DNA of 64,000 bases from an uncultured Pseudomonadota bacterium (lineage in GTDB: Bacteria > Oederibacteriota > Muellerivitia > Muellerivitales > Muellerivitaceae). Below the pieces are notes generated by a model that was given only the letters and a program-made list of their open reading frames with translations, made no database searches and was not told the origin of the DNA. How positions within the stretch are numbered: the first letter of the stretch is position 1; the number at the start of each line of letters is the position of its first letter. Both the position numbers and the translations under genes were made by a program. The DNA lies in contig CAVYRH010000003.1 in NCBI GenBank assembly GCA_963770835.1, positions 356,504-420,503 of the forward strand, given 5' to 3'. This document shows positions 1 through 64,000 of this stretch, piece by piece.

Positions 1-814
1 GCGTCATTCGTTTTTTATATTCTTCCGGAAGCTCCAGGCAGGTTTTTAAGAAGATCGGTGTGGCCGCCGCGAATACCAGTTTTTCGAACGTCTTTTTATG
101 CTCTCCTACTTCCAAGCCCGTGAAGCGGCCATTTTCGGTGAGGATGCGACTGATGGGGGTATTTAGATTGATTTGAACTCCAGACTTACGGACCGCCGCT
201 GCCAAGGCTTGGTGGAAGACTTCGAAACCGCCTTTGAAATAACCCAGCTTTTCCTTGGTACCCCTGCGGGATGAAAAGCGGGTGTGGACACGGGCCCAGA
301 ACCAAGCCATAGCAACTTGGTCAAAATACCGGCTAAACTTACCTTTTAAAAGCGGTTCCCAGACCACCTTGCGAATTGTCGCGGGGCAATATCGCGTCAT
401 CCACTCCCAGGCTGTGATGTTTTCATAGGGCTTCCAATTTTCCTTCTTGCCCAAGTAAAGGGATTGGACGCCGAACCAGATTCTCTCCCAAAAGGGGAGG
501 GGTTTGAATTTCAAGAGCTGTAGGGGGGTTCCGAACGGGTAAAGCTTGCCTTTGTAAGTGAACCCCATCTGGCTGGTCAGCCAATGGAGGCTGTCACGGA
601 TGCCTAATTCGTCCACTAGTCCGCGAATGTAGATGTCACTGGTGAACAGGTGGTGGTAATAATGCTCCAAGGTGGTGCCAGCCACCGGGAAACCGGCCGC
701 CAAACCTCCCACATGGTCGGAAGCCTCAAAAACCTCGACTTCGTGGCCTTGTTTCGCCAATCGATAGGCGGCGGTCAAACCGGCTACGCCGGCGCCAACG
801 ACGCCGATCTTCAT
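1..814 (-). CDS. NAD(P)/FAD-dependent oxidoreductase (protoporphyrinogen/amine oxidase-like), runs off window
   Basis: Manual translation from ATG 814: MKIGVVGAGVAGLTAAYRLAKQGHEVEVFEASDHVGGLA (GxGxxG dinucleotide fold); ATGA overlap with upstream stop. Confidence 0.85.
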   Translation of the reverse strand, partial: MKIGVVGAGVAGLTAAYRLAKQGHEVEVFEASDHVGGLAAGFPVAGTTLEHYYHHLFTSDIYIRGLVDELGIRDSLHWLTSQMGFTYKGKLYPFGTPLQLLKFKPLPFWERIWFGVQSLYLGKKENWKPYENITAWEWMTRYCPATIRKVVWEPLLKGKFSRYFDQVAMAWFWARVHTRFSSRRGTKEKLGYFKGGFEVFHQALAAAVRKSGVQINLNTPISRILTENGRFTGLEVGEHKKTFEKLVFAAATPIFLKTCLELPEEYKKRMT

Positions 815-1845
815 TTACGGCTCCTTTTACGGGAAGCGGCTTTTTCCCGGGTTTTTTCCAGCTTCCCAAGGCTTAAATGGTCGTGTTTCATAAAATAAAA
901 TCCTAATAAGTTGATCGGAATCCAAACAACCAAATGTACGATCAGGATATAGCCCAAGGCCATTTCCTTGGAGATGCCGAAGGGGATCAAAACATTCTTG
1001 CCTACGAATTCAAATAAACCGAATCCCCCAGGGGCGTTGGGAACAAGAATGGCAATGTTGACTACTGCCATCAACAAAGCGGCGGACCCAAAGGAAAGAG
1101 GGGAAGGCGAAATGCCCATTCCCAGGCCGAGCAGATAGTAGCTGGTAAATTCGCAGGTCCAGGCCGCGACCGAAGTGGCCAAAACCAGGAAGGATTCCTT
1201 GGCATTCTTGAGGATATTGAGTCCGTCAAAAAAGGTGTGGGCAATTTTATTGAGAGGCTTTCTTAGCTTGGCAGGGGTGTGGCCAGTGAAAAAGTTGATG
1301 ATTTTGACGGCGACGTTTTTGAACAAAAGCAGGAAAAAAATAAATAAAACCGCCGCGCCAAAAACATAAGGGCAAGCATGGATGGCCCTTTGGATATCCG
1401 GGGGGAGGTTTTCTAAGCTAATGGGAAGCTTTCCGTAAGAGAGAGCCACTCCCAGCATGATCATCATGGTGAGTCCGTCGAAAATACGCTCCAAAACGAT
1501 GGTGGCCAAGGAAGCGCTCCGGCTGATTTTTTCCTTGGTCCCGTTCAAGTAGGCCCTGACAAACTCCCCGGCCCGGGCAGGCAAAATGTTGTTGGCCATG
1601 AAGCCAATGACGAGGGTGGGAAAAAGGCTTTGGAAACTGCATTTCTTGACGGGTGAAAGGAGGACGACCCAGCGGAACCCACGGATGATGTAGCCGAACA
1701 TATAAATGATAAGGGCCGGAATGAGCCAGAGGACGTGAAATTGGGTGAATGCCGCCCAAAGGTCTCCCCAGTCGATATCCTTGAGGACCAAAAAGAACAT
1801 GAGCGCCATTACGGCAAAACCGAGCCACATCATTTTTTTGTTCAA
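811..1845 (-). CDS. Lysylphosphatidylglycerol synthase TM-domain / flippase-like membrane protein
   Basis: Multi-TM; RW, GFMANNILPARAGE.R, ERIFD, P.APGG.G..E motifs. Confidence 0.85.
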   Translation of the reverse strand: MNKKMMWLGFAVMALMFFLVLKDIDWGDLWAAFTQFHVLWLIPALIIYMFGYIIRGFRWVVLLSPVKKCSFQSLFPTLVIGFMANNILPARAGEFVRAYLNGTKEKISRSASLATIVLERIFDGLTMMIMLGVALSYGKLPISLENLPPDIQRAIHACPYVFGAAVLFIFFLLLFKNVAVKIINFFTGHTPAKLRKPLNKIAHTFFDGLNILKNAKESFLVLATSVAAWTCEFTSYYLLGLGMGISPSPLSFGSAALLMAVVNIAILVPNAPGGFGLFEFVGKNVLIPFGISKEMALGYILIVHLVVWIPINLLGFYFMKHDHLSLGKLEKTREKAASRKRSRK

Positions 1846-2029
1846 CAGTTACCTTCTTTTTCCCAGGGGGTAATCCGGACTGAAAATAATACATTTCGGC
1901 CCGTAAAACAAAGGAAATCTCAGGTTTTAAACCGTTCCATAAAATCCCCGAAATTGGGGAAGGTCTATTGGTGGAAGCCCTTTGGCAAAGTAAAATGAAG
2001 CCTGTTCAAAAAGTTTTCGGGAGGAAAAT

Positions 2030-3100
2030 ATGCGGAAGGCTCATTTTGTTTGGATGCTGGCGTTCCTTGCTGCGCCCGTGTTCCTATTGGCGCAAGATAA
2101 CACTGGGACTCAAAATTCCTCCGCCGGATCAAAAGATTCCACGGCATCGGCGGCGCCAACATTTAAAACCTTTAAAGAAGCCTATGCGGCGGGGAACGAC
2201 GCCTTAAAAGACCGGAAATTCAACGAATCCGCCGCCGATTACGGTGCCGCCGAGGACATGGCTTCCGGCTCCAAGGCAAAGAGTCAGGCGGCCAATGCCC
2301 AAGGTTGGGCCTATTTAAAAGCCCGGAAACTGGGAGAAGCTAAAAAGGCTTTTGCCCGCTCGGTGGAGGAAAATACCGACAACAAGCTGGCCTTAAAAAA
2401 CTTGGGGGCCACCGAATATGACATTTATGAATACGGCATGGGAACAGCAGACGACCTGAAAGACGCTGTGAAAAACCTGGAAGCCAGCGGGGAAAACCAG
2501 GAAGATTTGGAAACCGCCAAGGCCGCTCTGGCCCGGGAAGAGGATTATGCTAAGGCCACCCCAGAGGCCGAGCCTGACACTTCGGGAATGAACTTCAAAT
2601 CCCTTTGCGCTTTAAGCGACAAGTTGGAAGAACAAGGCTTTACCGACCAGGCGTTTAAAATTATGGAAAAAGCGGCGTTAGCGGCTTCTTCTCTCAAGGG
2701 CAAGGCTGCCTCCGCCAACCGCCAAGGAAAGTTGCTCTTGGATGCCCGCCGCCCCACCAAAGCGGAAGTTTATTTCGAGGAAGCCGTTAAATATCAGCCC
2801 AATGACAAGGTTTATTTGAACAACTTGGGATGGAACAATTGGATCTTATACCAATCAGGCAAAGGTGAAGAACCCGAGTTGAAAAAAGCAGTGGACGCCT
2901 TCTACCGGATGAACTCCGCCGATCCGTCCTATCATGGCGATAACCTCAAAATGGTCTTGGAGGAGTTGAAAGACATTGACCCCGATGCCGCAAAGGCTTA
3001 TACGGTTAAGGATGAATCGAGCCCGGACACTGATAAGGTGGACAATGCCAAAAGCGACAACTCCAAAGAGGATAACGACTCAGCCGGTGACTCCAAATAA
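2030..3100 (+). CDS. Secreted TPR-repeat protein
   Basis: Signal peptide; helical repeats (ANAQGWAYLK, YLNNLGW). Confidence 0.7.
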   Translation: MRKAHFVWMLAFLAAPVFLLAQDNTGTQNSSAGSKDSTASAAPTFKTFKEAYAAGNDALKDRKFNESAADYGAAEDMASGSKAKSQAANAQGWAYLKARKLGEAKKAFARSVEENTDNKLALKNLGATEYDIYEYGMGTADDLKDAVKNLEASGENQEDLETAKAALAREEDYAKATPEAEPDTSGMNFKSLCALSDKLEEQGFTDQAFKIMEKAALAASSLKGKAASANRQGKLLLDARRPTKAEVYFEEAVKYQPNDKVYLNNLGWNNWILYQSGKGEEPELKKAVDAFYRMNSADPSYHGDNLKMVLEELKDIDPDAAKAYTVKDESSPDTDKVDNAKSDNSKEDNDSAGDSK

Positions 3101-3737
3101 TCCACGGCTTTCCATTGAAGAGAACTTAAGCCGGCTCCACCAGACTATCCGCCGTTGTTCCAAGTGTTTTCCAAGGGGCGGGAATTGTCCCGTGCCGGGC
3201 ACGGGACAGGCAAAAAAAGGAGGACTGTTTTTGATCGGCCAGGCTCCGGGTGTCCGCGAACCCGCCGCTCAGAAAAACTTTGCCTGGACTGCTGGAAAAC
3301 GTCTTTTTCAGTGGTTCCTGTCCCTGGGAATGACGGAGGAAAAAATCCGTCAGTATGCTTATATTACCGCCGTCACCAAGTGTTATCCCGGCAAGGCGCC
3401 CCACGGAAAGGGCGACCGAAGACCCAATCCTGAGGAAGTCGCCCATTGCGCACCCTACTTGGATGAAGCTTTAAGTCTGCTGAACCCTTCCGTCGTCGTT
3501 TTAATAGGTGGTTTGGCCATCGAACGCATCCTGGGACCTCATAAATTTTCCGAAGTCATCGGCAAGGAATTCCATAAAGTCCTTCCTGGCGGTCCTGCTT
3601 GGGTTATTCCTATTCCACATCCTTCGGGCGCAAGTCCTTGGCCTCACCTTCCGGGCAATAAGGAAAAATTGGAACAAGCCCTTCAGCTGATTAAAAAACG
3701 CCTCCGACAGCAAGGGTTGCTCGAATCCTTTCTGTGA
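3087..3737 (+). CDS. Uracil-DNA glycosylase superfamily protein (start uncertain)
   Basis: CxxC, IGQAPG, KCYPG, PHPSG motifs. Confidence 0.85.
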   Translation: MTPNNPRLSIEENLSRLHQTIRRCSKCFPRGGNCPVPGTGQAKKGGLFLIGQAPGVREPAAQKNFAWTAGKRLFQWFLSLGMTEEKIRQYAYITAVTKCYPGKAPHGKGDRRPNPEEVAHCAPYLDEALSLLNPSVVVLIGGLAIERILGPHKFSEVIGKEFHKVLPGGPAWVIPIPHPSGASPWPHLPGNKEKLEQALQLIKKRLRQQGLLESFL

Positions 3738-3840
3738 TAGGGTTCAATTCCCAAGCGTTTCCCTGTATCTTTTCCCGGCCCTTGGATAAAATATGACGCC
3801 AGTCTGGGATTTTTCCATTTCCATTTAACCGGAGGTTTTC

Positions 3841-5319
3841 GTGATTCAATTTTCGGCTGTTTCCACCGCGGACCGTTTCAAACGGCCTAAAACATGGGTG
3901 TATTTGTCTTGCGAGAAGGAAGCCGCTTTTTTAAACGCCCCCGGGAAGGCGAACGAAGCCATCCGTAAAACAATGGAGGAAGAAGGCTTTCAAGGTAAAG
4001 AAGGCCAAACGGCGGTTTTCCGGGCTCCCGAGGGGGGATTGGCTGAAAAAGTTATTGCTTTAGGGTTGGGCCCCAAGCAAGAAATGAAAATGGAGACCCT
4101 GCGCCGCGCGGGGGGGAGGTTGGCCCGTAAGGCTCGCGAAATTCGGGTTGAAGAAGTTGCGCTGGAATGGCCGCGATTCCTCAAAGACGATTTCATAAAG
4201 GCCTTCGTCGAGGGGTTGATCCTGGGTTCTTACCAATTCACTCGCTATAAAACCCAATTAAAGGACGCACCCAAGGGTGTTCAAAGGCTTTTCTTGAAAA
4301 CAGCGCCTGACTTGCTGGCCGACGCCAAAAAGGCGCTTCAAATGGCGGTAAGTTATTGTGAGGGCACAATCTTGGCCCGGGATCTGATCAATGGCGCTCC
4401 CAGCGATGTTACGCCCAAGGTTTTAGCGGACGCCGCGCGTAAGATCGCCAAGGGTCCGGTTAAGTTAAAACTCTACACCAAAAAAGACCTCCGGCGGATG
4501 GGCGCGGGCGGCATCTTGGGAGTCAATATTGGAAGCGCCCAAGAACCCTATTTGATCCATTTGCATTACAAACCTGTTGGAAAGCCCAAGAAGTCGGTGG
4601 CCATCGTGGGGAAAGGCATTACCTTTGATTCCGGCGGATTGTCCTTGAAACCTGCCGGTTCCATGGAAACCATGAAAATGGACATGTCGGGCGCCGCTGC
4701 GGTTTTAGGCGTTTTCAGTCAATTGGCGAAGGTGCGGCCCAACGTCGAGGTACATGGGATCATCCCCACGACCGAGAACATGCCTGGGGGGAAAGCTTAC
4801 AAACCAGGGGATGTTCTGAAGGCGATTAACGGCAAGACAATGGAAGTCTTGAACACAGACGCGGAGGGCCGTTTGATCCTTTCGGACGCCCTTTCTTACG
4901 CCGTGCAACAGAAAGTCGACAAGATTATTGATATGGCAACTTTAACCGGTGCCTGCGTGGTAGCCCTGGGTTCACTGGTTTCCGGTGCGATGGGAAACGA
5001 TCCTCAACTTTTGGAACAAATCAAGGAAGCTACGGAAACTGAGGGGGAACCGATTTGGGAGTTACCCCTGGTCAAGGAATACCGCGATGACATCAAAAGT
5101 AAGGTAGCCGATATTAAAAACATCGGAGGCGGGCGGGAAGCGGGCTCCATCATTGGCGGCCTCTTTTTGCAAGAGTTCGTGGGGGATACCCCCTGGGTCC
5201 ACCTGGATATTGCGGGTCCCGCTTACCTGGAGCGTGAATTTCCGGCGGTACCCTACCTCACCTATGGGGGAACAGGCTTGATGGTCCGGAGCCTTTTAAC
5301 CTTTCTCAAAACAATGTGA
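3841..5319 (+). CDS. pepA: Leucyl aminopeptidase (M17)
   Basis: VGKGITFDSGG, MKMDM.GAA, NTDAEGRL, ATLTGA. Confidence 0.95.
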   Translation: MIQFSAVSTADRFKRPKTWVYLSCEKEAAFLNAPGKANEAIRKTMEEEGFQGKEGQTAVFRAPEGGLAEKVIALGLGPKQEMKMETLRRAGGRLARKAREIRVEEVALEWPRFLKDDFIKAFVEGLILGSYQFTRYKTQLKDAPKGVQRLFLKTAPDLLADAKKALQMAVSYCEGTILARDLINGAPSDVTPKVLADAARKIAKGPVKLKLYTKKDLRRMGAGGILGVNIGSAQEPYLIHLHYKPVGKPKKSVAIVGKGITFDSGGLSLKPAGSMETMKMDMSGAAAVLGVFSQLAKVRPNVEVHGIIPTTENMPGGKAYKPGDVLKAINGKTMEVLNTDAEGRLILSDALSYAVQQKVDKIIDMATLTGACVVALGSLVSGAMGNDPQLLEQIKEATETEGEPIWELPLVKEYRDDIKSKVADIKNIGGGREAGSIIGGLFLQEFVGDTPWVHLDIAGPAYLEREFPAVPYLTYGGTGLMVRSLLTFLKTM

Positions 5320-5447
5320 AATCCACCAAACTGTTAAATCCGCACCCCAATGACCCTGAATCGGGGGTAAAAACCAGATTCAGGTTCCTAGAGATAAGCC
5401 TGGGTCTGTTGATGACCCCTAAAACTTGGGGTTTTAACCTAAATGTT

Positions 5448-5475
5448 GCAACCCTTTGTGGTCCTAAACCGTCCT
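5448..5475 (+). promoter_or_regulatory. Candidate ECF-sigma promoter (AAC-N17-CGTC)
   Basis: gcAAC at 5448-5452 and CGTC at 5470, just upstream of the ECF sigma gene. Confidence 0.4.
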
Positions 5476-5499
5476 AAAGATAGGCAAGTCAGGTGATGA

Positions 5500-6048
5500 A
5501 TGACCGAACTTGAAGCCATTGACCGTTGCCAAAAAGGCGATATCGCCGGACTGCATGTTTTATATGAACTGCACCGGACGAAGGTTTACAACCTTTCGTG
5601 GCGGATGTTGGGGTCGCCGCAAGACGCTGAAGATGCGTTACAGGAAGTATTCCTGAAAGTCTTTGGCCGCATCGCGAACTACCGGGGCGATTCAGCCTTC
5701 AGTACTTGGCTTTACCGGATGACCACGAACCACTGCCTGGACCTTTTGAGGCGGCGGAAGATCTTAACCTTCCTGGGTTTTGAGAACGCCCCAGAGGCGC
5801 AGGACAAGAGGGACAGTGAAAAGGCCGTCAACCTGGGCTTGAGTCCAGTGGTGGCCAAAGCGCTGGAAAAGCTCCCGGCTAAGCAGAAGGCCTGCCTTTT
5901 GATGAGGGAGATGGAGGAATTAAGTTACGAGGATATTGCGGCCGCCCTGCAACTTTCATTGGGTTCGGTGAAATCCAATATCCATCGGGCAAAGGTTCTT
6001 TTGAAAGAAATTCTGGAAAAAGAAGGCCTTTCGAAAGAAGATGTATAG
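5500..6048 (+). CDS. ECF RNA polymerase sigma factor
   Basis: DAEDALQEVF, FSTWLYR, SYEDIA...GSVKS.IHRA. Confidence 0.95.
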   Translation: MTELEAIDRCQKGDIAGLHVLYELHRTKVYNLSWRMLGSPQDAEDALQEVFLKVFGRIANYRGDSAFSTWLYRMTTNHCLDLLRRRKILTFLGFENAPEAQDKRDSEKAVNLGLSPVVAKALEKLPAKQKACLLMREMEELSYEDIAAALQLSLGSVKSNIHRAKVLLKEILEKEGLSKEDV

Positions 6049-6066
6049 GGAAATTAGGGGAACGTC

Positions 6067-6492
6067 ATGAAAAAGATTTGGAAAAAACAAGACGTCGAAA
6101 AAATTTTAAGACAGATGGCCAAGACCACTCCCGAAGAGACTGTCTTTGACCGCGTTTGGTACAAGCTGGAAGATAGCATCAATTCCAAGAAGGAACATTT
6201 TTGGCAACACGTCATTTGGAAGCCTTGGGGCCATCCGGTGCGCTGGGTTGCTGTGGCTTGCCTTTGCATGGGTTTGACCGGGGTTGTTTATAACGGCATT
6301 TCCACCGCCAATGATAAGGATGTAGCTTCATTCATTATGTCGGTTTCAAATCCGACTGAAAATGTCACCCATGACCTGGGGACGGTAAATGTATCGGTTC
6401 TTTTAAGCGGTCCGTCCACCAATGGGGTGGAACTTCTTAAAACTGATGATGAGCATTCGAACATCCTTTCCGGGGACGAGATTCTCCTTTAA
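6067..6492 (+). CDS. Putative anti-sigma factor (single TM)
   Basis: Directly after ECF sigma; one hydrophobic segment. Confidence 0.55.
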   Translation: MKKIWKKQDVEKILRQMAKTTPEETVFDRVWYKLEDSINSKKEHFWQHVIWKPWGHPVRWVAVACLCMGLTGVVYNGISTANDKDVASFIMSVSNPTENVTHDLGTVNVSVLLSGPSTNGVELLKTDDEHSNILSGDEILL

Positions 6493-6519
6493 GAAGTCAA
6501 ATCAGCTTGAGGGGGCGTA

Positions 6520-6975
6520 ATGAGAAACGGCAAGTCGGCGGTGCTGCTGGTTTTGATTTTTTCGGCTTTCTCTGGATTCCGCTTGTCTTGGGCCGAGCCG
6601 GGCATGGAAGCCAAACCCAAACCCACTGAAACCCAGGCCGTCCACCTGACTTGGCGCCAAATCATGGACAAACTCCAGCTCACTAGTGAACAGCGCCAAG
6701 CCGTATTAAAGAACCGGCACGCCTACCGCCGGGAAATGGCGGTGATTGAGGGAAAAATTAAAGTGAAACAAGTGGAGTTGGAAAATGAACTGGAAAAACC
6801 GGAACCCGATCAAACGAAGCTGGATTTGATCACACAGGAAATCGGCGTTCTTTATGGCCAGCGTTTGAGTGAAAAGGTGAAGGCTAAGCTGGAACTGGAG
6901 AAAAAAATCCTGGAACCCCAACAAGTCGACCTTTTGAAAACCTTGGAAGGCCCTCAAACGGGCGACGAACTTTAA
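6520..6975 (+). CDS. Spy/CpxP/ZraP-like periplasmic protein
   Basis: Signal peptide; LQLTSEQ and ILEPQQ (LTxxQ-type) motifs. Confidence 0.75.
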   Translation: MRNGKSAVLLVLIFSAFSGFRLSWAEPGMEAKPKPTETQAVHLTWRQIMDKLQLTSEQRQAVLKNRHAYRREMAVIEGKIKVKQVELENELEKPEPDQTKLDLITQEIGVLYGQRLSEKVKAKLELEKKILEPQQVDLLKTLEGPQTGDEL

Positions 6976-7117
6976 TTCTTTTCCTGCTTTCTGGCCCTTT
7001 CTTGCTTTTCCCCCCGCCAAAGCCAGTAAAATCGGTCAAAAATATTGCTAACAAAAAATTTTGGCACTTGATTTAACTTTGACAAGCTTTTGAAAACGGT
7101 GCTAAACTTTTTTCACC

Positions 7118-7672
7118 ATGAATTTCCTTGCCGGCCTTGCTTCGCCTTTCCTACTGTTCCTTAAAAAATTAGTCCGTTTGGTGGAGCTTCGCAAATACAA
7201 GGAAGCCCTCCGCCGAAATCCCCAGGATCAATACCTCCGGGCCCGTTATGCCAAATACTGCCTAAACAGTTATTTCCAGGATTCCAGCTCCAAAATCCAC
7301 GTGGTGGAAGCCGTCAACCAGTTTGAAAACATCGAGCATTCGGAAGTTTTGGATTTGGAGGTCTTTTACCTCATGGGGAAGTTCTACCAGGGAAACGACA
7401 ATCAAAAAGCCATTGACGTGTATATGAAGGGAATCCAACGGTACAACGATTATGTGGACAAGAGCATTGAATTCCGCCATGAGCACGTGGAAACGGCTTT
7501 CGCCATAGCGCTTAACCTCTTGGGCCTGGAATCCCACCACGCGGACCCGGAGCTCCAGAAGTTCTTTAAAAATCTCCGGCGGACCTATTTGAAAAACTTC
7601 CTCGACCACAAGATGGATTTTGACCCGGAAATCCTGGGAAAGGCTTCAGGGATACATCCCACCATCAACTGA
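7118..7672 (+). CDS. Hypothetical helical (TPR-like) protein
   Basis: 184-aa ORF followed by terminator. Confidence 0.6.
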   Translation: MNFLAGLASPFLLFLKKLVRLVELRKYKEALRRNPQDQYLRARYAKYCLNSYFQDSSSKIHVVEAVNQFENIEHSEVLDLEVFYLMGKFYQGNDNQKAIDVYMKGIQRYNDYVDKSIEFRHEHVETAFAIALNLLGLESHHADPELQKFFKNLRRTYLKNFLDHKMDFDPEILGKASGIHPTIN

Positions 7673-7689
7673 GTTAAAACCTACACCTC

Positions 7690-7727
7690 AACAAAAAAGG
7701 CCCTGGATGCCCAGGGCCTTTTTTGTT
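7690..7727. terminator. Bidirectional rho-independent terminator
   Basis: aacaaaaaaggccctgg-atgc-ccagggccttttttgtt between convergent genes. Confidence 0.85.
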
Positions 7728-7747
7728 TTCAAAGATTTTTACTTCGG

Positions 7748-8347
7748 TTAGACGTTGGTTGAAACCTTTCCGGCCCTCATGTAGAGACCGTTGGCGGCGA
7801 AGAAGCCGATGACGATCACCCCAACGAACCAGTACCATTCGTCGTGGAGAAAGTGCTTCCCAGCGGCCAACATGGCGAAAACCATCGGGACTGAAAGGTA
7901 AACATTGATTTTGGAGAAAAGGGCGGCCCGGCTAACGATTTCGGCGGGAGCAGGGTTTCCTGCCTTGACCCCGTTAATGATTTTGCGCTGGCAAGGCCAG
8001 ATGATGAACCAGACGTTGAACCACATGATGGTGCCGAAACCGGCCCCCAGCATGATCCAATGGCCACGGGTGCTGTTGAAGGAAGCCTCGGCGTTGGGCC
8101 CCATGTAATTGATGTAAAGCAGGATCAGGCCCAAAATAAAGGTCAGCATCGCCCCCCACCGGAAAAAGTACAGGGCCCTCGGCATCAGCTCCGGGACCAC
8201 CTTTTTCTTGGAATCCGCATCCAGCGTTTTCGCGAAGGTCGCATTGACGAAATTGAAGAAATAGAGAAGCCCTATCCATAAAATACCGAAAACCACGTGG
8301 AACCATCGGAACAGGATGTTCAGAATTTCCGTCCAAGTTGTGTCCAT
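7748..8347 (-). CDS. Urate hydroxylase PuuD-family membrane protein
   Basis: RWFHV..GILWIGLLYFFNFV, ALYFFRWGA, MWFNVWFIIWP.Q; GGAGG RBS. Confidence 0.8.
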   Translation of the reverse strand: MDTTWTEILNILFRWFHVVFGILWIGLLYFFNFVNATFAKTLDADSKKKVVPELMPRALYFFRWGAMLTFILGLILLYINYMGPNAEASFNSTRGHWIMLGAGFGTIMWFNVWFIIWPCQRKIINGVKAGNPAPAEIVSRAALFSKINVYLSVPMVFAMLAAGKHFLHDEWYWFVGVIVIGFFAANGLYMRAGKVSTNV

Positions 8348-8610
8348 ATCGCCTCCATTGGCCAAATTTTTTCAAGCAACCGGCTTACGGTATTCAGGCC
8401 CGCGACAAATGTCAAGAGAAGGCCCGGATTTGGTCGACAGCGGGCGTAAGAGCTGGTCTCCGGTCGGGTGGGCGGGGGGCCGCCCGCTGGTTTTAAAAAA
8501 CGGGAGTAAATCGAAGCTCATTTTAGTTTTGATTCCAATGGCCTTTTTGTGCATTATGAGCGCGGGACAAAGTTACTGTTTTTTGCCCAGGGGAACGGCG
8601 GCGGAAATCC

Positions 8611-9453
8611 ATGAATGAATGCGAACAATTACACCCACTGTTGCGGGGTTACCTGGACGACCGGCTGACGGCCCGAGAACGGCGCATGGTGGCCCGGCAT
8701 TTAAACCTCTGCGCTTCGGCTCGGAAGGAATTGGACCAGCTTCGCAGCGGAGGCCCCAAGCCGCCAGTGGTTTCAGCCAATCCGCCTTCCGAATCCTGGG
8801 ACCTCAAGATCCTCCGTTGGCTTTTTAAAACCCCCAAGTCGTCTGCCTCCAAAGAAGCGGAAGCGGCCTCCAAGAAATCGAAGCAGGCCAAACCACCCGT
8901 CGCGCGGACGCCGGAATCCCCAAAATCTTTTCCCTTTAAGGCCATCCTTGGCATTTGCCTGTTGTTTGTGGCATTGGCTTTTTTAACGCACTTTATCCAG
9001 AACGCCGGGGAAAACTCCCTGGTCAAGGGCGTTAAAAGATGGCTTTCAAAAAACCACGTTTTGGGAGTCACGCCATCCCTAGACCTGGTCCTGGACCTTA
9101 CCAACTTGCCGCATTGGAGCGGTAGTGCCGCCCCGGTGGCTTTCCCCTGCCAGGAACTGGTGACGGACCCGGAGAGGTTCAGGGTTTATTGGGCTATTTT
9201 GCAGCCCGGCGTGGAGCCGCCCCCATTGGATTTCACCAAAAACAACCTGGCGGTGGTTTTTTTGGGCCCGAGATCGGGAGGGGGAAACTCGGCGAATTTC
9301 AAACGGATGGAAAACTACGCGGATAAGACGATCCTTTGGTACGACGAAGCCATGGGAATCCAAGCCACCCCCACGGCCTTCGCCAATCCCTGGGTGCTTC
9401 AAGTGGTGCCCAAGCCGACCCAACAGTCGGTGTTGATCCAGAAAATACAATAG
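8611..9453 (+). CDS. zf-HC2 (anti-sigma-type zinc finger) membrane protein
   Basis: C...YLD..L...E...V..HL..C, TM helix, extracytoplasmic domain. Confidence 0.65.
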   Translation: MNECEQLHPLLRGYLDDRLTARERRMVARHLNLCASARKELDQLRSGGPKPPVVSANPPSESWDLKILRWLFKTPKSSASKEAEAASKKSKQAKPPVARTPESPKSFPFKAILGICLLFVALAFLTHFIQNAGENSLVKGVKRWLSKNHVLGVTPSLDLVLDLTNLPHWSGSAAPVAFPCQELVTDPERFRVYWAILQPGVEPPPLDFTKNNLAVVFLGPRSGGGNSANFKRMENYADKTILWYDEAMGIQATPTAFANPWVLQVVPKPTQQSVLIQKIQ

Positions 9454-9501
9454 CCGCAGCCTTTCGCCGTTGGCCGTCAACCCCATCCAAAGGAGCCGTC
9501 A

Positions 9502-10596
9502 TTGAAGATTGGCATCGTCGGTTTGCCCAATGTGGGAAAGTCCACCCTCTTTAACGCCATCACTAAATCCAAGGCGCCCGCGGAAAACTACCCTTTTTGC
9601 ACCATCGACCCCAACGTGGGAGTGGTCACCGTGCCGGACGACCGAATCGACCGCTTGGCGGAAATGGAAAAAAGCGAAAAGCGGGTCCCGGCCATCGTGG
9701 AATTCGTGGATATCGCCGGTTTGGTGAAGGGTGCCAGCAAGGGAGAAGGCTTGGGCAACAAGTTCCTTTCCCACATCCGCGAGGTGGACGCCATCGCCAT
9801 GGTGGTGCGGTGCTTTGAGAACACCAACATCGTCCATGTAGAGGGTTCCATCAACTCTATCCGGGACATCGAGATCATCCTGACCGAGCTCTGCCTGGCC
9901 GACCTGGACACGGTGGACAAGCGGCTACAGAGGACCGAAAAGGCCAAAAAAGCAGGCGATAAGGAAGCCGTTGTGGAATGGGATTTATTCACCTCGGTCA
10001 AGAAGGTATTGGAAGAAGGAAAGCCCGCCGTCTCGGTTCCGGCCACACCCGAGCAGGAAAAGAAATTAAAGGAGTTAAGCCTCCTGACCCGCAAGCCGTT
10101 TCTTTTCGTCGGGAACGTATCCGAAAACGACCTGGCCGACGTTTCTCCAAACAAGTATTACCAGGACCTCCAGAAATACGCCGCCGCCCATCACGCCCCC
10201 TGCCTCCCCATTTCGGCCAAGATTGAGTCCGAGGTGGCCGAGCTGCCAGAGGAGGACGCCAAGCAGTTCCTCTCCGACCTGGGCATCAAGGAAAGGGGCC
10301 TGCACGCCATCATCCGCAAGTCCTATGAGACCCTGGGGCTGATTTCCTTCTTTACGGCGGGGCCCATGGAATCCAAGGCCTGGACCATTACCAAGGGCAC
10401 CCTGGCGCCCCAGGCGGCGGGGAAGATCCATTCGGATATCGAGCGGGGCTTCATCAAGGCCGAGGTTTATTCCTACGACGACCTCATCGCGGCGGGCTCC
10501 ACCATGAAGGCCAAGGAAGCCGGTAAGCTTCGCACCGAGGGCAAGGAATATGTCATGCGGGACGGCGACGTGGTGCATTTCCGTTTCAACGTTTAA
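9502..10596 (+). CDS. ychF: Redox-regulated ATPase YchF
   Basis: GIVGLPNVGKSTLFN, NYPFCTI.PN, DIAGLV.GAS.GEGLGNKFL, C-terminal FRFNV. Confidence 0.97.
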   Translation: MKIGIVGLPNVGKSTLFNAITKSKAPAENYPFCTIDPNVGVVTVPDDRIDRLAEMEKSEKRVPAIVEFVDIAGLVKGASKGEGLGNKFLSHIREVDAIAMVVRCFENTNIVHVEGSINSIRDIEIILTELCLADLDTVDKRLQRTEKAKKAGDKEAVVEWDLFTSVKKVLEEGKPAVSVPATPEQEKKLKELSLLTRKPFLFVGNVSENDLADVSPNKYYQDLQKYAAAHHAPCLPISAKIESEVAELPEEDAKQFLSDLGIKERGLHAIIRKSYETLGLISFFTAGPMESKAWTITKGTLAPQAAGKIHSDIERGFIKAEVYSYDDLIAAGSTMKAKEAGKLRTEGKEYVMRDGDVVHFRFNV

Positions 10597-10648
10597 GAAG
10601 GTTTCTCCAACCTCCATCCGCTTCTCATCAACTTCATGAATTTTGGGT

Positions 10649-12082
10649 TCAGCGCACCAAAAGAACCCGTCTTATTTTGGTGTCAAAGGGTTCGGTCAAA
10701 TAGAAGAGGTAAACCCCGCTGGCGCAGGGATCCCCGTGTTTGTTCTTCCCATCCCAAGTGTAGGAAAAGGTAACGGGACCCTTTAAATACTGGTCATCGA
10801 GGGTCCGGATGTGCTCCCCCGCGCTGTTAAAAATTATCAGCGAGTAATTCCCCGGGAAATCGCAATATTCCACCTGGATGGAAACGGGGTTTTGGCTGGG
10901 CCTGACGATGTTTTGGGAGACCGAGAAAATGTCGCATTGGGGGAAGGGGGTCGGGGTGTTGGTTGAAGTTGCTGTTGGGAAGGAGGTGGCGCTGGATGTG
11001 GGCGACGGAGTGAAGGTGGGGGTACGGCTGGGTGTGGAAGTGGGAGTGGCGGTGGGGGTTAAAGTGGCCGTGGAAGTTGGGGTGGGGGTGGGCAGGACGG
11101 GTGAAACCCAAACGTCGTTCAGGCGGTTCCCTGCAAAATTTCCACCGGCTACGGTCCAGATTTGGTTGTTGTACGCCACGGAGGTGAATTGGTCCCGGGC
11201 GCTGAAATTGGCCCCGGCGGTTACCTGGGACCAGTTGGTCCCATTGCTGGAAGTCCAAACATCGTTGTAATCCGTTCCCCCCTGGTTGCCCCCGAAGAGG
11301 TAGATTTGGCCGCCGTAGACAACCGCGGCGGAGCCGGTCCTAGCGGCGAAACCGGCATTGGCGGTGGCCTCGGTCCAATTAACTCCATCGGTGGAGTACC
11401 AGGCGTCATTGTAGTCGAAAGAACCCAGGTAAGCCCCGCCTGCCATCACCCACATCTCATTGTTGAAAACCACCAGATCCGGCTCTTCCCGGGGGCTCCA
11501 GCCCGCGGACGCCGTTGCCTCGGTCCAGTTGATCCCGTCGGTGGAATACCAAACGTCGTTTAAGTAGGTGCTGCCGCTGTACCCCCCCATCAACCACATT
11601 TCGTTGTTGTAAACCACAACCCGGTGGTTCCAGCGCGGTGGGAAGGCGGCATTGGCGGTAGCCTCGGTCCAGTTGATCCCATCCGAGGAATACCAGACGT
11701 CATTCAACGCGCCGCCAGGGCTTGATCCACCGATAAGCCACATCTTGTTGTTATAAACCACCACTTGGGAATTGGCCCTGGGGCTGAAAGCCGCGTTGGC
11801 CGTGGCCTCGGTCCAGTTGGCGCCGTTGGTGGAGTACCATACGTCGTTCAAGTCACCGGTACTGGCTTGGCCGCCGATGACCCACATTTCGTTGTTGAAA
11901 ACCACCATGGCGGCGTTATTCCGGGGGGCAAAAGGCGCATTGGCCGTGACTTCGAACCAATTGACACCAGCACCGGGAATTGCGGTGGGGGTCGCCACCT
12001 GGGCTGAAGTCACAGAGGATATCGCCCAAACGGCACAAAAAGAAAATATAAGTTTTAAATACCGGTTCAAAGGACTATCCAA
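10649..12082 (-). CDS. Secreted Kelch-like beta-propeller with Pro/Thr linker and FlgD-Ig-like C-terminal domain
   Basis: Repeats of NDVWYS.DG.NWTEAT.NA.F..R; PT linker; WDGKN..G...ASGVY. Confidence 0.8.
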   Translation of the reverse strand: MDSPLNRYLKLIFSFCAVWAISSVTSAQVATPTAIPGAGVNWFEVTANAPFAPRNNAAMVVFNNEMWVIGGQASTGDLNDVWYSTNGANWTEATANAAFSPRANSQVVVYNNKMWLIGGSSPGGALNDVWYSSDGINWTEATANAAFPPRWNHRVVVYNNEMWLMGGYSGSTYLNDVWYSTDGINWTEATASAGWSPREEPDLVVFNNEMWVMAGGAYLGSFDYNDAWYSTDGVNWTEATANAGFAARTGSAAVVYGGQIYLFGGNQGGTDYNDVWTSSNGTNWSQVTAGANFSARDQFTSVAYNNQIWTVAGGNFAGNRLNDVWVSPVLPTPTPTSTATLTPTATPTSTPSRTPTFTPSPTSSATSFPTATSTNTPTPFPQCDIFSVSQNIVRPSQNPVSIQVEYCDFPGNYSLIIFNSAGEHIRTLDDQYLKGPVTFSYTWDGKNKHGDPCASGVYLFYLTEPFDTKIRRVLLVR

Positions 12083-12228
12083 TCACTAGAACTAGGAAAA
12101 ATATACTCCAAACATCTTCTTTTTTCCCTCGTGTCAAAATTAAAACTTTCTTGTTTTTTGGCGTCCGGAAAGGTTTAATCGCCCGAAGTTGGGTTTCGAA
12201 ATTTCTCCCGGTGAACAAAGGATAACCC

Positions 12229-12738
12229 ATGAAAACAAAACATTTGGTCCTGGCCGCCTTTCTCGTTTGTCCCCTTGGGTTAGGCCCAGTTTGGGCGGAA
12301 AACGACGGTCTGGCCGTCACCCAAACGGTGCCGACGGGGGAAAGGGTTGCTAATTATCTTCAAAACTACTTGGGGACGATTTACACGGTTGTGGAGGCCA
12401 AGAATTCGGGGGGGATCTTCGAGGGACCGCAAACTTATCGTGTGGTGGTGAGCTATGACCTGGACCAAAAAAATCTTGATGTAACCCTGATTGGATCGCA
12501 GCAGGATCTTAAAGTCATTGAGAACACGATGGATGTGATGCGGAAAATCGCCTTGAAGCTCAATCCCAAGCTCCAAAAGAACTTCGGCGTGACCCTGCTG
12601 GACGGGGACTTCTCGATGGATTACCTTTACGCCAAGACCGGGCAGATCTTGGACCGCTACCGGGACGGGAAGTATTTAGGGCCAGCGCCGGGCCAGGCCG
12701 AAAGCACTCCCACCCCCGACCTTTCGTCGAACCCCTAA
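12229..12738 (+). CDS. Hypothetical secreted protein
   Basis: Signal peptide, 169 aa. Confidence 0.6.
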   Translation: MKTKHLVLAAFLVCPLGLGPVWAENDGLAVTQTVPTGERVANYLQNYLGTIYTVVEAKNSGGIFEGPQTYRVVVSYDLDQKNLDVTLIGSQQDLKVIENTMDVMRKIALKLNPKLQKNFGVTLLDGDFSMDYLYAKTGQILDRYRDGKYLGPAPGQAESTPTPDLSSNP

Positions 12739-12858
12739 ATAAATAGCCCCATTCCGTCCATTCTTCAGTTTCGCCCCTCCCGCTCTTCCAGGGGGAGAGG
12801 TTCGGGATAAAGAATAAGCCGAAAGACGGATTTCCTTCCGGCTTATGTGGAACCGGAA

Positions 12859-13206
12859 TCAGCCGGCGTGAACGGCCGTTTTCTTTCCGGCGATCGGGAA
12901 TCCAGCTTGGGACCATTCCTCGATCCCGCCGGGATAATCCTCGGCCTGGAAACCCCGCGACTTCAGGATGGCCGCGGCCTTGGGGCCCAATACACAGGTC
13001 ACCCCCGAGCAATGGGTGATAATCATCTTGCTCCCCCCCAGCTTCCGGTCCACCTCGGCGGCGAATTCGTCGTCGCTCTTTCCCTTGAGGGAAATATTGA
13101 TGGAATCTTTGATGTGAAGGTCCTCGAAGGCCGCTTCTTCCAGGACATTCACCACCCAGGCTCCCTTTTTCATCTGTTCAAAAACCATTTCCTTGGTGAG
13201 TGACAT
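12859..13206 (-). CDS. Rhodanese-like domain protein
   Basis: HIKDSINI, active-site Cys loop, YPGGIEEW. Confidence 0.85.
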   Translation of the reverse strand: MSLTKEMVFEQMKKGAWVVNVLEEAAFEDLHIKDSINISLKGKSDDEFAAEVDRKLGGSKMIITHCSGVTCVLGPKAAAILKSRGFQAEDYPGGIEEWSQAGFPIAGKKTAVHAG

Positions 13207-13453
13207 AGCGTCCTCCTTTCACCAGTGGTGATGATTCCAGTTAAGGCCTTTTGAATCGGGTCTTTCAAGTGGGGCGATGTGGATTTAAGCTTTGTTTTCG
13301 ACGGTGGAAAAGTAATGGTTTTACCACGGATGAAGTTTTATCGTTGTTGCTTCAATTATGGGTTGTCGGCGGGGGTTGAATCGATTTTTTAAACTTTAAA
13401 GGGGCGCCCCGCGTCTAACCCTTAGTTATCCATATTCATCAGGAACAGGCCGG

Positions 13454-15136
13454 ATGAAAAAGTTTATTCTCATCCTTCTCGCGGGATTTGCCTTGGGGCC
13501 GGGTTTGGCCCGGTCGGCTTCGGCTATTCCCCTCACCTACAACCAGAAATGTCTCCAACTTTTAAACCGCCTTACCTTCGGGCCCAAACCGGGCGACTTG
13601 GATCGGGTCAAGAAGATGGGCCTCAAAGCTTTCATCGAGGAACAACTCAATCCCGACGGTATTGATGACAGCCTGTGTGAGAAGGAGCTGGAGGCTTATC
13701 CGGACATCCAACTGTCCGGCTACGAACTGTTCAAGGCCTATCCGCCGCCGCAGTTCGTCTTTAAGAAGGCCAAGCTTGACGGGATCGACCCGGACAAAAT
13801 CAAAGCCATCAACGAGAAGCCCCGGAAGATATTAGAAGACCTTTCCGCCGCCAAACTCACCCGCATCGTGGACGGCAAACGTCAACTGGAAGAGGTATTG
13901 GACGACTTCTGGTTCAACCACTTCAATGTGAGCTTCCAAAAGAACCAGGTGAAGTGGACCCTGCCTTCCTACGAGAAGGATGTCATCCGGCCGCATGTCC
14001 TCGGCAAGTTTCGGGACCTGGTGGGCGCGGTGGCCCACAGCCCGGCCATGATGGAATACCTGGACAATGCCACCAGCACGGTGGACCCCCGATATGTGCC
14101 GGAAGACGAGATGGCGGCCTATCCCCAAATGATGGCCATGATGGATAACCGGGCTGGGAAACCCAAACAAAGCGCGGGGCTCAACGAGAATTACGCGCGG
14201 GAACTGATGGAGCTCCACACTCTGGGGGTGGACGGCGGCTATACCCAGCAGGATGTCATCCAGGTAGCCAGGGCCCTCACGGGCTGGAGCTTCCAAGGGC
14301 CTTATTTTCTTTTAAATCCAAAACATCCGGATATCGACCCCGCGACCATCTATGAATTCCAATTCCACCCCAAGATGCACGATCGGGGTGAGAAGGTCAT
14401 CCTGGGCCAGAAGTTCGGCCCCGAACTGGGAGACAAGAGCGCGCAGCAGGAAGGGGAACAAGTTTTAGACCTGCTCTGCCGCCAACCCGCCACGGCCCAT
14501 TTCATCGCATTTAAGCTCTGCCGCCGCTTCGTTTCGGATAATCCACCGGAGGGATTGGTAAAGAAGGTCGCGGATACCTACATGCAGACCGATGGGGATA
14601 TTCGGGAAATGCTGCGGGCCCTCTTCACTGCGCCGGAGTTCTACAGCCCCAAGGTTTACCGCTCCAAGGTGAAGACACCCCTGGAATTCCTGGCCAGCGC
14701 CCTTCGGGCCACCAACGCCAAGCTGGACGACCCGGTCAAGCTTTCCCAATACCTCGCGGGAATGGGCGAACCCCTGTACCAGTGCGAACCGCCCACGGGA
14801 TATCCGGACGACGCTAAATCCTGGATTTCCTCCGGGGAACTGCTCAACCGGATGAACTACGGCTTGGGGCTCTTAAGCAACAACCATTCCCAGGCCACGG
14901 TGGATTTGGCCCAGGTGGTTCCCGCCGTGCAATCGGACGACGAGCGGAAGATCCTCAGCGGCTTCTTCAAGGCCTTCCTGCAAAACCAGGTATCGGCTTC
15001 CACCAAGCGGGTTTTGATGAAGACACTCCAAGACCCCGAAATCACCCACGCGGCTTTGGATGATAAGAACAAGGAAATCCAGGTGGCCAAGCTGGGAGCT
15101 CTGGTGTTGGGCTCACCGGATTTTCAACGGAGATAA
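13454..15136 (+). CDS. DUF1800 family protein
   Basis: LNRLTFGP, FWFNHFNV, NENYARELMELHTLGV, YQCEPPTGY, SPDFQRR. Confidence 0.9.
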   Translation: MKKFILILLAGFALGPGLARSASAIPLTYNQKCLQLLNRLTFGPKPGDLDRVKKMGLKAFIEEQLNPDGIDDSLCEKELEAYPDIQLSGYELFKAYPPPQFVFKKAKLDGIDPDKIKAINEKPRKILEDLSAAKLTRIVDGKRQLEEVLDDFWFNHFNVSFQKNQVKWTLPSYEKDVIRPHVLGKFRDLVGAVAHSPAMMEYLDNATSTVDPRYVPEDEMAAYPQMMAMMDNRAGKPKQSAGLNENYARELMELHTLGVDGGYTQQDVIQVARALTGWSFQGPYFLLNPKHPDIDPATIYEFQFHPKMHDRGEKVILGQKFGPELGDKSAQQEGEQVLDLLCRQPATAHFIAFKLCRRFVSDNPPEGLVKKVADTYMQTDGDIREMLRALFTAPEFYSPKVYRSKVKTPLEFLASALRATNAKLDDPVKLSQYLAGMGEPLYQCEPPTGYPDDAKSWISSGELLNRMNYGLGLLSNNHSQATVDLAQVVPAVQSDDERKILSGFFKAFLQNQVSASTKRVLMKTLQDPEITHAALDDKNKEIQVAKLGALVLGSPDFQRR

Positions 15137-15149
15137 CAACAAGGAAGAT

Positions 15150-15240
15150 CACCCTCACCCCGTCCCTCTCCCGTCAAGGGAGAGGGTGGGAAACCAGCCA
15201 AAACCCTCGCCCCTTGCGGGAGAGGGTCGGGTGAGGGGTG
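15150..15240. repeat. CCCTCACCC/GGGAGAGGG palindromic REP/MITE-like element
   Basis: Nested inverted repeats; related copies at 21407, 25652, 57271, 58133. Confidence 0.8.
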
Positions 15241-15272
15241 AATGATAATTCTTGAAGTTAGGAGGAAATATC

Positions 15273-16514
15273 ATGGGCAAAGATTCGATCAAGTTATCGA
15301 GGCGGGACTTCCTCAAGGTGAGCGGCACGGTGGCCGCCGGGCTGGCCTTTCACACTCTGCCCCGATGGGCCTGGGCCGTCGCCTCCGCCGCCCCTTATTC
15401 CAACGGCAAGGTCCTAATCGTCCTCTTTCAACGGGGGGCCGCGGACGGGCTGAATATCGTGGTTCCGTACAATGACCCCAATTACCAGAAAAGCCGCCCC
15501 ACCATCGGCCTGGGCGAACCCGGCCAGGATAAGGGTGTTTTGGACCTGGATGGCCGTTTTGGGCTCCATCCCGCCCTGGAGCCGCTATTACCCCTCTGGA
15601 AATCCGGGAATTACGCTGTCGTCCAGGCGGCGGGCAGCCCCGAAGGCACCCGCTCCCACTTCGACGCCCAGGACAACATGGAAACGGGTACTCCGGGGGT
15701 CAAAACGACGCCCGACGGCTGGCTTAACCGGTCCCTCTTGGCCTTCTCCCAGCGTCCCAAGTCCTCCCTGGCGGCGGTGGCGGTCACCCCCCGCCTGCCC
15801 CGCATTTTGAGGGGGGATTTCCCCGTGACCACCTTCAACAACATGCAGTCCTACCGGTTTTTCGGGGGCGCGGGTGAGGAAGCCACCTTCGACCAGATGT
15901 ACGAACAAAGCGTCGACCAACTTCTTTCGGGCGCGGGCAAGGAAACCCGCGAATCGGTGGACGCCCTTCAAAAGATCCTGGCGGATGGCCCTCAAAAAGC
16001 CGAGGACGCCGGCTACCCCAAGAGCAAGGAAAGCCAGAGCTTTTTCCAGCTGGCCCGCATTATCAAAGCCAAGGCGGGGTTGAGGGTGGGTTTCGTGGAT
16101 ATCGGGGGCTGGGATGACCACGTGCAGGAGGAAAACCGCCTTCAGCGGGGCTTAACCGACCTGGGAGGGGCCATCGCGGCCTTTTACAAGGACCTGGGGG
16201 ACCAGGCGGGGGACGTACTGCTGGTTTCCATGACCGAATTTGGCCGCACCCTCCAGGAAAACGGCAACCGGGGCACGGATCACGGCCATGCCAGCGTCAT
16301 GATGCTTTTCGGTGGGGGAGTGAAGGGCGGGAAGGTTTATGGCCGTTGGCCCGGGCTGGAACCGGAGAACCTTTTTGAAGGCCGGGACTTACAAGTGACC
16401 ACCGACTTCCGCCAAGTCCTCACCGAGGCGCTTACCAACCACCTGGGGATTTTGGATGTGAGTGGTATTTTCCCAGGCTTCCAACCTGGCACGCCGGTAG
16501 GGTTCTTGGCTTGA
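15273..16514 (+). CDS. DUF1501 family Tat-exported protein
   Basis: SRRDFLK, RGAADGLN, RSHFDAQ, TEFGRT..ENG..GTDHG. Confidence 0.9.
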   Translation: MGKDSIKLSRRDFLKVSGTVAAGLAFHTLPRWAWAVASAAPYSNGKVLIVLFQRGAADGLNIVVPYNDPNYQKSRPTIGLGEPGQDKGVLDLDGRFGLHPALEPLLPLWKSGNYAVVQAAGSPEGTRSHFDAQDNMETGTPGVKTTPDGWLNRSLLAFSQRPKSSLAAVAVTPRLPRILRGDFPVTTFNNMQSYRFFGGAGEEATFDQMYEQSVDQLLSGAGKETRESVDALQKILADGPQKAEDAGYPKSKESQSFFQLARIIKAKAGLRVGFVDIGGWDDHVQEENRLQRGLTDLGGAIAAFYKDLGDQAGDVLLVSMTEFGRTLQENGNRGTDHGHASVMMLFGGGVKGGKVYGRWPGLEPENLFEGRDLQVTTDFRQVLTEALTNHLGILDVSGIFPGFQPGTPVGFLA

Positions 16515-16545
16515 CAATGTGACTAACAGTGGTCATCATGTAGTC

Positions 16546-16815
16546 ATGAAAAACACTGAAAAAACAACCGTGAAAATAGCGGACTTCAAAGCCCATTTGA
16601 GTGAATACCTGAGGAATGTCCGAAACGGCCATCCCCTTACTTTGGTGGACCGGCATACGCCAGTGGCCCAAGTGGTGCCTTATTCGGACAAGCCGGGGAG
16701 AATGGTGGTCCGCAAGGCGACCCTCCGGCCCGCTCAAATTAAGCTTTCCGCGCCCTTCCATAAGAAAATTGACGTGCTTCGGTATTTATCCGAGGAGCGC
16801 CAAAGTTACCGATGA
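16546..16815 (+). CDS. Phd/YefM family antitoxin
   Basis: IADFKAHLSEYLR.V..G......R..PVA; overlaps PIN gene. Confidence 0.85.
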   Translation: MKNTEKTTVKIADFKAHLSEYLRNVRNGHPLTLVDRHTPVAQVVPYSDKPGRMVVRKATLRPAQIKLSAPFHKKIDVLRYLSEERQSYR

Positions 16816-17234
16816 AGGCCTACCTGGATTCTTCCGTCATACTCCGTATCGTTCTTAAACAACCCAATCCCTACGTTGGATGGAAGGACTTTGAGACTCT
16901 TGTTGGAAGCCAGTTGGTGGAAGTGGAGTGTCTTAGGACTTTAGACAGGATGCGGGTGACTGAAGGCATACCTGAAGATACGCTTTTGGCCTACCGCGTC
17001 GACCTATTTGAAGTTATGAAGGGCATGGATTTATTCCAACCAACGCCACCCATACTCCGCAGGGCATCCGAAACTTTTCCGGTCGCGATCGGAACCTTGG
17101 ATGCCATCCATCTCTCGACGGCCTTATCGTGGATGGATGAACAAAGCGAGGATTTAATTTTTTTGACACATGACAAGGGTTTGGGAAAAGCCGCACTGGC
17201 TTTGGGGTTTAAGGCGGAGGGATTTGAAGGGTGA
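16812..17234 (+). CDS. VapC/PIN-domain toxin
   Basis: YLDSS, TLDAIHL.TA, THDK.L. Confidence 0.88.
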   Translation: MKAYLDSSVILRIVLKQPNPYVGWKDFETLVGSQLVEVECLRTLDRMRVTEGIPEDTLLAYRVDLFEVMKGMDLFQPTPPILRRASETFPVAIGTLDAIHLSTALSWMDEQSEDLIFLTHDKGLGKAALALGFKAEGFEG

Positions 17235-17240
17235 TGGATT

Positions 17241-17388
17241 TGGAGCCGGAGAACCTCTTCGAGGGCCGAGACCTACAAGTGACCACCGACTTCCGTCAAG
17301 TGCTTACCGAAGCTCTAACCAACCACTTGGGGATTTCGGATGTAAGTGGTATTTTCCCAAGCTTCCAACCGGGCATGCCGGTAGGGTT
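17241..17388 (+). repeat. Diverged 148-bp duplicate of the DUF1501 gene 3' end (16357-16504)
   Basis: Ungapped alignment by eye, mostly third-position changes. Confidence 0.9.
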
Positions 17389-17410
17389 TAATTCAGCATC
17401 TGTTTAAGTG

Positions 17411-17488
17411 GGTCCCAGTTGTCCGAAAAGAGTTAAAATAACGAAAATTTAAAGAGTGTGGTCTGGTTCGAGTCCAACCCGGGGACCA
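17411..17488 (+). pseudogene. Degenerate tRNA-like sequence
   Basis: GGTCCC...GGGACCA acceptor-like pairing and GGTTCGAGTCC T-loop; D and anticodon arms not recognisable. Confidence 0.45.
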
Positions 17489-17515
17489 ATAAAAACAGTT
17501 TGTTTTGGAATAACG

Positions 17516-17896
17516 ATGAGTAACCAAGATTTTAAAAAAATTGCCCGTGCTATCTGTGAAAAGGCTCTCGGCGCAGAATTGAACCTAGACCAGTTTTATA
17601 ATCAGTGGCCTGAAAGGGCGAATGATTCCATTTTTTTAAAGCTAGTTTTTGAAGATTTGGTAAATGGGATTTCACATACCCCGGGGAAAATATTTAAAAA
17701 AGAAGTTGATTTTGAAGAATGGCGGAACGGCGATTTGGGATATGAAGAAATATTGATTGATTTGGTGCTTTTAGAATTTGATAAAACGGATGATGAATTA
17801 ATCACGGCACGTAAAAAGGTGAAGGAAGAAGGACCAAGTAGCACTTCGAGAAAAATAATCGAAGATCATGTTAGGCATTATTTTCATATGCTTTAA
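17516..17896 (+). CDS. Hypothetical acidic protein (AT-rich)
   Basis: ORF; no family recognised. Confidence 0.55.
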   Translation: MSNQDFKKIARAICEKALGAELNLDQFYNQWPERANDSIFLKLVFEDLVNGISHTPGKIFKKEVDFEEWRNGDLGYEEILIDLVLLEFDKTDDELITARKKVKEEGPSSTSRKIIEDHVRHYFHML

Positions 17897-18281
17897 TTTC
17901 AGGATCTATGCTCTTTTTAGTTGAAAAATGATGGTTCGCAAATCGTACGGTCTTTATTGCTACTAGGGCCTTTGTTCCTTGGAAGCTTCGATTTGTGTTG
18001 CCGTGTCCCCTTTGAAATAGGTAGTCCCCGCGTGGATGAGACTGCTTTGCAGGTCCAGCCATATCTCCCCGCCCATATCGGTCCAGCGGCAGAAAAACCA
18101 TAATTTCAACGACGGCCCAGCCAAGTGCTCGAAAATCACGGATGCGGTGGTCTTCAAAGGCCCTAGCCGGGGCGGCAGGCCCTTGGGCAGTGGGGCAAAT
18201 TCTCCTTGCGACCTTAAAAACCTCCTGCAGTCGTCTCAATAACGTCCGTTAGGCTATTGAAGTCATCCACCGGAGACCGCC

Positions 18282-19061
18282 TTGCCCACATCCCCAACCC
18301 ACATCATGGTGGCCACGCCCTGCTTTGAAGGCCATATGACCGGCATTTACTCCAATTCTCTTCTGAAGCTCCAGCAGGCGTGTTTTCAGAAGCAAATCCC
18401 CCTCACCGTCAAGAACATCCTGGGTGACTCATTGATTGTCCGGGCCCGCCAAAACCTAGTGGCCTATTTCATGGAAAACAAGGACGCTACCCACCTGCTT
18501 TTCATCGACGCCGACATCGGCTTTGAGCCGAACCAGGTTTTCAGGCTCCTGGAGTACGGAAAGGACGTGACCGCCGCCGCTTATCCGGTGAAGAACCTCA
18601 ATTGGCGCAAGATCGTGGAACAGGTCAAGGCAGGCAACCCGCGCCTCCCCTCGGCCACCCTGGATTACGTGGTGGAATTCGCCGACCCCTCCAATATCCG
18701 CATCGAAAAGGATTTTGCCCAGGTGAGGGCCGCGGGTACGGGTTTTTTGATGATCCGGCGGGAAGCCATTGAGCGCATGGTTCAACACTATCCTGATCTT
18801 CAATATTCCAGGGACTTGGTCGCGCAGGACGATCTCAAGGGTTCAAAGTGGCGTTACGCCCTTTTCAACTGCATGGTGGACAAGGAAACCGGGGTGTTCT
18901 TGAGCGAGGATTACAGCTTTTGCCGCCGCTGGACGGACATGGGCGGGGAAATCTGGCTGGACCTCAACAGCGCACTCACCCATGCCGGAACCACCTATTT
19001 TAAAGGCGACATGGCTTCGATCTTGAGGCCTTCCGACAAGCAGGATGGGAAACCGTCTTGA
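18282..19061 (+). CDS. GT-A fold glycosyltransferase-like protein
   Basis: DSLI.RAR..L, THLLFIDADI, GTGFLMIRR, LSEDY.FC. Confidence 0.8.
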   Translation: MPTSPTHIMVATPCFEGHMTGIYSNSLLKLQQACFQKQIPLTVKNILGDSLIVRARQNLVAYFMENKDATHLLFIDADIGFEPNQVFRLLEYGKDVTAAAYPVKNLNWRKIVEQVKAGNPRLPSATLDYVVEFADPSNIRIEKDFAQVRAAGTGFLMIRREAIERMVQHYPDLQYSRDLVAQDDLKGSKWRYALFNCMVDKETGVFLSEDYSFCRRWTDMGGEIWLDLNSALTHAGTTYFKGDMASILRPSDKQDGKPS

Positions 19062-19990
19062 ATAGAGAGGTCCAAAAGTCCTTGAAGTGGCTTGCCCTGA
19101 GAAGGCACTTTTCGGCCGTCCGGTTGTTGGCCCTTCCGAAATTCATCAAAAAACACAAGCGCTGGCCGCGGAACCCCGGGTCTTCCCGGGCTACCTTTGA
19201 GGATTATGTTTTTCGCCGGATGACCGGTCCTTTTACGCCTTTCGAGGAAACCTGTGTCGACAAGGAACAGGCGAAATCCAGCGCGACCGCCCTTTCCCCC
19301 GGCCTTTTGACCTCCAAGACCGTTTCGGTCATGCCCATGGCCCCGGATACCACCCTGGAGCAAGTGGGGAAGTTCCTATACCCCTTCATCGGGAAAAACC
19401 TGGTGGCCAAACCCACCCATACCTCCGGAGGAATCGTCTTTTTAGGAAGCGGGGACCTGAAGGCGATCGTGCAACAAACCTTCGTGATGTACCAATTCGC
19501 CCGGCAGAATTTCTTTTTCAACGAGTATGAAGCCCAGTACATGAGGCTGACACCGAAGATCATCGTGGAGGAAAGCCTGTCTTCGGGGGACACGCCCGGG
19601 AAAACCGGTTCGGGTTACCATCCCCCTCCGGATTTCCGGTTTTATTCCTCGCGGGGCCAGGTGCTTTTCTGCCAGTACGACGAGGGCCGTTTCGTTAACC
19701 ACCGCCAGGCTCTTTTCACTGTTCCTGAACACCGGCACATCCCTATTCCGGATACTTTCCCTTTGCCGGAACCCCTACCCGAAAAGCCCACCCACTGGGA
19801 TGAGATGCTTCGAAGGGCCTCGGACCTGTCCAAGCCTTTTGATTTCGTGCGCGTGGATTTGTACGACTTGCCGGATGGGGTCTATTTCAGCGAGTTCACT
19901 TTTACGCCCAATGCCACGCTTTTTCCCTTTCGCGACGAGGTTTTCAGCCGCAAACTGTTGGAGGATGTGCTGAAGGCAACGGGGAAGTAG
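19058..19990 (+). CDS. TupA-like ATP-grasp amidoligase
   Basis: DK, KPTH.SG, PKIIVEE, FDFVRVDLY, FSEFTFTP. Confidence 0.85.
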   Translation: MNREVQKSLKWLALRRHFSAVRLLALPKFIKKHKRWPRNPGSSRATFEDYVFRRMTGPFTPFEETCVDKEQAKSSATALSPGLLTSKTVSVMPMAPDTTLEQVGKFLYPFIGKNLVAKPTHTSGGIVFLGSGDLKAIVQQTFVMYQFARQNFFFNEYEAQYMRLTPKIIVEESLSSGDTPGKTGSGYHPPPDFRFYSSRGQVLFCQYDEGRFVNHRQALFTVPEHRHIPIPDTFPLPEPLPEKPTHWDEMLRRASDLSKPFDFVRVDLYDLPDGVYFSEFTFTPNATLFPFRDEVFSRKLLEDVLKATGK

Positions 19991-20012
19991 AAGCAGAGTA
20001 TTTGCTTTATCC

Positions 20013-20224
20013 GTCATTGCGAGGAACGAACTTTGTGACAGGCTTGAAGTAGTTGGCCTGAATTCGGCCAACCATGCTTGGGCAAAGGCCCAAGTACAAC
20101 CCCAGTTCATGGGTTGTTTTCGTCTGATAAAAGAACGACAAACCAACTTCAAAAGGCGCATTTATACCCATAAACTGAGGTTGCTTCGTCGCTAACACCA
20201 ACGAAGGACGCTCCTCGCAATGAC
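20013..20224. repeat. GTCATTGCGAGGA...TCCTCGCAATGAC palindromic element
   Basis: Perfect 13-bp inverted termini in an intergenic region. Confidence 0.65.
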
Positions 20225-20247
20225 AGCGTAAATTTAAACAAGGATCC

Positions 20248-21351
20248 GTGATGGACAACCACCCAAGCCTTAACTTCTCCGGCGGCCCGGGAGCCCTGCC
20301 CCACCAAGTGCTGGTGGAGGCCAGCGAAGCCATCCTTCGGGCGCCCGGGACCAAACAGTCCATCCTGGGGATCAGCCATCGGTCCGATTACTTCAAGGCC
20401 ATCCTCCAGGAATCGGAAAAAATATTCCGGGAACTCCTGAGCATTCCTCCCGATTATCACGTCCTCCAGCTCCAGGGCGGCAGCAGCCTGCAATTCTCCA
20501 TGATTCCCATGTTGCTCCTGCGCGGGAAAGGGAAGACAGCCGAGTACCTAAAGACGGGATATTGGAGCGCCAAGTCCATTCCGGACGCGCGCCTGGAAGG
20601 GGCGGTTCGGGTGCTTTATGACGGCGAGGGCGGCGGCTATACCCGGCTGCCGGAAGAGGGTGAGCTTAACCATGACCCCCAAGCGGCTTATTTCCACTAC
20701 GTCTCCAATGAAACGGTGGAAGGACTGCAATTCCGTTATCTTCCCGGTTTAAAGCGTGTACCGCGCGTCTGCGACATGTCCTCGGACTTTTTAAGCTATC
20801 CCTTTGACATCAAGGACTTCAGCATCGTTTACGCCCACGCCCAAAAGAACCTGGGGCCGGCGGGGTTGACCCTGGTGATCCTCAAGGACGAGCTCTTAAA
20901 GGGCGCCCCGGAGCATTTACCCAGCATGCTCGATTACCGAAACCATGCGGAAATGGGATCCATCTACAACACCCCGCCCGTTTTCGCCATTTATGTCACC
21001 CTGCTGATTGCACGCTGGCTGAGGGACAGTATCGGCGGACTTGAGAAAATGGCGGCCCTGAACGAAAGAAAGGCCCAGGCCCTCTACGGCCTATTGGACG
21101 AGCATCCCGGATTCTTCCGGGTTCACGGAGCAAAGAAAGACCGGTCCCTGATGAACGTGGTTTTCCGCCTGCCGAGCCCCGAGATGGACCAGGCCTTCCT
21201 GGAAGATGCCTCCGCCGCCGGTTTTTACGGCCTGGAAGGCCACCGGTCCCTGGGGGGCTTAAGGGCTTCCCTCTATAACGCCGTGACGCAAGAGGACGTA
21301 AACCGGCTTCTGGAGTTCATGAAGGGGTTTCGAAAGCGGCATTCGAAATGA
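20248..21351 (+). CDS. serC: Phosphoserine aminotransferase
   Basis: NFS.GP..LP, SHRS, DMSS, AQKNLGPAG, NTPP, GHRS.GG.RAS.YNA. Confidence 0.95.
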   Translation: MMDNHPSLNFSGGPGALPHQVLVEASEAILRAPGTKQSILGISHRSDYFKAILQESEKIFRELLSIPPDYHVLQLQGGSSLQFSMIPMLLLRGKGKTAEYLKTGYWSAKSIPDARLEGAVRVLYDGEGGGYTRLPEEGELNHDPQAAYFHYVSNETVEGLQFRYLPGLKRVPRVCDMSSDFLSYPFDIKDFSIVYAHAQKNLGPAGLTLVILKDELLKGAPEHLPSMLDYRNHAEMGSIYNTPPVFAIYVTLLIARWLRDSIGGLEKMAALNERKAQALYGLLDEHPGFFRVHGAKKDRSLMNVVFRLPSPEMDQAFLEDASAAGFYGLEGHRSLGGLRASLYNAVTQEDVNRLLEFMKGFRKRHSK

Positions 21352-21406
21352 AATAATGATAGGCATTTATTTTCGGAACTATTACTTGACGTATAAAGAT
21401 AAAAAA

Positions 21407-21501
21407 CCCCTCGCCCCTTGGGGGAGAGGGTAGGGTGAGGGGTGAATTTTGCTTGTCAAAACCACCCTCATCCCGTCCTTCTTCCCTCGAGGGAGAAGGG
21501 G
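21407..21501. repeat. CCCTCACCC/GGGAGAGGG palindromic REP-like pair
   Basis: Same family as 15150-15240. Confidence 0.75.
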
Positions 21502-21591
21502 AAGCGAACGGCAATAAGCCTTTACCTTGGAAATGTATGTGAGGGGAATAGTTCCGTTTATTTTTACCAAACGACTCTGGGAGAGAAAGCC

Positions 21592-21990
21592 ATGATTAAC
21601 GGCGCACACGTTATCGTTTATTCCGAAAAACCCGAGAAGGACCGCGAATTCTTCCAGAACGTTTTGAAGTTTCCTCACATCGATGTCGGCGGGGGCTGGC
21701 TGATATTCGGCTTGCCGCCCTCCGAAGCCGCCTTCCATCCGGGCAAGAACAGCGACCATGAACTCTACCTCATGTGCGATGACGTGAAGGCTTTTATGGA
21801 TGAAATGAAAGAAAAAGAGATCGAATGTTCCCCCGTTCATGAGGAGAGATGGGGTTCGCTTACGACCCTCACGCTTCCAGGCGGGGGCAAAATCGGCGTC
21901 TACCAACCCAAGCATGGGCGCCCGCCGTCCGCCAATACCCTGAAACGCGCCCAAAAGAAAAGCAAGAAAAAGCCAAACCGCAATCGTTAA
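21592..21990 (+). CDS. VOC/glyoxalase family protein
   Basis: GAHVI.YS, DVGGGWLIF.LPP, WG....LPGGG..G.YQP. Confidence 0.85.
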   Translation: MINGAHVIVYSEKPEKDREFFQNVLKFPHIDVGGGWLIFGLPPSEAAFHPGKNSDHELYLMCDDVKAFMDEMKEKEIECSPVHEERWGSLTTLTLPGGGKIGVYQPKHGRPPSANTLKRAQKKSKKKPNRNR

Positions 21991-22013
21991 ATAATCGGCT
22001 GTTGGTCGATAAC

Positions 22014-23372
22014 TTATTTTAAAGGCGGTCCCGTCAAATGTTCGAAAACTACTGGCGGGGCGGTCTTCAGGGGTTCCAGGTTGGGCACCCCGCCCTTCAT
22101 CACCCGGGCCAGGTTTTCCGCTTTCCTCGCCTCAATTTGAAAATCCATTTCCTTGCGCGCGAGGCTGGCAAGCCCGGTGGCCTCGGAAGTTATGAGCGAG
22201 TTCTTGCGAAGCCTCCGGAAATAACCGTAGTGGTTGATGTTGGCGACCTTCCCGGCCCAGACCGCGCGGGTTAGGAGTTCAAAGTCCCCGCTGAATTTAA
22301 GCCCCGACGCAAACCCCCCCAGGTGTTTCAGGAAGTCCTTCGAAATGACGCTGCTTGGATAACAGAAGGGAAACCGGAAGGAGGCTTGGGGTGCGGAATT
22401 CAAGTCCAGGGGATAGCGAACGGCGTGGATGGAGTCATCGAAATACATGAACTCGTGGGTACCAATCCATTCGGCCGCGGTCCTTTCGGCCTCGGACAAA
22501 AGCAGCTCCAGCCTGTCCACGGAGGACCAATCGTCGGCGTCCTGGAACATGTAACCGTCGAAATCCGTCCGGCCGATAGCCGACTGGAGTATCCGGTAGG
22601 GACCGGAATTCTCGGATGATCGAAGAAGGGTGACCTGGCTGAATCGCCTTACGATTTCAATGGGAGAGACGGGCGAGGCATCGTCCAGCACCGCAATGGC
22701 GTCCGGGGGCCGGGTTTGGCGCGTGAGGCTGTCCAGGCATTGGTCCAACCATTCCAGGCAGTCATAGTGAGGCACCAGGGCCAGGATCCTGGACTTGGCT
22801 GTCAGTGTGGGTGCGGCGCTTATGGCTTTGGGTTTTTCGGGGCCGGCTGGCGCGGCCAAGTAGGGGATATGAAAACCTTTGGTTTGAGTAATGCGTTCAA
22901 AGGCCCGCAGGTCGAGGCTTCTTTGGTCCCCGAGGGGAAGTTGAAGCAGGGAGGGGTTGGATACCCAGCCGAAGGCTGGATGTACCAGACGGGCCCATTG
23001 GGTATCCGGCAGGGAAACCGGGGGTATCCAGGGGCGCAAGAAAGGGCCGCTTTGACCCGCTTTTTCCATGTCATCAAGGGGCGGGGGGCAATAGGGGGCG
23101 TTGGCAGGTAAGTAGGCGAAAAAGGGTGTTTGGATATGCTGAGGCAGGTCGTGGCAGAGGCTTTGGACCTCGAGGACTTCGACCCGGTGAAGGATGGCCG
23201 CGACCTTGGCCTGGGCCTTAGGTTTTAGACCGGGAGGGCATGCGATCAATACTTTTGAGGGCGCGGGCTGGTTGTCATAAAGGGCTTGGCCGAGCTTGGC
23301 GGCGAGAAAATCCAGGTTTTCCCCCGCCTCAAAGACAATTGTGGTCTTCAAAAAAGCATCGTCGGACGGCAT
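22014..23372 (-). CDS. Glycosyltransferase family 2 protein
   Basis: CLDSL..QT, LDDAS, FQDADD, D.EL..R. Confidence 0.85.
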   Translation of the reverse strand: MPSDDAFLKTTIVFEAGENLDFLAAKLGQALYDNQPAPSKVLIACPPGLKPKAQAKVAAILHRVEVLEVQSLCHDLPQHIQTPFFAYLPANAPYCPPPLDDMEKAGQSGPFLRPWIPPVSLPDTQWARLVHPAFGWVSNPSLLQLPLGDQRSLDLRAFERITQTKGFHIPYLAAPAGPEKPKAISAAPTLTAKSRILALVPHYDCLEWLDQCLDSLTRQTRPPDAIAVLDDASPVSPIEIVRRFSQVTLLRSSENSGPYRILQSAIGRTDFDGYMFQDADDWSSVDRLELLLSEAERTAAEWIGTHEFMYFDDSIHAVRYPLDLNSAPQASFRFPFCYPSSVISKDFLKHLGGFASGLKFSGDFELLTRAVWAGKVANINHYGYFRRLRKNSLITSEATGLASLARKEMDFQIEARKAENLARVMKGGVPNLEPLKTAPPVVFEHLTGPPLK

Positions 23373-23380
23373 GAGGAAAC

Positions 23381-25576
23381 CTAATTTCTGGAGGTTTCTT
23401 CCGGTCCCCCATCCGGGCGAAGGTCATATAACTGCAGGTTCGCCAGACCCCCCCGGCGGCCCCCAAAGCCCCCGGGTAATCCCGGGCCTCCGGCCTGGGG
23501 CGCGGTCGGCGCCGGAGGCAGGGCGGGTTTCCATAGCGCCGGGTCCACCGGCTTCCCGTGCTCCCTGACCCATTTGGCGATGTCGGCCTGGGTGCCTCCG
23601 CGTCCAAACCCGCCAAAGCCCCCGGCATTGCCCCCGAAGCCCCGGTTGGCAGCCCCACCGGGCCTTGCCTGGTTCTGGTTGGGTTCGTTTAAAAGCATAT
23701 ACCGGAACCGCCCCTCTTGCACCATTTGGGCGAATTGGTTGGCGGTGAGGATGGGGTCCCCACCCATGAAACCGCCGATCGCCACCGCGGGTTCGCCGGT
23801 TTGGATGATGATGGGGGCCACCAATTGGCTGTTTTGGGCCACGACCAGATATTGCTCCCCTTGGCGGTGGGCCCTCAGGAAATCCAGGAGTTTGGCGTTG
23901 TTCAGGTTTTGCTCAAAGCCCCGGAACATTCCCTGGCGGGTTCCATTCAACAAATCTGGATTGGCTTCCACGGATTGACCCGATCCCAGGATGGGCGTCA
24001 GGGCCCAAAACAAGGGGCAGAGAAATAGGGAACAAAGCCCAAGGCCTCCGAGAACCTTGAGCCAGGAAATCTTTGGGGATTTGGAACCCAGATAGGAAAG
24101 GCCCCCAATGGAGATAGCCACACCTAAGAGAAGGATGGGCAAGAGCAAGGAACGCCAATCCGGGTACTGAAAAACGATGAAGGATTGCCATGCGGCGGTT
24201 AAAAGAAGACCCAGGGGAAGAAGCCTCTTCCCCTCCTCAAAGTCCAGCCACAAAGCCCGAAGCCCGATGCCCGCAAGTGAAGCTATCGCGGGAACCATAA
24301 GGACCAGGTAGTAAGGATGCATGGCCCCCCGCATGAAGCTGAACACGGCGGCGTAGGTCAAGAACCAGACCAGCCAAAACACCAAGACTTGATGGGTGGG
24401 TGATAGGGGCCAAGTCCAGGGCGTCCGCCGGGCGGCGGCCCAGAAGCCCAGGAGGGCCAAGGGGAGGAACCAGGTCACCTGGCCCGCCAGGTTTTTATCC
24501 GCCAGCCTCAACGGACCCGGAGTGCCGTTGCCCATGAAGCCGCCCCCACGGCGGCCTGGGCCCTGCGTGGCAGGCCCGGCCACTGGGTTGGCCGGACCCG
24601 CCATTGGGCTGGGAGAAGAGGAGGACACGGCTTCCTGCGGAGGAGTGGCTTGGACTGGTGCCGAGCCCATTTGGGTAGGGTTGGCTGCGGGGTTGTTGGG
24701 GAAGCCGGGGCGCTGGGGCCTTCCGCCCCGACCCCTAGCCAAGAGGCGCTGGAAGCCGTTCCAGCCCAGGGAAAGACTGATCATGGAATTGTCCTGGGTG
24801 CTTCCCACAAAGGGCCGCTGTTCCGGGGGCGTCAGGTCCACGGCCAAGGGCCAGGAAAGGGCCACGATTAGGAGGATCAGGGTACCGATGAAAAGGGCCC
24901 AAAGGCGCTTGAACCAGTGGAGCTTAACCCCGGCATGGTAGGCCAGGTAAAAGGCAGGCAGGACCACGAAGGCCGCCATCATTTTAGTGTTGAAACCCAC
25001 ACCGACCAGTACGAGGGCGAGGTAAAGAAACCGGCGGCTTCCGGTTTCCACCGCATGGATCAGGGCCCAGGCCGCCAGGAGCAATACCAAGACCAGGCAG
25101 GCGTCCGTGTTGTTGTAGCGGTCCACCGCCACGCTGACGGGGGAGAAGGCCATCACCAAGGCCGAGGCCAGGGCAGCCCAGGAACCGAACCGTCGGCGGA
25201 CCAGGTGGTAAACCAAAACCAGGGCGCCCAAGCCTTCCAACACCTGGGGAAGGATGAGGCTAAAGCCCCGGTAGCCGAGGAGCTTCGCAAAGGCCGTTTG
25301 AATCCACAGGGAAACCGGGGGTTTGTCCACGGTGACGAAACCAACGGGGTCGAAGGAAACGAAGAAGAAATTGTGCCAATTCATCAGCATGCTGCGGACG
25401 CAGGCGGCGTAATAGGGGTTGCCGGTGCCGTTTTGGTCGATCCTCCAGAGGCGCATAAAGGCCGCCGCAAGTATAATGACGGCCAGCAAAAGCCATTCCC
25501 TAAGATCCGGATTCGGGACGGTTGCTTTGGCCTTGGCGAAAGTGTCGTCGGAAGGTTGGGGCCCGGTCGTTACCAT
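23381..25576 (-). CDS. ArnT/PMT-like (GT39/GT83) membrane glycosyltransferase
   Basis: N.YYAA.V.SM, DKPP..LW, GFNTKM, IGGF.G.DP. Confidence 0.88.
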   Translation of the reverse strand: MVTTGPQPSDDTFAKAKATVPNPDLREWLLLAVIILAAAFMRLWRIDQNGTGNPYYAACVRSMLMNWHNFFFVSFDPVGFVTVDKPPVSLWIQTAFAKLLGYRGFSLILPQVLEGLGALVLVYHLVRRRFGSWAALASALVMAFSPVSVAVDRYNNTDACLVLVLLLAAWALIHAVETGSRRFLYLALVLVGVGFNTKMMAAFVVLPAFYLAYHAGVKLHWFKRLWALFIGTLILLIVALSWPLAVDLTPPEQRPFVGSTQDNSMISLSLGWNGFQRLLARGRGGRPQRPGFPNNPAANPTQMGSAPVQATPPQEAVSSSSPSPMAGPANPVAGPATQGPGRRGGGFMGNGTPGPLRLADKNLAGQVTWFLPLALLGFWAAARRTPWTWPLSPTHQVLVFWLVWFLTYAAVFSFMRGAMHPYYLVLMVPAIASLAGIGLRALWLDFEEGKRLLPLGLLLTAAWQSFIVFQYPDWRSLLLPILLLGVAISIGGLSYLGSKSPKISWLKVLGGLGLCSLFLCPLFWALTPILGSGQSVEANPDLLNGTRQGMFRGFEQNLNNAKLLDFLRAHRQGEQYLVVAQNSQLVAPIIIQTGEPAVAIGGFMGGDPILTANQFAQMVQEGRFRYMLLNEPNQNQARPGGAANRGFGGNAGGFGGFGRGGTQADIAKWVREHGKPVDPALWKPALPPAPTAPQAGGPGLPGGFGGRRGGLANLQLYDLRPDGGPEETSRN

Positions 25577-25622
25577 GACATTGTAGACGCGCTTCTTGAC
25601 CTTGCCGGGTCAGTCTGGCTGT

Positions 25623-25776
25623 TGAATATGTTAAGTTTGACCACGGCATTTCACCCTCACCCCGCCCTCTCCCCTCAAGGGAGAGGGGGAAACACCGCTA
25701 AAAACCCTCGCCCCTTGGGGGAGAGGGTAGGGTGAGGGGTGCCTTAATGTCGTCCGACTGAAACTGAGACATTACC
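25623..25776. mobile_element. MITE-like element with palindromic core; left TIR degenerate
   Basis: Core 25652-25741; right end GAAACTGAGACATTACC matches TIRs at 57377 and 58238. Confidence 0.55.
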
Positions 25777-25821
25777 GGGGGTTCATTCGTCTGAATTCAA
25801 TCCGTTTCGAAAGGTAAAATC

Positions 25822-26514
25822 ATGAAAGCTCGTTTTCTCGTCGCGGCGGTGATGGTCGTATGGCTGGGGCAACCCGTTTGGGCCCAGGAAACCATACCTT
25901 CCGAGACGCCCACGCCCGCCATCCCCAAACCGGAGTCAATCCCGGTCAAGGAAAGGATTCCGGATGGCAGACGATTCGGCCTTCCGCGGCCGCCCTCCAA
26001 ATACGTTGACGGAACTTCGATGGACCTTGAGATCGACGTGGACAATCCCCCTTTCGGCCCCGCGATCATGAACCTGGGTGAAACCTCCACCTTGGCCCAG
26101 GTTCCGACGGTCAATAAAAACGACAACTCTTCGGGAAAATACTATTGGCATCCCTTCGAGAGTTGGAACTATTGCCATTTTCCAACGGACAACCGCCATT
26201 GGTACGGCTGGCGGACGGGGAATACCTTCCACTGGGTTTTATGGTGGCAAGGCCGCCTTTGGTGGCGGGATGACTACGCGGACCGGTGGCTTTATTTCAA
26301 CAGGGGTTATTGGTGGTGGCAGAACCCCCGGAAGGGCGGAGGTTTCCAGGTTTTCCTGCCCGACGGGCATTACCACGTTTGCGACGCCAACGGCGCCTTG
26401 GGGGACGATTTAATGCGGACCGGCAAGGAAGAAGTGGTGACGGAGCCGGTTGCCAAGCCTAGCCCCAGCCCGACACCTGGCGGTAAACACGGTGGGCGCC
26501 ACCACAGAAGCTAA
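25822..26514 (+). CDS. Hypothetical secreted Trp-rich protein
   Basis: Signal peptide; WYGW/WWW-rich central region. Confidence 0.65.
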   Translation: MKARFLVAAVMVVWLGQPVWAQETIPSETPTPAIPKPESIPVKERIPDGRRFGLPRPPSKYVDGTSMDLEIDVDNPPFGPAIMNLGETSTLAQVPTVNKNDNSSGKYYWHPFESWNYCHFPTDNRHWYGWRTGNTFHWVLWWQGRLWWRDDYADRWLYFNRGYWWWQNPRKGGGFQVFLPDGHYHVCDANGALGDDLMRTGKEEVVTEPVAKPSPSPTPGGKHGGRHHRS

Positions 26515-26577
26515 TCCGAGGGTGTATACAGGGCCAAACTGGCCGTCTGCATCCCGTGTACCGAATCAACTGGTCCG

Positions 26578-26795
26578 TACAACCATTCATACCGTACAAA
26601 TACCATTTATACCGTCGCTAATACCATTTGTACCGCCATTAATACCGAGCTCATACCGTTCATACCGGGGCTAATACCGTTTATACAACCACTAATACCG
26701 ACTCATACCGCATTTATACCGGGTTCATACCGGACAAATACCATTTGTACCGCTGCTAATACCATTCATACCACCATTAATACCTAGCAAATACC
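26578..26795 (+). repeat. Phased TACC motif array (19 TACC + 2 TACA, spacing 9-12 bp, mean ~10.6)
   Basis: Motif starts counted at 26578, 26590, 26601, 26610, 26622 ... 26769, 26781, 26792; ends 2 bp before repeat R1. Confidence 0.9.
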
Positions 26796-26797
26796 GG

Positions 26798-26834
26798 CCT
26801 GCACATGCCTGTCGCAAAAAGGATAGTGTGCAAC
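26798..26834 (+). repeat. 37-bp array repeat R1 (variant A)
   Basis: CCTGCACATGCCTGTCGCAAAAAGGATAGTGTGCAAC. Confidence 0.97.
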
Positions 26835-26835
26835 C

Positions 26836-27318
26836 GAAGTGGTGTCGGGTGAGAATCTTAAAGGTGAAAAACTTACCGGCGGTGAAATAGCAGTTGCGGC
26901 ACTAAGTGTGGTTCCTACCGAAGGCATTTTGGCAAAACTGGGAAGTTTAATTAAAGACCTTCCCTTGGTTGGGAAGTTGTTTTTAAAAGAGGGAGGCTTA
27001 GAAGCCAAGAGTGCAATTGCGAGTGTAAAACTTAAAAATCAGTTAGTAGCGGCAGAAATAGCTGGTGGGCATGCGTTCAAAGACCACGTTGCCCAATTCA
27101 GTCACCTTGGTGTAAACACGAGGGAAGAATTTGCAGCTCATATAGAAGGTGTGATTAATAATCCCACAGAAGTTAAGTCGCTTGCAAATGGTAGAACAGC
27201 ATATTTTGACTCGAATACTGGAACTGTAGTTATCAGAAATCCCAATGCGGGACAGGAAGGAACTGCGTTTATTCCAGATCGTGTTACTCCAAAGGAATAT
27301 TTTAATGGCTTACATTGA
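26836..27318 (+). pseudogene. 5'-truncated polymorphic toxin C-terminal tip (CdiA/Rhs-CT-like, probable RNase)
   Basis: GHAF..HV, GRTAY.D...GTVVIRNP....GTAF.P; frame begins at R1 with no N-terminal delivery domain. Confidence 0.65.
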
Positions 27319-27634
27319 TCGTGCTGGCGATGAAGGAGGTCGTTTGACGGAAACGGAAGCCGGGATTATTAAGGAATGTCTTATAGCTGCTGTCAAAGGG
27401 CCTTTTTTTCCGGAGTATGTGTTTCAAACTATTATTGGTTGGGACCGTGTAGAAGTTGATTCGGTACTTCGTCAGTGGCCGCAAAATAGTAATGATCCTA
27501 AAGTTAGGATGATCGTAAAAAATGTTTTGTTAAATCTTTTTGCCTATCCTCACCATAAAGAAGAGGAATTGAAAAAATATATTTCGACAGATGCAAATGA
27601 AATACGGCAATTAGGTAAAAAAATTGGTGAATAA
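27305..27634 (+). CDS. Putative cognate immunity protein
   Basis: Small ORF overlapping the toxin stop codon. Confidence 0.55.
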   Translation: MAYIDRAGDEGGRLTETEAGIIKECLIAAVKGPFFPEYVFQTIIGWDRVEVDSVLRQWPQNSNDPKVRMIVKNVLLNLFAYPHHKEEELKKYISTDANEIRQLGKKIGE

Positions 27635-27662
27635 AAAACACGTATGGTCGCAGACTAAAAAA

Positions 27663-27699
27663 CCTGCACATGCCTGTCGCAAAAAGGATAGTGTGCAAC
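27663..27699 (+). repeat. 37-bp array repeat R2 (variant A)
   Basis: Identical to R1. Confidence 0.97.
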
Positions 27700-27721
27700 T
27701 GAAGTCGAACGGGCATGCCTT

Positions 27722-28760
27722 TGACCGGCCCCCCAAGTTTGTGCCACCAATTAAGTCACTCCCGGAGTAGGAGTTCCTGAGGTCGTCATGGGCAAGGTGT
27801 TGCCTTTGGGCCCCATGACGACCGCCTCCGGGGCAGGCGGTTTATACCCCAGAGAGCTGTGCGGCCGTTTCGTATTGTACTCCTTCCTCCACCTCTCAGC
27901 GAGCACTCGGCCTTCCCACACCGTGTCGAGCAGTTCGCCGTTCAATAGTTCGTCCCTGAATTTGCCGTTGAAGCTTTCGTTATAGCCGTTCTCCCAAGGG
28001 CTTCCCGGTTCGATGAAAAGGGTCTTTACTCCCACCTTCGGGAGCCAGTCCTTCACCCTCTCCGCTGTGAATTCAGGCCCATTGTCGGAGCGGATGTGCT
28101 CCGGCACTCCCCGTTGGACGAACAAGTCCGTCAGCACTGCCTGCACGTCGTCCGCCGTAAACTTCCGAGCTACCGGCAGGGCCAGGCATTCACGGGTGAA
28201 CTCATCGATCAGCGTCAGGAACCGAAGAGGCCGTCCGTCGCTGGTCCTCTCGGCGACGAAGTCATAGCTCCAAACGTGGTTGGGGTGTTCCGCCCTCAAC
28301 CTGACACAGGAACCATCCGTAAACCACAACCTCCTTCGTTTCGGCTGTTTTTTCGGTACTTTCAACCCTTCCTGCTTCCAAATCCTTTCCACCCGCTTCT
28401 TGTTGACCCTCCAGCCCTCCTCCTGAAGCATCTTGGTAATCCGCTTATACCCATACCGCCCGTACTGGCAGGCCAGCCGGAGAATGGCGGTCGTCAGGAG
28501 GTCCTCATCGGGCAGGATCTGAGGGATATATCGCTGGGTGCTCCGGGGTTGGCCGAGGGCCCGGCATACGCGCCGCTGGGAGGCTCGGTGGGTTTCACAC
28601 GCTTCCCGAACCGCTTTTCGGCGCTTTTCCGGGCTTAGGAGTTTCCCCGGGCCAAGTCTTTCAGGATGCGGTTATCCAGGGAGAGGTCGGCCACCACCCG
28701 CTTGAGCTGGGTATTCTCTTTCTCCAATTCCTTTAGGCGTTTGGCCTGGTCCAGCTTGAG
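27722..28760 (-). mobile_element. IS3-family element truncated at its left end
   Basis: orfB DDE motifs (WSYDF, SDNGPEF, GSPWENG..ESFNG), orfA tail LKLDQAKRLKELEKEN, probable IR TGACCGGCCCCCC at 27722; orfA cut at R3. Confidence 0.92.
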
Positions 28761-28797
28761 CCTGCACATGGCCCTCCCAAAAAGGATGGTGTGCAAC
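28761..28797 (+). repeat. 37-bp array repeat R3 (variant B)
   Basis: CCTGCACATGGCCCTCCCAAAAAGGATGGTGTGCAAC; 5 substitutions vs variant A. Confidence 0.95.
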
Positions 28798-28841
28798 TTT
28801 GAAAGCCTTTGAGTTAATTATTGGTTTCAATAGGATTTAAA

Positions 28842-28857
28842 GGTGACTTAAGTCACA
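28842..28857. promoter_or_regulatory. Crp/Fnr-family (HcpR/CRP-type) binding site
   Basis: gGTGA-cttaag-TCACA upstream of norB. Confidence 0.7.
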
Positions 28858-28920
28858 GTATTGTTGAGAATTATGTCTTAAAAAGAATACGAATTTTAAT
28901 ATCTTGGCGGGAGGCGGCTG

Positions 28921-31182
28921 GTGGAAATTTCCAAAGCTTGGCGGCATGCGGCGGTATTGGTTGTCATTATTGGATTTTCAGTTTTGATGTTCATGGGGAA
29001 AAAAGTTTACGAAAACGCTCCTCCTATACCCGCCAAGGTGGTTGAGGCTTCTGGAAAAGTCCTTTTCACCGGAGAGGATATCTTGACAGGCCAAGCCGTT
29101 TTCCAGCAATACGGCCTTATGGATTACGGTTCTATCTTTGGTCATGGTGCCTATCGTGGGCCCGATTTTACGGACGACTACATGCACCGCTCGGCCTGGA
29201 TTCAGCGCGACGAGAAGGCCGAAGAGGAATTCAAACAGCCTTATGGAAATCTTTCGGAAAGTGAAAAAGCGAAAATCGGTCAGATGGTGATTTCGGACGC
29301 GAAAACCAACCGATACGATGAAAACACACAGACTTTAACCCTTACTCAAGAACAGGCTCAAGCATGGCCTCCCCTGGTTACCCATTACGTTGATGTTTTC
29401 ATGAACAGTGGGGAAGACCACAGCCTTCCAAAAAATTACATCAAAACCACGGATGAAGTCCAAAAACTCACCGATTTCTTCGCCTGGACCGCTTGGACGG
29501 CATCGACCCAAAGACCCGGAAAAAATTACAGTTACACCAACAATTGGCCGCCTGAGGATGCTGTCGGGAACCGGCCTACCAGAGCCGTATTCCTTTGGAG
29601 TGTCCTTTCATTGATCTCTTTGTTGGGGGGATGCGCTTTGGTCCTGTTGTTTTTTGGCCGTTTCGATTACTTAGGGTGGGGTGGGGATGAGCCCGCGATA
29701 AAGAAAAGCATTCCGTTAAAAGATTTCAAAATCACTCCCAGCCAGGTGGCGACTTATAAATATTTCCTCATTGTGGCGTTGCTTTTTTCTTTCCAAACCC
29801 TCATGGGTGTGTTCACGGCTCACTATTTCGTAGAAGCCACGGGATTTTATGGATTAGATATCCGGGATATCCTGCCCACCACTATCACCCGCACCTGGCA
29901 TTTACAGCTTTCCATATTTTGGATCGCCACTGCTTGGCTGGCGGCTGGATTATTCATCGCTCCCTTCATTGGCCAAAGAGAACCTAAATACCAAGCCTTC
30001 TGGGTGAACGTCCTCTTTGGCGCGGTGGTATTGGTGGCGGTTGGTTCCATCGTTGGTGAATATTTGGGCATCAAGGCCAAGCTTGGACAGTATTGGTTCT
30101 GGTTCGGGCATCAAGGTTGGGAATATTTGGAACTGGGTCGCTTCTGGCAAATCCTTTTGACCGCTGGCATGGGTATTTGGGCAGTGTTGGTGCTTCGAAC
30201 GGTTTGGGGAAGGCTTAAGGGGCAGGATTGGGGCAGTTTGCCTTACCTTCTCGTTTACGGCATCCTGGCTATTCCCTTGATGTTCTCGGCGGGTTTGCTT
30301 TACACCCCGAGAACTAATTTCGCTATCGCCGATTTTTGGCGTTGGTGGGTGGTTCATTTGTGGGTGGAAAATTTCTTTGAACTATTCACTACCATCGTAG
30401 TGGCGTACTTCTTCGTTATCCTTGGTTTAGTGACAACCAAAACCGCTGTCCGGGTGGTTTACTTGGATATAATCCTTTATTTGGGATCGGGACTCATCGG
30501 TACGGGCCATCATTATTACTGGACTGCCCAACCAGCCATCAATCTGGCCTTGGGAGCCTTCTTCTCGGCCATGGAAGTGGTTCCTTTATTGCTCTTGACC
30601 CTTGAGGCTTATGACTTCGCCAAGCTCAGGAGAGGGGAGGCAGGCACGAAGGAATCGGACGGATTTTTCGCCCATTACTGGGCGATTATGTTCCTGATTG
30701 CGGTCGGCTTTTGGAACTTCGTAGGAGCCGGAATATTTGGTTTCCTTATCAACCTGCCTATTGTCAGCTACTACGAACACGCCACCTACTTAACGCCAAA
30801 TCACGCCCATGCGGCCTTGATGGGGGTTTACGGCAACCTGGCCATCGCTGCCTTAGTGTTCGTCCTGCGGTTCCTGGTCAAGCCTGAGCACTGGTCCAAC
30901 CGTTTATTAAAAATCTCCTTTTGGTCCCTGCAAATCGGCCTGATGATGATGCTATTACTGGATATTTTCCCGGTGGGGATTTTGGAGATGGTCCAGAGTT
31001 ACACGCGAGGCTACTGGTTTGCCCGAAGCGTGGATTTCTGGAGCCAACCCATCGTCCAAAAACTTACTTGGGCCAGGATGGCAGGCGACCTAACTTTCGT
31101 CGTTGGCGGAGTTTTGCCTCTTCTCTACTTCACGGTTAGATCGATGTTTTATTTGAGAAAACCGGACGCCAATCCGGAATGA
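28921..31182 (+). CDS. norB: Quinol-dependent nitric oxide reductase (qNor)
   Basis: GSI.GHGAY.GPD, YTNNWP, RTWHLQL, WWVVHLWVE..FE, GTGHH, HAHAA. Confidence 0.95.
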   Translation: MEISKAWRHAAVLVVIIGFSVLMFMGKKVYENAPPIPAKVVEASGKVLFTGEDILTGQAVFQQYGLMDYGSIFGHGAYRGPDFTDDYMHRSAWIQRDEKAEEEFKQPYGNLSESEKAKIGQMVISDAKTNRYDENTQTLTLTQEQAQAWPPLVTHYVDVFMNSGEDHSLPKNYIKTTDEVQKLTDFFAWTAWTASTQRPGKNYSYTNNWPPEDAVGNRPTRAVFLWSVLSLISLLGGCALVLLFFGRFDYLGWGGDEPAIKKSIPLKDFKITPSQVATYKYFLIVALLFSFQTLMGVFTAHYFVEATGFYGLDIRDILPTTITRTWHLQLSIFWIATAWLAAGLFIAPFIGQREPKYQAFWVNVLFGAVVLVAVGSIVGEYLGIKAKLGQYWFWFGHQGWEYLELGRFWQILLTAGMGIWAVLVLRTVWGRLKGQDWGSLPYLLVYGILAIPLMFSAGLLYTPRTNFAIADFWRWWVVHLWVENFFELFTTIVVAYFFVILGLVTTKTAVRVVYLDIILYLGSGLIGTGHHYYWTAQPAINLALGAFFSAMEVVPLLLLTLEAYDFAKLRRGEAGTKESDGFFAHYWAIMFLIAVGFWNFVGAGIFGFLINLPIVSYYEHATYLTPNHAHAALMGVYGNLAIAALVFVLRFLVKPEHWSNRLLKISFWSLQIGLMMMLLLDIFPVGILEMVQSYTRGYWFARSVDFWSQPIVQKLTWARMAGDLTFVVGGVLPLLYFTVRSMFYLRKPDANPE

Positions 31183-31216
31183 CGAAGAAACGTTAGGGGA
31201 AAAAGGGTCCTGAATC

Positions 31217-31702
31217 TTGAAACGTGAAAAATTTCTTTGGCCGTTGACCCAAGGACACCATGGGGCGCTGGTGGCGGCCCGGAATATCCGAGACCGCCTT
31301 TCCAAGCTGAACGAAGGTGAAAAAAATACCCTAGTTGTCTTGAGCCAAGAAATCTCGGGCCTTTTTGCTAGAGATTTAGAACCGCATTTTCGCGGGGAAG
31401 AGGAAGAACTCCTAAAGGTTTTTGAAAATCATGTAGGATCGGATGATTCGGACATTAAAAAAATATTGCAAGACCATCAAACCATCCGAGCCTTATCAAC
31501 GTCAGTGACCCAAAAAGATCTTCAACTCTTTGCCGATACTCTTACCGCCCATATCCGTTTTGAGGAGGATGTTTTTTTCCCCAGAGTGGAAAAAACCCTG
31601 ACTGAGGAAGAAAAAGACCGTGAGACGAAAAAGTTACTTCCTTACAAACCTGCCGAGACTCATGTCCCCCACCGCTTGACCGAAAAACCAACCGATAAAT
31701 AA
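31217..31702 (+). CDS. Hemerythrin-domain protein
   Basis: HH, HF..EE, H, HIRFEE..FP. Confidence 0.85.
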   Translation: MKREKFLWPLTQGHHGALVAARNIRDRLSKLNEGEKNTLVVLSQEISGLFARDLEPHFRGEEEELLKVFENHVGSDDSDIKKILQDHQTIRALSTSVTQKDLQLFADTLTAHIRFEEDVFFPRVEKTLTEEEKDRETKKLLPYKPAETHVPHRLTEKPTDK

Positions 31703-31719
31703 ATTGGAGTCTTCCCATT

Positions 31720-32388
31720 TTATTTTTTTAAAAAAACTTCCAAACCTTTAACATTGGTTAGGCTTGCGTTTCGTTGTTTATCAATCGAAATGAACCCTCC
31801 CTTTTCAAGCTTGGCTAAAGCCCTTGAAACGACTTCCCGAACCGACCCCAGCCGCGCGGCAATGACGGAAATGGGCGGCAATTTTAGTTTTTTTAATTTT
31901 TTATCCCTGAATTCCTGCAACAAAAAGGCTGCTAAACGTTGATCGACTTCCTTTAGGGAAAGGGATTCAACAAGGGCCGCTGTTTTACGAAGACGGGAAG
32001 CCATCAGCTTCAAGGCGGAAAGGGCGATAGCGGGGTGTCTCAAGCAAAGCCTTTTGACATCCTCCCTGGAGATGAAAAGCACTTCGCTTTCTTCCTCGGC
32101 ACGGACTGAAGAGGGATAAGGTTCATCATCAAAGGTAGGTACTTCGGCGATGGTGGTTCCGGCCTTTTCCAAGTGGATGATTTGCTCCCGCCCTTCAGTG
32201 TTATCCCGATAGGCCCTTAAGGAACCCTTGGCGATGACATAAAGGCCTCTGGCCTTATCCCCGGATATGAAGAGAACCTCCCCTTTTTTCAGCCTCTTTT
32301 CCACACAAACACCAGCAATAACGCCCAGTTCATCCGGCCCGAGAGAGCCAAACATTTCCGTTTTTTTCAAGGAAGCAATCTTATCCAT
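31720..32388 (-). CDS. Crp/Fnr-family transcriptional regulator
   Basis: cNMP-binding domain; HTH LGSVREVVSRAL. Confidence 0.92.
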   Translation of the reverse strand: MDKIASLKKTEMFGSLGPDELGVIAGVCVEKRLKKGEVLFISGDKARGLYVIAKGSLRAYRDNTEGREQIIHLEKAGTTIAEVPTFDDEPYPSSVRAEEESEVLFISREDVKRLCLRHPAIALSALKLMASRLRKTAALVESLSLKEVDQRLAAFLLQEFRDKKLKKLKLPPISVIAARLGSVREVVSRALAKLEKGGFISIDKQRNASLTNVKGLEVFLKK

Positions 32389-32437
32389 TTGCCCATCATA
32401 TCGTTGGAGAAGGGTTTCCTCAAGAATAGGGTCTTTT

Positions 32438-32453
32438 AGTGACTTGAGTCACG
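32438..32453. promoter_or_regulatory. Crp/Fnr-family binding site
   Basis: GTGA-cttgag-TCAC between regulator and ric. Confidence 0.7.
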
Positions 32454-32512
32454 GCGTCAAGAACCCTTGGGGCTTAAATTGAAACCGTAAGAAGGACACA
32501 AGGAGATTCAAA

Positions 32513-33259
32513 ATGAAAACAGAAACCAAAAAATTCGAGGCCGACAAAACGGTGGGGGATATCGCTTCCGAATTTCCGAGGACTATACCACTTTTTGAGG
32601 GTTTGAAAATCGATTACTGCTGTGGGGGAGCCCGGTCATTGAGGGAGGCCTGTTCGTTAGTGGGCGTTCCGGTAGAGAAGGTTGTTTCGGATTTAGAGAG
32701 GCTTGAGGCCGAATCGAATCAGGAGGAGGTATTACCCGATTGGAAGACCCAAACTATGGCCGAATTGATCGACCATATCCTGGGAAAGCATCATGCTTTT
32801 ACACGAACCCAACTAAGCCGCCTAAAGGCTCTTTCGCAAAAGGTCGAGGGAGTTCATGGCGGCAACCATTCCGAACTTTGCCGATTGGAGGAGATCATCA
32901 ATGAAATGTCCGAGGAGATGGAAGGACACATGGCGAAGGAAGAAGAGCAAGTTTTCCCCTATCTGAAGGCCCTGGAAGAGGCAAACGGCAAAAAAGAAGG
33001 TATTCCCAATCCTTTCGAAGGGGGGCCTTTGGAGAATCATCCTTTAAAAATCCTGATGTGGGAACACGGCATGACGGGAGAGGAATGGATTGAGATCCAT
33101 AAGATCACAAACGATCTCACCGCTCCTGCCGACGCCTGCCGGTCTTACAAAGCACTTTACTTAGGATTGAAGGATTTGGAGGACGATTTGCATCAACACG
33201 TCCACAAGGAAAACAATGTTCTTTTCCAGAAGTCCATTCATAACGGCTGGTTGGATTGA
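32513..33259 (+). CDS. ric: Iron-sulfur cluster repair di-iron protein (Ric/YtfE/ScdA)
   Basis: IDYCCGG, HH, HM.KEE..FP, HVH.ENN.LF. Confidence 0.93.
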   Translation: MKTETKKFEADKTVGDIASEFPRTIPLFEGLKIDYCCGGARSLREACSLVGVPVEKVVSDLERLEAESNQEEVLPDWKTQTMAELIDHILGKHHAFTRTQLSRLKALSQKVEGVHGGNHSELCRLEEIINEMSEEMEGHMAKEEEQVFPYLKALEEANGKKEGIPNPFEGGPLENHPLKILMWEHGMTGEEWIEIHKITNDLTAPADACRSYKALYLGLKDLEDDLHQHVHKENNVLFQKSIHNGWLD

Positions 33260-33309
33260 AATTTTGAAGATAAACGAGAATACTGAAAAACTAAATCAAG
33301 GAGGAAGAC

Positions 33310-33768
33310 ATGAAACGTGAAAAATTCCTGTGGCCTATAACCCATGCCCACCATTTCGGATTGATGACGGCCAAAACGCTTCAAAGGATGTTGGAAAAAA
33401 AACCTTCGAAGAAGGAACTGGAGGAATTGAAGCGAAAAGCTGAAAGATTCTTCAAGTCGGACTTGGAAGCGCATATCGGTGTGGAAGAGAAGATGTTAGA
33501 TCAACTCGCTTTCCATAAGGGTTCTGATGATCCATTATTGGCCCGGTCCCGGCGGGAGCATAAGGAGTTAAACCAACTGTTAAAAACGAGAAATTTGAAA
33601 TCGTTAAAATTGTTCGCTGAAAAACTCATCCAACACATTTATTTCGAGGAAGATAAGTTGTTCAAGGAAATCGAGGACCAATTCACACAGGCAGAAAAAG
33701 AGTGGGTGGAGACTGAAATTCAATTCAACATCCATGATTGGCCCAAAATTCCCGCGTTTAAAAATTAA
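33310..33768 (+). CDS. Hemerythrin-domain protein (paralog of 31217)
   Basis: Shared MKREKFLWP.T..HH N-terminus; HI.FEE. Confidence 0.8.
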   Translation: MKREKFLWPITHAHHFGLMTAKTLQRMLEKKPSKKELEELKRKAERFFKSDLEAHIGVEEKMLDQLAFHKGSDDPLLARSRREHKELNQLLKTRNLKSLKLFAEKLIQHIYFEEDKLFKEIEDQFTQAEKEWVETEIQFNIHDWPKIPAFKN

Positions 33769-33778
33769 GGAAGGCATC

Positions 33779-34126
33779 ATGCAACCGGAAATCCCGCCTA
33801 AAACAAAAGGCCTTCCAGGCGCTGAAGTCGCGAAGGCCGCCGAGTTAGTGAACTACCAGGAAGGTTCCGTTGTCAGCCGGGAAATTGTCAAGAAAACGAC
33901 TGGAACCGTAACGATTTTTGCATTCGATGAGGGACAAGGGTTGAGTGAACACACAGCCCCATTCGACGCGCTCGTACAGGCATTGGAAGGCGAGGTGGAA
34001 ATAAGCATTGCGGGCAAGCCTTATCACCTGCATTCCGGCGAGATAATTCTGATGCCAGCGAAACAGCCGCACGCCCTTAAGGCGTTGAAGCGGTTCAAAA
34101 TGATTCTCACAATGATTCGGTCTTAA
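33779..34126 (+). CDS. Cupin-domain protein
   Basis: FAFD.GQ.LSEHTAP.DA, MPA..PHAL. Confidence 0.88.
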   Translation: MQPEIPPKTKGLPGAEVAKAAELVNYQEGSVVSREIVKKTTGTVTIFAFDEGQGLSEHTAPFDALVQALEGEVEISIAGKPYHLHSGEIILMPAKQPHALKALKRFKMILTMIRS

Positions 34127-34150
34127 GCCTTAACCAAGAAAGGTAGGGTC

Positions 34151-34816
34151 ATGCGTCAAATACTCATTGTTCATGGTTCTATGGATGAGCGCTTTGAAGT
34201 GTTTTTCTCCAAGGTATTCCGTGCGGTGGCGGTTAAAACGGTTTGGGTAACCTATAAGGACCTCGTGGGAGGGCCTGCCTCAAAGGATAGAATCCAAAGG
34301 GAAATTCTAGAGTCGGACGCCTTGTTTTTCGTCCTCAGTAAGGATGAGGAAGTTTCCTCGCAAGCCAAGAACTGGTTCCCTTGGGCTACCACCCTTGCTA
34401 AAGAGAAAGATATTTGGGTTTTTGAGCATTGCGAGGATTTGAAACGCGTCCCTGTTTTGATCCCCAACCTTGGGCATTATGTAGCTTATTACATTACCAA
34501 TGCCTGGTGCGATTACGTCACGAAGTTTGCCGAAACTTACGAAAAACCAAAAGCTGCTGGGCCCGTCTTGCCCGAGGCCTTATTAAAACCGCTGACTCCG
34601 ACAGAAGAAGGATCATTCTTTGATCCCTCCACGGGGTTCGCTTTTTTCGACGATTCAACAGCCAGGCCTATTGGATTAAAGGCCGTCTGTCCGGCCTGCT
34701 CCGGAGTTTACAGTCTGCATATTCCTTCCGAAATGAAGGCCATCCGGTGCCCTTCTTGCGGTCATCTTTATGGTATCCAGCAATCCCCTAAAGCATCTAT
34801 ACCGGCCAAAGCGTGA
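34151..34816 (+). CDS. Hypothetical protein with C-terminal zinc ribbon
   Basis: CPAC...CPSC. Confidence 0.6.
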   Translation: MRQILIVHGSMDERFEVFFSKVFRAVAVKTVWVTYKDLVGGPASKDRIQREILESDALFFVLSKDEEVSSQAKNWFPWATTLAKEKDIWVFEHCEDLKRVPVLIPNLGHYVAYYITNAWCDYVTKFAETYEKPKAAGPVLPEALLKPLTPTEEGSFFDPSTGFAFFDDSTARPIGLKAVCPACSGVYSLHIPSEMKAIRCPSCGHLYGIQQSPKASIPAKA

Positions 34817-34881
34817 CGGGCCAAATAAAGTTACCCGCTGGACGAATTTTGAATGGAATCAATCAAGTAGGGAATTCGGAC

Positions 34882-35232
34882 ATGATTCAAATCAAACGGA
34901 TTTATTTGAAGCCTCAAATCAAAGATGGAAAACGCTATTTAGTGGACCGGCTTTGGCCCAGGGGAATAAAAAAGAAAAAAGCTGGATTGTCGGGTTGGAC
35001 CAGGGACGTCACTCCTAGCGCAAGGTTAAGGAAATGGTTCAATCATGATCCTAAGAAATGGAAGGAATTCCAAAAAAGGTATGGCCGGGAACTGGCTGCC
35101 CAGCGGGAGGCGCTCAAACCCCTTTTCGAGGCTGCCAAGAGAGGCACATTGACACTTTTATTTGCCGCCAAGGATGCCGATCACAACAACGCTGTGGTCC
35201 TTCAAAAATATTTAAAGTCAAATCAGGCTTAA
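34882..35232 (+). CDS. DUF488 (YeaO-like) protein
   Basis: IKRIY, LVDRLWPRG, PS..LRKWF.HDP, HNNA.VL. Confidence 0.9.
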   Translation: MIQIKRIYLKPQIKDGKRYLVDRLWPRGIKKKKAGLSGWTRDVTPSARLRKWFNHDPKKWKEFQKRYGRELAAQREALKPLFEAAKRGTLTLLFAAKDADHNNAVVLQKYLKSNQA

Positions 35233-36299
35233 TTTGAACGTTTGCCCCGGTACACGGCAATCGCGGTATTGAGGATAAACAGTAAAAGAGCCAAGGCGTT
35301 TAGCAACGCACCCCATCGGCGCCAAGGGGTGGATTCAAATGCGTCACCACCTACCCTTGCCACGAGGGAAATCTGTAAAAGTAGCCAGTGGGCATAAAAG
35401 AACGAATGGAAAGGAACTGGTGTTCTCAAGACACGGGGCAATAGAAGAGGGGCATGGCTGAAGACCATGGAAAATACCAACCCCAGGAAAATGCAATGCA
35501 GGAAGGCGTCGTAAGCGAAACCCGAATCCACCGGGGCGGTTATAAACCCGACTAATCCACCTACAAGAAGCCAGGCATAGGCCGAGATCAGGCAAGCCTT
35601 GGTGAAGCCTTTCCAACCTTCTGTTTTTTCGCTGTTCCACCCTCTGTCGAAAACCAATAAACACGTGGCCAGAAGAAGGAACCCCGCCGCAACCATTCGG
35701 ACCCCTAGGGGTGGCTGAAAGGGTTGCAAGCCCACACCGGCCATCAGTAAACCAGAGGCCGTCATAAGGGCCAGTGTCCGACCAATCGTTGATTTCCAAT
35801 GGACGGCTTCCAATCTTTCAGAAGCGATGGTCAGGACAAATAGAATTTGCCAACCGTTCATCACGTGGGGAATAGGTTCCCCATGCCACCAAAAGAAATT
35901 GGCCCAAGCCCATCCACATCCACCCGCTAGCGCCAAGGCGGCGGCATAAGCCGGTTGTTTCCAGAAAAAAGCGATAGAAACCAAAAGATAACCCAGGCTG
36001 GCGGCGAGGAACAAAAGGGCTCCCCAGTTTTCCGGGCCACCTAAAAGAAGGGTCCAGGCACCTAGAGCGGTCGCCAGAGGGACTAACAGACCAACTTTGG
36101 ATTTAAGAACGCTTGCCCGCGCAAGTCCGATGATCGTCCCAAAGAATCCGCTCACCATTAAGGGGCCATGAAAAGAGATCCAATTGGCCTCGGGTATTGG
36201 GAGATGCCATTGCAACCGCAACAGCCCGCCCCAAACGGCGAGAAAAAGGGTTATTAAGGCCGAGACGGCGAGGGGAATTCGCTTGGAAATTTGACCCAT
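35229..36299 (-). CDS. NnrS-like multi-TM membrane protein
   Basis: HGPLMV.GF.GT.I, YDA.LH..FLG.VFSMVF.HAP; nor context. Confidence 0.65.
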   Translation of the reverse strand: MGQISKRIPLAVSALITLFLAVWGGLLRLQWHLPIPEANWISFHGPLMVSGFFGTIIGLARASVLKSKVGLLVPLATALGAWTLLLGGPENWGALLFLAASLGYLLVSIAFFWKQPAYAAALALAGGCGWAWANFFWWHGEPIPHVMNGWQILFVLTIASERLEAVHWKSTIGRTLALMTASGLLMAGVGLQPFQPPLGVRMVAAGFLLLATCLLVFDRGWNSEKTEGWKGFTKACLISAYAWLLVGGLVGFITAPVDSGFAYDAFLHCIFLGLVFSMVFSHAPLLLPRVLRTPVPFHSFFYAHWLLLQISLVARVGGDAFESTPWRRWGALLNALALLLFILNTAIAVYRGKRSN

Positions 36300-36352
36300 T
36301 TAAACTCCTAAACTTTTGTAGTTTTAGAATGCTTCAATTAGCGATTTATCGA

Positions 36353-36368
36353 TGTGACTTATCTCACG
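36353..36368. promoter_or_regulatory. Crp/Fnr-family binding site
   Basis: TGTGA-cttatc-TCACg upstream of 36299 (minus strand gene). Confidence 0.6.
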
Positions 36369-36602
36369 CTTTGTCAAAATTTCGCGAAGGAGGAAATGGC
36401 TTATTTTAGAGTCAGATAATAATTAAAAAGATCATTAGGCTTTCTTTGGCTCAAAATCTGGTGACCCTTCCTATGTCATTTGGTGTCATATACGTGTCAT
36501 TCGAATTCGGTTTTTACCGGAGGGACTACCAATTTAATCATGAAGTCCGTTCAGTGGGGTCCGGGCCTTGGATCGGCCCGGCGGCTTTCGCCTTGTGAAA
36601 AA

Positions 36603-36639
36603 CCTGCACATGGCCCTCCCAAAAAGGATGGTGTGCAAC
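36603..36639 (+). repeat. 37-bp array repeat R4 (variant B)
   Basis: Identical to R3. Confidence 0.95.
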
Positions 36640-36852
36640 TAATTCCCCGGGAATTCGGCTTTGAAGCTTTCCATTGGAACCTGAAAGACGTCAGGGATTT
36701 GATCCTGAAAAAATGGGGGATCCATTTCCATCAAGGGAGCATTGGCTGGCAATTCAGGAAAAGGGGTTGCAAGCTTGTCCCGATTGGTCCGGGTGAACCT
36801 CCCAACACCTCAAACTCCCGTTACTGGTTCCAAAAATGGGTCGGACCAAAGG
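36640..36852 (+). pseudogene. Internal fragment of IS630-type winged-HTH protein
   Basis: PREFGF...HWNLKDVRDLILKKWGIHF....I...FRKRG; bounded by R4 and R5. Confidence 0.55.
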
Positions 36853-36889
36853 CCTGCACATGCCTGTCGCAAAAAGGATAGTGTGCAAC
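36853..36889 (+). repeat. 37-bp array repeat R5 (variant A)
   Basis: Identical to R1. Confidence 0.97.
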
Positions 36890-36934
36890 TGAGTTTGTCG
36901 GCCCGAAGGCAAGGAACTGTGGAATGCTCTGGTC

Positions 36935-37369
36935 ATGGGAAAATATTGGTCAGGCGCACATACCAGACACCGACTGCAATATCACCTCGTTTGGATACCC
37001 AAGTATCGGAAACGAGTCTTGCTTGGCAAAGTTGCCGTCCGCCTGCAAGAGCTGTTTAGAGAGGCGGCCCACGTCAACCGTTGGGTAATCCACGAATTGA
37101 ATATTCAGCGAGACCACGTGCATATGCTGATCCAGGTTGAGCCAAAGGTGAGTGTGGCTAAAGTGGTGCAGGTGCTAAAAGGCGGTACAAGCACCAAGAT
37201 CAGGCGTGAGTACCCTGAACTTGAGGAGTTTCTCTGGGGGGATAGTTTTTGGGCGGACGGCTACTTTGCGGAAAGTATAGGCACTGTGCAGGAGGAGATG
37301 ATCCGCAAATATATCCGCGAGCAACAGCATGACCAGAGTATGCCGAAAGGTAGAAACCCCGGGCTTTAG
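36935..37369 (+). CDS. tnpA: IS200/IS605-family HUH (Y1) transposase
   Basis: YHLVWIPKYRK, DHVH, LKG.TS, FWADGYF, YI..Q; hairpin CCCCGGGCT-TT-AGCCCGGGG at 37357-37376. Confidence 0.95.
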   Translation: MGKYWSGAHTRHRLQYHLVWIPKYRKRVLLGKVAVRLQELFREAAHVNRWVIHELNIQRDHVHMLIQVEPKVSVAKVVQVLKGGTSTKIRREYPELEEFLWGDSFWADGYFAESIGTVQEEMIRKYIREQQHDQSMPKGRNPGL

Positions 37370-37471
37370 CCCGGGGAGATTCATTAGCAAATAAACTAAC
37401 TTTCTTGAATCGAACCTTTTTGGGGGATAATTACCAAACAAGTTTCTTGTCCAATAATTTTGGGAGTGAAA

Positions 37472-37753
37472 ATGGCCGATAAGAAAAGAATTATTGTGAA
37501 TGTTTTTTTTGTGCTGATAGTACTATTGGCGGGAATTGCAGCTCTCTTTTTATTTTTTTTAATGCCGGTAATACATTCTAAGTTTGCAATTTTCCATGAA
37601 TATGGATTTTTGTGGCCTCTTTTTTACATTCTTTTTATTGTTTTATACTTTTTTGTTTTTTTTAAGTTGATCATTTGGTTATTAATCAAGTTTGTATATA
37701 TGAAAATTATTGCTTGGATTGACAGAACAGACCCCCAAAGAAAAATCCCTTGA
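37472..37753 (+). CDS. Small hypothetical membrane protein
   Basis: Two TM segments, AT-rich. Confidence 0.55.
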   Translation: MADKKRIIVNVFFVLIVLLAGIAALFLFFLMPVIHSKFAIFHEYGFLWPLFYILFIVLYFFVFFKLIIWLLIKFVYMKIIAWIDRTDPQRKIP

Positions 37754-37792
37754 GGGTTCGAGGTTCAAAAACGCTTTTCCAGAGGAAGTTAA

Positions 37793-38530
37793 TTGAATAA
37801 CACTTTTAAAATACTGGGATTCTTTTTTCTTTCTACGGCCCTGTTCTTTATTCAGAACCCAAGCCAGGATTTTGGAAATATCGGGTCGGTTGTCTCTGCC
37901 ATTCTGGCGATTGTTTTCCTTATAGGTGGTTTCAAATATCCGGGTGCCCTTAAAAAAATCTCGATTTTCCTCCTGCTTGTTTTTTTGGGAGCGTGCATCC
38001 CCGTTTTTCTTTTTCCGGTTGTGGAAATACTGACGGGATTCCAGGTGTATAGCCAGTTGGTATCTAATAATTGGAAGCTTATAAGTGCGATTTTAGGCGC
38101 CTTATTTTCCCCTTCCTTTTGGTATTTGTTTCGTCGAATCAACCCGGACTGGAAAAGGTTGGCTGGCGGCATCCTTATATGGACGATTCTTTCGGGAATT
38201 ATCCATTTTCTTTTTTTAGACCAGAGTTCGTACGCCTACCGGCGCATGGACGGTGGACTTAGGTTGAAGGGGAATGTTTACTACCGTACAAAACATTTTA
38301 ATGATATCGACATCCTAGCCAACTCGGGGACACTTATTAAGGTCGTGGAGGTTCCTGGAAACATCTTAAGCCAGGTTTGGAAATATGACCCAACCAGAGT
38401 CTTGATCCCGCAAGGAAAAGCGGTTCAGGTCGATTTTGATGTCCTTAATACAAATCGGACAAATCTGATGGTGTTTAGGGGATCAAACTCCATCCAAGTA
38501 ATGGAGGGTAAAACCAATATCGGCAAGTAA
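37793..38530 (+). CDS. Hypothetical membrane protein
   Basis: Several TM segments plus soluble C-terminus. Confidence 0.6.
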   Translation: MNNTFKILGFFFLSTALFFIQNPSQDFGNIGSVVSAILAIVFLIGGFKYPGALKKISIFLLLVFLGACIPVFLFPVVEILTGFQVYSQLVSNNWKLISAILGALFSPSFWYLFRRINPDWKRLAGGILIWTILSGIIHFLFLDQSSYAYRRMDGGLRLKGNVYYRTKHFNDIDILANSGTLIKVVEVPGNILSQVWKYDPTRVLIPQGKAVQVDFDVLNTNRTNLMVFRGSNSIQVMEGKTNIGK

Positions 38531-38541
38531 AAGTCCGATGG

Positions 38542-39855
38542 GTGCCTGAAATAGCGAATACGGCATTAAAAAAAACCCAAGGTATCCGTGTTACCCATCC
38601 TTGGATCGGGAAAATCCTTACTTTTTTCATGGTCTTTGGACCGGGATTGATCGTGATGGAAGCCGACAATGACGCGGGAGCTGTTTCCACCTATACCCAA
38701 GCGGGCGCGCAGTATGGAACCGGCCTTCTATGGCTTTTACTGATCCTGCTCCCGGTGTGTTATTTCATCCAGGAGATGGTGGCCCGGTTGGGAATCGCCA
38801 CGGGCCAGGGCCATGCCGCCATGATTTATAAGCGGTTTGGAAAATGGTGGGGTCGATTCTCTTTGATCGATCTCCAATTGGTTAATTTCCTGACTCTAGT
38901 CACCGAATTTGCGGCCATTAACCTTGCCACCTCCAAAATGGGATTGTCCCCAATGGTTACCGTCCCTGTTGTGGCGGTAGGAACACTCGTGATGGTTTTG
39001 ACCGCTAGTTACCGGCGATGGGAAGCTATCACTCTCTTTCTTTGCTTACTGGACATCGCATGGATCGCTTATGCCATTCATCTAGGTCCTTCCTTGGGCA
39101 CAGTGCTCCAAAAAACTGTTACTTTTTCCGCCCCTTTAAAAGGATTCACGACAGACTATGTCTTTTTGGTCATCGCAATCGTTGGAACCACCATTGCCCC
39201 TTGGCAGCTTTTTTTCCAACAGAGTTGTGTGGCGGATAAGCGATTAAGATTTGCCGATCTGGGCTCGGCCCGGTTGGATACCTTTATTGGAGCGGTTTTC
39301 ACCATCGTGGTAGCCGGGTGCATGATGCTTGTTGGGGACGCCGCCACCCGAACAACAGCCGGATATGTTTATTCAGATCCAGCTCAAATGGCCGAATCCT
39401 TGGGGCTCCATTTCGGCCCTATCGTTAAAAGCGGTCTTTTGATGCTGATGTGCAACGCGGCGGTATTGGGAACCACGGCCATTTCACTTTCCAGCGCTTG
39501 GGCCTATGGGGAAGTCATGGGATGGCCCAGTAGCCTGGAGTTGAAGCCTCGACAAGCTCCTGGTTTTTATGCCGTTTACGTTTTGGTGGTCTTAGCGGCG
39601 GCGGGTCTGGTACTAATCCCCCAGGCTCCACTTCAACTCATCATTATGGGCGTTCAGGTCCTGGCGGGAGTCATGCTTCCCTCAGCCATCATCTTTTTGC
39701 AATTGCTTTTGAATGATAAAGAATTGTTGGGGGAGCGATTCGCCAATAAGCCCTGGAACAACTGGGTGAATTGGACCATCATCCTCGTCCTTTTCTTCCT
39801 TTCCCTGGTTTTAGCGGTGCAAGTCATGTTGCCTCGATTGTTCGCCCAATCTTAG
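38542..39855 (+). CDS. NRAMP-family divalent metal transporter
   Basis: GPGLI...ADNDAG...TY.Q.GA.YG, QEMV.RLG, GTTI.PW..FFQQS. Confidence 0.9.
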   Translation: MPEIANTALKKTQGIRVTHPWIGKILTFFMVFGPGLIVMEADNDAGAVSTYTQAGAQYGTGLLWLLLILLPVCYFIQEMVARLGIATGQGHAAMIYKRFGKWWGRFSLIDLQLVNFLTLVTEFAAINLATSKMGLSPMVTVPVVAVGTLVMVLTASYRRWEAITLFLCLLDIAWIAYAIHLGPSLGTVLQKTVTFSAPLKGFTTDYVFLVIAIVGTTIAPWQLFFQQSCVADKRLRFADLGSARLDTFIGAVFTIVVAGCMMLVGDAATRTTAGYVYSDPAQMAESLGLHFGPIVKSGLLMLMCNAAVLGTTAISLSSAWAYGEVMGWPSSLELKPRQAPGFYAVYVLVVLAAAGLVLIPQAPLQLIIMGVQVLAGVMLPSAIIFLQLLLNDKELLGERFANKPWNNWVNWTIILVLFFLSLVLAVQVMLPRLFAQS

Positions 39856-39881
39856 AAAACAAATCAAAAGGAGTCGTCGCG

Positions 39882-40103
39882 ATGAAAAACAACTCAAGCA
39901 CAGTGAAGAAAGAAGAATCTTTCTTGGTCATTCATCCATTGGACGATGTGCAGGAACAAAAGATGGACCCAAATGGTTTGGGGGCCATGGGGATGACTCC
40001 ATTGGTAAAGGGCTCTTTGATCACCCTGAGGGTTTATTTGATATTAATGGTGTTGATGATGATTTACCACGTTTTGGACTTAGCGGGGGTTTGGAAGATT
40101 TGA
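39882..40103 (+). CDS. Small membrane protein
   Basis: AAGGAG RBS; C-terminal TM. Confidence 0.6.
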   Translation: MKNNSSTVKKEESFLVIHPLDDVQEQKMDPNGLGAMGMTPLVKGSLITLRVYLILMVLMMIYHVLDLAGVWKI

Positions 40104-40271
40104 TTTCTTTTGTGCATGAGAAAGGGGGGCTTTTGTTCTTTTTGAATTCGATGACGTTTTTTGCTCACAGGTCGAAAGTGAAAGCCGTTTTGACCGTGGT
40201 TATTATTTTATTTTGCTTTGGTGCTAACCGAACGCTTTGGGCCGAGGATACAGCCAGCACTGAGGTATTTA

Positions 40272-40308
40272 CCTGCACATGCCTGTCGCAAAAAGGATAG
40301 TGTGCAAC
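40272..40308 (+). repeat. 37-bp array repeat R6 (variant A)
   Basis: Identical to R1; cuts a signal-peptide ORF (..LWAEDTASTEVF) on its left. Confidence 0.97.
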
Positions 40309-40309
40309 C

Positions 40310-40672
40310 CAAACAATTTCGGAATTTGATTATTTTGAAATCCCTCTTTTGGCGCGATATCAGCTTCCGTTTAATTGGGCGATCAAACCGAGCATCTTTG
40401 TAGGACCAAGTTTCGCAATTCTTACAGGTGTTAACCAAACATTTAATCAATCTGGCGCGCCAAGCTATTCCAGCAACAGTAGCAGTGGTTTTTCATCTAC
40501 AGAGTGGAGCGTTACAGGTGGTCTGGAAGCGGATTGGGAGAACTGGCTTTTAAACATTCGTTACACCCAGGGGTTAACTCAAATGAATACTATGCCCGCG
40601 TCATCGGGTTCAGTTTATATCGGCGCCCATAACATAACCTTTTCGATTTTAGCGGGTTATAGGATTTGGTGA
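40310..40672 (+). pseudogene. 5'-truncated outer-membrane beta-barrel (PorT-like) fragment
   Basis: DYFEIPLLARY, IFVGP, RY.QGL, terminal GYRIW; frame starts at R6. Confidence 0.7.
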
Positions 40673-40722
40673 CATTCAAAGTACTAAAGAGTCTGAAAAA
40701 GCCATCTAAAGGCGAAGCAATT

Positions 40723-42060
40723 ATGAAAAACCAAAGAAAAAATCTCATCGTTTTTTTTACATTGGCAACATTTTGGCAACTGCAAACTGCTATTGCTGAT
40801 GTTTTGGTATCCGAAAGCCAACCGCAATTTTTGAAAAAGGAAAGCCTAAAAGACTTCAATAAAAATAACTCCGTTCGTGTGGGGATAGATAATCCTTTTG
40901 AAAAACTTGGGAAAGTGGAATTGATTTACCTGGATAGATTTTCGGAACTTTTGAAAATATTGCCTGTTAACGCACACAAAACAAGTTTTCTTACCTTCAG
41001 TTCCGACGAAGATGGAAAATATTTTGCAATTAATACCGACCTTGGGAATTTTTTGGTCAGCTATGAAACCAAATCAATTGTTTTTGAATTGCTGCCACCC
41101 TACACACAAAAGGTAATTTACGTCAGCCCCAACTCAAAATATTTTGTGCTGGCGACGGAACAAGATGGAATCAGCTTTACCGACTTCTACGACCTTTCCA
41201 CAAAAGATAAAGTTTTTACGGCGGATGGGGATTTGATGGTTGACCACTTTATGGGCGCCGATGACGGATATGTTTTTGGAAACTATAAAGGCCGTGATGG
41301 TTTGATCGATTTAAAGAACCCAAAAAAATTCAGCCAAATTTCTCCTGACGACGTGCCACGCCCAGGTCAGTACAGTTCATTAGGACCGGACCGGGTTTTA
41401 GGTTATTCGGAAAAGTTGGACCAAATGGTTATTTGGGATCTTCCCTCAATGTCGGTTGAGAAAAGCTTTGAATCGCTTCCCAAAGGCGTTCCGTTTTCAA
41501 ACAACTCCGGAACTATCGTCGGTTCTTTTGACGAAAACAAAGTGTTTTTCTGCGATCTAAAAAGTGAAACAGTAAAGGGGTTTGCGTTTAGCAATTTGGA
41601 CCAAAATATCTTTATGGAAATGGCCCCAGGTAAAAGAAGGGTCAAAACCATCAAAGAAGGTGTCGCGGGTTGGCGGACTTTTGATACTTTCGAAGTTGTG
41701 AAAATGCATGACGTTGCGAAAAATGAAACTAAGGAATTCTCGCCCTCGGATGAAGGGGACCAAAAGAAAACGGAAATGCACTTAGCCCGAAGCGAGGGAA
41801 CTGGAAACTATTTCGTTGTGAGCGGAGTGGACCCTGATGAGAGTGGCGATGGGTTTTATGTGAGGTTCACATTGTGGTCCGAGGGGAAAAACGCAAAGCC
41901 TCCTTGCTCCCAGATAGCCCATTTCGACGGCAATTTGAATTTGGATAAAATCATTCATTTTTCAGTTCCTTTACTTCCCAGCTACAAATTTGATTCGAAG
42001 ACCGACAGAATTTTAGGGATCAGCCGCGATGGGATACACTACAAATTTGATTTAAAGTGA
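40723..42060 (+). CDS. Secreted beta-propeller-like hypothetical protein
   Basis: Signal peptide; beta-rich, SPNSKY and IWDL motifs. Confidence 0.6.
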   Translation: MKNQRKNLIVFFTLATFWQLQTAIADVLVSESQPQFLKKESLKDFNKNNSVRVGIDNPFEKLGKVELIYLDRFSELLKILPVNAHKTSFLTFSSDEDGKYFAINTDLGNFLVSYETKSIVFELLPPYTQKVIYVSPNSKYFVLATEQDGISFTDFYDLSTKDKVFTADGDLMVDHFMGADDGYVFGNYKGRDGLIDLKNPKKFSQISPDDVPRPGQYSSLGPDRVLGYSEKLDQMVIWDLPSMSVEKSFESLPKGVPFSNNSGTIVGSFDENKVFFCDLKSETVKGFAFSNLDQNIFMEMAPGKRRVKTIKEGVAGWRTFDTFEVVKMHDVAKNETKEFSPSDEGDQKKTEMHLARSEGTGNYFVVSGVDPDESGDGFYVRFTLWSEGKNAKPPCSQIAHFDGNLNLDKIIHFSVPLLPSYKFDSKTDRILGISRDGIHYKFDLK

Positions 42061-42063
42061 TTT

Positions 42064-43326
42064 ATGAAGCCCAATAAAAAAATTTCTTATTTAACATTTT
42101 TTTTCATTTTCCTTTTGGCGAAAAACATTTTCGCGCAGTGTGGAATATCGATCTCTTTATCGGATCCGCCAGATGGGGGATGTACTGCGGTGGGTACAAG
42201 TGGATCGATCACAATATCTGGAACAACAGGTGGTGTGTCCGATGATGCAATTGTAACAATTCACTATGGGAATAATTTAACAACCACAAGTGTTTCGAGC
42301 GATAAGTTTAGCCAAATAGTTTCTTTGTCGGCTTCCGATAATTCTTTTGGCATAACGGCTATTGTTAGCCAGGATTGTTCTGTCTGCTGTGACGACTCAA
42401 GCCCATGCACTGACATGAGTTGCACCGATTCACAGTCAGTGACAGCTACAAGTTCATATACTTATCAATTGCAACCGGACATCAGTATCGATAGCCCGCC
42501 AGATGGTGACACAAAATCAGTTGAGGGGCCGAATTATTTTTTCACGGTCAGTGGTAGTACAACTAACGTTCCATCGGGCACGAATATAATTATTTCAGGC
42601 GGTATTGCGGCAGTTACTGCTACAACTTCGGTGTCAGGGACATTTTCCCATGCTGTTACCATCCAGCCTTCGTCTTCGTCCATCGACATTACCGCTTCGG
42701 TTAGCACTGGGGCATGTGGTTCAGCATCGGATACAGCCACAGTCAACTATTCCTGCCTTATGCCTTCCGTCAACATTACCTCACCAGCGGATAATACGGT
42801 ATTGACCGGGACATCCGCCACCACGGTAATTTCCGTTAGTGGAACAACAACAAATATTCCTGTCGGAACCACCGTCACGATAATCGCGGGAAGTGTGACA
42901 ATTTCCGCTCTAGTGCAAAACGGAGGTTCTTTCAACGGTTCTATTTCAATACCACAATCATGTAATTCGGTTGCTATTTCCGCGTCGGCTGATGTGGGTA
43001 GCTGTGGTACCCCCACTAGTTCCGTGAATTTTGAATACACTATTTCTGCTCCAACATTGAATATCATCTCCCCGTATCAAGGGGTAACTATTGGGGCCTC
43101 ATATCCACAACCCACGCCAACACCCTTTGCCGGAACCGATGATTCACTCTCCCTTCCTGTTACTGGGACCACAAACGCACCTGACGGCAGCCAGGTTGCC
43201 ATAACCGGTTCTGGAATTTCAGAAGTTGATACATCCGTTTCTAACGGGATGTTTGAGGCTACAATCCAAATTCCCCCTACGCATAACTACATAAATGCCT
43301 GCACATGCCTGTCGCAAAAAGGATAG
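42064..43326 (+). pseudogene. 3'-truncated secreted protein with tandem Ig-like repeats
   Basis: Four I.SP.D...VSGTT repeats; last residues CTCLSQKG* are supplied by R7. Confidence 0.75.
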
Positions 43327-43334
43327 TGTGCAAC
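43298..43334 (+). repeat. 37-bp array repeat R7 (variant A)
   Basis: Identical to R1. Confidence 0.97.
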
Positions 43335-43478
43335 ATATTGAGCTGTTTCCCAAAGTGAGAAACAGCAATAAGCCCCATAATCTCTTGGCACTTTTTAAAT
43401 TTTTAAAAACTTCGCCATTCATTAACAAACGCCTTTCAATCTACTAACTGTTGCCCAAAAGTTACTTTTCAAAAATAT

Positions 43479-43964
43479 CTATCGGTTAAAATATTTTTTA
43501 ACTTTTCCCAAAACAGAAGGTGTAATTTCCACATTTGGGTTATTTTTTTGTGCAAAATGTACCGCATCCACTAAAATCCTTAAATGATTGCTAGTCCAGA
43601 GAAAACTAACCATGACACCCCCGCGTTTAAAATCGATGTAGTAATTCCACGACCAATAAGCGCGTCTATAAATGCCAACAACTTCACTCCAAGGCCAAAA
43701 ATTTTCATCTTTTGGCTTAAATGAGTTTTTCATCGTGACTCCACTCTCGTCATAGGTCCATCGAGGGGTTAATGCTCGATTAAAAGCCACCAAAAATAAA
43801 AACAGACCAAAGACAACTATTAAGATTGGTTTCGTGATTTCGGCATCTGGTTCCCCCAATTTCTTCACAAGAACAAAAAGGCTCATCCCTAAAAAAAGTC
43901 CCATGAGCAAAACAGTGAATTTAGATCCATAAACTTTTGTGTTTTTCATTTCAAACCACTTCAC
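43479..43964 (-). CDS. Hypothetical membrane protein (immunity-like position)
   Basis: Two TM + PH-like soluble part, downstream of a truncated hydrophobic ORF. Confidence 0.55.
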   Translation of the reverse strand: MKWFEMKNTKVYGSKFTVLLMGLFLGMSLFVLVKKLGEPDAEITKPILIVVFGLFLFLVAFNRALTPRWTYDESGVTMKNSFKPKDENFWPWSEVVGIYRRAYWSWNYYIDFKRGGVMVSFLWTSNHLRILVDAVHFAQKNNPNVEITPSVLGKVKKYFNR

Positions 43965-43991
43965 TTAATCTTTAAAATTGAAAAAGAAAAA

Positions 43992-44219
43992 TCACGGTCC
44001 TGAAAACCACCCACTAATGGTGCTTATCGCATTGTTTATTACGGGAGCGGCTTGTTGTTGAATATATTTCCAACCTGCCGATGCCGCGGTCGAACCGGCA
44101 ACATAGGCAAGGGGTGCAAGCGCTTGTGTTCCCTCTTCCACCAGCGGAGCCAAAGGCCCCGAAACTGAGGCCAATGCTGCTCCCCCTGCTTCCAATGCGC
44201 CAACGGCCAAATCACTACC
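43992..44219 (-). pseudogene. C-terminal fragment of Gly/Ala-rich (Rhs-tip-like) protein
   Basis: GSDLAVGALEAGGAALA...GWFSGP*; frame begins at R8. Confidence 0.45.
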
Positions 44220-44256
44220 CCTGCACATGCCTGTCGCAAAAAGGATAGTGTGCAAC
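44220..44256 (+). repeat. 37-bp array repeat R8 (variant A)
   Basis: Identical to R1. Confidence 0.97.
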
Positions 44257-44365
44257 TACAAAATCCGTTCAATTGAAATTATACGATATAAATAATGAAT
44301 TAATTGGTAACAACAACCTTGGATTCAGTGGGGTTAATTTGGACACAATTTTTTTAGGCCGGTTT

Positions 44366-44402
44366 GTTGCACACTATCCTTTTTGCGACAGGCATGTGCA
44401 GG
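44366..44402 (-). repeat. 37-bp array repeat R9 (variant A, inverted)
   Basis: GTTGCACACTATCCTTTTTGCGACAGGCATGTGCAGG = exact reverse complement of R1. Confidence 0.97.
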
Positions 44403-44565
44403 GTTGAAAGTGGACTCCGCAATCCACGAGGTCAAGCAAGCGAAGGAGCAAGGTGGCAAGCCTGAATTCATCAAGTGCTACTACCCCTTCAACAACCTCA
44501 ACGACGAGGTTCTGCCCGAAGCCGAGAAGGTCTACAAGGCCCTCCCGGTGAAAAAGGGCAAGTAA
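44403..44565 (+). pseudogene. 5'-truncated ORF tail
   Basis: LKVDSAIHEVK...KALPVKKGK*; degenerate second copy of the 3' end at ~46071-46140. Confidence 0.5.
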
Positions 44566-44689
44566 GAGGAACGGCCCCGCCGGGGGCTTTGTACCCGGCA
44601 ATTAGTCTTTATTTGACTACGGTTCAATAAAGTTGTACCTTATAAATAAGTTTTACATAGTAAATATGTTTTACTTTTGGGAGGTTTTT

Positions 44690-44920
44690 ATGCTGATTAC
44701 ACACGTTTCCGAAAAAGGCCAAGTAGTCATTCCGGCTGAATTCAGGGAAAAATTCGGAATCAAGAAAGGAACTTCCGTCAAATTTTTTGAGAAAGACGGG
44801 GAGATACGCATGGTTCCCATGACCAAGGATTTGATAAGGAAGAACTGCGGGATTCTCGGGACCAAGGGGAAGCTTTTAAAGCTTTTGGCGGAAGAAAAGA
44901 AAGTTGAGCGCGAGCTTTGA
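44690..44920 (+). CDS. AbrB/MazE-family antitoxin
   Basis: VSEKGQVVIPAEFREKFGIK.G. Confidence 0.9.
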   Translation: MLITHVSEKGQVVIPAEFREKFGIKKGTSVKFFEKDGEIRMVPMTKDLIRKNCGILGTKGKLLKLLAEEKKVEREL

Positions 44921-45318
44921 AACATTACGTTTTGGACGCCCACGCTCTTTTGGCCTATTTGGAAGGGGAAGAGGGCAAGGAAGTCGTTGTTTCCGTTTTA
45001 AATGAAATCGCGGACGGCCACGCCGAGGCTTTCCTTTGTATCGTGAATTGGGGAGAGGTTTGGTACACGGCTTTTAGGGAGGGCGGGGAAGAAAGAGCGA
45101 TGCTGTATGAAAAAACGCTTGCGGAAATGGATATCCAGGTTTTGGACGTGGATAGGGAATTGACCCTTGTCGCGGCGCGTTTCAAAGGGACTCATAAGAT
45201 GTCTTACGCCGATGCATACGCCGCCGCCACGGCAAAATTGAGAAACGCCCACCTCGTGACCGGGGACAAAGAATTCAAATCCGTTGAAAAAGACATTAAG
45301 GTGAAGTGGATTCGATAA
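44917..45318 (+). CDS. VapC/PIN toxin
   Basis: YVLDA, E, SYADA, LVTGD.EF. Confidence 0.9.
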   Translation: MKHYVLDAHALLAYLEGEEGKEVVVSVLNEIADGHAEAFLCIVNWGEVWYTAFREGGEERAMLYEKTLAEMDIQVLDVDRELTLVAARFKGTHKMSYADAYAAATAKLRNAHLVTGDKEFKSVEKDIKVKWIR

Positions 45319-45384
45319 GTTTAAATATTTTAGTCGCGGGTAGGCTGGAGTTATTCGCCAGGTTCTTATTAGGAAAGGCTTTGG

Positions 45385-45702
45385 ATGAAAAGAAAATTCG
45401 TGATGATCCGTTTCAAAGCTAAATCTTCCCAGGCGAAGTATTGGGAAGAGTCCCTTAAGGCTTTGGGCGTGAAGGACTTCTCATCCTTCGCCCGTGGGGC
45501 CGTTCAGGCCGCCATCGAAATGGGCCAGAAGGCCCACGATCCAAAGTGGCAGGATTTCCTTGAGGCCATTCAACCCATGGCGAAAAAGAAACTTGGTTAC
45601 GGAATCTTCCACGGAGGGGCCAGGGTTACGGAAGGCTACGGAAAGAAACGCAAGGGAATTTCCGCCGAGGAGTACCGGCGCCTATTTGGAAAGAAGAAGT
45701 AA
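45385..45702 (+). CDS. Hypothetical basic protein (possible RHH DNA-binding)
   Basis: N-terminal strand-helix-helix pattern. Confidence 0.45.
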   Translation: MKRKFVMIRFKAKSSQAKYWEESLKALGVKDFSSFARGAVQAAIEMGQKAHDPKWQDFLEAIQPMAKKKLGYGIFHGGARVTEGYGKKRKGISAEEYRRLFGKKK

Positions 45703-45840
45703 AAATGTTGGAGGGGATTTTGATTAAAAAGGTAGTGGTGGAACACATGGGGCTTAAACTCACCAAGCCCGACGCTAAAACCCATGCGAAGATTGTTAAA
45801 GCCGCCGCAAAAGCCGACCGGGAAGGGACTTGGATTCCCG

Positions 45841-46035
45841 ATGAAAAAGTCCGGCCTGAAAGATACCGCCGTGGGTAACAAATCAAATGATATCGTTGAA
45901 CACAAGGGCTGGAAGTTTAGCAAGCCTTCACCCAAGGAAGCGGCAGAGATTCGCCGTGGGGTGGCCGAAATGAAAAGCGGCAAGGTCAAGACGATTTCTT
46001 CTCAAGACCTCATCAAACACTTGGAGAAACTTTAA
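45841..46035 (+). CDS. Small antitoxin-like hypothetical protein
   Basis: FSKPSPKEAAEIRRGVAEMKSGKVKTIS motif. Confidence 0.4.
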   Translation: MKKSGLKDTAVGNKSNDIVEHKGWKFSKPSPKEAAEIRRGVAEMKSGKVKTISSQDLIKHLEKL

Positions 46036-46214
46036 GAGCTAATGGTCCTCGAAGGAGAACAGCGGCCCTAGGGTCTACAAGGCTCTCCCGATGAAAAGGG
46101 CAAGTAAAGGAATGGCCCCGCCGGAGGCTTTGTATCCGGGTTTTCATAATATATTGGTTGACCTGTTATATGACATATGGTATAAAATACCATATCATAA
46201 AGATTAGGGTACTC

Positions 46215-46607
46215 GTGGAAGAAATTGACGTTTCGAAAATCAAATACCGCCTCATTAAGCTCCTTCAATATGAGAGCGATCTTAAAAAATTGGTGAGGTT
46301 GGAGCCCAAATTACACGAGGAAATACGTGACAGTATCAGGTTGGAAGTTGAATCCGGAAAGCTTGACGAAATCAAAGGTACGGGAGGATGGATAAAAGGC
46401 CGGGCAAAATCACCCAGCCGGAACATCGGGAAAAGCGGAGGCTTTAGATTCACTTACCTTCTTTTTCGTGTTCAACATGATATTTACCTGTTCTCAATTT
46501 ACGACCACAGGAATAAATTAAATTTAGACGCCAATGATTTAAAGGAACTAAAAAAAACCGCGGAAGGCATAAAAAAAGCCTACCAGAAAGAGGGAGGGGA
46601 TCGATGA
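46215..46607 (+). CDS. RelE/HigB-family toxin
   Basis: I.GTGG..K.R......GKSGG.R..Y, YL..IY. Confidence 0.85.
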   Translation: MEEIDVSKIKYRLIKLLQYESDLKKLVRLEPKLHEEIRDSIRLEVESGKLDEIKGTGGWIKGRAKSPSRNIGKSGGFRFTYLLFRVQHDIYLFSIYDHRNKLNLDANDLKELKKTAEGIKKAYQKEGGDR

Positions 46608-46957
46608 TGAAAAAAACAAAGGAAGAAAAGAAATTGTTCAGGGAAAGCCTTAGGGAAGGTCTCAAATTTGCCCAAGGGAAACCCGCCAAAGTTAAGGTCG
46701 AAAACCTTTTCATCCGCACTACAGGCCAGGATATAAAGGACGCGAGAAATATTCTGAAGGTTTCCCAACCCCAATTCGCCCGTATCATGGCTGTTAGTTC
46801 GGAAACGGTAAAGAAATGGGAGCAAGGTAAGAACCCGATTCCGGCGGCGGTTGGCTATTGGGCAGAAGGCATAAAAACTCACCCCTCCCAAACAAAAAAG
46901 CTTCTTTTCGAAATGGCGGGTAAATTGACGGGATTGGTTCCAGCGGCAGGACATTAA
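46604..46957 (+). CDS. HigA-like HTH antitoxin
   Basis: IK..R..L.VSQ..FA....VS..TV..WEQG. Confidence 0.85.
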   Translation: MMKKTKEEKKLFRESLREGLKFAQGKPAKVKVENLFIRTTGQDIKDARNILKVSQPQFARIMAVSSETVKKWEQGKNPIPAAVGYWAEGIKTHPSQTKKLLFEMAGKLTGLVPAAGH

Positions 46958-46987
46958 TTAAATTGCCATCCCCTTTGGAGGTGTTAG

Positions 46988-47379
46988 GTGATGAAGGAAC
47001 CTAAGAGTTTGACGGAAGTCAGAAAATGGAAACAGAGAGTTTCCAACGAGATGAACCGTCTGGGAATTGTAAAGTTTAATCAAAAGCATCGAAAAGAGAC
47101 GGATGAGTTCATAAAAAGTGTTTGCAAAAAGGAACTTATGCCGCCCTCGCGCTCAGTTGAACGCCGATTGTCTAAAGTTTGAATCTGATGAAAAAGACGG
47201 CCCACGGGCCAAGAGTCCCCAAGGTTGGGAGGCTGGTGGCTGAATTGGTTGAGGCTGTTTACAAAAACGCCCCTTTAAAGTTCAGGAAACCAACCGCCAA
47301 AGAGCATAAAGAAATCATAGTTCGTTATAAGGAAATGAAAAGCGGGGCCGTGAAGGGAATTGAAGTTCACCCCGAATAA
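46988..47379 (+). CDS. Two small overlapping hypothetical ORFs (46988-47182, 47179-47379)
   Basis: GGAGG RBS; second shares motif with 45841 ORF. Confidence 0.4.
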
Positions 47380-47479
47380 ATCCCAAAAAGGCTAGAAGAG
47401 GGTAGGACGCCCCTCCAAACCTCCCCCCGCGGAACAAAAAAAGCCCGACTCCTCTAGGAGCCGGGCCATTTTCCTTCTT

Positions 47480-47896
47480 TTATTTTTTAAATGAATTCGG
47501 TTTCCACTCCTTCCGTGGCCACGTTTTCGCCGGAGCAGGAACCGTTGGTTTTGAAACCATGGTCGCGCTGGCCGCCGCTGGCCTTGCGGCCGCAGGGACC
47601 GCGAATGCCGCCTTCTCCGGTTGCTTCCCCGTCCCGGCCTTTCGGTAATTCTCCAGCCCTTCCTTGGTGATCAAATCCTTCAAAGACTTGTTCAAGTAGT
47701 AGAAGGGAACAAAGCCCCCTTCCTTGAACTTTCTCGCCGGCAGATCCACGAAGGTTCCTTTGGAACCCTCGACGATCCTCATCCCCGGTAGCGTCACTTC
47801 ACACCCGCCATCGAACCCAACCTTGACGGAGAACGTCCCGACCTGGTGTCCCTTCCTGGCGATATTCAACTTCACAACTTCAATCTTTGGATTCAT
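47480..47896 (-). CDS. SpoVG-like nucleic-acid-binding protein, copy 1
   Basis: GMRIVEG.KG.FVDLP.RK; GAGGAGG RBS; hairpin terminator 47436-47472. Confidence 0.75.
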   Translation of the reverse strand: MNPKIEVVKLNIARKGHQVGTFSVKVGFDGGCEVTLPGMRIVEGSKGTFVDLPARKFKEGGFVPFYYLNKSLKDLITKEGLENYRKAGTGKQPEKAAFAVPAAARPAAASATMVSKPTVPAPAKTWPRKEWKPNSFKK

Positions 47897-47933
47897 TCGA
47901 ATCCTCCTCATTTTTATTTTGGGGTTTCGCGCC

Positions 47934-47981
47934 TTTTTACTGCGCCCCCCTCTACGAACGAGTAGGGGGGCGCGGTAAAAA
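47934..47981. promoter_or_regulatory. Conserved GC-rich hairpin upstream of SpoVG-like gene (copies at 50670-50718, 55194-55241)
   Basis: TTTTTACTGCGCCCCCCTCTACGAACGAGTAGGGGGGCGCGGTAAAAA nearly invariant in 3 copies. Confidence 0.75.
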
Positions 47982-48768
47982 GTTTGTATGTTCCTTTGCG
48001 GAAGGGAAGCAGCGGAGCGGATGACCTGTAGCCCTGTTAGAAAATTGCTTTAAGCGACGAATCGCGAAAGGCGACGACGGAGGAGGAGGCCGACAGCGTT
48101 CGAGGCCGCCGGGCTGATTTTGCCCGGGGTCCCGGAGGGCCAGGCCGGTTGCTGATTCCTTATGAATCTGTGTTGGCATTCTTTATCTTTGACTTGAGGT
48201 TTCGGATCGCCGTTCGCGGTTTTGGTTTTAAGGCCTTGTTGAAAGCCTAAGTCCCTTCGAAAAATACCTAAGAAGGTTCGCCGACCGCTGATTTCGCGGG
48301 CGTGTAACCTTCATCCATTTAACCATCCGGGGCCAACCCGCCCCTATGTGCAAACAGCTTATTGCTGTTTGCACAACCAAGACGCCGCCCTTTGCCTTGT
48401 GGGCAAAGGGCGAGGTGCCCCCGCTTTGCCAATGGTCTATTCCTAAGAAAATTTAATTCCTTTCAAATGCGCCGACTGCAAAGCACCGCCCACGCCAATT
48501 GAAGATCGCAATTGTCATGGTCGGCAAGGTCGGCGCTGCTGTCGCATTGAAACCAAATTTTTCCTGCGGAATCCCCTTCAAGTTCCTGCCCCCACCGCCG
48601 GCTTGTGCCGGTGGGGGCAGGAACTTAAAAGCCCCGAAAAAAAAGCGAAGGAGCAGGGGAAATGAACGAAGAGATCAAAAACATAGAGGAACTTTTCAGG
48701 GTTCCCGACCAGGAAATCGATAGGTTTTTGGAACTAATCAAAGAAGAAAGGATTTAAGGAGAAAAAAT

Positions 48769-49011
48769 TTGATAAACGAAATTTCTAAAACAGGACTCCA
48801 TTTTCCTTTTTCCGCTTGGAAATGTGGCCACGGATGGGACGACGAAAAAGAGGGGACACCCTGCCCCGCTTGCAAGGGGTTTTGTTTTTCGTGCGGAAGC
48901 AACGCCCTCCCGTTAGACGAAGAAACCGGAAACTGCCTCAAGTGCCAGGATGTTTTTGATTCGGATTATGAGGATTTTATCGAGCGCAGTTTGTCGTACT
49001 TGACTATATGA
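48769..49011 (+). CDS. Small Cys-rich zinc-finger protein, copy 1
   Basis: CGH, CPAC, CFSC, CLKC; near-identical to 54219-54455. Confidence 0.7.
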   Translation: MINEISKTGLHFPFSAWKCGHGWDDEKEGTPCPACKGFCFSCGSNALPLDEETGNCLKCQDVFDSDYEDFIERSLSYLTI

Positions 49012-49052
49012 AGGATACTACACATAATAAGAAGTGAGGTTTTTATGGATTT

Positions 49053-49340
49053 ATGCCGTATTTTCGGAACTTCCGGGACAACATTATGGACCGGGAAGAG
49101 CTTGACCTTTTAAGGTTCCAGGTTTTGGGGCTTGCTTATGCTAAAGACCGTTCTGGTTTTTTTGATAAAATTTTAAAGGGAGAAAAAAGGGTTTTGGTGG
49201 TGAATTATTATTTGTCTTTTAAGTTGCACGCCCTTTTCATTTTGACCGCCCATATCACCAGGGCGGGGGAGCCGCGCGAAAAAGAAAAAGAGGCGATTCA
49301 AAAATACTTAGCTGAAATAAAAGCATTGGAGGGGGAATAA
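49053..49340 (+). CDS. Putative toxin-like partner of HTH gene
   Basis: Coupled to XRE gene; RelE-like size and C-terminus, weak. Confidence 0.4.
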   Translation: MPYFRNFRDNIMDREELDLLRFQVLGLAYAKDRSGFFDKILKGEKRVLVVNYYLSFKLHALFILTAHITRAGEPREKEKEAIQKYLAEIKALEGE

Positions 49341-49679
49341 ATGAAAACACATTTTAAAAAAATTGTTTTGCCGGGAGTTTCCATTGAAGAAGACATTAAA
49401 CACCTTAAGAAAAGACGGCCCGACCTTTACGCCTCTTTGAAGAATCCGAGCCCAAGGGTTTCCCTTGGTTGGAACCTCATTAAGTTGCGGAACAAGAAGA
49501 AATTGACCCAAGTTGAATTGGCCGAGAAGGCGGGTGTTTCCAGCCGGACGGTTTTGAATATTGAAAACGAGAACAGCACCTATAGCCCGACCTTAGGAAT
49601 AATTGACCTTATTGCCAAGGCCTTGGGGGTGACGGCTTCCGATCTGGTTAAGAACGTTGACTTAACCGTAAACTTTTAA
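49341..49679 (+). CDS. XRE-family HTH protein
   Basis: LR.KKKLTQ.ELAEKAGVS...IEN. Confidence 0.88.
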   Translation: MKTHFKKIVLPGVSIEEDIKHLKKRRPDLYASLKNPSPRVSLGWNLIKLRNKKKLTQVELAEKAGVSSRTVLNIENENSTYSPTLGIIDLIAKALGVTASDLVKNVDLTVNF

Positions 49680-49718
49680 AGGTGTTTGCGCCTTAGGAGC
49701 TTTCCAACGGAGGATAAT

Positions 49719-50114
49719 ATGAAAGGCCGAACAGTCGATCATCATGAATTTCTTTTGAAGGAACTAAAAGACCCTGAAATCAGGAAGGGTTATCTAAACG
49801 CCGCCCTCGACAGGCGGGATAAGAAACATATTCTTTCTTCCCTCAAAAACGTGGCGGATGCCTTGGTTGGGGGGAAAATCGTGAAATCAAAACCTAAGAA
49901 ACCGAATAAGGCAAACCTGCCGAAAAAGACCCGCCTGAGAAGTAAATCTAACAAATTCCTTTTTGAATACAATGGAACGAAATTTTATAAACCCGGTCCC
50001 AAACTCGCCAAAGAAATTGACGAGAAGGCGGACGCAATCATGGAAGGTCGGGTAAAGGGGATTCGCTGGAAAGGGTCGTTCGACAAGACCTTCGCTAAAC
50101 AGCCTAAACCCTAG
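49719..50114 (+). CDS. Addiction-antidote-like chimeric protein
   Basis: N-half resembles 52735 ORF (LKD.....YLNAA...LKNVADAL); C-half carries F.KP..K...EI motif. Confidence 0.5.
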   Translation: MKGRTVDHHEFLLKELKDPEIRKGYLNAALDRRDKKHILSSLKNVADALVGGKIVKSKPKKPNKANLPKKTRLRSKSNKFLFEYNGTKFYKPGPKLAKEIDEKADAIMEGRVKGIRWKGSFDKTFAKQPKP

Positions 50115-50212
50115 AACTGACAAAGTTGGAGAGGGTAGGACGCCCCTCCAAACCTTCCCCCTTCAACAAAAAGAGCCCGGAGCCTCTCGGCCCCGGGCCC
50201 TTCTTTTATCTT

Positions 50213-50632
50213 CTATTTCCTTGCCGGGTTTGGCTTCCATTCCTTCCGTGGCCACGTTTTCGCTTGAGAGGGAACCACTGGACTTTCCGGCTTTACCGCC
50301 GCAACTGCGGGCCCTGCAGGGGCCGCCGGCACCGCCGGACTCGTCGGTTTCTCACCCGCCTTTTCCGCCACCGCTTTGCGGTAGGCATCCAGCGCCTCAT
50401 GCGTGATTAAATCCCTTAAGGCCTTGTTCAAGTAGTAAAAGGGAACAAAGCCCACGTCCTTGAACTGCCTTGACGGAACATCCACGAAAGTCCCTTTGGC
50501 CCCCTCGACGATCCTCATACCGGGTAAGGTAACCTCACACCTGCCATCGAAGCCCACCCGAGCGGAGAACGTCCCGACCTGCAGCCCCTTTTTCTCGACA
50601 TTCAACTTCACAACTTCAATCTTTGGATTCAT
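50213..50632 (-). CDS. SpoVG-like protein, copy 2
   Basis: Close paralog of 47480-47896. Confidence 0.75.
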   Translation of the reverse strand: MNPKIEVVKLNVEKKGLQVGTFSARVGFDGRCEVTLPGMRIVEGAKGTFVDVPSRQFKDVGFVPFYYLNKALRDLITHEALDAYRKAVAEKAGEKPTSPAVPAAPAGPAVAAVKPESPVVPSQAKTWPRKEWKPNPARK

Positions 50633-51003
50633 GCGAATCCTCCTCATTTTTATTTGAGGGTTTCGCGCCTTTTTACTGCGCCCCCCTCTACGAACGAGTA
50701 GGGGGGCGCGGGTAAAAAGGATTTTGCTTTTGGCGGAAGGGAAGTAGCGGAGCGGATGACCTGGAGCTCTGTTCAGGCAATCCTTTAAGCGACGAATCGC
50801 GAGAGTGCAACGGCAGCGTTCGAGGCCTGGTTCACCGTCCACGGTATTTGGGGACGAGGGAAGGGGCGTGAGACCCAAGGCCGGTCGCTTTTTTGGCCCA
50901 TAAGGTGAAAAGCCTTTCGGCTTTTTTTAAAAGGTTTTGTTCCCGCCGATTTATCCCCCAACCTTTTCAACCGTTTCCCAAACCTGTAGTCCGGGCGGCG
51001 TTT

Positions 51004-51355
51004 CCCCCGGACCCCCCCAAGGGAAGGGAACAGCCCCTTCCCTATTCCCATCCCTAGCCCGGCGGGAAGTGACCCCCGGAACCCCCGGAAGCGAAAGACA
51101 ACGTGGACGCAAACCAAATCGCCGGGCGGCTGACGCCGTCGGGATCGGTCGGCGCCTAAATTTCAAAACGGGCCGGGCCTCCTTCGTCGGCTTATCCGGC
51201 CCCACAACTGTTTTGGAATTTTCCCGATCTGCTAAAGGAACACCGCAGGACCCTCGATCTTGTTTTACCCCAACAACAACACCTCTTTCGCTCCGTTTGC
51301 GCCCCCAAGGATTTTTGAGGGGGCGCACCCGGAGGGTGCTCTCTCCTCTAAAAAA
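51004..51355 (+). repeat. ~350-bp structured upstream element, copy 1 (copy 2 at ~53352-53705)
   Basis: Alignable non-coding copies with several stems, upstream of ArdC and RadC genes. Confidence 0.8.
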
Positions 51356-51373
51356 TAAAAGGGAGCAGAGGAA

Positions 51374-52246
51374 ATGAAAACAAACGATTTGATGGAGAAA
51401 ATCACCAAACAAATTTTGGAGGACATGGAGAAAGGAAATCTTTTTTGGGAAACGCCCTGGATCAAAACCGGGAACTTCCCCAAGAACGCCGCCACCCGGA
51501 AGGCTTACCGGGGGGTGAATGTCATTTGGCTTACCTCGGTTGCGAGCCATCAGGGTTTTTCCTGTAACTCTTGGCTCACCTACCAACAGGCCAAAACAGC
51601 GGGAGGCAACATCAAGGCCGGGGCCAAGGGGGTTGAGGTCATTTTCTTCAAGCCCTTAACGGTGAAGGAGGAAAAAGCGGAAGGGGACTTTGAAAAGAAG
51701 GTCATCAAATACCTAAAATATTTTACGGTTTTCAACCTTGACCAGACCGAGGGACTTGACCACTTGCGGCCCAAGAGCGCCGAGGAAAAGCCTTTCAACA
51801 AGAACGAGGAGGCCGAGCGCATCCTCACCCAATCCGGGGCGAAGATCGTGGAGGAAAACCCCGACAAGGCTTTTTACTCCCCAACTTTGGACTATATCAA
51901 CCTGCCCCCTCGCAATTCCTTCAAGACGGAGGAGAAATTTTTTTCCACGAGTTACCATGAGCTGACGCACTGGAGCGGCCACCCAAAACGGCTTAACCGC
52001 AAGCAGTCCCTGGTTTTCGGTTCAGTTGATTATGCCTTCGAGGAACTTGTCGCCGAAATAGGCGGGGCTTTCTTGGCTGGGCATGTCGGCTACGAATACG
52101 ACACCCAACACGCCGCCTATGTCCAAAACTGGATCAAGGTTTTAAAGGATGACACCCGCGCCATTTTCCGGGCGGCATCACTCGCCCAATCCGCAGCCGA
52201 CTTTATCTTAGGCGTGAAATTTGAAAAGAAGGAGGAAGCCGCTTAA
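51374..52246 (+). CDS. ardC: ArdC-family antirestriction / ssDNA-binding protein with zincin-like domain
   Basis: W..PW, Y.G.N, W.TY.QA...GG, VFN.DQ, AFY.P..D.I.LP, HELTHWSGH..RL.R, YA.EELVAE. Confidence 0.92.
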   Translation: MKTNDLMEKITKQILEDMEKGNLFWETPWIKTGNFPKNAATRKAYRGVNVIWLTSVASHQGFSCNSWLTYQQAKTAGGNIKAGAKGVEVIFFKPLTVKEEKAEGDFEKKVIKYLKYFTVFNLDQTEGLDHLRPKSAEEKPFNKNEEAERILTQSGAKIVEENPDKAFYSPTLDYINLPPRNSFKTEEKFFSTSYHELTHWSGHPKRLNRKQSLVFGSVDYAFEELVAEIGGAFLAGHVGYEYDTQHAAYVQNWIKVLKDDTRAIFRAASLAQSAADFILGVKFEKKEEAA

Positions 52247-52270
52247 TAACAGCTCCATCCTTTCAGGAAG

Positions 52271-52305
52271 AAAAGCCCCCCGGTTTCAAACCGGGGGCTT
52301 TTTTT
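52271..52305 (+). terminator. Rho-independent terminator
   Basis: AAAAGCCCCCCGG...CCGGGGGCTTTTTTT. Confidence 0.8.
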
Positions 52306-52360
52306 GGGGTGTTCTTTGTCTCGGTGCGGCCCCTTTCGGGATTGTTTTCGAAAGGAAGAT

Positions 52361-52389
52361 TTGACAATGAGTAATATAAATATTACACT
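52361..52389 (+). promoter_or_regulatory. Sigma70 promoter with overlapping palindromic operator
   Basis: TTGACA-17bp-TACACT; GTAATA-TAAA-TATTAC at 52371-52386. Confidence 0.75.
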
Positions 52390-52399
52390 AGGTTCAGGC

Positions 52400-52738
52400 A
52401 TGGAAAACCACCCCTTTGTAGTTAAATATTTGGAGGTAGACGGTAAGGTTTTATACAAGGAGTGGCACCGCCGCTTAAAGGACGAAACCGCCAAGGACCT
52501 TATACGGATGGCGGTTGACCGGATGGAGGACGGGAATTTTGGCGATCATCACGACCTGCCAAAGACCGGGGGCCTTTGGGAATTAAGGATTCATTACGGA
52601 AGAGGTTTCCGGGTTTATTACGGCTATCATAAGGGAGCCATCATCGTCGTGGTTTGTGGGGGAGAAAAAGACAATCAGGATAATGACACAAAGAAAGCCA
52701 CCAAGCTATGGGCGGCTTTTAAAGGGAGCGTGAAATGA
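52400..52738 (+). CDS. RelE/ParE-family addiction module killer
   Basis: GNFGD......G..ELRIHYG.G.RVY, GG.K..Q..D. Confidence 0.9.
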   Translation: MENHPFVVKYLEVDGKVLYKEWHRRLKDETAKDLIRMAVDRMEDGNFGDHHDLPKTGGLWELRIHYGRGFRVYYGYHKGAIIVVVCGGEKDNQDNDTKKATKLWAAFKGSVK

Positions 52739-53052
52739 AATTTGGATTGATTGACCATAAAAGTTATTTGTTTGAAGAACTTCAAGACCTTAAAACACGG
52801 GTCCGATACATAAACGCCGCTTGGGAAACCGGAGATTTTAAATACTTTTTGAAGGCATTGAAGAACGTGGCCGACGCCCTAGGCGGGATGAAAAAGCTTT
52901 CCAAGGAAACACAACTTGCGAGGGAATCCCTTTACACGATGCTTTCCGAGAAGGGAAATCCCACCCTTTCGAGTTTAGAAAAGGTTCTTCACGCTTTCGG
53001 GGTGCGGATTCTATTTGAAAGGGAACTCGCCCGCGGGAAAAAGAGTGCCTAA
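52735..53052 (+). CDS. Addiction module antidote (HTH)
   Basis: AL..VA.A.GGM, RESLY..LS..GNP. Confidence 0.9.
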   Translation: MKFGLIDHKSYLFEELQDLKTRVRYINAAWETGDFKYFLKALKNVADALGGMKKLSKETQLARESLYTMLSEKGNPTLSSLEKVLHAFGVRILFERELARGKKSA

Positions 53053-53719
53053 ATAAAAAACTAATTCAAATGTAAAGCCCCCCGGTTCTGTACCGGTTGG
53101 GGCTTTTTTTGTTTTAAGGTGTTCTTTGTCTCGGTGCGGCCCCTATCGGGATTGAGGAAGGTTCGCCGGCCTTTGGCCGTGTAACCTTCCCTTTGCCGCG
53201 CCTCGAAAATCATAAAAGCAGGGAAGGGAAGTACCCCTACCCTTTTGCAAACAGCTTCAATGCTGTTTGCACCACCACTGCGAGGCCCTCGCTTTGAAAG
53301 CGACGGGCCAGGTGCCCACCCTAGCCCGGGCGGTGGGCTCGTTCGAGCCATCCCCCGGAACCCCCCAGGGGGAGGGAAAAGACCCTCCCCTTTATCCCCA
53401 CCCTAGCCAAGGGACAGTGACCCCTGGCAACCCCAGAAACGAAAGACATAGTGGAAGCAAACCAAATCGACGGGCGGCTATCGCCGCCGGGATCGGTCAG
53501 CGCCTAAATTCCCAAACGGGCCACGCCTCGTTCCTCGTCTTTCGGCCCAAAACCTGTTTGGGAATTTTCCCGGTCTGCTAACACCAAAGCGCAGGACCCG
53601 CCGACATTGATTTGCCCCAACACAAACACCTTACTCGCTCCGTAAGCGCCCCCAAGGATTTTTGAGGGGGCGCACCCGGAGGGTGCTCTCTCCTCTAATA
53701 AAAAAGCGGAGCGTTCAAA

Positions 53720-54208
53720 ATGAGCAAGAGAATCAAGCAGTTAGAAATGCCTTTGGAAGTGATGTTCAAAATTCCCCCCACGGTTCCCCCGGTTTCATGG
53801 TCCGAAGCAAGGGCCGATTACGAGAGAGGCCCGGTTGTAACAAGCCCAGATGATGTAGTGGCCTATTTTGCCAAATACATCGGAGGCAGGGACAAAGAGG
53901 CTTTTGTCACCATGTACCTCGACCACCGCAACCATGTTTTAGAAACGGTTTTGAACAGCGAAGGAACCGTGGACCATACCGCCGTTTATCCAAGAGAGGT
54001 ACTAAAAAAAGCTTTGGAGTTAAACGCCACGGGCATCATATTTTCCCACAATCACCCAGCCGGAAGCCTTGAACCTTCCGAAGGTGACAAAGCACTTACC
54101 CGCCAAATCATCACCGCCGCCCGTGCCTTGGGCATCACCGTTCACGACCATTTAATCGTCACCCACGAAGGACATTTTTCCTTCCGTACCGCAGGGCTTT
54201 TGGTTTAA
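53720..54208 (+). CDS. RadC-like JAB-domain protein (short, mobile-element type)
   Basis: E.F..MYLD..N, GTVD...VYPRE, HNHP.G...PS..D, DH.I. Confidence 0.92.
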   Translation: MSKRIKQLEMPLEVMFKIPPTVPPVSWSEARADYERGPVVTSPDDVVAYFAKYIGGRDKEAFVTMYLDHRNHVLETVLNSEGTVDHTAVYPREVLKKALELNATGIIFSHNHPAGSLEPSEGDKALTRQIITAARALGITVHDHLIVTHEGHFSFRTAGLLV

Positions 54209-54218
54209 GGAGAAAAAA

Positions 54219-54455
54219 ATGATAAACCAAATTTCTAAAACAGGCCTCCACTTTCCATTTTCCCCTTGGAAATGTGGCCACGGATGGGACAACGAAAAAG
54301 AGGGGAAACCCTGCCCCGCTTGCAAGGGTTTTTGTTTTTCGTGCGGAAGCAACGCCCTCCCGTTAGACGAAGAAACCGGAAACTGCCTCAAGTGCCAGGG
54401 TGTTTTTGATTCGGACTATGAATTTTTCAAAGAAGCCATCGGCCCCCATGTATAA
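54219..54455 (+). CDS. Small Cys-rich zinc-finger protein, copy 2
   Basis: Near-identical to 48769-49011. Confidence 0.7.
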   Translation: MINQISKTGLHFPFSPWKCGHGWDNEKEGKPCPACKGFCFSCGSNALPLDEETGNCLKCQGVFDSDYEFFKEAIGPHV

Positions 54456-54705
54456 AAAAGGAAAGAAAATGAAAGCCCCAAAATTTGAATATATGGTTTG
54501 GGCAAAATTGCCCGGAAAGGAAAATTGGGTTAGGTATGAATCCGATTCTTTTGAATACAAACAACAGGCCACCGCCGACAAAATGGGGCGGGGGGTGGTC
54601 AGGAAATTAAAAGCTAATGTTTCTTATAGGGACTACCAATTTAATCATGAAGTCCGTTTAGTGGGGTCCGGGCCTTGGATCGGCCCGGCAGCTTTCGCCT
54701 TGTAA
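54448..54705 (+). CDS. Hypothetical protein
   Basis: ORF; 3' end duplicated at 36521-36602. Confidence 0.5.
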   Translation: MYKKGKKMKAPKFEYMVWAKLPGKENWVRYESDSFEYKQQATADKMGRGVVRKLKANVSYRDYQFNHEVRLVGSGPWIGPAAFAL

Positions 54706-54860
54706 AAAATTCGCCGCGCTATCGCGCGTGTAATTTTCCTTTTGCCTGGCCGGTTTATTAAAACAGGGAGGGGAAGAACCCCCTCCCCTGGACCCCACCC
54801 CGACCCGCTAAACAAAAAAAGCCCAACTCCTTCCGGAGCCGGGCTTTTTATTTGTTCCTT

Positions 54861-55157
54861 TCAGGAATTTTGATCCAGCTTTTTTTCGGCGATAGCCTGG
54901 TCATAAGCTCCAAGGGCCTGGTCCTCAATGATTTCCTTTAAAGGCTTATTCAGGTAATAAAGGGGAACCGGGTCCTGGTTTTCTTTGTACTTCCTGGTTG
55001 GCAAATCAACGAATAGACCTTTCGGTCCTTCGACCACCCGCATATTAGGGAAGTGCACCTCGTATTTGTCGCCGAACGTCACCTTAGCGGTGAAAGTCGC
55101 CAACAGGTGTCCTTTCTTAGCCGGATAAACTTTCAAAATCTCAACTTTTGGATCCAT
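54861..55157 (-). CDS. SpoVG-like protein, copy 3 (diverged)
   Basis: MRVVEGPKGLFVDLPTRK; GGAGG RBS; terminator 54814-54849. Confidence 0.8.
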   Translation of the reverse strand: MDPKVEILKVYPAKKGHLLATFTAKVTFGDKYEVHFPNMRVVEGPKGLFVDLPTRKYKENQDPVPLYYLNKPLKEIIEDQALGAYDQAIAEKKLDQNS

Positions 55158-55491
55158 AAGACCCTCCTAATTTTTATTTGGAGGTTTCGCGCCTTTTTAC
55201 TGCGCCCCCCTCTACGAACGAGTAGGGGGGCGCGGTAAAAAGGATTTTGCCGTTGGCGAAAGGGAAGAAGCCCTAGCGGATTCCCTGGAGCTTTATTAAG
55301 GGGTTTAGGAAAGCGACGAAGCGCGTAAACGAAGTGCCAGCGTTCGAGGCCGCCGGGCTGGTTTTGCCCGGGGTCCCGGAGGGCCAGGCCGGTCGTTTTC
55401 GGCCTTAAGGTCAAAAGCCTTTCGGCTTTTTTTATAAAGGTTTTGTTCCCGCCGTTTTTCTACAAAAGGGGGTAAAATCATGTGAAATTAT

Positions 55492-55519
55492 TGTCCACGA
55501 CGGGGACCCATCGTGGACA
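55492..55519. repeat. 28-bp palindrome, copy 1
   Basis: TGTCCACGACGGGGACCCATCGTGGACA. Confidence 0.85.
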
Positions 55520-55576
55520 GCTTGGATGTCGACCCAAAGAGAAAAACAGTGATCCAATAAGTAAGGATTAGATCTT

Positions 55577-56350
55577 ATGACTGACCACTATATTTTATTT
55601 GGCGCTCAATCACTTCTTGGCTTTTTTCTTTTCGCTCTTCTGGTCTGGAAACCTATCTTCCGAAGAAAAAAGATCGTACGAATTTGTCTTCTGGTTTTAA
55701 TTGGGCTGGCAATCCTATTAAGTTTAGTTGCGTCATTTTTTCTTGATTCTTTCTGGAATTCCAATCCGGCGGTGGTCCAAAAGGCTTGCCTTGATCTTTT
55801 AATAGTTTTATGGCCTGTCGGTTTGTGCTTTTTATGTCGATGGAAGGCGATAAATCTTAAGGCTCGGGTCTTACGTGTGCTTGGCATATTGTTTCTAGGG
55901 CTTTTCGTCGGGATCAATCTTTGGTACTCCATCCCGGCCATCCTGAATGAGCCATATATGCCTCACGACGTCAAAGTCGAAAGGACCTCACCCCAAAACG
56001 GTACGATCGCCACGATCTTTTTTCGATATGGGCCGAGCATGTTCAATGATGGACAGACTTATCTGAATCTTCGCCGAAAAGGAACCCCATTCCATCCAGT
56101 TGATTATTTACTAAGGAATTATTTGGAAGATAATCCGGCCAACATCATGATTTTGACGGGGTACGATGCCCATTACGAACCGATCGATTTAGTATGGGTG
56201 GATGAAACGCATTTAAAGGTTCTGGTGTCGAACTATGACAAATTGTCCAAAAATACTTGGGCTGATTACGACCATTACGCGACCCTCTTTGAAAAGAAGA
56301 AAGACCGTTGGGAGAACGTCGAAATCGACTACGTGGATAAGAGTAAATAG
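55577..56350 (+). CDS. Hypothetical membrane protein (AT-rich)
   Basis: Four TM + soluble domain; flanked by palindromes. Confidence 0.65.
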   Translation: MTDHYILFGAQSLLGFFLFALLVWKPIFRRKKIVRICLLVLIGLAILLSLVASFFLDSFWNSNPAVVQKACLDLLIVLWPVGLCFLCRWKAINLKARVLRVLGILFLGLFVGINLWYSIPAILNEPYMPHDVKVERTSPQNGTIATIFFRYGPSMFNDGQTYLNLRRKGTPFHPVDYLLRNYLEDNPANIMILTGYDAHYEPIDLVWVDETHLKVLVSNYDKLSKNTWADYDHYATLFEKKKDRWENVEIDYVDKSK

Positions 56351-56382
56351 TTAAATCGACCATGTCGTTCATTAAGGTAAGC

Positions 56383-56410
56383 TGTCCACGACGGGGACCC
56401 GTCGTGGACA
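56383..56410. repeat. 28-bp palindrome, copy 2
   Basis: TGTCCACGACGGGGACCCGTCGTGGACA; 1 mismatch vs copy 1. Confidence 0.85.
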
Positions 56411-56425
56411 AGGTTTTGCGGAAGT

Positions 56426-57208
56426 TTAATTCTGTATCTGTAGGTCGCACTCGGTATTGATGGACTTGGTTTCCTGCTTGAAGACCTTGTCGAAATTCTT
56501 CATCAAGTAATGCACGTCTTCCACCTGGTCGTTCAAGATCTTGTGGAAATCCTGGATCGACATGAATTGCTGCTCGTAGACCTTGGAATAGGGGAAATAA
56601 CTCCAGTGCCAGGGTTCGTCCCGGACCGCCCCGCGTTTCCCCAAATAAACTTTGCAAAAACCGAATACAGGGGCGTTGTGCTCCATCCAGTTGTAAAACT
56701 GGATGACCCGGACGGGGGTATCGGGGTGCACGTTCACCAATTGGCCCCTCAAGCTGGCTTCCGAAATATCCATGTCCGTGCCCCAGTGGTGCCGCGAAAG
56801 GCCGGGAACCGAAACCAGGCTCATGACGGCCCTCACCCTCCTCTTGGCGTCCAGGTTGTCGGTTTTTTTGTAAAGGGAATCGTAATGGTTCCAAATCTTC
56901 ATTTGGTGCTTGAAGGACCTGTGGCCGGAAACAAGGATCAAATGCCAGCCGTCCTGGGCGGCTTTGTCCCGGAGCTTCCAAAAACTTTGCATGACTTGCG
57001 CGATGGCGTATTGGCCGGATTCGGGGTCCTCGATCATGTCGGGAGGCGATTGCAGCCCCAAGATCTGTTCGTCGGTTATGGGGGGAGGAGGGGTTGGGAC
57101 TTCCGGCGCCTGGCCCACCGGGGGAGCCGGCTTAAGGGCCAGGTGCTGGGTGGCGCAACCCCATAGGCAGCTCAGGATCAGGAAGAGGGAAACGAAGCGT
57201 AATAGCAC
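56426..57208 (-). CDS. M15B D-Ala-D-Ala carboxypeptidase lipoprotein (VanY-like)
   Basis: Lipobox LWGC; SG.RS, PG.S.HH.G...D, EPWHW. Confidence 0.88.
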   Translation of the reverse strand: MLLRFVSLFLILSCLWGCATQHLALKPAPPVGQAPEVPTPPPPITDEQILGLQSPPDMIEDPESGQYAIAQVMQSFWKLRDKAAQDGWHLILVSGHRSFKHQMKIWNHYDSLYKKTDNLDAKRRVRAVMSLVSVPGLSRHHWGTDMDISEASLRGQLVNVHPDTPVRVIQFYNWMEHNAPVFGFCKVYLGKRGAVRDEPWHWSYFPYSKVYEQQFMSIQDFHKILNDQVEDVHYLMKNFDKVFKQETKSINTECDLQIQN

Positions 57209-57235
57209 TTGGCTGAAATGTCCTTTAGAAAGTTG

Positions 57236-57394
57236 GGTAGTGAGTCAGTTTGAGTTGGACAACCTTAAGGCACCCCTCACCCTACCCTCTCCCCCAAGGG
57301 GCGAGGGTCTTTAGCGGCATTTCCCCCTCTCCCTTGAGGGGAGAGGGCGGGGTGAGGGTGGAGTCGCATTTTCTTTTCAAACTGATGTACTACC
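57236..57394. mobile_element. MITE-like element with 18-bp TIRs and palindromic core
   Basis: GGTAGTGAGTCAGTTTGA ... TCAAACTGATGTACTACC. Confidence 0.7.
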
Positions 57395-57396
57395 GG

Positions 57397-58020
57397 TTAC
57401 TTGAGGTCCTTCGAGGAAACAATTTTCAAGTTTTTATCCAGTTCGTAAACACGGGGTATGCCGGTGTCGAGGTTTAATTCCAAGACCTGTTCCTTGGTCA
57501 GGTTTTCCAGGTGCATGACGATGGAGCGCAGGGAATTGCCGTGGGCGGCCACGATGACGTTTTTTCCCTGTTTCAGGTAGGGGACGATGTGGGTGTCGTA
57601 ATAGGGAATGGTGCGGGCGGCGGTGTCCTTGAGGGATTCGGTAAAGCCGGTCTCGTCCTTGGGCGGCGGAACGTCGTAGCTGCGGCGCCAGATCTTAACC
57701 TGGTCGTCCCCGTATTTCTTGGCCGTTTCGGCCTTATTCAGGCCCTGGAGGGCGCCGTAATGGCGTTCGTTGAGGGCCTGGTCCATGTAGACGGGCAAGT
57801 CCTTGAACTTGGCCACCTGCATGATGAGCGCCAGGGTCCGCTGGGCCCGCTGGAGGTCGGAGGTAAAGGCCACGTCGAACTTATAACCCTTCAGCTTTTC
57901 ACCCGCCTGCCGGGCTTCCTTTTCTCCCAGTTCCGACAAGGGCACGTCGACCCATCCGGTGAATTTGTTTTCCAGGTTCCACTGGGACTGGCCGTGGCGG
58001 ACCAAGACGAGTATCGGCAT
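57397..58020 (-). CDS. gpmA: 2,3-BPG-dependent phosphoglycerate mutase
   Basis: RHGQS.WN..N.FTGW.D, LNERHYG.LQG, AHGNSLR. Confidence 0.96.
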
Positions 58021-58099
58021 GGGAAACCTCTTTTGAGCGGCGGATAAAAACGAAAGTGGATTTTAACCGCTGGATTCCCGTTTGAAAAGGGGAATGGTT

Positions 58100-58255
58100 G
58101 GTAGTGTATCAGTTTGAAAGAAAATGTTGCTCCACCCTCACCCCACCCTCTCCCCTCGAGGGAGAGGGGGAATATCTACCAAACCCTCGCCCCTTGCGGG
58201 AGAGGGCAGGGTGAGGGGTGTCTTGAAGTTGTTCAAGTCAAACTGAGACACCACC
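58100..58255. mobile_element. MITE-like element with 18-bp TIRs and palindromic core
   Basis: GGTAGTGTATCAGTTTGA ... TCAAACTGAGACACCACC. Confidence 0.7.
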
Positions 58256-58327
58256 GGAACGCGCCTTGATCGGACCGGGATCGTATAGCATACTTAATCC
58301 TTCTTTTATCCTTCCTGGGGTGGACCC

Positions 58328-59428
58328 ATGCCGTCCAAGGCCGAATTAAAATTTATGAGGCGCGCGCTTTTCCTCGCCGAGTCCCGCGGCCGCTACGCTG
58401 CCCCCAATCCCAAAGTGGGCGCGGTGCTGGTCAAGGCGGGCCGTATCGTCGGGGAAGGCGGCCATTCCCGCTATGGCGGCCCCCATGCGGAGATCATCGC
58501 CCTTCGCCAAGCGGGGAAAAACGCCAAGGGCGCGGCCCTTTACGTGACATTGGAGCCCTGCAGCCACCACGGCAAAACCCCGCCCTGCGCGGAGGCGGTC
58601 ATCCGGGCGGGAGTTCGTAAGGTGGTGGCGGCCATGAAGGACCCCTTTCCCTTGGTGCAAGGACGGGGGTTCCAAAAACTCCGCCAGGCGGGCATTACCG
58701 TTAAAACGGGTGTGCTAGAAAAAGAAGCCCGGCAAATGAACGAAGCCTTTCTTTTCGCGGTGACCCATTCGAGGCCCCGGGTTCTTTTGAAAGCCGCCAT
58801 CAGCCTCGACGGCAAGATCGCTACGGCCTCCGGGCGGTCCCGCTGGATCACGGGGGACGGGGCGCGACGGAAGGTCCATGAGTTGCGGGCCCAAGCCGAC
58901 GCCGTCCTGGTGGGGAGCAGAACCGCCTTGAAGGACAATCCTTCCTTAACTATCCGGCTTCCGGGTTACCATCGAAAAGATGGGTGGCCCTTGCGGGTGG
59001 TGTTGGATTCCCGGCTCCAAATAAGCCCTCGGGCCCGGCTTTTCCAAGGACAAGGCCCGACGCCGGTGGTTTTCACCTCTCCCGGAGCTTCCCGTGACAA
59101 GGAAAGAGCCTTGGTCCGGCGCGGCACGGCCGTTTTTCGGGTGCCTTTGCGGGGAAAGGTGTTATCGTTAAAGGCTGTTTTAAGGGTCCTTCATTCGCTT
59201 CAGGTGCGTTCCCTCTTGGTGGAGGGAGGCGGGGAAGTGCACGCTTCATTTTTAAGGGAAAAGCTGGCGGACGAGGTCGCGCTTTTCGTTTCCCCCAAGA
59301 TTTTGGGCGGGAAAGGCCCTTCCTGGGTGGGGGGCGAGGGAATTGAAAACCCCAACCAGGCTCCCTATTTAAAGGATGTCCACATCGAAAAATTGGGGCA
59401 GGATTTTTTGCTCCAGGGAAGATTTTGA
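58328..59428 (+). CDS. ribD: Riboflavin biosynthesis deaminase/reductase
   Basis: PNP.VG, HAE, TLEPC.H.G.TPPC, VEGG. Confidence 0.96.
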   Translation: MPSKAELKFMRRALFLAESRGRYAAPNPKVGAVLVKAGRIVGEGGHSRYGGPHAEIIALRQAGKNAKGAALYVTLEPCSHHGKTPPCAEAVIRAGVRKVVAAMKDPFPLVQGRGFQKLRQAGITVKTGVLEKEARQMNEAFLFAVTHSRPRVLLKAAISLDGKIATASGRSRWITGDGARRKVHELRAQADAVLVGSRTALKDNPSLTIRLPGYHRKDGWPLRVVLDSRLQISPRARLFQGQGPTPVVFTSPGASRDKERALVRRGTAVFRVPLRGKVLSLKAVLRVLHSLQVRSLLVEGGGEVHASFLREKLADEVALFVSPKILGGKGPSWVGGEGIENPNQAPYLKDVHIEKLGQDFLLQGRF

Positions 59429-59429
59429 A

Positions 59430-60041
59430 ATGTTTACCGGGTTGATCCAAGAAGTCGGGACTGTGGTCAAGGCGGAAAAGCAGGCCTCCGACCTGCGCCT
59501 TTCATTGGAAGCGCCCCGGCTGTCCCCGCAGTTAAAGACCGGGGATAGCCTGGCCGTGAACGGTTGTTGCCTGACGGCGGTGGAAGTAGGGCCGCCCTTG
59601 GTTTCGTTCCAGGCGGTCCCCGAAACCATTAAGCGCACCGTTTTGGGATTATTGAAAAAGGGCGACCCGGTCAATTTGGAACTTCCATTGACGCTCTCCG
59701 AGCCCCTGGGCGGCCATTTTGTCCAGGGTCACGTGGACGGCGTGGGCCAAATCCTGAAACTGGAACCGGAGGGAGAGGGCGCCCGGATGATGGTCCGCAT
59801 CCCCGAAGCCCTGACGCCTTACGTAGTGGAAAAGGGAAGCATCGCCCTGGATGGAATCAGCCTGACAGTGGCGGACATTCACGGGGATGAAGTGGAGGTC
59901 GCGCTGATCCCCCATACCCTCCAGAACACTTGTTTAAGGTCCAAGCGGGTGGACGACTATTTGCACGTGGAAGTGGACATGCTGGCCAAGTACGTTGAAA
60001 AACTGGCGGCAGGCTATCTTTCCCACGGGAAGGATTCATGA
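59430..60041 (+). CDS. ribE: Riboflavin synthase alpha subunit
   Basis: MFTG start, GCCLT, GGH.VQGHVD, KGSI..DGISLT. Confidence 0.95.
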   Translation: MFTGLIQEVGTVVKAEKQASDLRLSLEAPRLSPQLKTGDSLAVNGCCLTAVEVGPPLVSFQAVPETIKRTVLGLLKKGDPVNLELPLTLSEPLGGHFVQGHVDGVGQILKLEPEGEGARMMVRIPEALTPYVVEKGSIALDGISLTVADIHGDEVEVALIPHTLQNTCLRSKRVDDYLHVEVDMLAKYVEKLAAGYLSHGKDS

Positions 60042-60469
60042 AGGTCGAAAAAGTCGGCGACAGCGAATTCGAAAAACCCCAGCCCATCGCGCCCATGTTC
60101 GCGCCGGCCTTGAATGAGCGCATCCAAAGGGTTTCCGACCCCGCCTTGAAACTGGAATTGGCCGGCCTGATCGTGGAAATCGAGGAAAAAGGAAAGAAAC
60201 TTTTCGCCAGCAAGAGCCGCAAGGAATTCGAGGAGTACAAGGCCTCGGTGAAGAAATTCATGGATAAGATCGTGAACAGTTCCTTCCGGATGGAGGAAAA
60301 GCACGGACAGAAAAAGGACGGAAAATTCGTGGTCTACCTGATGATGCAAAAGGTCGACGGCCACTTGGAAAACCTCGCGCAACTGCTTTTGGCGGGCCAG
60401 CAGGACTCGATGAGAATCCTCGCCACCCTGGACGAGATCCGCGGGATGCTTTTGGACACTTATTCCTAA
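60038..60469 (+). CDS. YaaR/DUF327-family protein
   Basis: YK..VKKF, C-terminal DEIRG.LLD. Confidence 0.75.
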
Positions 60470-60486
60470 ATGAGACGGGGTTTTGG

Positions 60487-61701
60487 ATGGAACTGAAAAG
60501 AGTCGAACAAGCGATCGAGGATATCCGCCAGGGAAAATTCGTCATCGTGGTGGACGACGAGCACCGCGAGAACGAAGGCGACCTGATCATGGCGGCCGAA
60601 AAAGTCACGCCCGAGGCCGTCAATTTCATGGCGAAGGAAGGCCGGGGTTTGATCTGCGCGCCCATGCTGGGGGAGGACCTGGAACGCCTGGACCTGGCTA
60701 TGATGGTGGCGGAACAGCAGGATAACTTCCGCACCGCCTTCGCCGTTTCGGTGGATGCCCAGGCCGGTGTGACCACCGGCATTTCCGCCCATGACCGGGC
60801 CAAGACCATTCAAATCCTGGCCGATCCGAAATCCAAACCCACCGACTTGGTCAGGCCCGGCCATGTGTTCCCCTTGCGGTACCGCAAAGGCGGTGTCCTT
60901 CGGCGCGCGGGCCACACCGAGGCAACGGTGGATCTGGCCCTTTTGGCCGGGTTGAAGCCCATGGGGATCCTTTGTGAAATCATGAAGGATGATGGAACGA
61001 TGGCCCGTCTGGAGGATTTAAAGATATTCTCCCAAAAGCACGGGTTGACCATGATCACGATCGCGGAACTGATCCGTTACAGGCGTCGGAAAGAGAAACT
61101 GGTCCGCCGGGTCCTGGAAGTCCTCCTTCCCACTGAAACCGGGGAATGGAACGTCGCGGTTTACCGGACCGAAACGGAGGATGACGACAGCTTGGCCTTG
61201 GTCAAGGGGGACCTGGCCGAAGGAGGGCCGGTTCTGGTGCGGGTCCATTCCGAGTGCCTGACCGGCGACGTCTTTGGTTCTTTCCGGTGCGATTGCGGGG
61301 AACAACTCCACGCGGCCATGGCCCGGATCGAGAAGGAGGGGCGGGGTGTCGTCCTTTACATGCGCCAGGAGGGGCGTGGGATCGGTCTATTCAACAAGCT
61401 CAAGGCTTACCAGTTGCAGGACCAGGGGATGGACACGGTGGAAGCCAATGAAAAACTCGGCTTCCCGGCGGACTTGAGGGATTACGGCATCGGCGCCCAG
61501 ATCCTGGTGGACCTGGGAGTCAAAGAAATCCGCCTTTTAACGAATAACCCCAAAAAAATCGTGGGTTTGGAAGGTTACGGATTAAACGTGGTGGAGCGGG
61601 TTCCTATAGAAATCGATTCAAACCCGATTAACGCCAGATACTTGGACACTAAGCGGCTAAAGATGGGACATTTTTTAAGCAAGAAAAAAGAACCAAAATA
61701 A
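60487..61701 (+). CDS. ribBA: Bifunctional DHBP synthase / GTP cyclohydrolase II
   Basis: [37 protein letters not shown]. Confidence 0.97.
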
Positions 61702-61795
61702 CAAAGAGGCATTACAATACGGCGGCTTTGGGGATCGGAGGACCCAAGGGGTGCGCCGCGCCCGGGTTCAAAATGAATGATTTAGGCAGGTAAAA

Positions 61796-62267
61796 ATGGC
61801 GGCGAAAATTTACGAAGGAAAACCCGAAGGCTCCCGGTACCGAATCGCGGTAGTGGTCAGCCGGTTCAACGACTTGATCGGCCGGCGGCTGTTGAAAGGC
61901 GCGCTGGAGACCTTCAAGGAACGGGGCGTGGCGGAGGAAAACATCGAGGTGGCCTGGGTTCCCGGCGCCTGGGAGATTGCCGTGGGCGCGGCCAAGATGG
62001 CCCAGGACAGGACAATTCCACGGGATGGTCGCCTTGGGGGCTATCATCCGGGGGGAGACGACCCATCACGAAGGTATCGGGGCCGAAGTCGCGGCAGGTT
62101 TACGGGGGCTCTCGGAAAAGACGGCCTTGCCGATCTCTTTCGGCGTCCTGACCACTGAAAATCTGGACCAGGCATTGGCCCGGGCCGGGGAGAAAAGCGA
62201 TAATAAGGGGGCCGAGGCGGCCCTTCACCTGTTGGAGACCATGTCGGTGCTGGACCAAATCCGATAA
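61796..62267 (+). CDS. ribH: Lumazine synthase, apparent frameshift near 62010
   Basis: SRFN, VPGAWE in one frame; LGAIIRG.T.H, FGVLT, NKG.EAA in another. Confidence 0.9.
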
Positions 62268-62394
62268 AGGCAATTTTAAATTATGGCAGGTTTCCCCGTT
62301 GCGCAAACGGCGGCATTCGTAATTCAAAATTAGAATCTCCCATTCCGCGATATGACGGAACGGAATGAAAAACAGGATAGTGAAATGATAAAAA

Positions 62395-62796
62395 ATGGAC
62401 TTAAAAAGCCGGACCCGGGAACTGGCCCTTCAGATGCTTTTCCAGATGGAACTTGGAACGGTCCAACTGAAAGATTTGGAAGAAAATTTCCTTCCCAAGG
62501 CCAGCGCTCCCGAGGTGGCCAAGGTAATGTCCTTGCGAATGGTGAAAAATACCTGGGACCGCGTGGCGGATATTCACCGGCAACTGCGGAGATTCACCGA
62601 ACATTGGGATTTGAGCCGCATGGCCGGGGTGGACCGGAATGTCTTGAGGCTGGCCGCCTATGAGATTTTGTTCGACGCGGATATCCCAAAATCCGTGGCC
62701 ATCAATGAGGCGCTCGAAATCGTTAAAACGGTATAGTACCGATGACCCAGCCGATTCGTGAACGGCATCTTGGATAAGCTGAATAAGGCCAGCTGA
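62395..62796 (+). CDS. nusB: Transcription antitermination factor NusB, apparent frameshift(s) near 62730
   Basis: RE.ALQ.LF, DR..LRLA.YE, INEA.E; FVNGILD continues out of frame. Confidence 0.9.
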
Positions 62797-62886
62797 CGGT
62801 CGGCAGTCGAAAGCTCCCAGATGAGGTTTGAACTTGTTTTGACTTCTGCCGAAAGCCGACTGTCGGTTAATTTGGACGGAAAATAA

Positions 62887-63233
62887 ATGGAAATCGACAT
62901 TTCACCCGACATCCGGGCGTTCCTCGACGAGGTGGTGGATTCCTTCGCCATGTGGGATCTCCTGATTTTTTCTCGAAAAAACTGGAAGAAACGGAAACCC
63001 GGACCGAATGGCCAAGCTTTGGGCCGCAAACCGACGACATCCTGAAGCTCGCCAAAAAGTTGGATAAGCTAAAAATGGTTACCCTCGACAAACGGGTGGA
63101 TGGCGAAACCATCTGCCAATTCAACCGTGGATGGGCCCGTTTTCCAGCCTTGGAACGGTTTTGGTCTTTCAATGAAAGCCAGGAAAACCGGCTGAGTATC
63201 CTCAGCTACCTTCTCCCGAAAAAAATCCGCTAA
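62887..63233 (+). CDS. Hypothetical protein, apparently frameshifted
   Basis: MEIDISPDIRAFLDEVVDSFAMWDLLIF joins ORF 62952-63233. Confidence 0.4.
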
Positions 63234-63317
63234 AAGCGCCCATCGTCCGCCGATAACCGATGGGTATTTTCCCCCCCCGTGCTAAAATAACCCATCGTTC
63301 TCCACTCCTGGGGCCTC

Positions 63318-64000
63318 ATGCGATACGGTATTTTCTCGGATATTCACGGCAACCTCGAAGCCATGACGGTAGTGGCGAAGGCCATGAAGTCGGAAGGCGC
63401 GGAGGAGTACCTTTGCCTGGGGGATCTGGTGGGCTATTACTCGAATCCCAACGAAGTGGTCGAACTCATCGATTCCCTCAAGTGTTGGAAGCCGGTCATG
63501 GGAAACCATGATCGGCGCTGATAGGGAAAACGACCTTGTCCAAATTCAACCAACCCGCCGCGGATGCGGTCCAATGGACCAAGACCGGCTCAAACCCCAA
63601 AACAAGCGATTCCTTCAAAACCTCCGGTTAAGGGAGGAAATCGGGGAAATCCAGTTGGTCCATTCGTCCCCTTTCCAAAGCGAGGAGTGGCATTACCTCA
63701 CCAGCCGGAGGACATCGAGCGCAATTTCCGGTATTTCCAAGGGGTGATTTGTTTTTTCGGCCATGTCCATAAGCCCTTCATCGCGGAGCAAAAGATGGAC
63801 GGGTCGGATCGGTACCGGAGGAGCTGAATACAATTTCCAAACCGATTGCCGGTACCTGGTCAACGTGGGCAGCGTGGGCCAGCCCGGGACGGCAATCCCC
63901 GGACCTGCTATGTCATCTACGATTCCACCGCGAAGAAGCTTTCCATCCGCCGCCTCGACTACGATTTCGAGACAACCGCAAAAAAAACCCTCGAAGCAGG
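63318..64000 (+). CDS. Metallophosphoesterase (YfcE-like), multiple frameshifts, runs off window
   Basis: SDIHGN, LGD.VGY, GNHD, FGH.H, NVGSVGQP across frames. Confidence 0.85.

What the first reader, a model, noticed from the sequence alone, without database searches (positions are those of the whole stretch)
26798..44402. Candidate new DNA-capture array: 37-bp repeats separating 0.1-7.8 kb fragments of unrelated DNA
Seen: the 37-mer occurs at 26798, 27663, 28761, 36603, 36853, 40272, 43298, 44220 (direct) and 44366 (inverted). The intervening segments are 828, 1061, 7805, 213, 3382, 2989, 885 and 109 bp and are mutually unrelated. Identity stops sharply at both repeat edges and I see no target-site duplications. 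Known: CRISPR repeats have similar length but ~30-40 bp spacers and cas genes; integron cassettes hold whole genes with variable attC sites; dif modules use 28-bp Xer sites. None fits. Inference: a mechanism that joins arbitrary DNA pieces at a fixed site and leaves one repeat per event, i.e. a repeat-spacer array with kilobase spacers. The catalyst must act in trans or lie outside the window, unless it is the IS200 TnpA.
Basis: partly seen in the sequence, partly recalled or inferred. Interest (0 to 1): 0.95.

Follow-up and report, generated by a model that had tools for sequence, protein, structure and literature searches.

The report
CRISPR integrase array with kilobase inserts
The 37-base repeats belong to a CRISPR-type DNA-inserting enzyme pair (Cas1-Cas2) encoded elsewhere in the same soil-bacterium genome; between them lie arbitrary 0.1-8 kb pieces of DNA instead of ~35-base virus snippets, including a complete nitric-oxide reductase gene cluster matching a related genus letter for letter.

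Summary
The nine repeats are real (seven identical, two a 5-mismatch variant). The genome holds 27 copies in four clusters. Four sit 22 bp behind a cas1 + divergent cas2 pair outside the window, so the 37-mer is that module's CRISPR-type repeat; the IS200 is cargo. No effector or ordinary CRISPR array was found in this genome. Across 113 repeat sites in 7 related genomes the only recurring flank is the cas2 end. All 30 other junctions with a second copy are open cuts with 0-2 nt overlap. Five of 68 inserts map end to end onto one contiguous donor. The window's 7.8-kb insert matches another genus's chromosome at 100% over 7,723 bp, starting at its first base. Both sides of the repeat show the same strand-symmetric end bias (r=0.67). 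Best reading: a ruler-less Cas1-Cas2 joins both ends of almost any DNA fragment to the repeat and duplicates it; this cas-less array probably arrived by recombination through captured flanks. The scan found this system before in Patescibacteria; eight paper searches found no description. New here: a non-CPR host, traced donors, the end signature. No biochemistry and no read-level check.

The parts
26448..26797 (+). Left flank: 3' end of a resident gene plus a low-complexity stretch, cut at an arbitrary base; probably a captured arm recombined into the chromosome
   Evidence: 98-100% identical to G014 per 50-bp window versus 27-38 of 50 just upstream; runs on without a repeat in G014 and G027, and is cut 99 bp earlier next to a repeat in G030
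26798..26834 (+). 37-bp repeat, variant A (same as the copy behind cas2)
26835..27662 (.). Insert 1, 828 bp, GC 0.41, two ORFs without Pfam or PADLOC hit; no donor found
27663..27699 (+). 37-bp repeat, variant A
27700..28760 (.). Insert 2, 1061 bp: 22-23 bp from the middle of cas1, then an IS3-type element cut in mid-sequence
28761..28797 (+). 37-bp repeat, variant with 5 changes; a common form in G023, G027 and G030
28798..36602 (.). Insert 3, 7805 bp: nitric-oxide reductase NorB (753 aa, open), hemerythrin proteins, Crp/Fnr regulator, ScdA/RIC-type protein, cupin; 28798-36520 is 100% identical to G004 chromosome, the last 82 bp are 96% identical to window 54628-54709
36603..36639 (+). 37-bp repeat, 5-change variant
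36640..36852 (.). Insert 4, 213 bp; only 76-79% matches in relatives
36853..36889 (+). 37-bp repeat, variant A
36890..40271 (.). Insert 5, 3382 bp: IS200 TnpA (36935-37369) as cargo, Nramp transporter; first 1304 bp overlap two inserts of the other array on this contig, which have different ends
40272..40308 (+). 37-bp repeat, variant A
40309..43297 (.). Insert 6, 2989 bp: outer-membrane beta-barrel gene cut at its 5' end, two further ORFs, the last running into the next repeat
43298..43334 (+). 37-bp repeat, variant A
43335..44219 (.). Insert 7, 885 bp: lies inverted inside a 971-bp repeat-bounded insert of G004, 43 bp short at each end
44220..44256 (+). 37-bp repeat, variant A
44257..44365 (.). 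Insert 8, 109 bp, GC 0.30, between head-to-head repeats
44366..44402 (-). 37-bp repeat, variant A, inverted
44403..54209 (.). Right flank: mobile-element region (toxin-antitoxin pairs, ArdC, RadC, SpoVG-like genes) cut inside its first gene; G004 has it at the same locus with that gene whole
   Evidence: 97-99.5% to G004; junction; Pfam

Best explanation
The 37-mer is the cognate CRISPR-type repeat of an effector-less module: intact Cas1 plus a divergent Cas2, encoded at three other places in this genome and acting on this array from outside, or before the array moved. SHOWN: the repeat directly follows cas2; inserts are 30 bp to at least 14 kb, cut at arbitrary bases from contiguous donors (mobile elements, relatives' chromosomes, the cas locus itself, other arrays); repeats are almost all direct; both sides show the same strand-symmetric end bias. 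INFERRED: Cas1-Cas2 grips two DNA ends with AT-rich, probably frayed 3' tips, attacks the two edges of the repeat as in CRISPR adaptation, and repair duplicates the repeat; the spacer-length ruler is lost. A free fragment becomes a giant spacer. Two ends on the same chromosome would give deletions, small circles or inversions, which accounts for repeats joined to mid-cas1, the duplicated cas1'-cas2 block and the inverted copy. INFERRED, weaker: the window's cas-less array was installed by recombination through its captured outer fragments.
For: Repeat 22 bp behind cas2 in 4 of 27 genomic copies. Cas1 scores 251 bits on TIGR00287; E162, H222, E237 are invariant in 16 of 16 aligned relatives. 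The Cas2-like family hits PF09827 weakly in 14 of 15 members; its 5 PDB matches up to E 10 are two chains named Cas2 and three hypothetical proteins that I recall as archaeal Cas2. The repeat changes with the module: in 15 of 16 loci with a called cas2 a related 37-mer starts 2-22 bp after the stop, and 7 of 16 have 2-8 copies 140-4007 bp apart. Among 31 family genomes the module is in 5, all with repeats; none of the 24 without repeats has it. Of 113 sites only the cas2 end recurs as a flank; 30 of 30 other junctions with a second copy are open, overlap 0-2 nt. 5 of 68 inserts map full length to one donor stretch. 69 of 71 neighbouring pairs are direct. End bias r=0.67, p=2e-6 in register, 0.08 for the uncomplemented mirror, null maximum 0.53 (94 and 112 ends); the -5 A, -4 low G, -3 low C pattern recurs in 35 ends from distant loci.
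Against: No activity was measured and no reads were laid across the junctions. The window's array has no cas genes or cas2-end leader, so activity in place is not shown. No structure of the Cas2-like protein was obtained; it is below the Pfam cut-off and a genome-wide PF09827 search missed it. 63 of 68 inserts have no full-length donor among the DNA compared. Nine of 16 module loci show one repeat only, three of them with 3.8-9.6 kb of downstream sequence. G023 and G025 have repeats but no module found (90% and 89% complete). Lone repeats with foreign DNA on one side exist (G004). Insert 3 ends in 82 bp that its donor lacks. The end-bias profiles also correlate at 0.50-0.56 at some offsets, because both tips are AT-rich.
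Confidence: 0.8

Rival explanations
1. One-ended joining. Cas1-Cas2 joins single DNA ends to one edge of a repeat, or bridges two unrelated broken ends (a repair-like linker), and arrays build up by later recombination rather than by concerted two-ended insertion.
For: Lone repeats between unrelated flanks; repeats joined to mid-cas1 twice in this genome; one inverted copy in the window; nine array heads in relatives keep only 22-243 bp of the cas2 end.
Against: Inserts of 379, 559, 885 and 7247 bp are single donor stretches with a direct repeat on both sides; 69 of 71 pairs are direct; both sides share one end signature.
Confidence: 0.11
2. The repeat is a recombination site for cassettes (integron- or dif-module-like) moved by another recombinase, and cas1-cas2 is a neighbour.
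For: The genome has 12 tyrosine-recombinase matches and a separate palindromic 28-bp site system in which cas1-cas2 rides.
Against: No insert recurs with the same ends at any of 113 sites; ORFs run into the left or right repeat in 21 and 17 of 58 inserts; the repeat follows cas2 and varies with it across distant loci; insert 7 was re-taken with new ends.
Confidence: 0.04
3. The 37-mer is the end of an insertion sequence or transposon, leaving adjacent deletions.
For: The 1504-bp cas1-cas2 unit ends in the repeat in three different contexts.
Against: A transposon end keeps one constant inner flank; here only 16 of 113 sites have the cas2 end and both flanks of the rest vary. The unit's other end is a different 28-bp site, not an inverted copy. 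No target duplication was seen.
Confidence: 0.03
4. Assembly or library artefact.
For: Metagenome-assembled genome; 100% identity to another genus could reflect mixed reads; junctions were not checked against reads, and no run held half of the words of 36000-44600.
Against: Donors lack the repeat at the cut points, so a repeat-induced misjoin cannot create them; the repeat occurs in 7 of 61 genomes in lineage-specific variants and behind cas2 in distant taxa, which an adapter would not do.
Confidence: 0.02

Closest known systems
CRISPR adaptation module (Cas1-Cas2 integrase, leader, repeat-spacer array)
   Same: Cas1 with conserved active-site residues, adjacent Cas2-like gene, 37-bp weakly palindromic direct repeat right behind it, one repeat per junction, arbitrary foreign DNA in between.
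   Different: Inserts span 30 bp to over 14 kb (median spacing 1792 bp) instead of a ruler-set length (PMC10284694, passages); no PAM-like motif on the discarded flank; leader only 2-22 bp; no effector found in this genome; Cas2 has Trp-Glu/Gln/Ser where the usual Tyr-Asp motif is recalled; arrays also stand far from cas genes.
Casposons (Cas1-family casposase)
   Same: A Cas1-family enzyme inserting kilobase DNA at a fixed site and duplicating it; a family 1 casposase integrates 7 nt to ~4000 bp with a 3-bp minimal leader (PMC8464041, abstract and passages).
   Different: Casposons insert themselves through terminal inverted repeats and carry PolB; here the inserts have no terminal repeats, are not the element itself, and a Cas2-like gene is present; the duplicated site is 37 bp, not 13 bp.
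Integron cassette arrays and dif modules (recalled)
   Same: Tandem arrays of gene-sized foreign DNA separated by a short site; most inserts (41 of 56) code on one strand.
   Different: Ends cut through genes, no insert recurs with the same ends, and the linked enzyme is Cas1, not a tyrosine recombinase.
One-ended transposition by ISCR/IS91 or ISEcp1 (recalled)
   Same: Captures adjacent DNA with an arbitrary far end.
   Different: There one flank of the site is constant and the transposase travels with it; here both flanks are arbitrary.

Membership tests
CRISPR-Cas array | Identical direct repeats of about 23-55 bp | tested here: met
   37 bp; 69 of 71 neighbouring pairs direct
CRISPR-Cas array | Short spacers of near-constant length | tested here: not met
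   71 spacings from 30 to 26097 bp, median 1792; only 2 under 60 bp
CRISPR-Cas array | Linked cas1 with intact active site | tested here: met
   TIGR00287 251 bits; E162/H222/E237 invariant; two open copies, one with a TAG, one truncated; linked at other loci, not in the window
CRISPR-Cas array | Linked cas2 | tested here: inconclusive
   Position and weak profile hits fit but scores are below cut-off and no fold was obtained
CRISPR-Cas array | Effector module in the genome | tested here: not met
   No match in G000 for PF03787, PF18019, PF07282, TIGR01865; other effector families were not searched; G014, G027, G030 each have a Cas3 elsewhere
CRISPR-Cas array | PAM next to the protospacer | tested here: not met
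   No shared motif by eye in 30 discarded donor flanks; a weak symmetric bias lies inside both ends instead
CRISPR-Cas array | Transcription and processing into guide RNAs | not testable with these tools
   No RNA run listed
Casposon | Terminal inverted repeats on the inserted DNA | tested here: not met
   Donor-traced inserts end at arbitrary bases
Casposon | PolB and solo Cas1 inside the element | tested here: not met
   The 1504-bp unit holds only cas1 and the cas2-like gene
Integron / dif module | Precise, recurring cassette ends | tested here: not met
   No non-leader flank is shared between any two of 113 sites
Integron / dif module | Linked tyrosine recombinase | tested here: not met
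   None of 12 PF00589 matches lies on the three contigs that bear the repeat
IS terminal repeat | Constant inner flank and target-site duplication | tested here: not met

The most novel reading that the evidence does not exclude
A mobile, two-gene Cas1-Cas2 module serves as an integron-like gene-capture machine: it writes whole functional gene clusters from relatives' chromosomes (here a nitric-oxide reductase cluster) into repeat arrays, also acts in trans on leaderless repeats and on other arrays, and is kept because some captures are expressed and useful.
Probability: 0.35. Interest if true: 0.97.

Novelty: categorically new. Interest (0 to 1): 0.9.

Why it matters
Cas1-Cas2 is known as an enzyme that measures and inserts ~30-40 bp. 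A natural version that inserts DNA of almost any length at one 37-bp site would be a new route of horizontal gene transfer and chromosome rearrangement, a living intermediate between casposons and CRISPR adaptation, and a candidate two-gene tool for site-specific insertion or recording of kilobase DNA. This genome adds what makes it testable: traced donors, exact cut points, an end signature and a 1.5-kb self-contained unit. The parts are CRISPR-derived; the system fails a defining feature of every family tested.

Tried and rejected
Rfam: 0 matches in the window at gathering score. Folding of the repeat: weak terminal hairpin, z -1.4 to -2.4, not diagnostic. IS200 TnpA as catalyst: rejected, it is cargo. 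Repeat inserted alone into intact DNA: in no case were the two flanks of one repeat contiguous in a source. Donor searches in 31 family genomes for four other stretches of this genome's arrays gave no near-identical donor outside G000 (best 84-92%; only 9 candidates scored per genome). My first idea that the left flank is the end of a conjugative element was dropped: in G014 it is followed by cargo genes. PADLOC on 16 insert or neighbour proteins: one DpdB hit and weak Cas4-like hits on a nuclease inside an insert, so no sign of defence enrichment in that small sample. No RNA holder listed. A mistyped degenerate pattern gave 0 of 5 and was redone. Read-level support and a Cas2 structure were not obtained. 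Paper searches gave no description of the system.
Full report
Observation. The 37-mer CCTGCACATGCCTGTCGCAAAAAGGATAGTGTGCAAC is at 26798, 27663, 36853, 40272, 43298, 44220 (+) and 44366 (-); copies at 28761 and 36603 differ at 5 positions. Shuffles give 0.00 expected matches. The genome (4.58 Mb, 26 contigs) holds 27 copies in four clusters: 11 on C3 at 48.6-102.0 kb, the 9 of the window, 4 on C15 and 3 on C16.

The catalyst lies outside the window. Four copies share one upstream flank: the end of a 1504-bp unit with two ORFs, present in three contexts plus one truncated copy. The first ORF is Cas1 (TIGR00287, 251 bits; these four are the only Cas1 matches in the genome); two copies are open and one has a TAG. 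E162, H222 and E237 are invariant in 16 of 16 aligned relatives and fall in the motifs aligned with solved Cas1; that they form the metal site is recalled. The second ORF (111 aa) is Cas2-like: 14 of 15 family members hit PF09827 below cut-off (best 3.7e-5), and the profile's 5 PDB matches are two chains named Cas2 and three hypothetical proteins that I recall as archaeal Cas2. No fold was obtained. In this genome no match was found for RAMP, Cas3-HD, Cas12f-like or Cas9 profiles, and no short-spacer array.

The repeat belongs to the module. Cas1 at 97-100% identity is in 4 of 60 relatives, all of other genera. The repeat family is in 7 of 61 genomes; the Cas2-like gene is in 5 of 31 family genomes, all with repeats, and in none of the 24 without. 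G023 and G025 have repeats but no module was found. Earlier notes on this genome call it FCPU426, and records with near-identical cas1 carry that title, while those at 62-71% are mostly titled Patescibacteria. Of 18 loci examined, 16 gave a cas2 call; in 15 a related 37-mer starts 2-22 bp after its stop. Seven have 2-8 copies 140-4007 bp apart; nine have one copy, several at contig ends but three with 3.8-9.6 kb of sequence behind (L034, L042 and L043 are the same sequence).

What the junctions show. I compared 120-bp flanks of 113 repeat sites (this genome plus 50 fetched stretches of relatives, not their whole genomes). The only flank shared between sites is the cas2 end (16 sites by alignment). 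All 30 other junctions with a second copy are open cuts, with 0-2 nt overlap with the repeat and no shared motif in the discarded flank. Of 68 inserts, 5 map full length to one contiguous stretch: 379, 559, 885, 1081 and 7247 bp. Spacings run from 30 to 26097 bp, median 1792, and 69 of 71 pairs under 30 kb are direct. Read toward each 3' end on its own strand, the two sides share a bias: T high and C low at -3, G low at -4, A high at -5 (94 upstream ends after dropping leader-type and short flanks, 112 downstream ends; r=0.67, p=2e-6; uncomplemented mirror 0.08; null maximum 0.53; some offsets reach 0.50-0.56). The same tendency appears in 35 ends from distant loci (A at -5 in 19). This is what one enzyme holding both ends alike would leave.

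The window's inserts. Insert 3 matches G004, a different genus, at 100% over 7723 bp from its first base; G004 has no repeat in the 19 kb around it. It carries an open norB with Crp/Fnr, hemerythrin and ScdA-type genes, and no second norB match appeared in this genome. Its last 82 bp are not from that donor. Insert 7 lies inverted inside a 971-bp repeat-bounded insert of G004, 43 bp short at each end: an array insert taken again with new ends. Insert 2 starts with 22-23 bp from mid-cas1 and ends in mid-IS3; insert 5 overlaps two inserts of the other C3 array that have different ends. Elsewhere an insert holds queA-tgt housekeeping genes at 70-74% identity to the resident copies. No phage structural family appeared among the 104 proteins given to Pfam. 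In 41 of 56 inserts with ORFs most coding lies on the cas strand (p=7e-4, kin not independent), and ORFs run into the left repeat in 21 and the right in 17 of 58.

How the array came here. Core synteny continues on both sides, with about 8.4 kb between the anchors in G002. The last ~350 bp before the first repeat are 98-100% identical to G014 while the gene upstream is not; G014 and G027 run on there without a repeat. The right flank is a mobile region 97-99.5% identical to G004 at the same locus, cut inside a gene that is whole in G004. I infer that both outer fragments served as homology arms. The variant repeats around insert 3 are a common form in other genera, so part of the array may be a captured piece of a foreign array; yet one of them joins an IS3 that had 100% matches only in this genome among those scored, which leaves activity in place open.

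Mechanism. Shown: module-repeat linkage, arbitrary contiguous inserts, direct repeats, symmetric ends. Inferred: CRISPR-type attack of two 3' ends on the two repeat edges, repeat duplication by repair, no length ruler; ends on the same chromosome give deletions, circles or inversions. The order cas1-cas2-repeat-12 kb-repeat-cas1'-cas2-repeat on C3 fits a small circle re-entering by recombination followed by a new insertion at the first repeat (inference). Whether the captures are adaptive is open: the strand bias and the intact norB cluster favour use, the many cut genes and IS pieces favour a largely blind process.

Comparison and novelty. It works like CRISPR adaptation and casposon integration but fails a defining test of each (spacer length, effector; terminal repeats, PolB), and of integrons and IS ends. 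PMC8464041 (abstract and search passages seen) shows a casposase integrating 7 nt to ~4 kb; PMC10284694 (passages seen) describes ruler-set length for Cas1-Cas2. Other papers were seen only as search listings; no supplements were read. Eight searches found no description; the library lacks most subscription papers. The scan has reported this system in Patescibacteria (10 notes in at least 7 genomes; 9 genomes by sequence); my reading was written down before I saw them. A word search for the FCPU426 case with donors found none.

Verdict. Real, not an artefact by every sequence test available, and best explained as a cas-less satellite array of a ruler-less Cas1-Cas2 integrase. Confidence in the two-ended integration mechanism 0.8; interest 0.9.

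Noticed in passing
window 55492-55519 and 56383-56410; 86 sites genome-wide: A second site system: a 28-bp palindrome with 11-6-11 layout, mostly co-oriented and 0.3-3 kb apart, bounding gene-sized cassettes on many contigs. The cas1-cas2 unit starts exactly at one such site in three contexts.
   Followed up: partly
window 43335-44219 versus L052:6851-7821: Exactly 43 bp missing from each end of a shared insert; one case, about 1 in 100 by chance after the fact; unexplained.
   Followed up: partly
G014, G023, G027, G030: Nine repeats are preceded by only 22-243 bp of the cas2 end, with non-repeat DNA before that; four of the breakpoints follow TTC. How these array heads move is unexplained.
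   Followed up: partly
L002:13382-14815: An ORF reads through a repeat in frame, fusing a GmrSD N-terminal domain to a FecR-domain fragment: captures can create chimeric genes.
   Followed up: no
window 36484-36520: The point where insert 3 leaves its donor resembles (92% over 37 bp) a sequence next to a tyrosine integrase on contig C1; possibly the end of an integrative element.
   Followed up: partly
window 26586-26797: Low-complexity stretch of short ATACC-containing units, near-identical in three other genomes of other genera and cut next to a repeat in two independent cases.
   Followed up: partly
   Followed up: no
window 44403-55490: Mobile region with several toxin-antitoxin pairs, ArdC, RadC and three SpoVG-like genes in repeated blocks, shared at 97-99.5% with G004.
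   Followed up: partly
G000:C3:97310-98334 (L003): A perfect low-period tandem repeat of about 1 kb inside an Rhs-bearing insert; may be an assembly feature.
   Followed up: no
L067 (G023:C12:144426-144455 and 145607-145644): Two inserts of 30 and 38 bp, ordinary CRISPR size, in an array whose other inserts are 1.1-3.4 kb.
   Followed up: no

Follow-up and report, generated by a model that had tools for sequence, protein, structure and literature searches.

The window analysed here, 64,000 nucleotides from an uncultured Pseudomonadota bacterium (contig CAVYRH010000003.1), carries nine copies of a 37-nt CRISPR-type repeat, which lie between unrelated pieces of DNA of 0.1-7.8 kb, often severed mid-gene (Table 1). 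Seven of the nine repeats are identical; R3 and R4 are one common variant with 5 mismatches, frequent in the genomes G023, G027, G030 and G014. We detected 27 repeat copies in the whole 4.58 Mb genome, and the reversed control pattern gave 0 matches. Folding of the repeat is weak (z -1.4 to -2.0), the exact 37-nt sequence had 0 matches in viral contigs, and the Rfam models had 0 matches in the window.

Table 1. Repeats (R), the segments between them (S) and the edge pieces of the array, in window coordinates.
Feature	Position	Strand	Content
Upstream piece	26444..26797	+	Foreign allele: 3' end of a 230-aa ORF and several short AT-rich repeats in a run; cut at R1
R1	26798-26834	+	37-nt CRISPR-type repeat
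S1	26835..27662	+	828 bp: polymorphic interbacterial toxin, C-terminal tip only, followed by a candidate immunity gene
R2	27663-27699	+	37-nt repeat
S2	27700..28760	+	1,061 bp: 23 nt of cas1-internal sequence followed by 1,039 nt of an IS3-family element
R3	28761-28797	+	Variant repeat, 5 mismatches
S3	28798..36602	+	7,805 bp: intact nitric-oxide-stress cluster; both ends non-coding
R4	36603-36639	+	Variant repeat, same sequence as R3
S4	36640..36852	+	213 bp: final ~70 codons of a 162-aa winged-helix ORF; Pfam match below cut-off
R5	36853-36889	+	37-nt repeat
S5	36890..40271	+	3,382 bp: begins within the left-end hairpin of an IS200-type element
R6	40272-40308	+	37-nt repeat
S6	40309..43297	+	2,989 bp: outer-membrane beta-barrel (C-terminal 120 aa only); ORF of 464 aa; Ig-repeat protein severed within its final repeat
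R7	43298-43334	+	37-nt repeat
S7	43335..44219	+	885 bp: single contiguous donor piece, ORF cut at both ends
R8	44220-44256	+	37-nt repeat
S8	44257..44365	+	109 bp between convergent R8 and R9; one frame open throughout
R9	44366-44402	-	Inverted repeat copy, the only - strand one in the window; convergent with R8
Downstream piece	44403..50723	+	Mobile toxin-antitoxin/SpoVG-like unit; R9 cuts inside a 102-aa ORF; 99.5% identical to G004

Many of the cuts lie inside ORFs, as the sequence-only reading had proposed in stating that genes are cut exactly at the repeats, but five of the 18 junctions in the window fall in non-coding DNA (left of R1, R2 and R4, right of R3 and R5). Its statement that capture ignores gene boundaries was right, the cuts falling regardless of reading frames. 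Real ORFs ending in the repeat-encoded CTCLSQKG and a stop were found at R5, R6 and R7 and at those three only, a share close to the expectation that one frame in three reads through into this peptide.

The toxin tip to the right of R1, said to lack its N-terminus, has 11 longer homologues of 287-1,436 aa (RHS, DUF637 and haemagglutinin), and in the aligned 1,436-aa one the tip is the C-terminus, although no near-identical donor was found. Short 'orphan' toxin tips also occur naturally. The second gene of S1 is likely an immunity gene, judging by its position. The cas1-interior sequence that opens the right flank of R2 had been overlooked in the earlier reading. Compared with intact 100% copies, the IS3-family element of S2 is severed at nt 230 of 1,270, within orfA; its left end is lost as claimed, with 51 of the 92 orfA codons, but orfA is not wholly lost. 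The S3 cluster encodes a NorB-type reductase, hemerythrins, a Crp-type regulator, a ScdA/Ric-like protein, a cupin and DUF488, and a contig of run X2 departs into other sequence at 28798, the left edge of this segment. The helix-turn-helix fragment of S4 was described as cut on both sides. Alignment with its homologue in G004 (76% identity), an ORF of 162 aa, shows that about 90 aa are missing at the left cut, but only the last codon and the stop at the right one.

S5 contains tnpA, two ORFs, an Nramp-type transporter and a 40-aa signal-peptide stub, and its first 1,304 bp were also detected in two segments of another array, with different cut positions. The beta-barrel to the right of R6 does begin mid-protein, at residue 100 of a 218-aa homologue. 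The 40-aa signal-peptide ORF did not align to this homologue, so the supposed cut to the left of R6 is deduced from read-through only, and no alignment rejoined the R6 flanks into one gene. For the Ig-repeat protein, the cut at R7 is suggested by a last internal repeat ~22 aa shorter than the previous two, but no homologue was found, the search matching only the protein itself. The ORF cuts to the right of R7 and to the left of R8 were confirmed by a 100% donor that stays in open frame beyond both. S7 sits inverted within a 971-bp segment of G004, which has 43 bp extra per end; no second case of such 43/43-bp trimming was seen by eye in the other donors. The ORF tail at R9 belongs to the 102-aa ORF, severed after codon 49 relative to the 99.5% donor. 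No donors of S1, S6 and S8 were found among the 30 family genomes.

At the left edge of the array the identity to G014 is about 70% before 26444 and 352/354 from there, and the intact donor of the upstream piece runs on into another gene (G014, G027). Beyond 26452 runs X1 and X3 diverge from the window, and the genome G030 has a variant repeat joined to the same DNA 99 bp earlier. The upstream piece likely served as the recombination arm for entry of the array into the locus, and the downstream piece is possibly the right-hand arm.

The 37-nt repeat is the cognate repeat of a 1.5-kb module holding only cas1 and cas2. An identical cas1-cas2-leader forms the left flank of 4 of the 27 repeat copies, and the four genomic copies of cas1-cas2, all outside the window, include two intact cas1 genes, one with a stop and one truncated, the sole Cas1 matches in the genome. 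Cas1 matches TIGR00287 (E 1.5e-74), with top scores for generic and Cas1b/Cas1d models, and stays under the cut-off of every subtype. The second gene is predicted to encode a divergent Cas2 with a ferredoxin fold: its best Foldseek matches are Cas2 structures (E 2.8e-5) and a weak Pfam Cas2 match, below the Pfam cut-off, was seen in 11/11 aligned relatives; the NCBIfam models did not recognise it. A repeat-like sequence lies 2-22 nt past the cas2 stop in 12/12 loci examined, one of them broken by a contig end, and the repeat diverges in step with Cas1 (62-100% identity) across phyla. Our searches of the 96% complete genome for Cas4, RAMP, Cas12f/TnpB, Cas9 and Cas3 gave no match to the first four and none to Cas3 over the cut-off. 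No short-spacer array was present in the analysed inter-repeat distances.

Arrays of the same layout were detected in 6 of the 30 genomes of the family and also in Patescibacteria, there with different repeat sequences. Locus L013 has 8 repeat copies 177-4,044 bp apart. The 65 inter-repeat distances range from 30 to 14,100 bp with a median of 1,589 (2/65 at <=50 bp). Adjacent repeats are identical in 52/63 pairs, and in 29/37 pairs of the polymorphic genomes versus 15.9 expected. Matching neighbour repeats also follow from shared array descent.

We found an uninterrupted donor for 31 of 200 flanks (17 left-side, 14 right-side), and every known donor runs on into other sequence, in agreement with the earlier statement that the flanks do not rejoin. 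The joins on both sides of the repeat are blunt and microhomology-free: of the 31 junctions resolved by donors, 23 have 0 nt in common with the repeat and 8 have at least 1 nt, versus 25% expected. The check proposed in the sequence-only reading, whether the first or last bases of the repeat are present in the donors, gave microhomology at chance level. There was no conserved base at the first positions outside the 31 donor cuts, hence no PAM of the sort that lies beside protospacers in types I, II and V. Under a loose ORF definition, 18/31 donor-resolved junctions lie in ORFs versus 225/294 nearby random positions (p=0.03).

The cut positions ignore reading frames yet are not random. The 191 segment ends show a base bias toward the inside, the same at both ends (p about 1e-9), in which G at base 3 is avoided (9/191 ends versus 44 expected) and T at base 5 is favoured (91/191 versus 51). 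The bias is present separately in G000 (50 ends) and in the other genomes (141 ends), and that of the two sides correlates as reverse complements (r=0.64, permutation p=0.0008; plain reversals r=0.12). The 'near-random breakpoints' of the sequence-only reading therefore hold as to microhomology and PAM, but not as to this symmetric preference 3-7 nt inside each end. The ends are all distinct and without terminal inverted repeats. Only four segments could be tested at both ends against donors: 3/63 match one donor end to end (379, 559 and 885 bp), and pieces of a single donor contig overlap to span a segment of 7,247 bp. Each of the four is one unbroken stretch of donor DNA, the outcome expected if both ends are integrated and the repeat is duplicated.

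We suggest, with good confidence, that a stand-alone Cas1-Cas2 acts as a CRISPR integrase without a length ruler and inserts giant 'spacers'; we infer that Cas1-Cas2 is the catalyst of the insertions. It would attach the two 3' ends of a single linear fragment to the repeat, one on each side, and so duplicate the repeat, taking DNA of almost any size instead of ~35-base snippets, as the fragment length would not be measured. Each Cas1 site would grip the last ~3-7 bases of one fragment end while the middle loops out, and a grip of this kind would give the same AT-rich, G-poor bias at each end and no PAM. The fragments probably come from the cell's own chromosome, insertion sequences, other arrays and the DNA of relatives. 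Capture of pieces of other arrays would explain why the variant R3/R4 pair sits nested within R2 and R5, why a cas1 stub follows R2 and why R9 is inverted. The window array, which lacks cas1-cas2, likely arrived as a block through recombination via a captured chromosomal piece (switch at 26444-26452). As no effector was found, the outcome would be gene capture and genome shuffling, not immunity. Rather tentatively, at somewhat less than even chances, the whole may be a self-spreading, CRISPR-derived gene-capture platform able to clone linear DNA of any kind, from 30 bp up to more than 10 kb, at a single 37-bp site, its arrays swallowing each other and their own cas genes, and its captured chromosomal arms moving arrays and gene clusters, here nitric-oxide detoxification, between genera.

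Some features are not single two-ended events and need nesting or recombination, namely R8-S8-R9, a 1,081-bp segment that spans from the cas1 interior to a natural leader, and a lone repeat copy in G004. Together with the lack of a constant trailer behind the last repeats, they could be read as Cas1-Cas2 mostly joining one broken end, host recombination doing the rest, so that the arrays are scars of deletion and inversion; half-site intermediates are established, as described in the cited work (10.1101/2023.01.23.522648). We consider this unlikely as the main route, since the four single-donor segments are closed by direct repeats at both ends, adjacent repeats match and the bias is equal at both ends, but half-site joining probably occurs as a minor route. 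An assembly chimera, in which unrelated contig pieces were fused at the 37-bp repeat, is suggested by the metagenome-assembled origin of the genome, by a downstream backbone in three versions and by the contigs of four other runs, which bridge none of the R1-R3 junctions in the compared region 25500-31700. It is nevertheless very unlikely: six other family genomes and Patescibacteria share the architecture, short-read contigs of other runs carry the repeat with further flanks, and the cuts, which match the edges of the repeat to the base, show an end bias resembling that of an enzyme; misjoins might alter the segment order, not the junction type.

The 37-mer itself might be a very small mobile element, inserting on its own and causing deletions next to it, and single copies are indeed scattered in relatives. 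However, left and right flanks are contiguous in 0/31 donors, which also upholds the earlier rejection of simple MITE insertion, the copies are clustered in one orientation, and the flanks are drawn from unrelated loci and other genomes, making this explanation highly improbable. The mechanism favoured by the sequence-only reading, one-ended rolling-circle transposition or joining by a relaxase, taken here as of the IS91/ISCR type with the repeat serving as origin end, agrees with cuts that disregard frames and with the weak fold of the repeat. According to the cited source (PMC13181058), IS91-type elements insert beside a fixed tetranucleotide, and IS91/ISCR elements require a Y2 transposase and give no target duplication. 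No tetranucleotide is conserved in the 14 right-side or the 17 left-side donors; the right-side ones end in 13 different tetranucleotides, and 0 match the last four bases of the repeat. As both sides of the repeat carry cut DNA and the repeat is tied to cas1-cas2, following cas2 across phyla, this reading was not supported and we find it scarcely credible. Our Y2 transposase search gave 0 matches, but the control also matched nowhere.

The proposed ruler-free integrase shares several properties with known systems. As in CRISPR adaptation modules, cas1-cas2 is followed by a short leader and the 37-nt repeat, the inserts lie between direct repeats with blunt joins, and Cas2 has a predicted ferredoxin fold. 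The spacers here are 30 bp-14 kb rather than regular or of one short length, and the stored DNA includes self sequences and entire gene clusters; PAM, Cas4 and effector were not found, the end bias is internal and symmetric, and Cas2 is divergent. Casposons, as the cited work describes them (PMC6977970), also use a Cas1-family enzyme to place both ends of a long DNA in a specific site and duplicate it. Here, in contrast, the inserts lack terminal inverted repeats, the module has cas2 and no polB, the duplication is 37 bp versus 14 bp, any DNA serves as cargo and the arrays are serial. The described IS91/ISCR movement of adjacent DNA with one arbitrary end (PMC13181058) is similar, but both ends are arbitrary here and no tetranucleotide is conserved. 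Integron arrays likewise store foreign genes serially between repeated sites. Integrons hold whole-gene cassettes, each with its own site, moved by a tyrosine recombinase, whereas in the present arrays genes are cut (18/31 junctions inside ORFs) and the target contributes the site.

That Cas1-Cas2 fixes the length of spacers is among the core rules of CRISPR adaptation, and the cited report attributes the canonical length to a ruler (10.1101/2023.01.23.522648). A natural pair that breaks this rule, if true, would reveal how the ruler works. It would also supply a present-day intermediate for the connection that the cited work (PMC6977970) proposes between the transposition of casposons and the acquisition of spacers, a question that could then be tested with two small proteins and a target of 37 bp. 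Such a two-protein integrase, if true, could insert kilobase cargo without transposon ends or homology arms, or serve as a recorder of long DNA. Beside integrons and transposons, nature would then have a third way to capture genes, a means of gene shuffling and horizontal transfer missed by CRISPR finders tuned to short regular spacers. No description of such a system was found in the literature searched, in which CRISPR-locus catalogues in supplementary tables could include the clade. Some long segments of the arrays hold a second, 28-bp cassette site and may be composite.

We detected that most of the gene cuts proposed at the nine copies (R1 to R9) of a 37-nt CRISPR-type repeat by the sequence-only reading are real. 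Donors, i.e., uninterrupted matching DNA running past the junction without the repeat, are 99.5-100% identical and bear out the cuts at R3, R7 (right), R8 (left), and R9, longer homologues support those at R1, R4, and R6 (right), and internal evidence is the basis at R6 and R7 (left). The cutting is less uniform than proposed: 5 of the 18 junctions are non-coding, the IS3 element at R3 is cut in orfA, which is halved and not lost, and the winged-helix (HTH) piece is cut at R4 but loses just its last codon at R5. The common peptide tail of ORFs ending in the repeat is present, at the frequency that one frame in three gives. The R5-side end could come from a transposase nick. Near-identical DNA to the nitric-oxide-stress cluster in S3, the third inter-repeat segment, is present in four sequencing runs.

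Features of the repeat array, its surroundings and related loci
Feature	Sequence	Position	Remarks
37-nt repeat array, R1 to R9	window	26798-44402	eight direct, one inverted; segments S1 to S8 of 828, 1,061, 7,805, 213, 3,382, 2,989, 885, and 109 bp, GC 0.30 to 0.59
AT-rich short repeats	window	26586-26796	period 10-11 bp; lies between genes in G014 and G027 (same family)
Nitric-oxide-stress cluster (S3)	window	28921-36299	intact, carried as one segment
R5 join	window	36890	start of the loop of an IS200-type left-end hairpin
S7	window	43335-44219	
Segment containing inverted S7	L034 (G004)	6851-7821	extends beyond S7 by exactly 43 bp on both sides
Tandem ~2.7-kb units	window	44403-55400	SpoVG-like genes, toxin-antitoxin pairs, ArdC, RadC, long hairpins
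28-bp site	window	55492-55519	
28-bp site	window	56383-56410	
Dispersed G/C-rich hairpin repeats	window	15159, 21403, 25660, 57280, 58139	
Lone repeat	L027 (G004)	3470-3506	directly after a stop codon of a SpoVG-like/toxin-antitoxin unit
Segment with housekeeping DNA	L009	11403-14879	includes a gene, presumably dnaX-like, cut at its start

The breakpoints were analyzed on 98 left and 102 right unique flanks from the own genome and fetched family loci, with own-genome duplicate loci and Patescibacteria loci omitted. Donors (match of at least 88% from the junction base onward, continuing without the repeat) were found for 31 of the 200 flanks, including a few 88-90% matches and one that rests on a degenerate repeat. 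The two flanks of a repeat are contiguous in none of the 31, in agreement with the earlier statement that they do not rejoin. The suggested microhomology with the repeat is at chance level (0 bases in common in 23 donors, 1 in 4, 2 in 2, and 3 in 2). Cuts fall inside ORFs somewhat more rarely than nearby random positions (18/31 vs 225/294, p=0.03).

Near-random breakpoints had been ascribed to one-ended rolling-circle transposition or relaxase-mediated joining. No PAM-like base is conserved just outside the 31 donor cuts. The rolling-circle explanation fails, since the donor tetranucleotides vary freely, while IS91-type elements are described as requiring a fixed tetranucleotide (PMC13181058). 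Whole-segment donors and a common end bias point to a two-ended integrase. Three of 63 segments (379, 559, and 885 bp) are a single donor piece end to end, the 559-bp one consisting of internal sequence of an intact transposase gene, and a 7,247-bp segment is covered by overlapping pieces of one donor contig. Both segment ends, read inward, carry one bias (191 ends): G at base 3 in 9 ends vs 44 expected, A/T at base 4 in 141 vs 104, T at base 5 in 91 vs 51, and A at base 7 in 78 vs 53. The bias is symmetric under reverse complement (r=0.64, p=0.0008), was detected separately in the own genome and in other genomes, and was not seen at 110 interior positions; the 15 non-leader ends of locus L013 are too few for judging it. 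Adjacent repeats are identical in 29 of 37 pairs, vs 15.9 from random draws of the same genome, which fits duplication, and shared descent predicts likewise.

Judging from these sequence patterns, two-ended joining by Cas1-Cas2 without a length ruler is the likely mechanism. A linear fragment would have each of its two 3' ends joined by Cas1-Cas2 to a different side of the repeat, much as in CRISPR adaptation but with no ruler to set the spacer size (the ruler and half-site steps are described in 10.1101/2023.01.23.522648). Each Cas1 site would hold a short end, as the bias at bases 3-7 suggests, and nested capture of other arrays would produce the inverted R9 and the R3/R4 variant, which is common in other genera. 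One-ended events probably occur too. The inverted S7 of G004, another genome of the family, is a single case that suggests re-capture after symmetric trimming.

The genome holds 27 repeat copies in four clusters, and identical DNA precedes four copies: cas1, a 111-aa ORF that is a predicted Cas2 by its modelled fold and weak profile matches, and a 22-nt leader. In an alignment, Cas1 has conserved E, H, and D/E motifs, which we take to be the catalytic residues. Of the four modules, two are intact, a third carries a stop in cas1, and the fourth starts at a repeat within cas1; they are the sole Cas1 matches in the genome, with none in the window. The system captured its own gene twice, as indicated by this last module and by the first 23 nt to the right of R2, which are cas1 interior sequence. 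A search of the genome found no short-spacer array and no Cas4, RAMP, Cas12f/TnpB, Cas3, or Cas9, the effector/adaptation families covered. All three full modules start at a 28-bp site and therefore may travel as cassettes. This site (11-bp inverted arms, 6-bp asymmetric core) has 85 copies genome-wide, in a single orientation on each of 15 contigs and frequently flanking single genes at a spacing of 0.5-1.5 kb, and looks like part of a tyrosine-recombinase cassette system.

The GTDB genome scan detected 12 loci. Five are at 96-100%, of which four are titled candidate division FCPU426 and one 'uncultured proteobacterium'; the other seven, at 62-71%, comprise five titled as Patescibacteria groups and two as 'uncultured bacterium'. 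Each of the 11 full-length loci has its own repeat-like sequence 2-22 nt after cas2, and L013, L014, and L016 have additional copies hundreds to thousands of bases apart. With a pattern that sees close variants only, the repeat type was found in 6 of 30 family genomes (0 of 3 from the same genus) and in 0 of 30 genomes outside the family. Same-strand inter-repeat distances within 15 kb, inverted pair excluded, range from 30 to 14,100 bp (n=65, median 1,589).

In outcome the system resembles the casposase, described as integrating both ends of long DNA and duplicating the target (PMC6977970), but the cargo here is without terminal repeats. It would work as CRISPR adaptation does; however, neither regular spacing nor a PAM was found, so we do not class it as CRISPR-Cas. 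A literature search, supplements outside its scope, found no published description of such arrays.

Identity to G014 rises from ~70% to 352/354 at 26444 and is kept up to R1. DNA matching this stretch continues uncut into the next gene in G014 and G027, and in G030, also of the family, it forms the end of a 7.2-kb segment whose cut lies 99 bp earlier; contigs of two runs match the window up to 26452 and then diverge. The cas-less array was probably brought here by recombination, with DNA captured from the chromosome of a relative acting as the arm. There is less certainty about the order to the right of R9, because the genes following the ORF left of R1 in relatives lie here on another contig and the downstream backbone occurs three times in the assembly. 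That the carboxypeptidase-phosphoglycerate mutase block is found in triplicate (contigs C3, C12, and C25) suggests that the assembly combines several strains or contains alternative haplotypes. In four other runs there are contigs with the repeat next to other flanks and with uncut cas1 and IS3; none bridges a window junction in 25500-31700. At window 26797-26835, a contig of run X1 has the repeat twice, 39 bases apart. This reflects either a spacer that is almost empty or a graph artefact. The tandem units right of R9 match DNA at the corresponding locus of G004, which belongs to another genus, with 97-99.5% identity; after the lone repeat of G004, ~1 kb of other DNA follows and the SpoVG-like/toxin-antitoxin unit resumes 58 bp further on.
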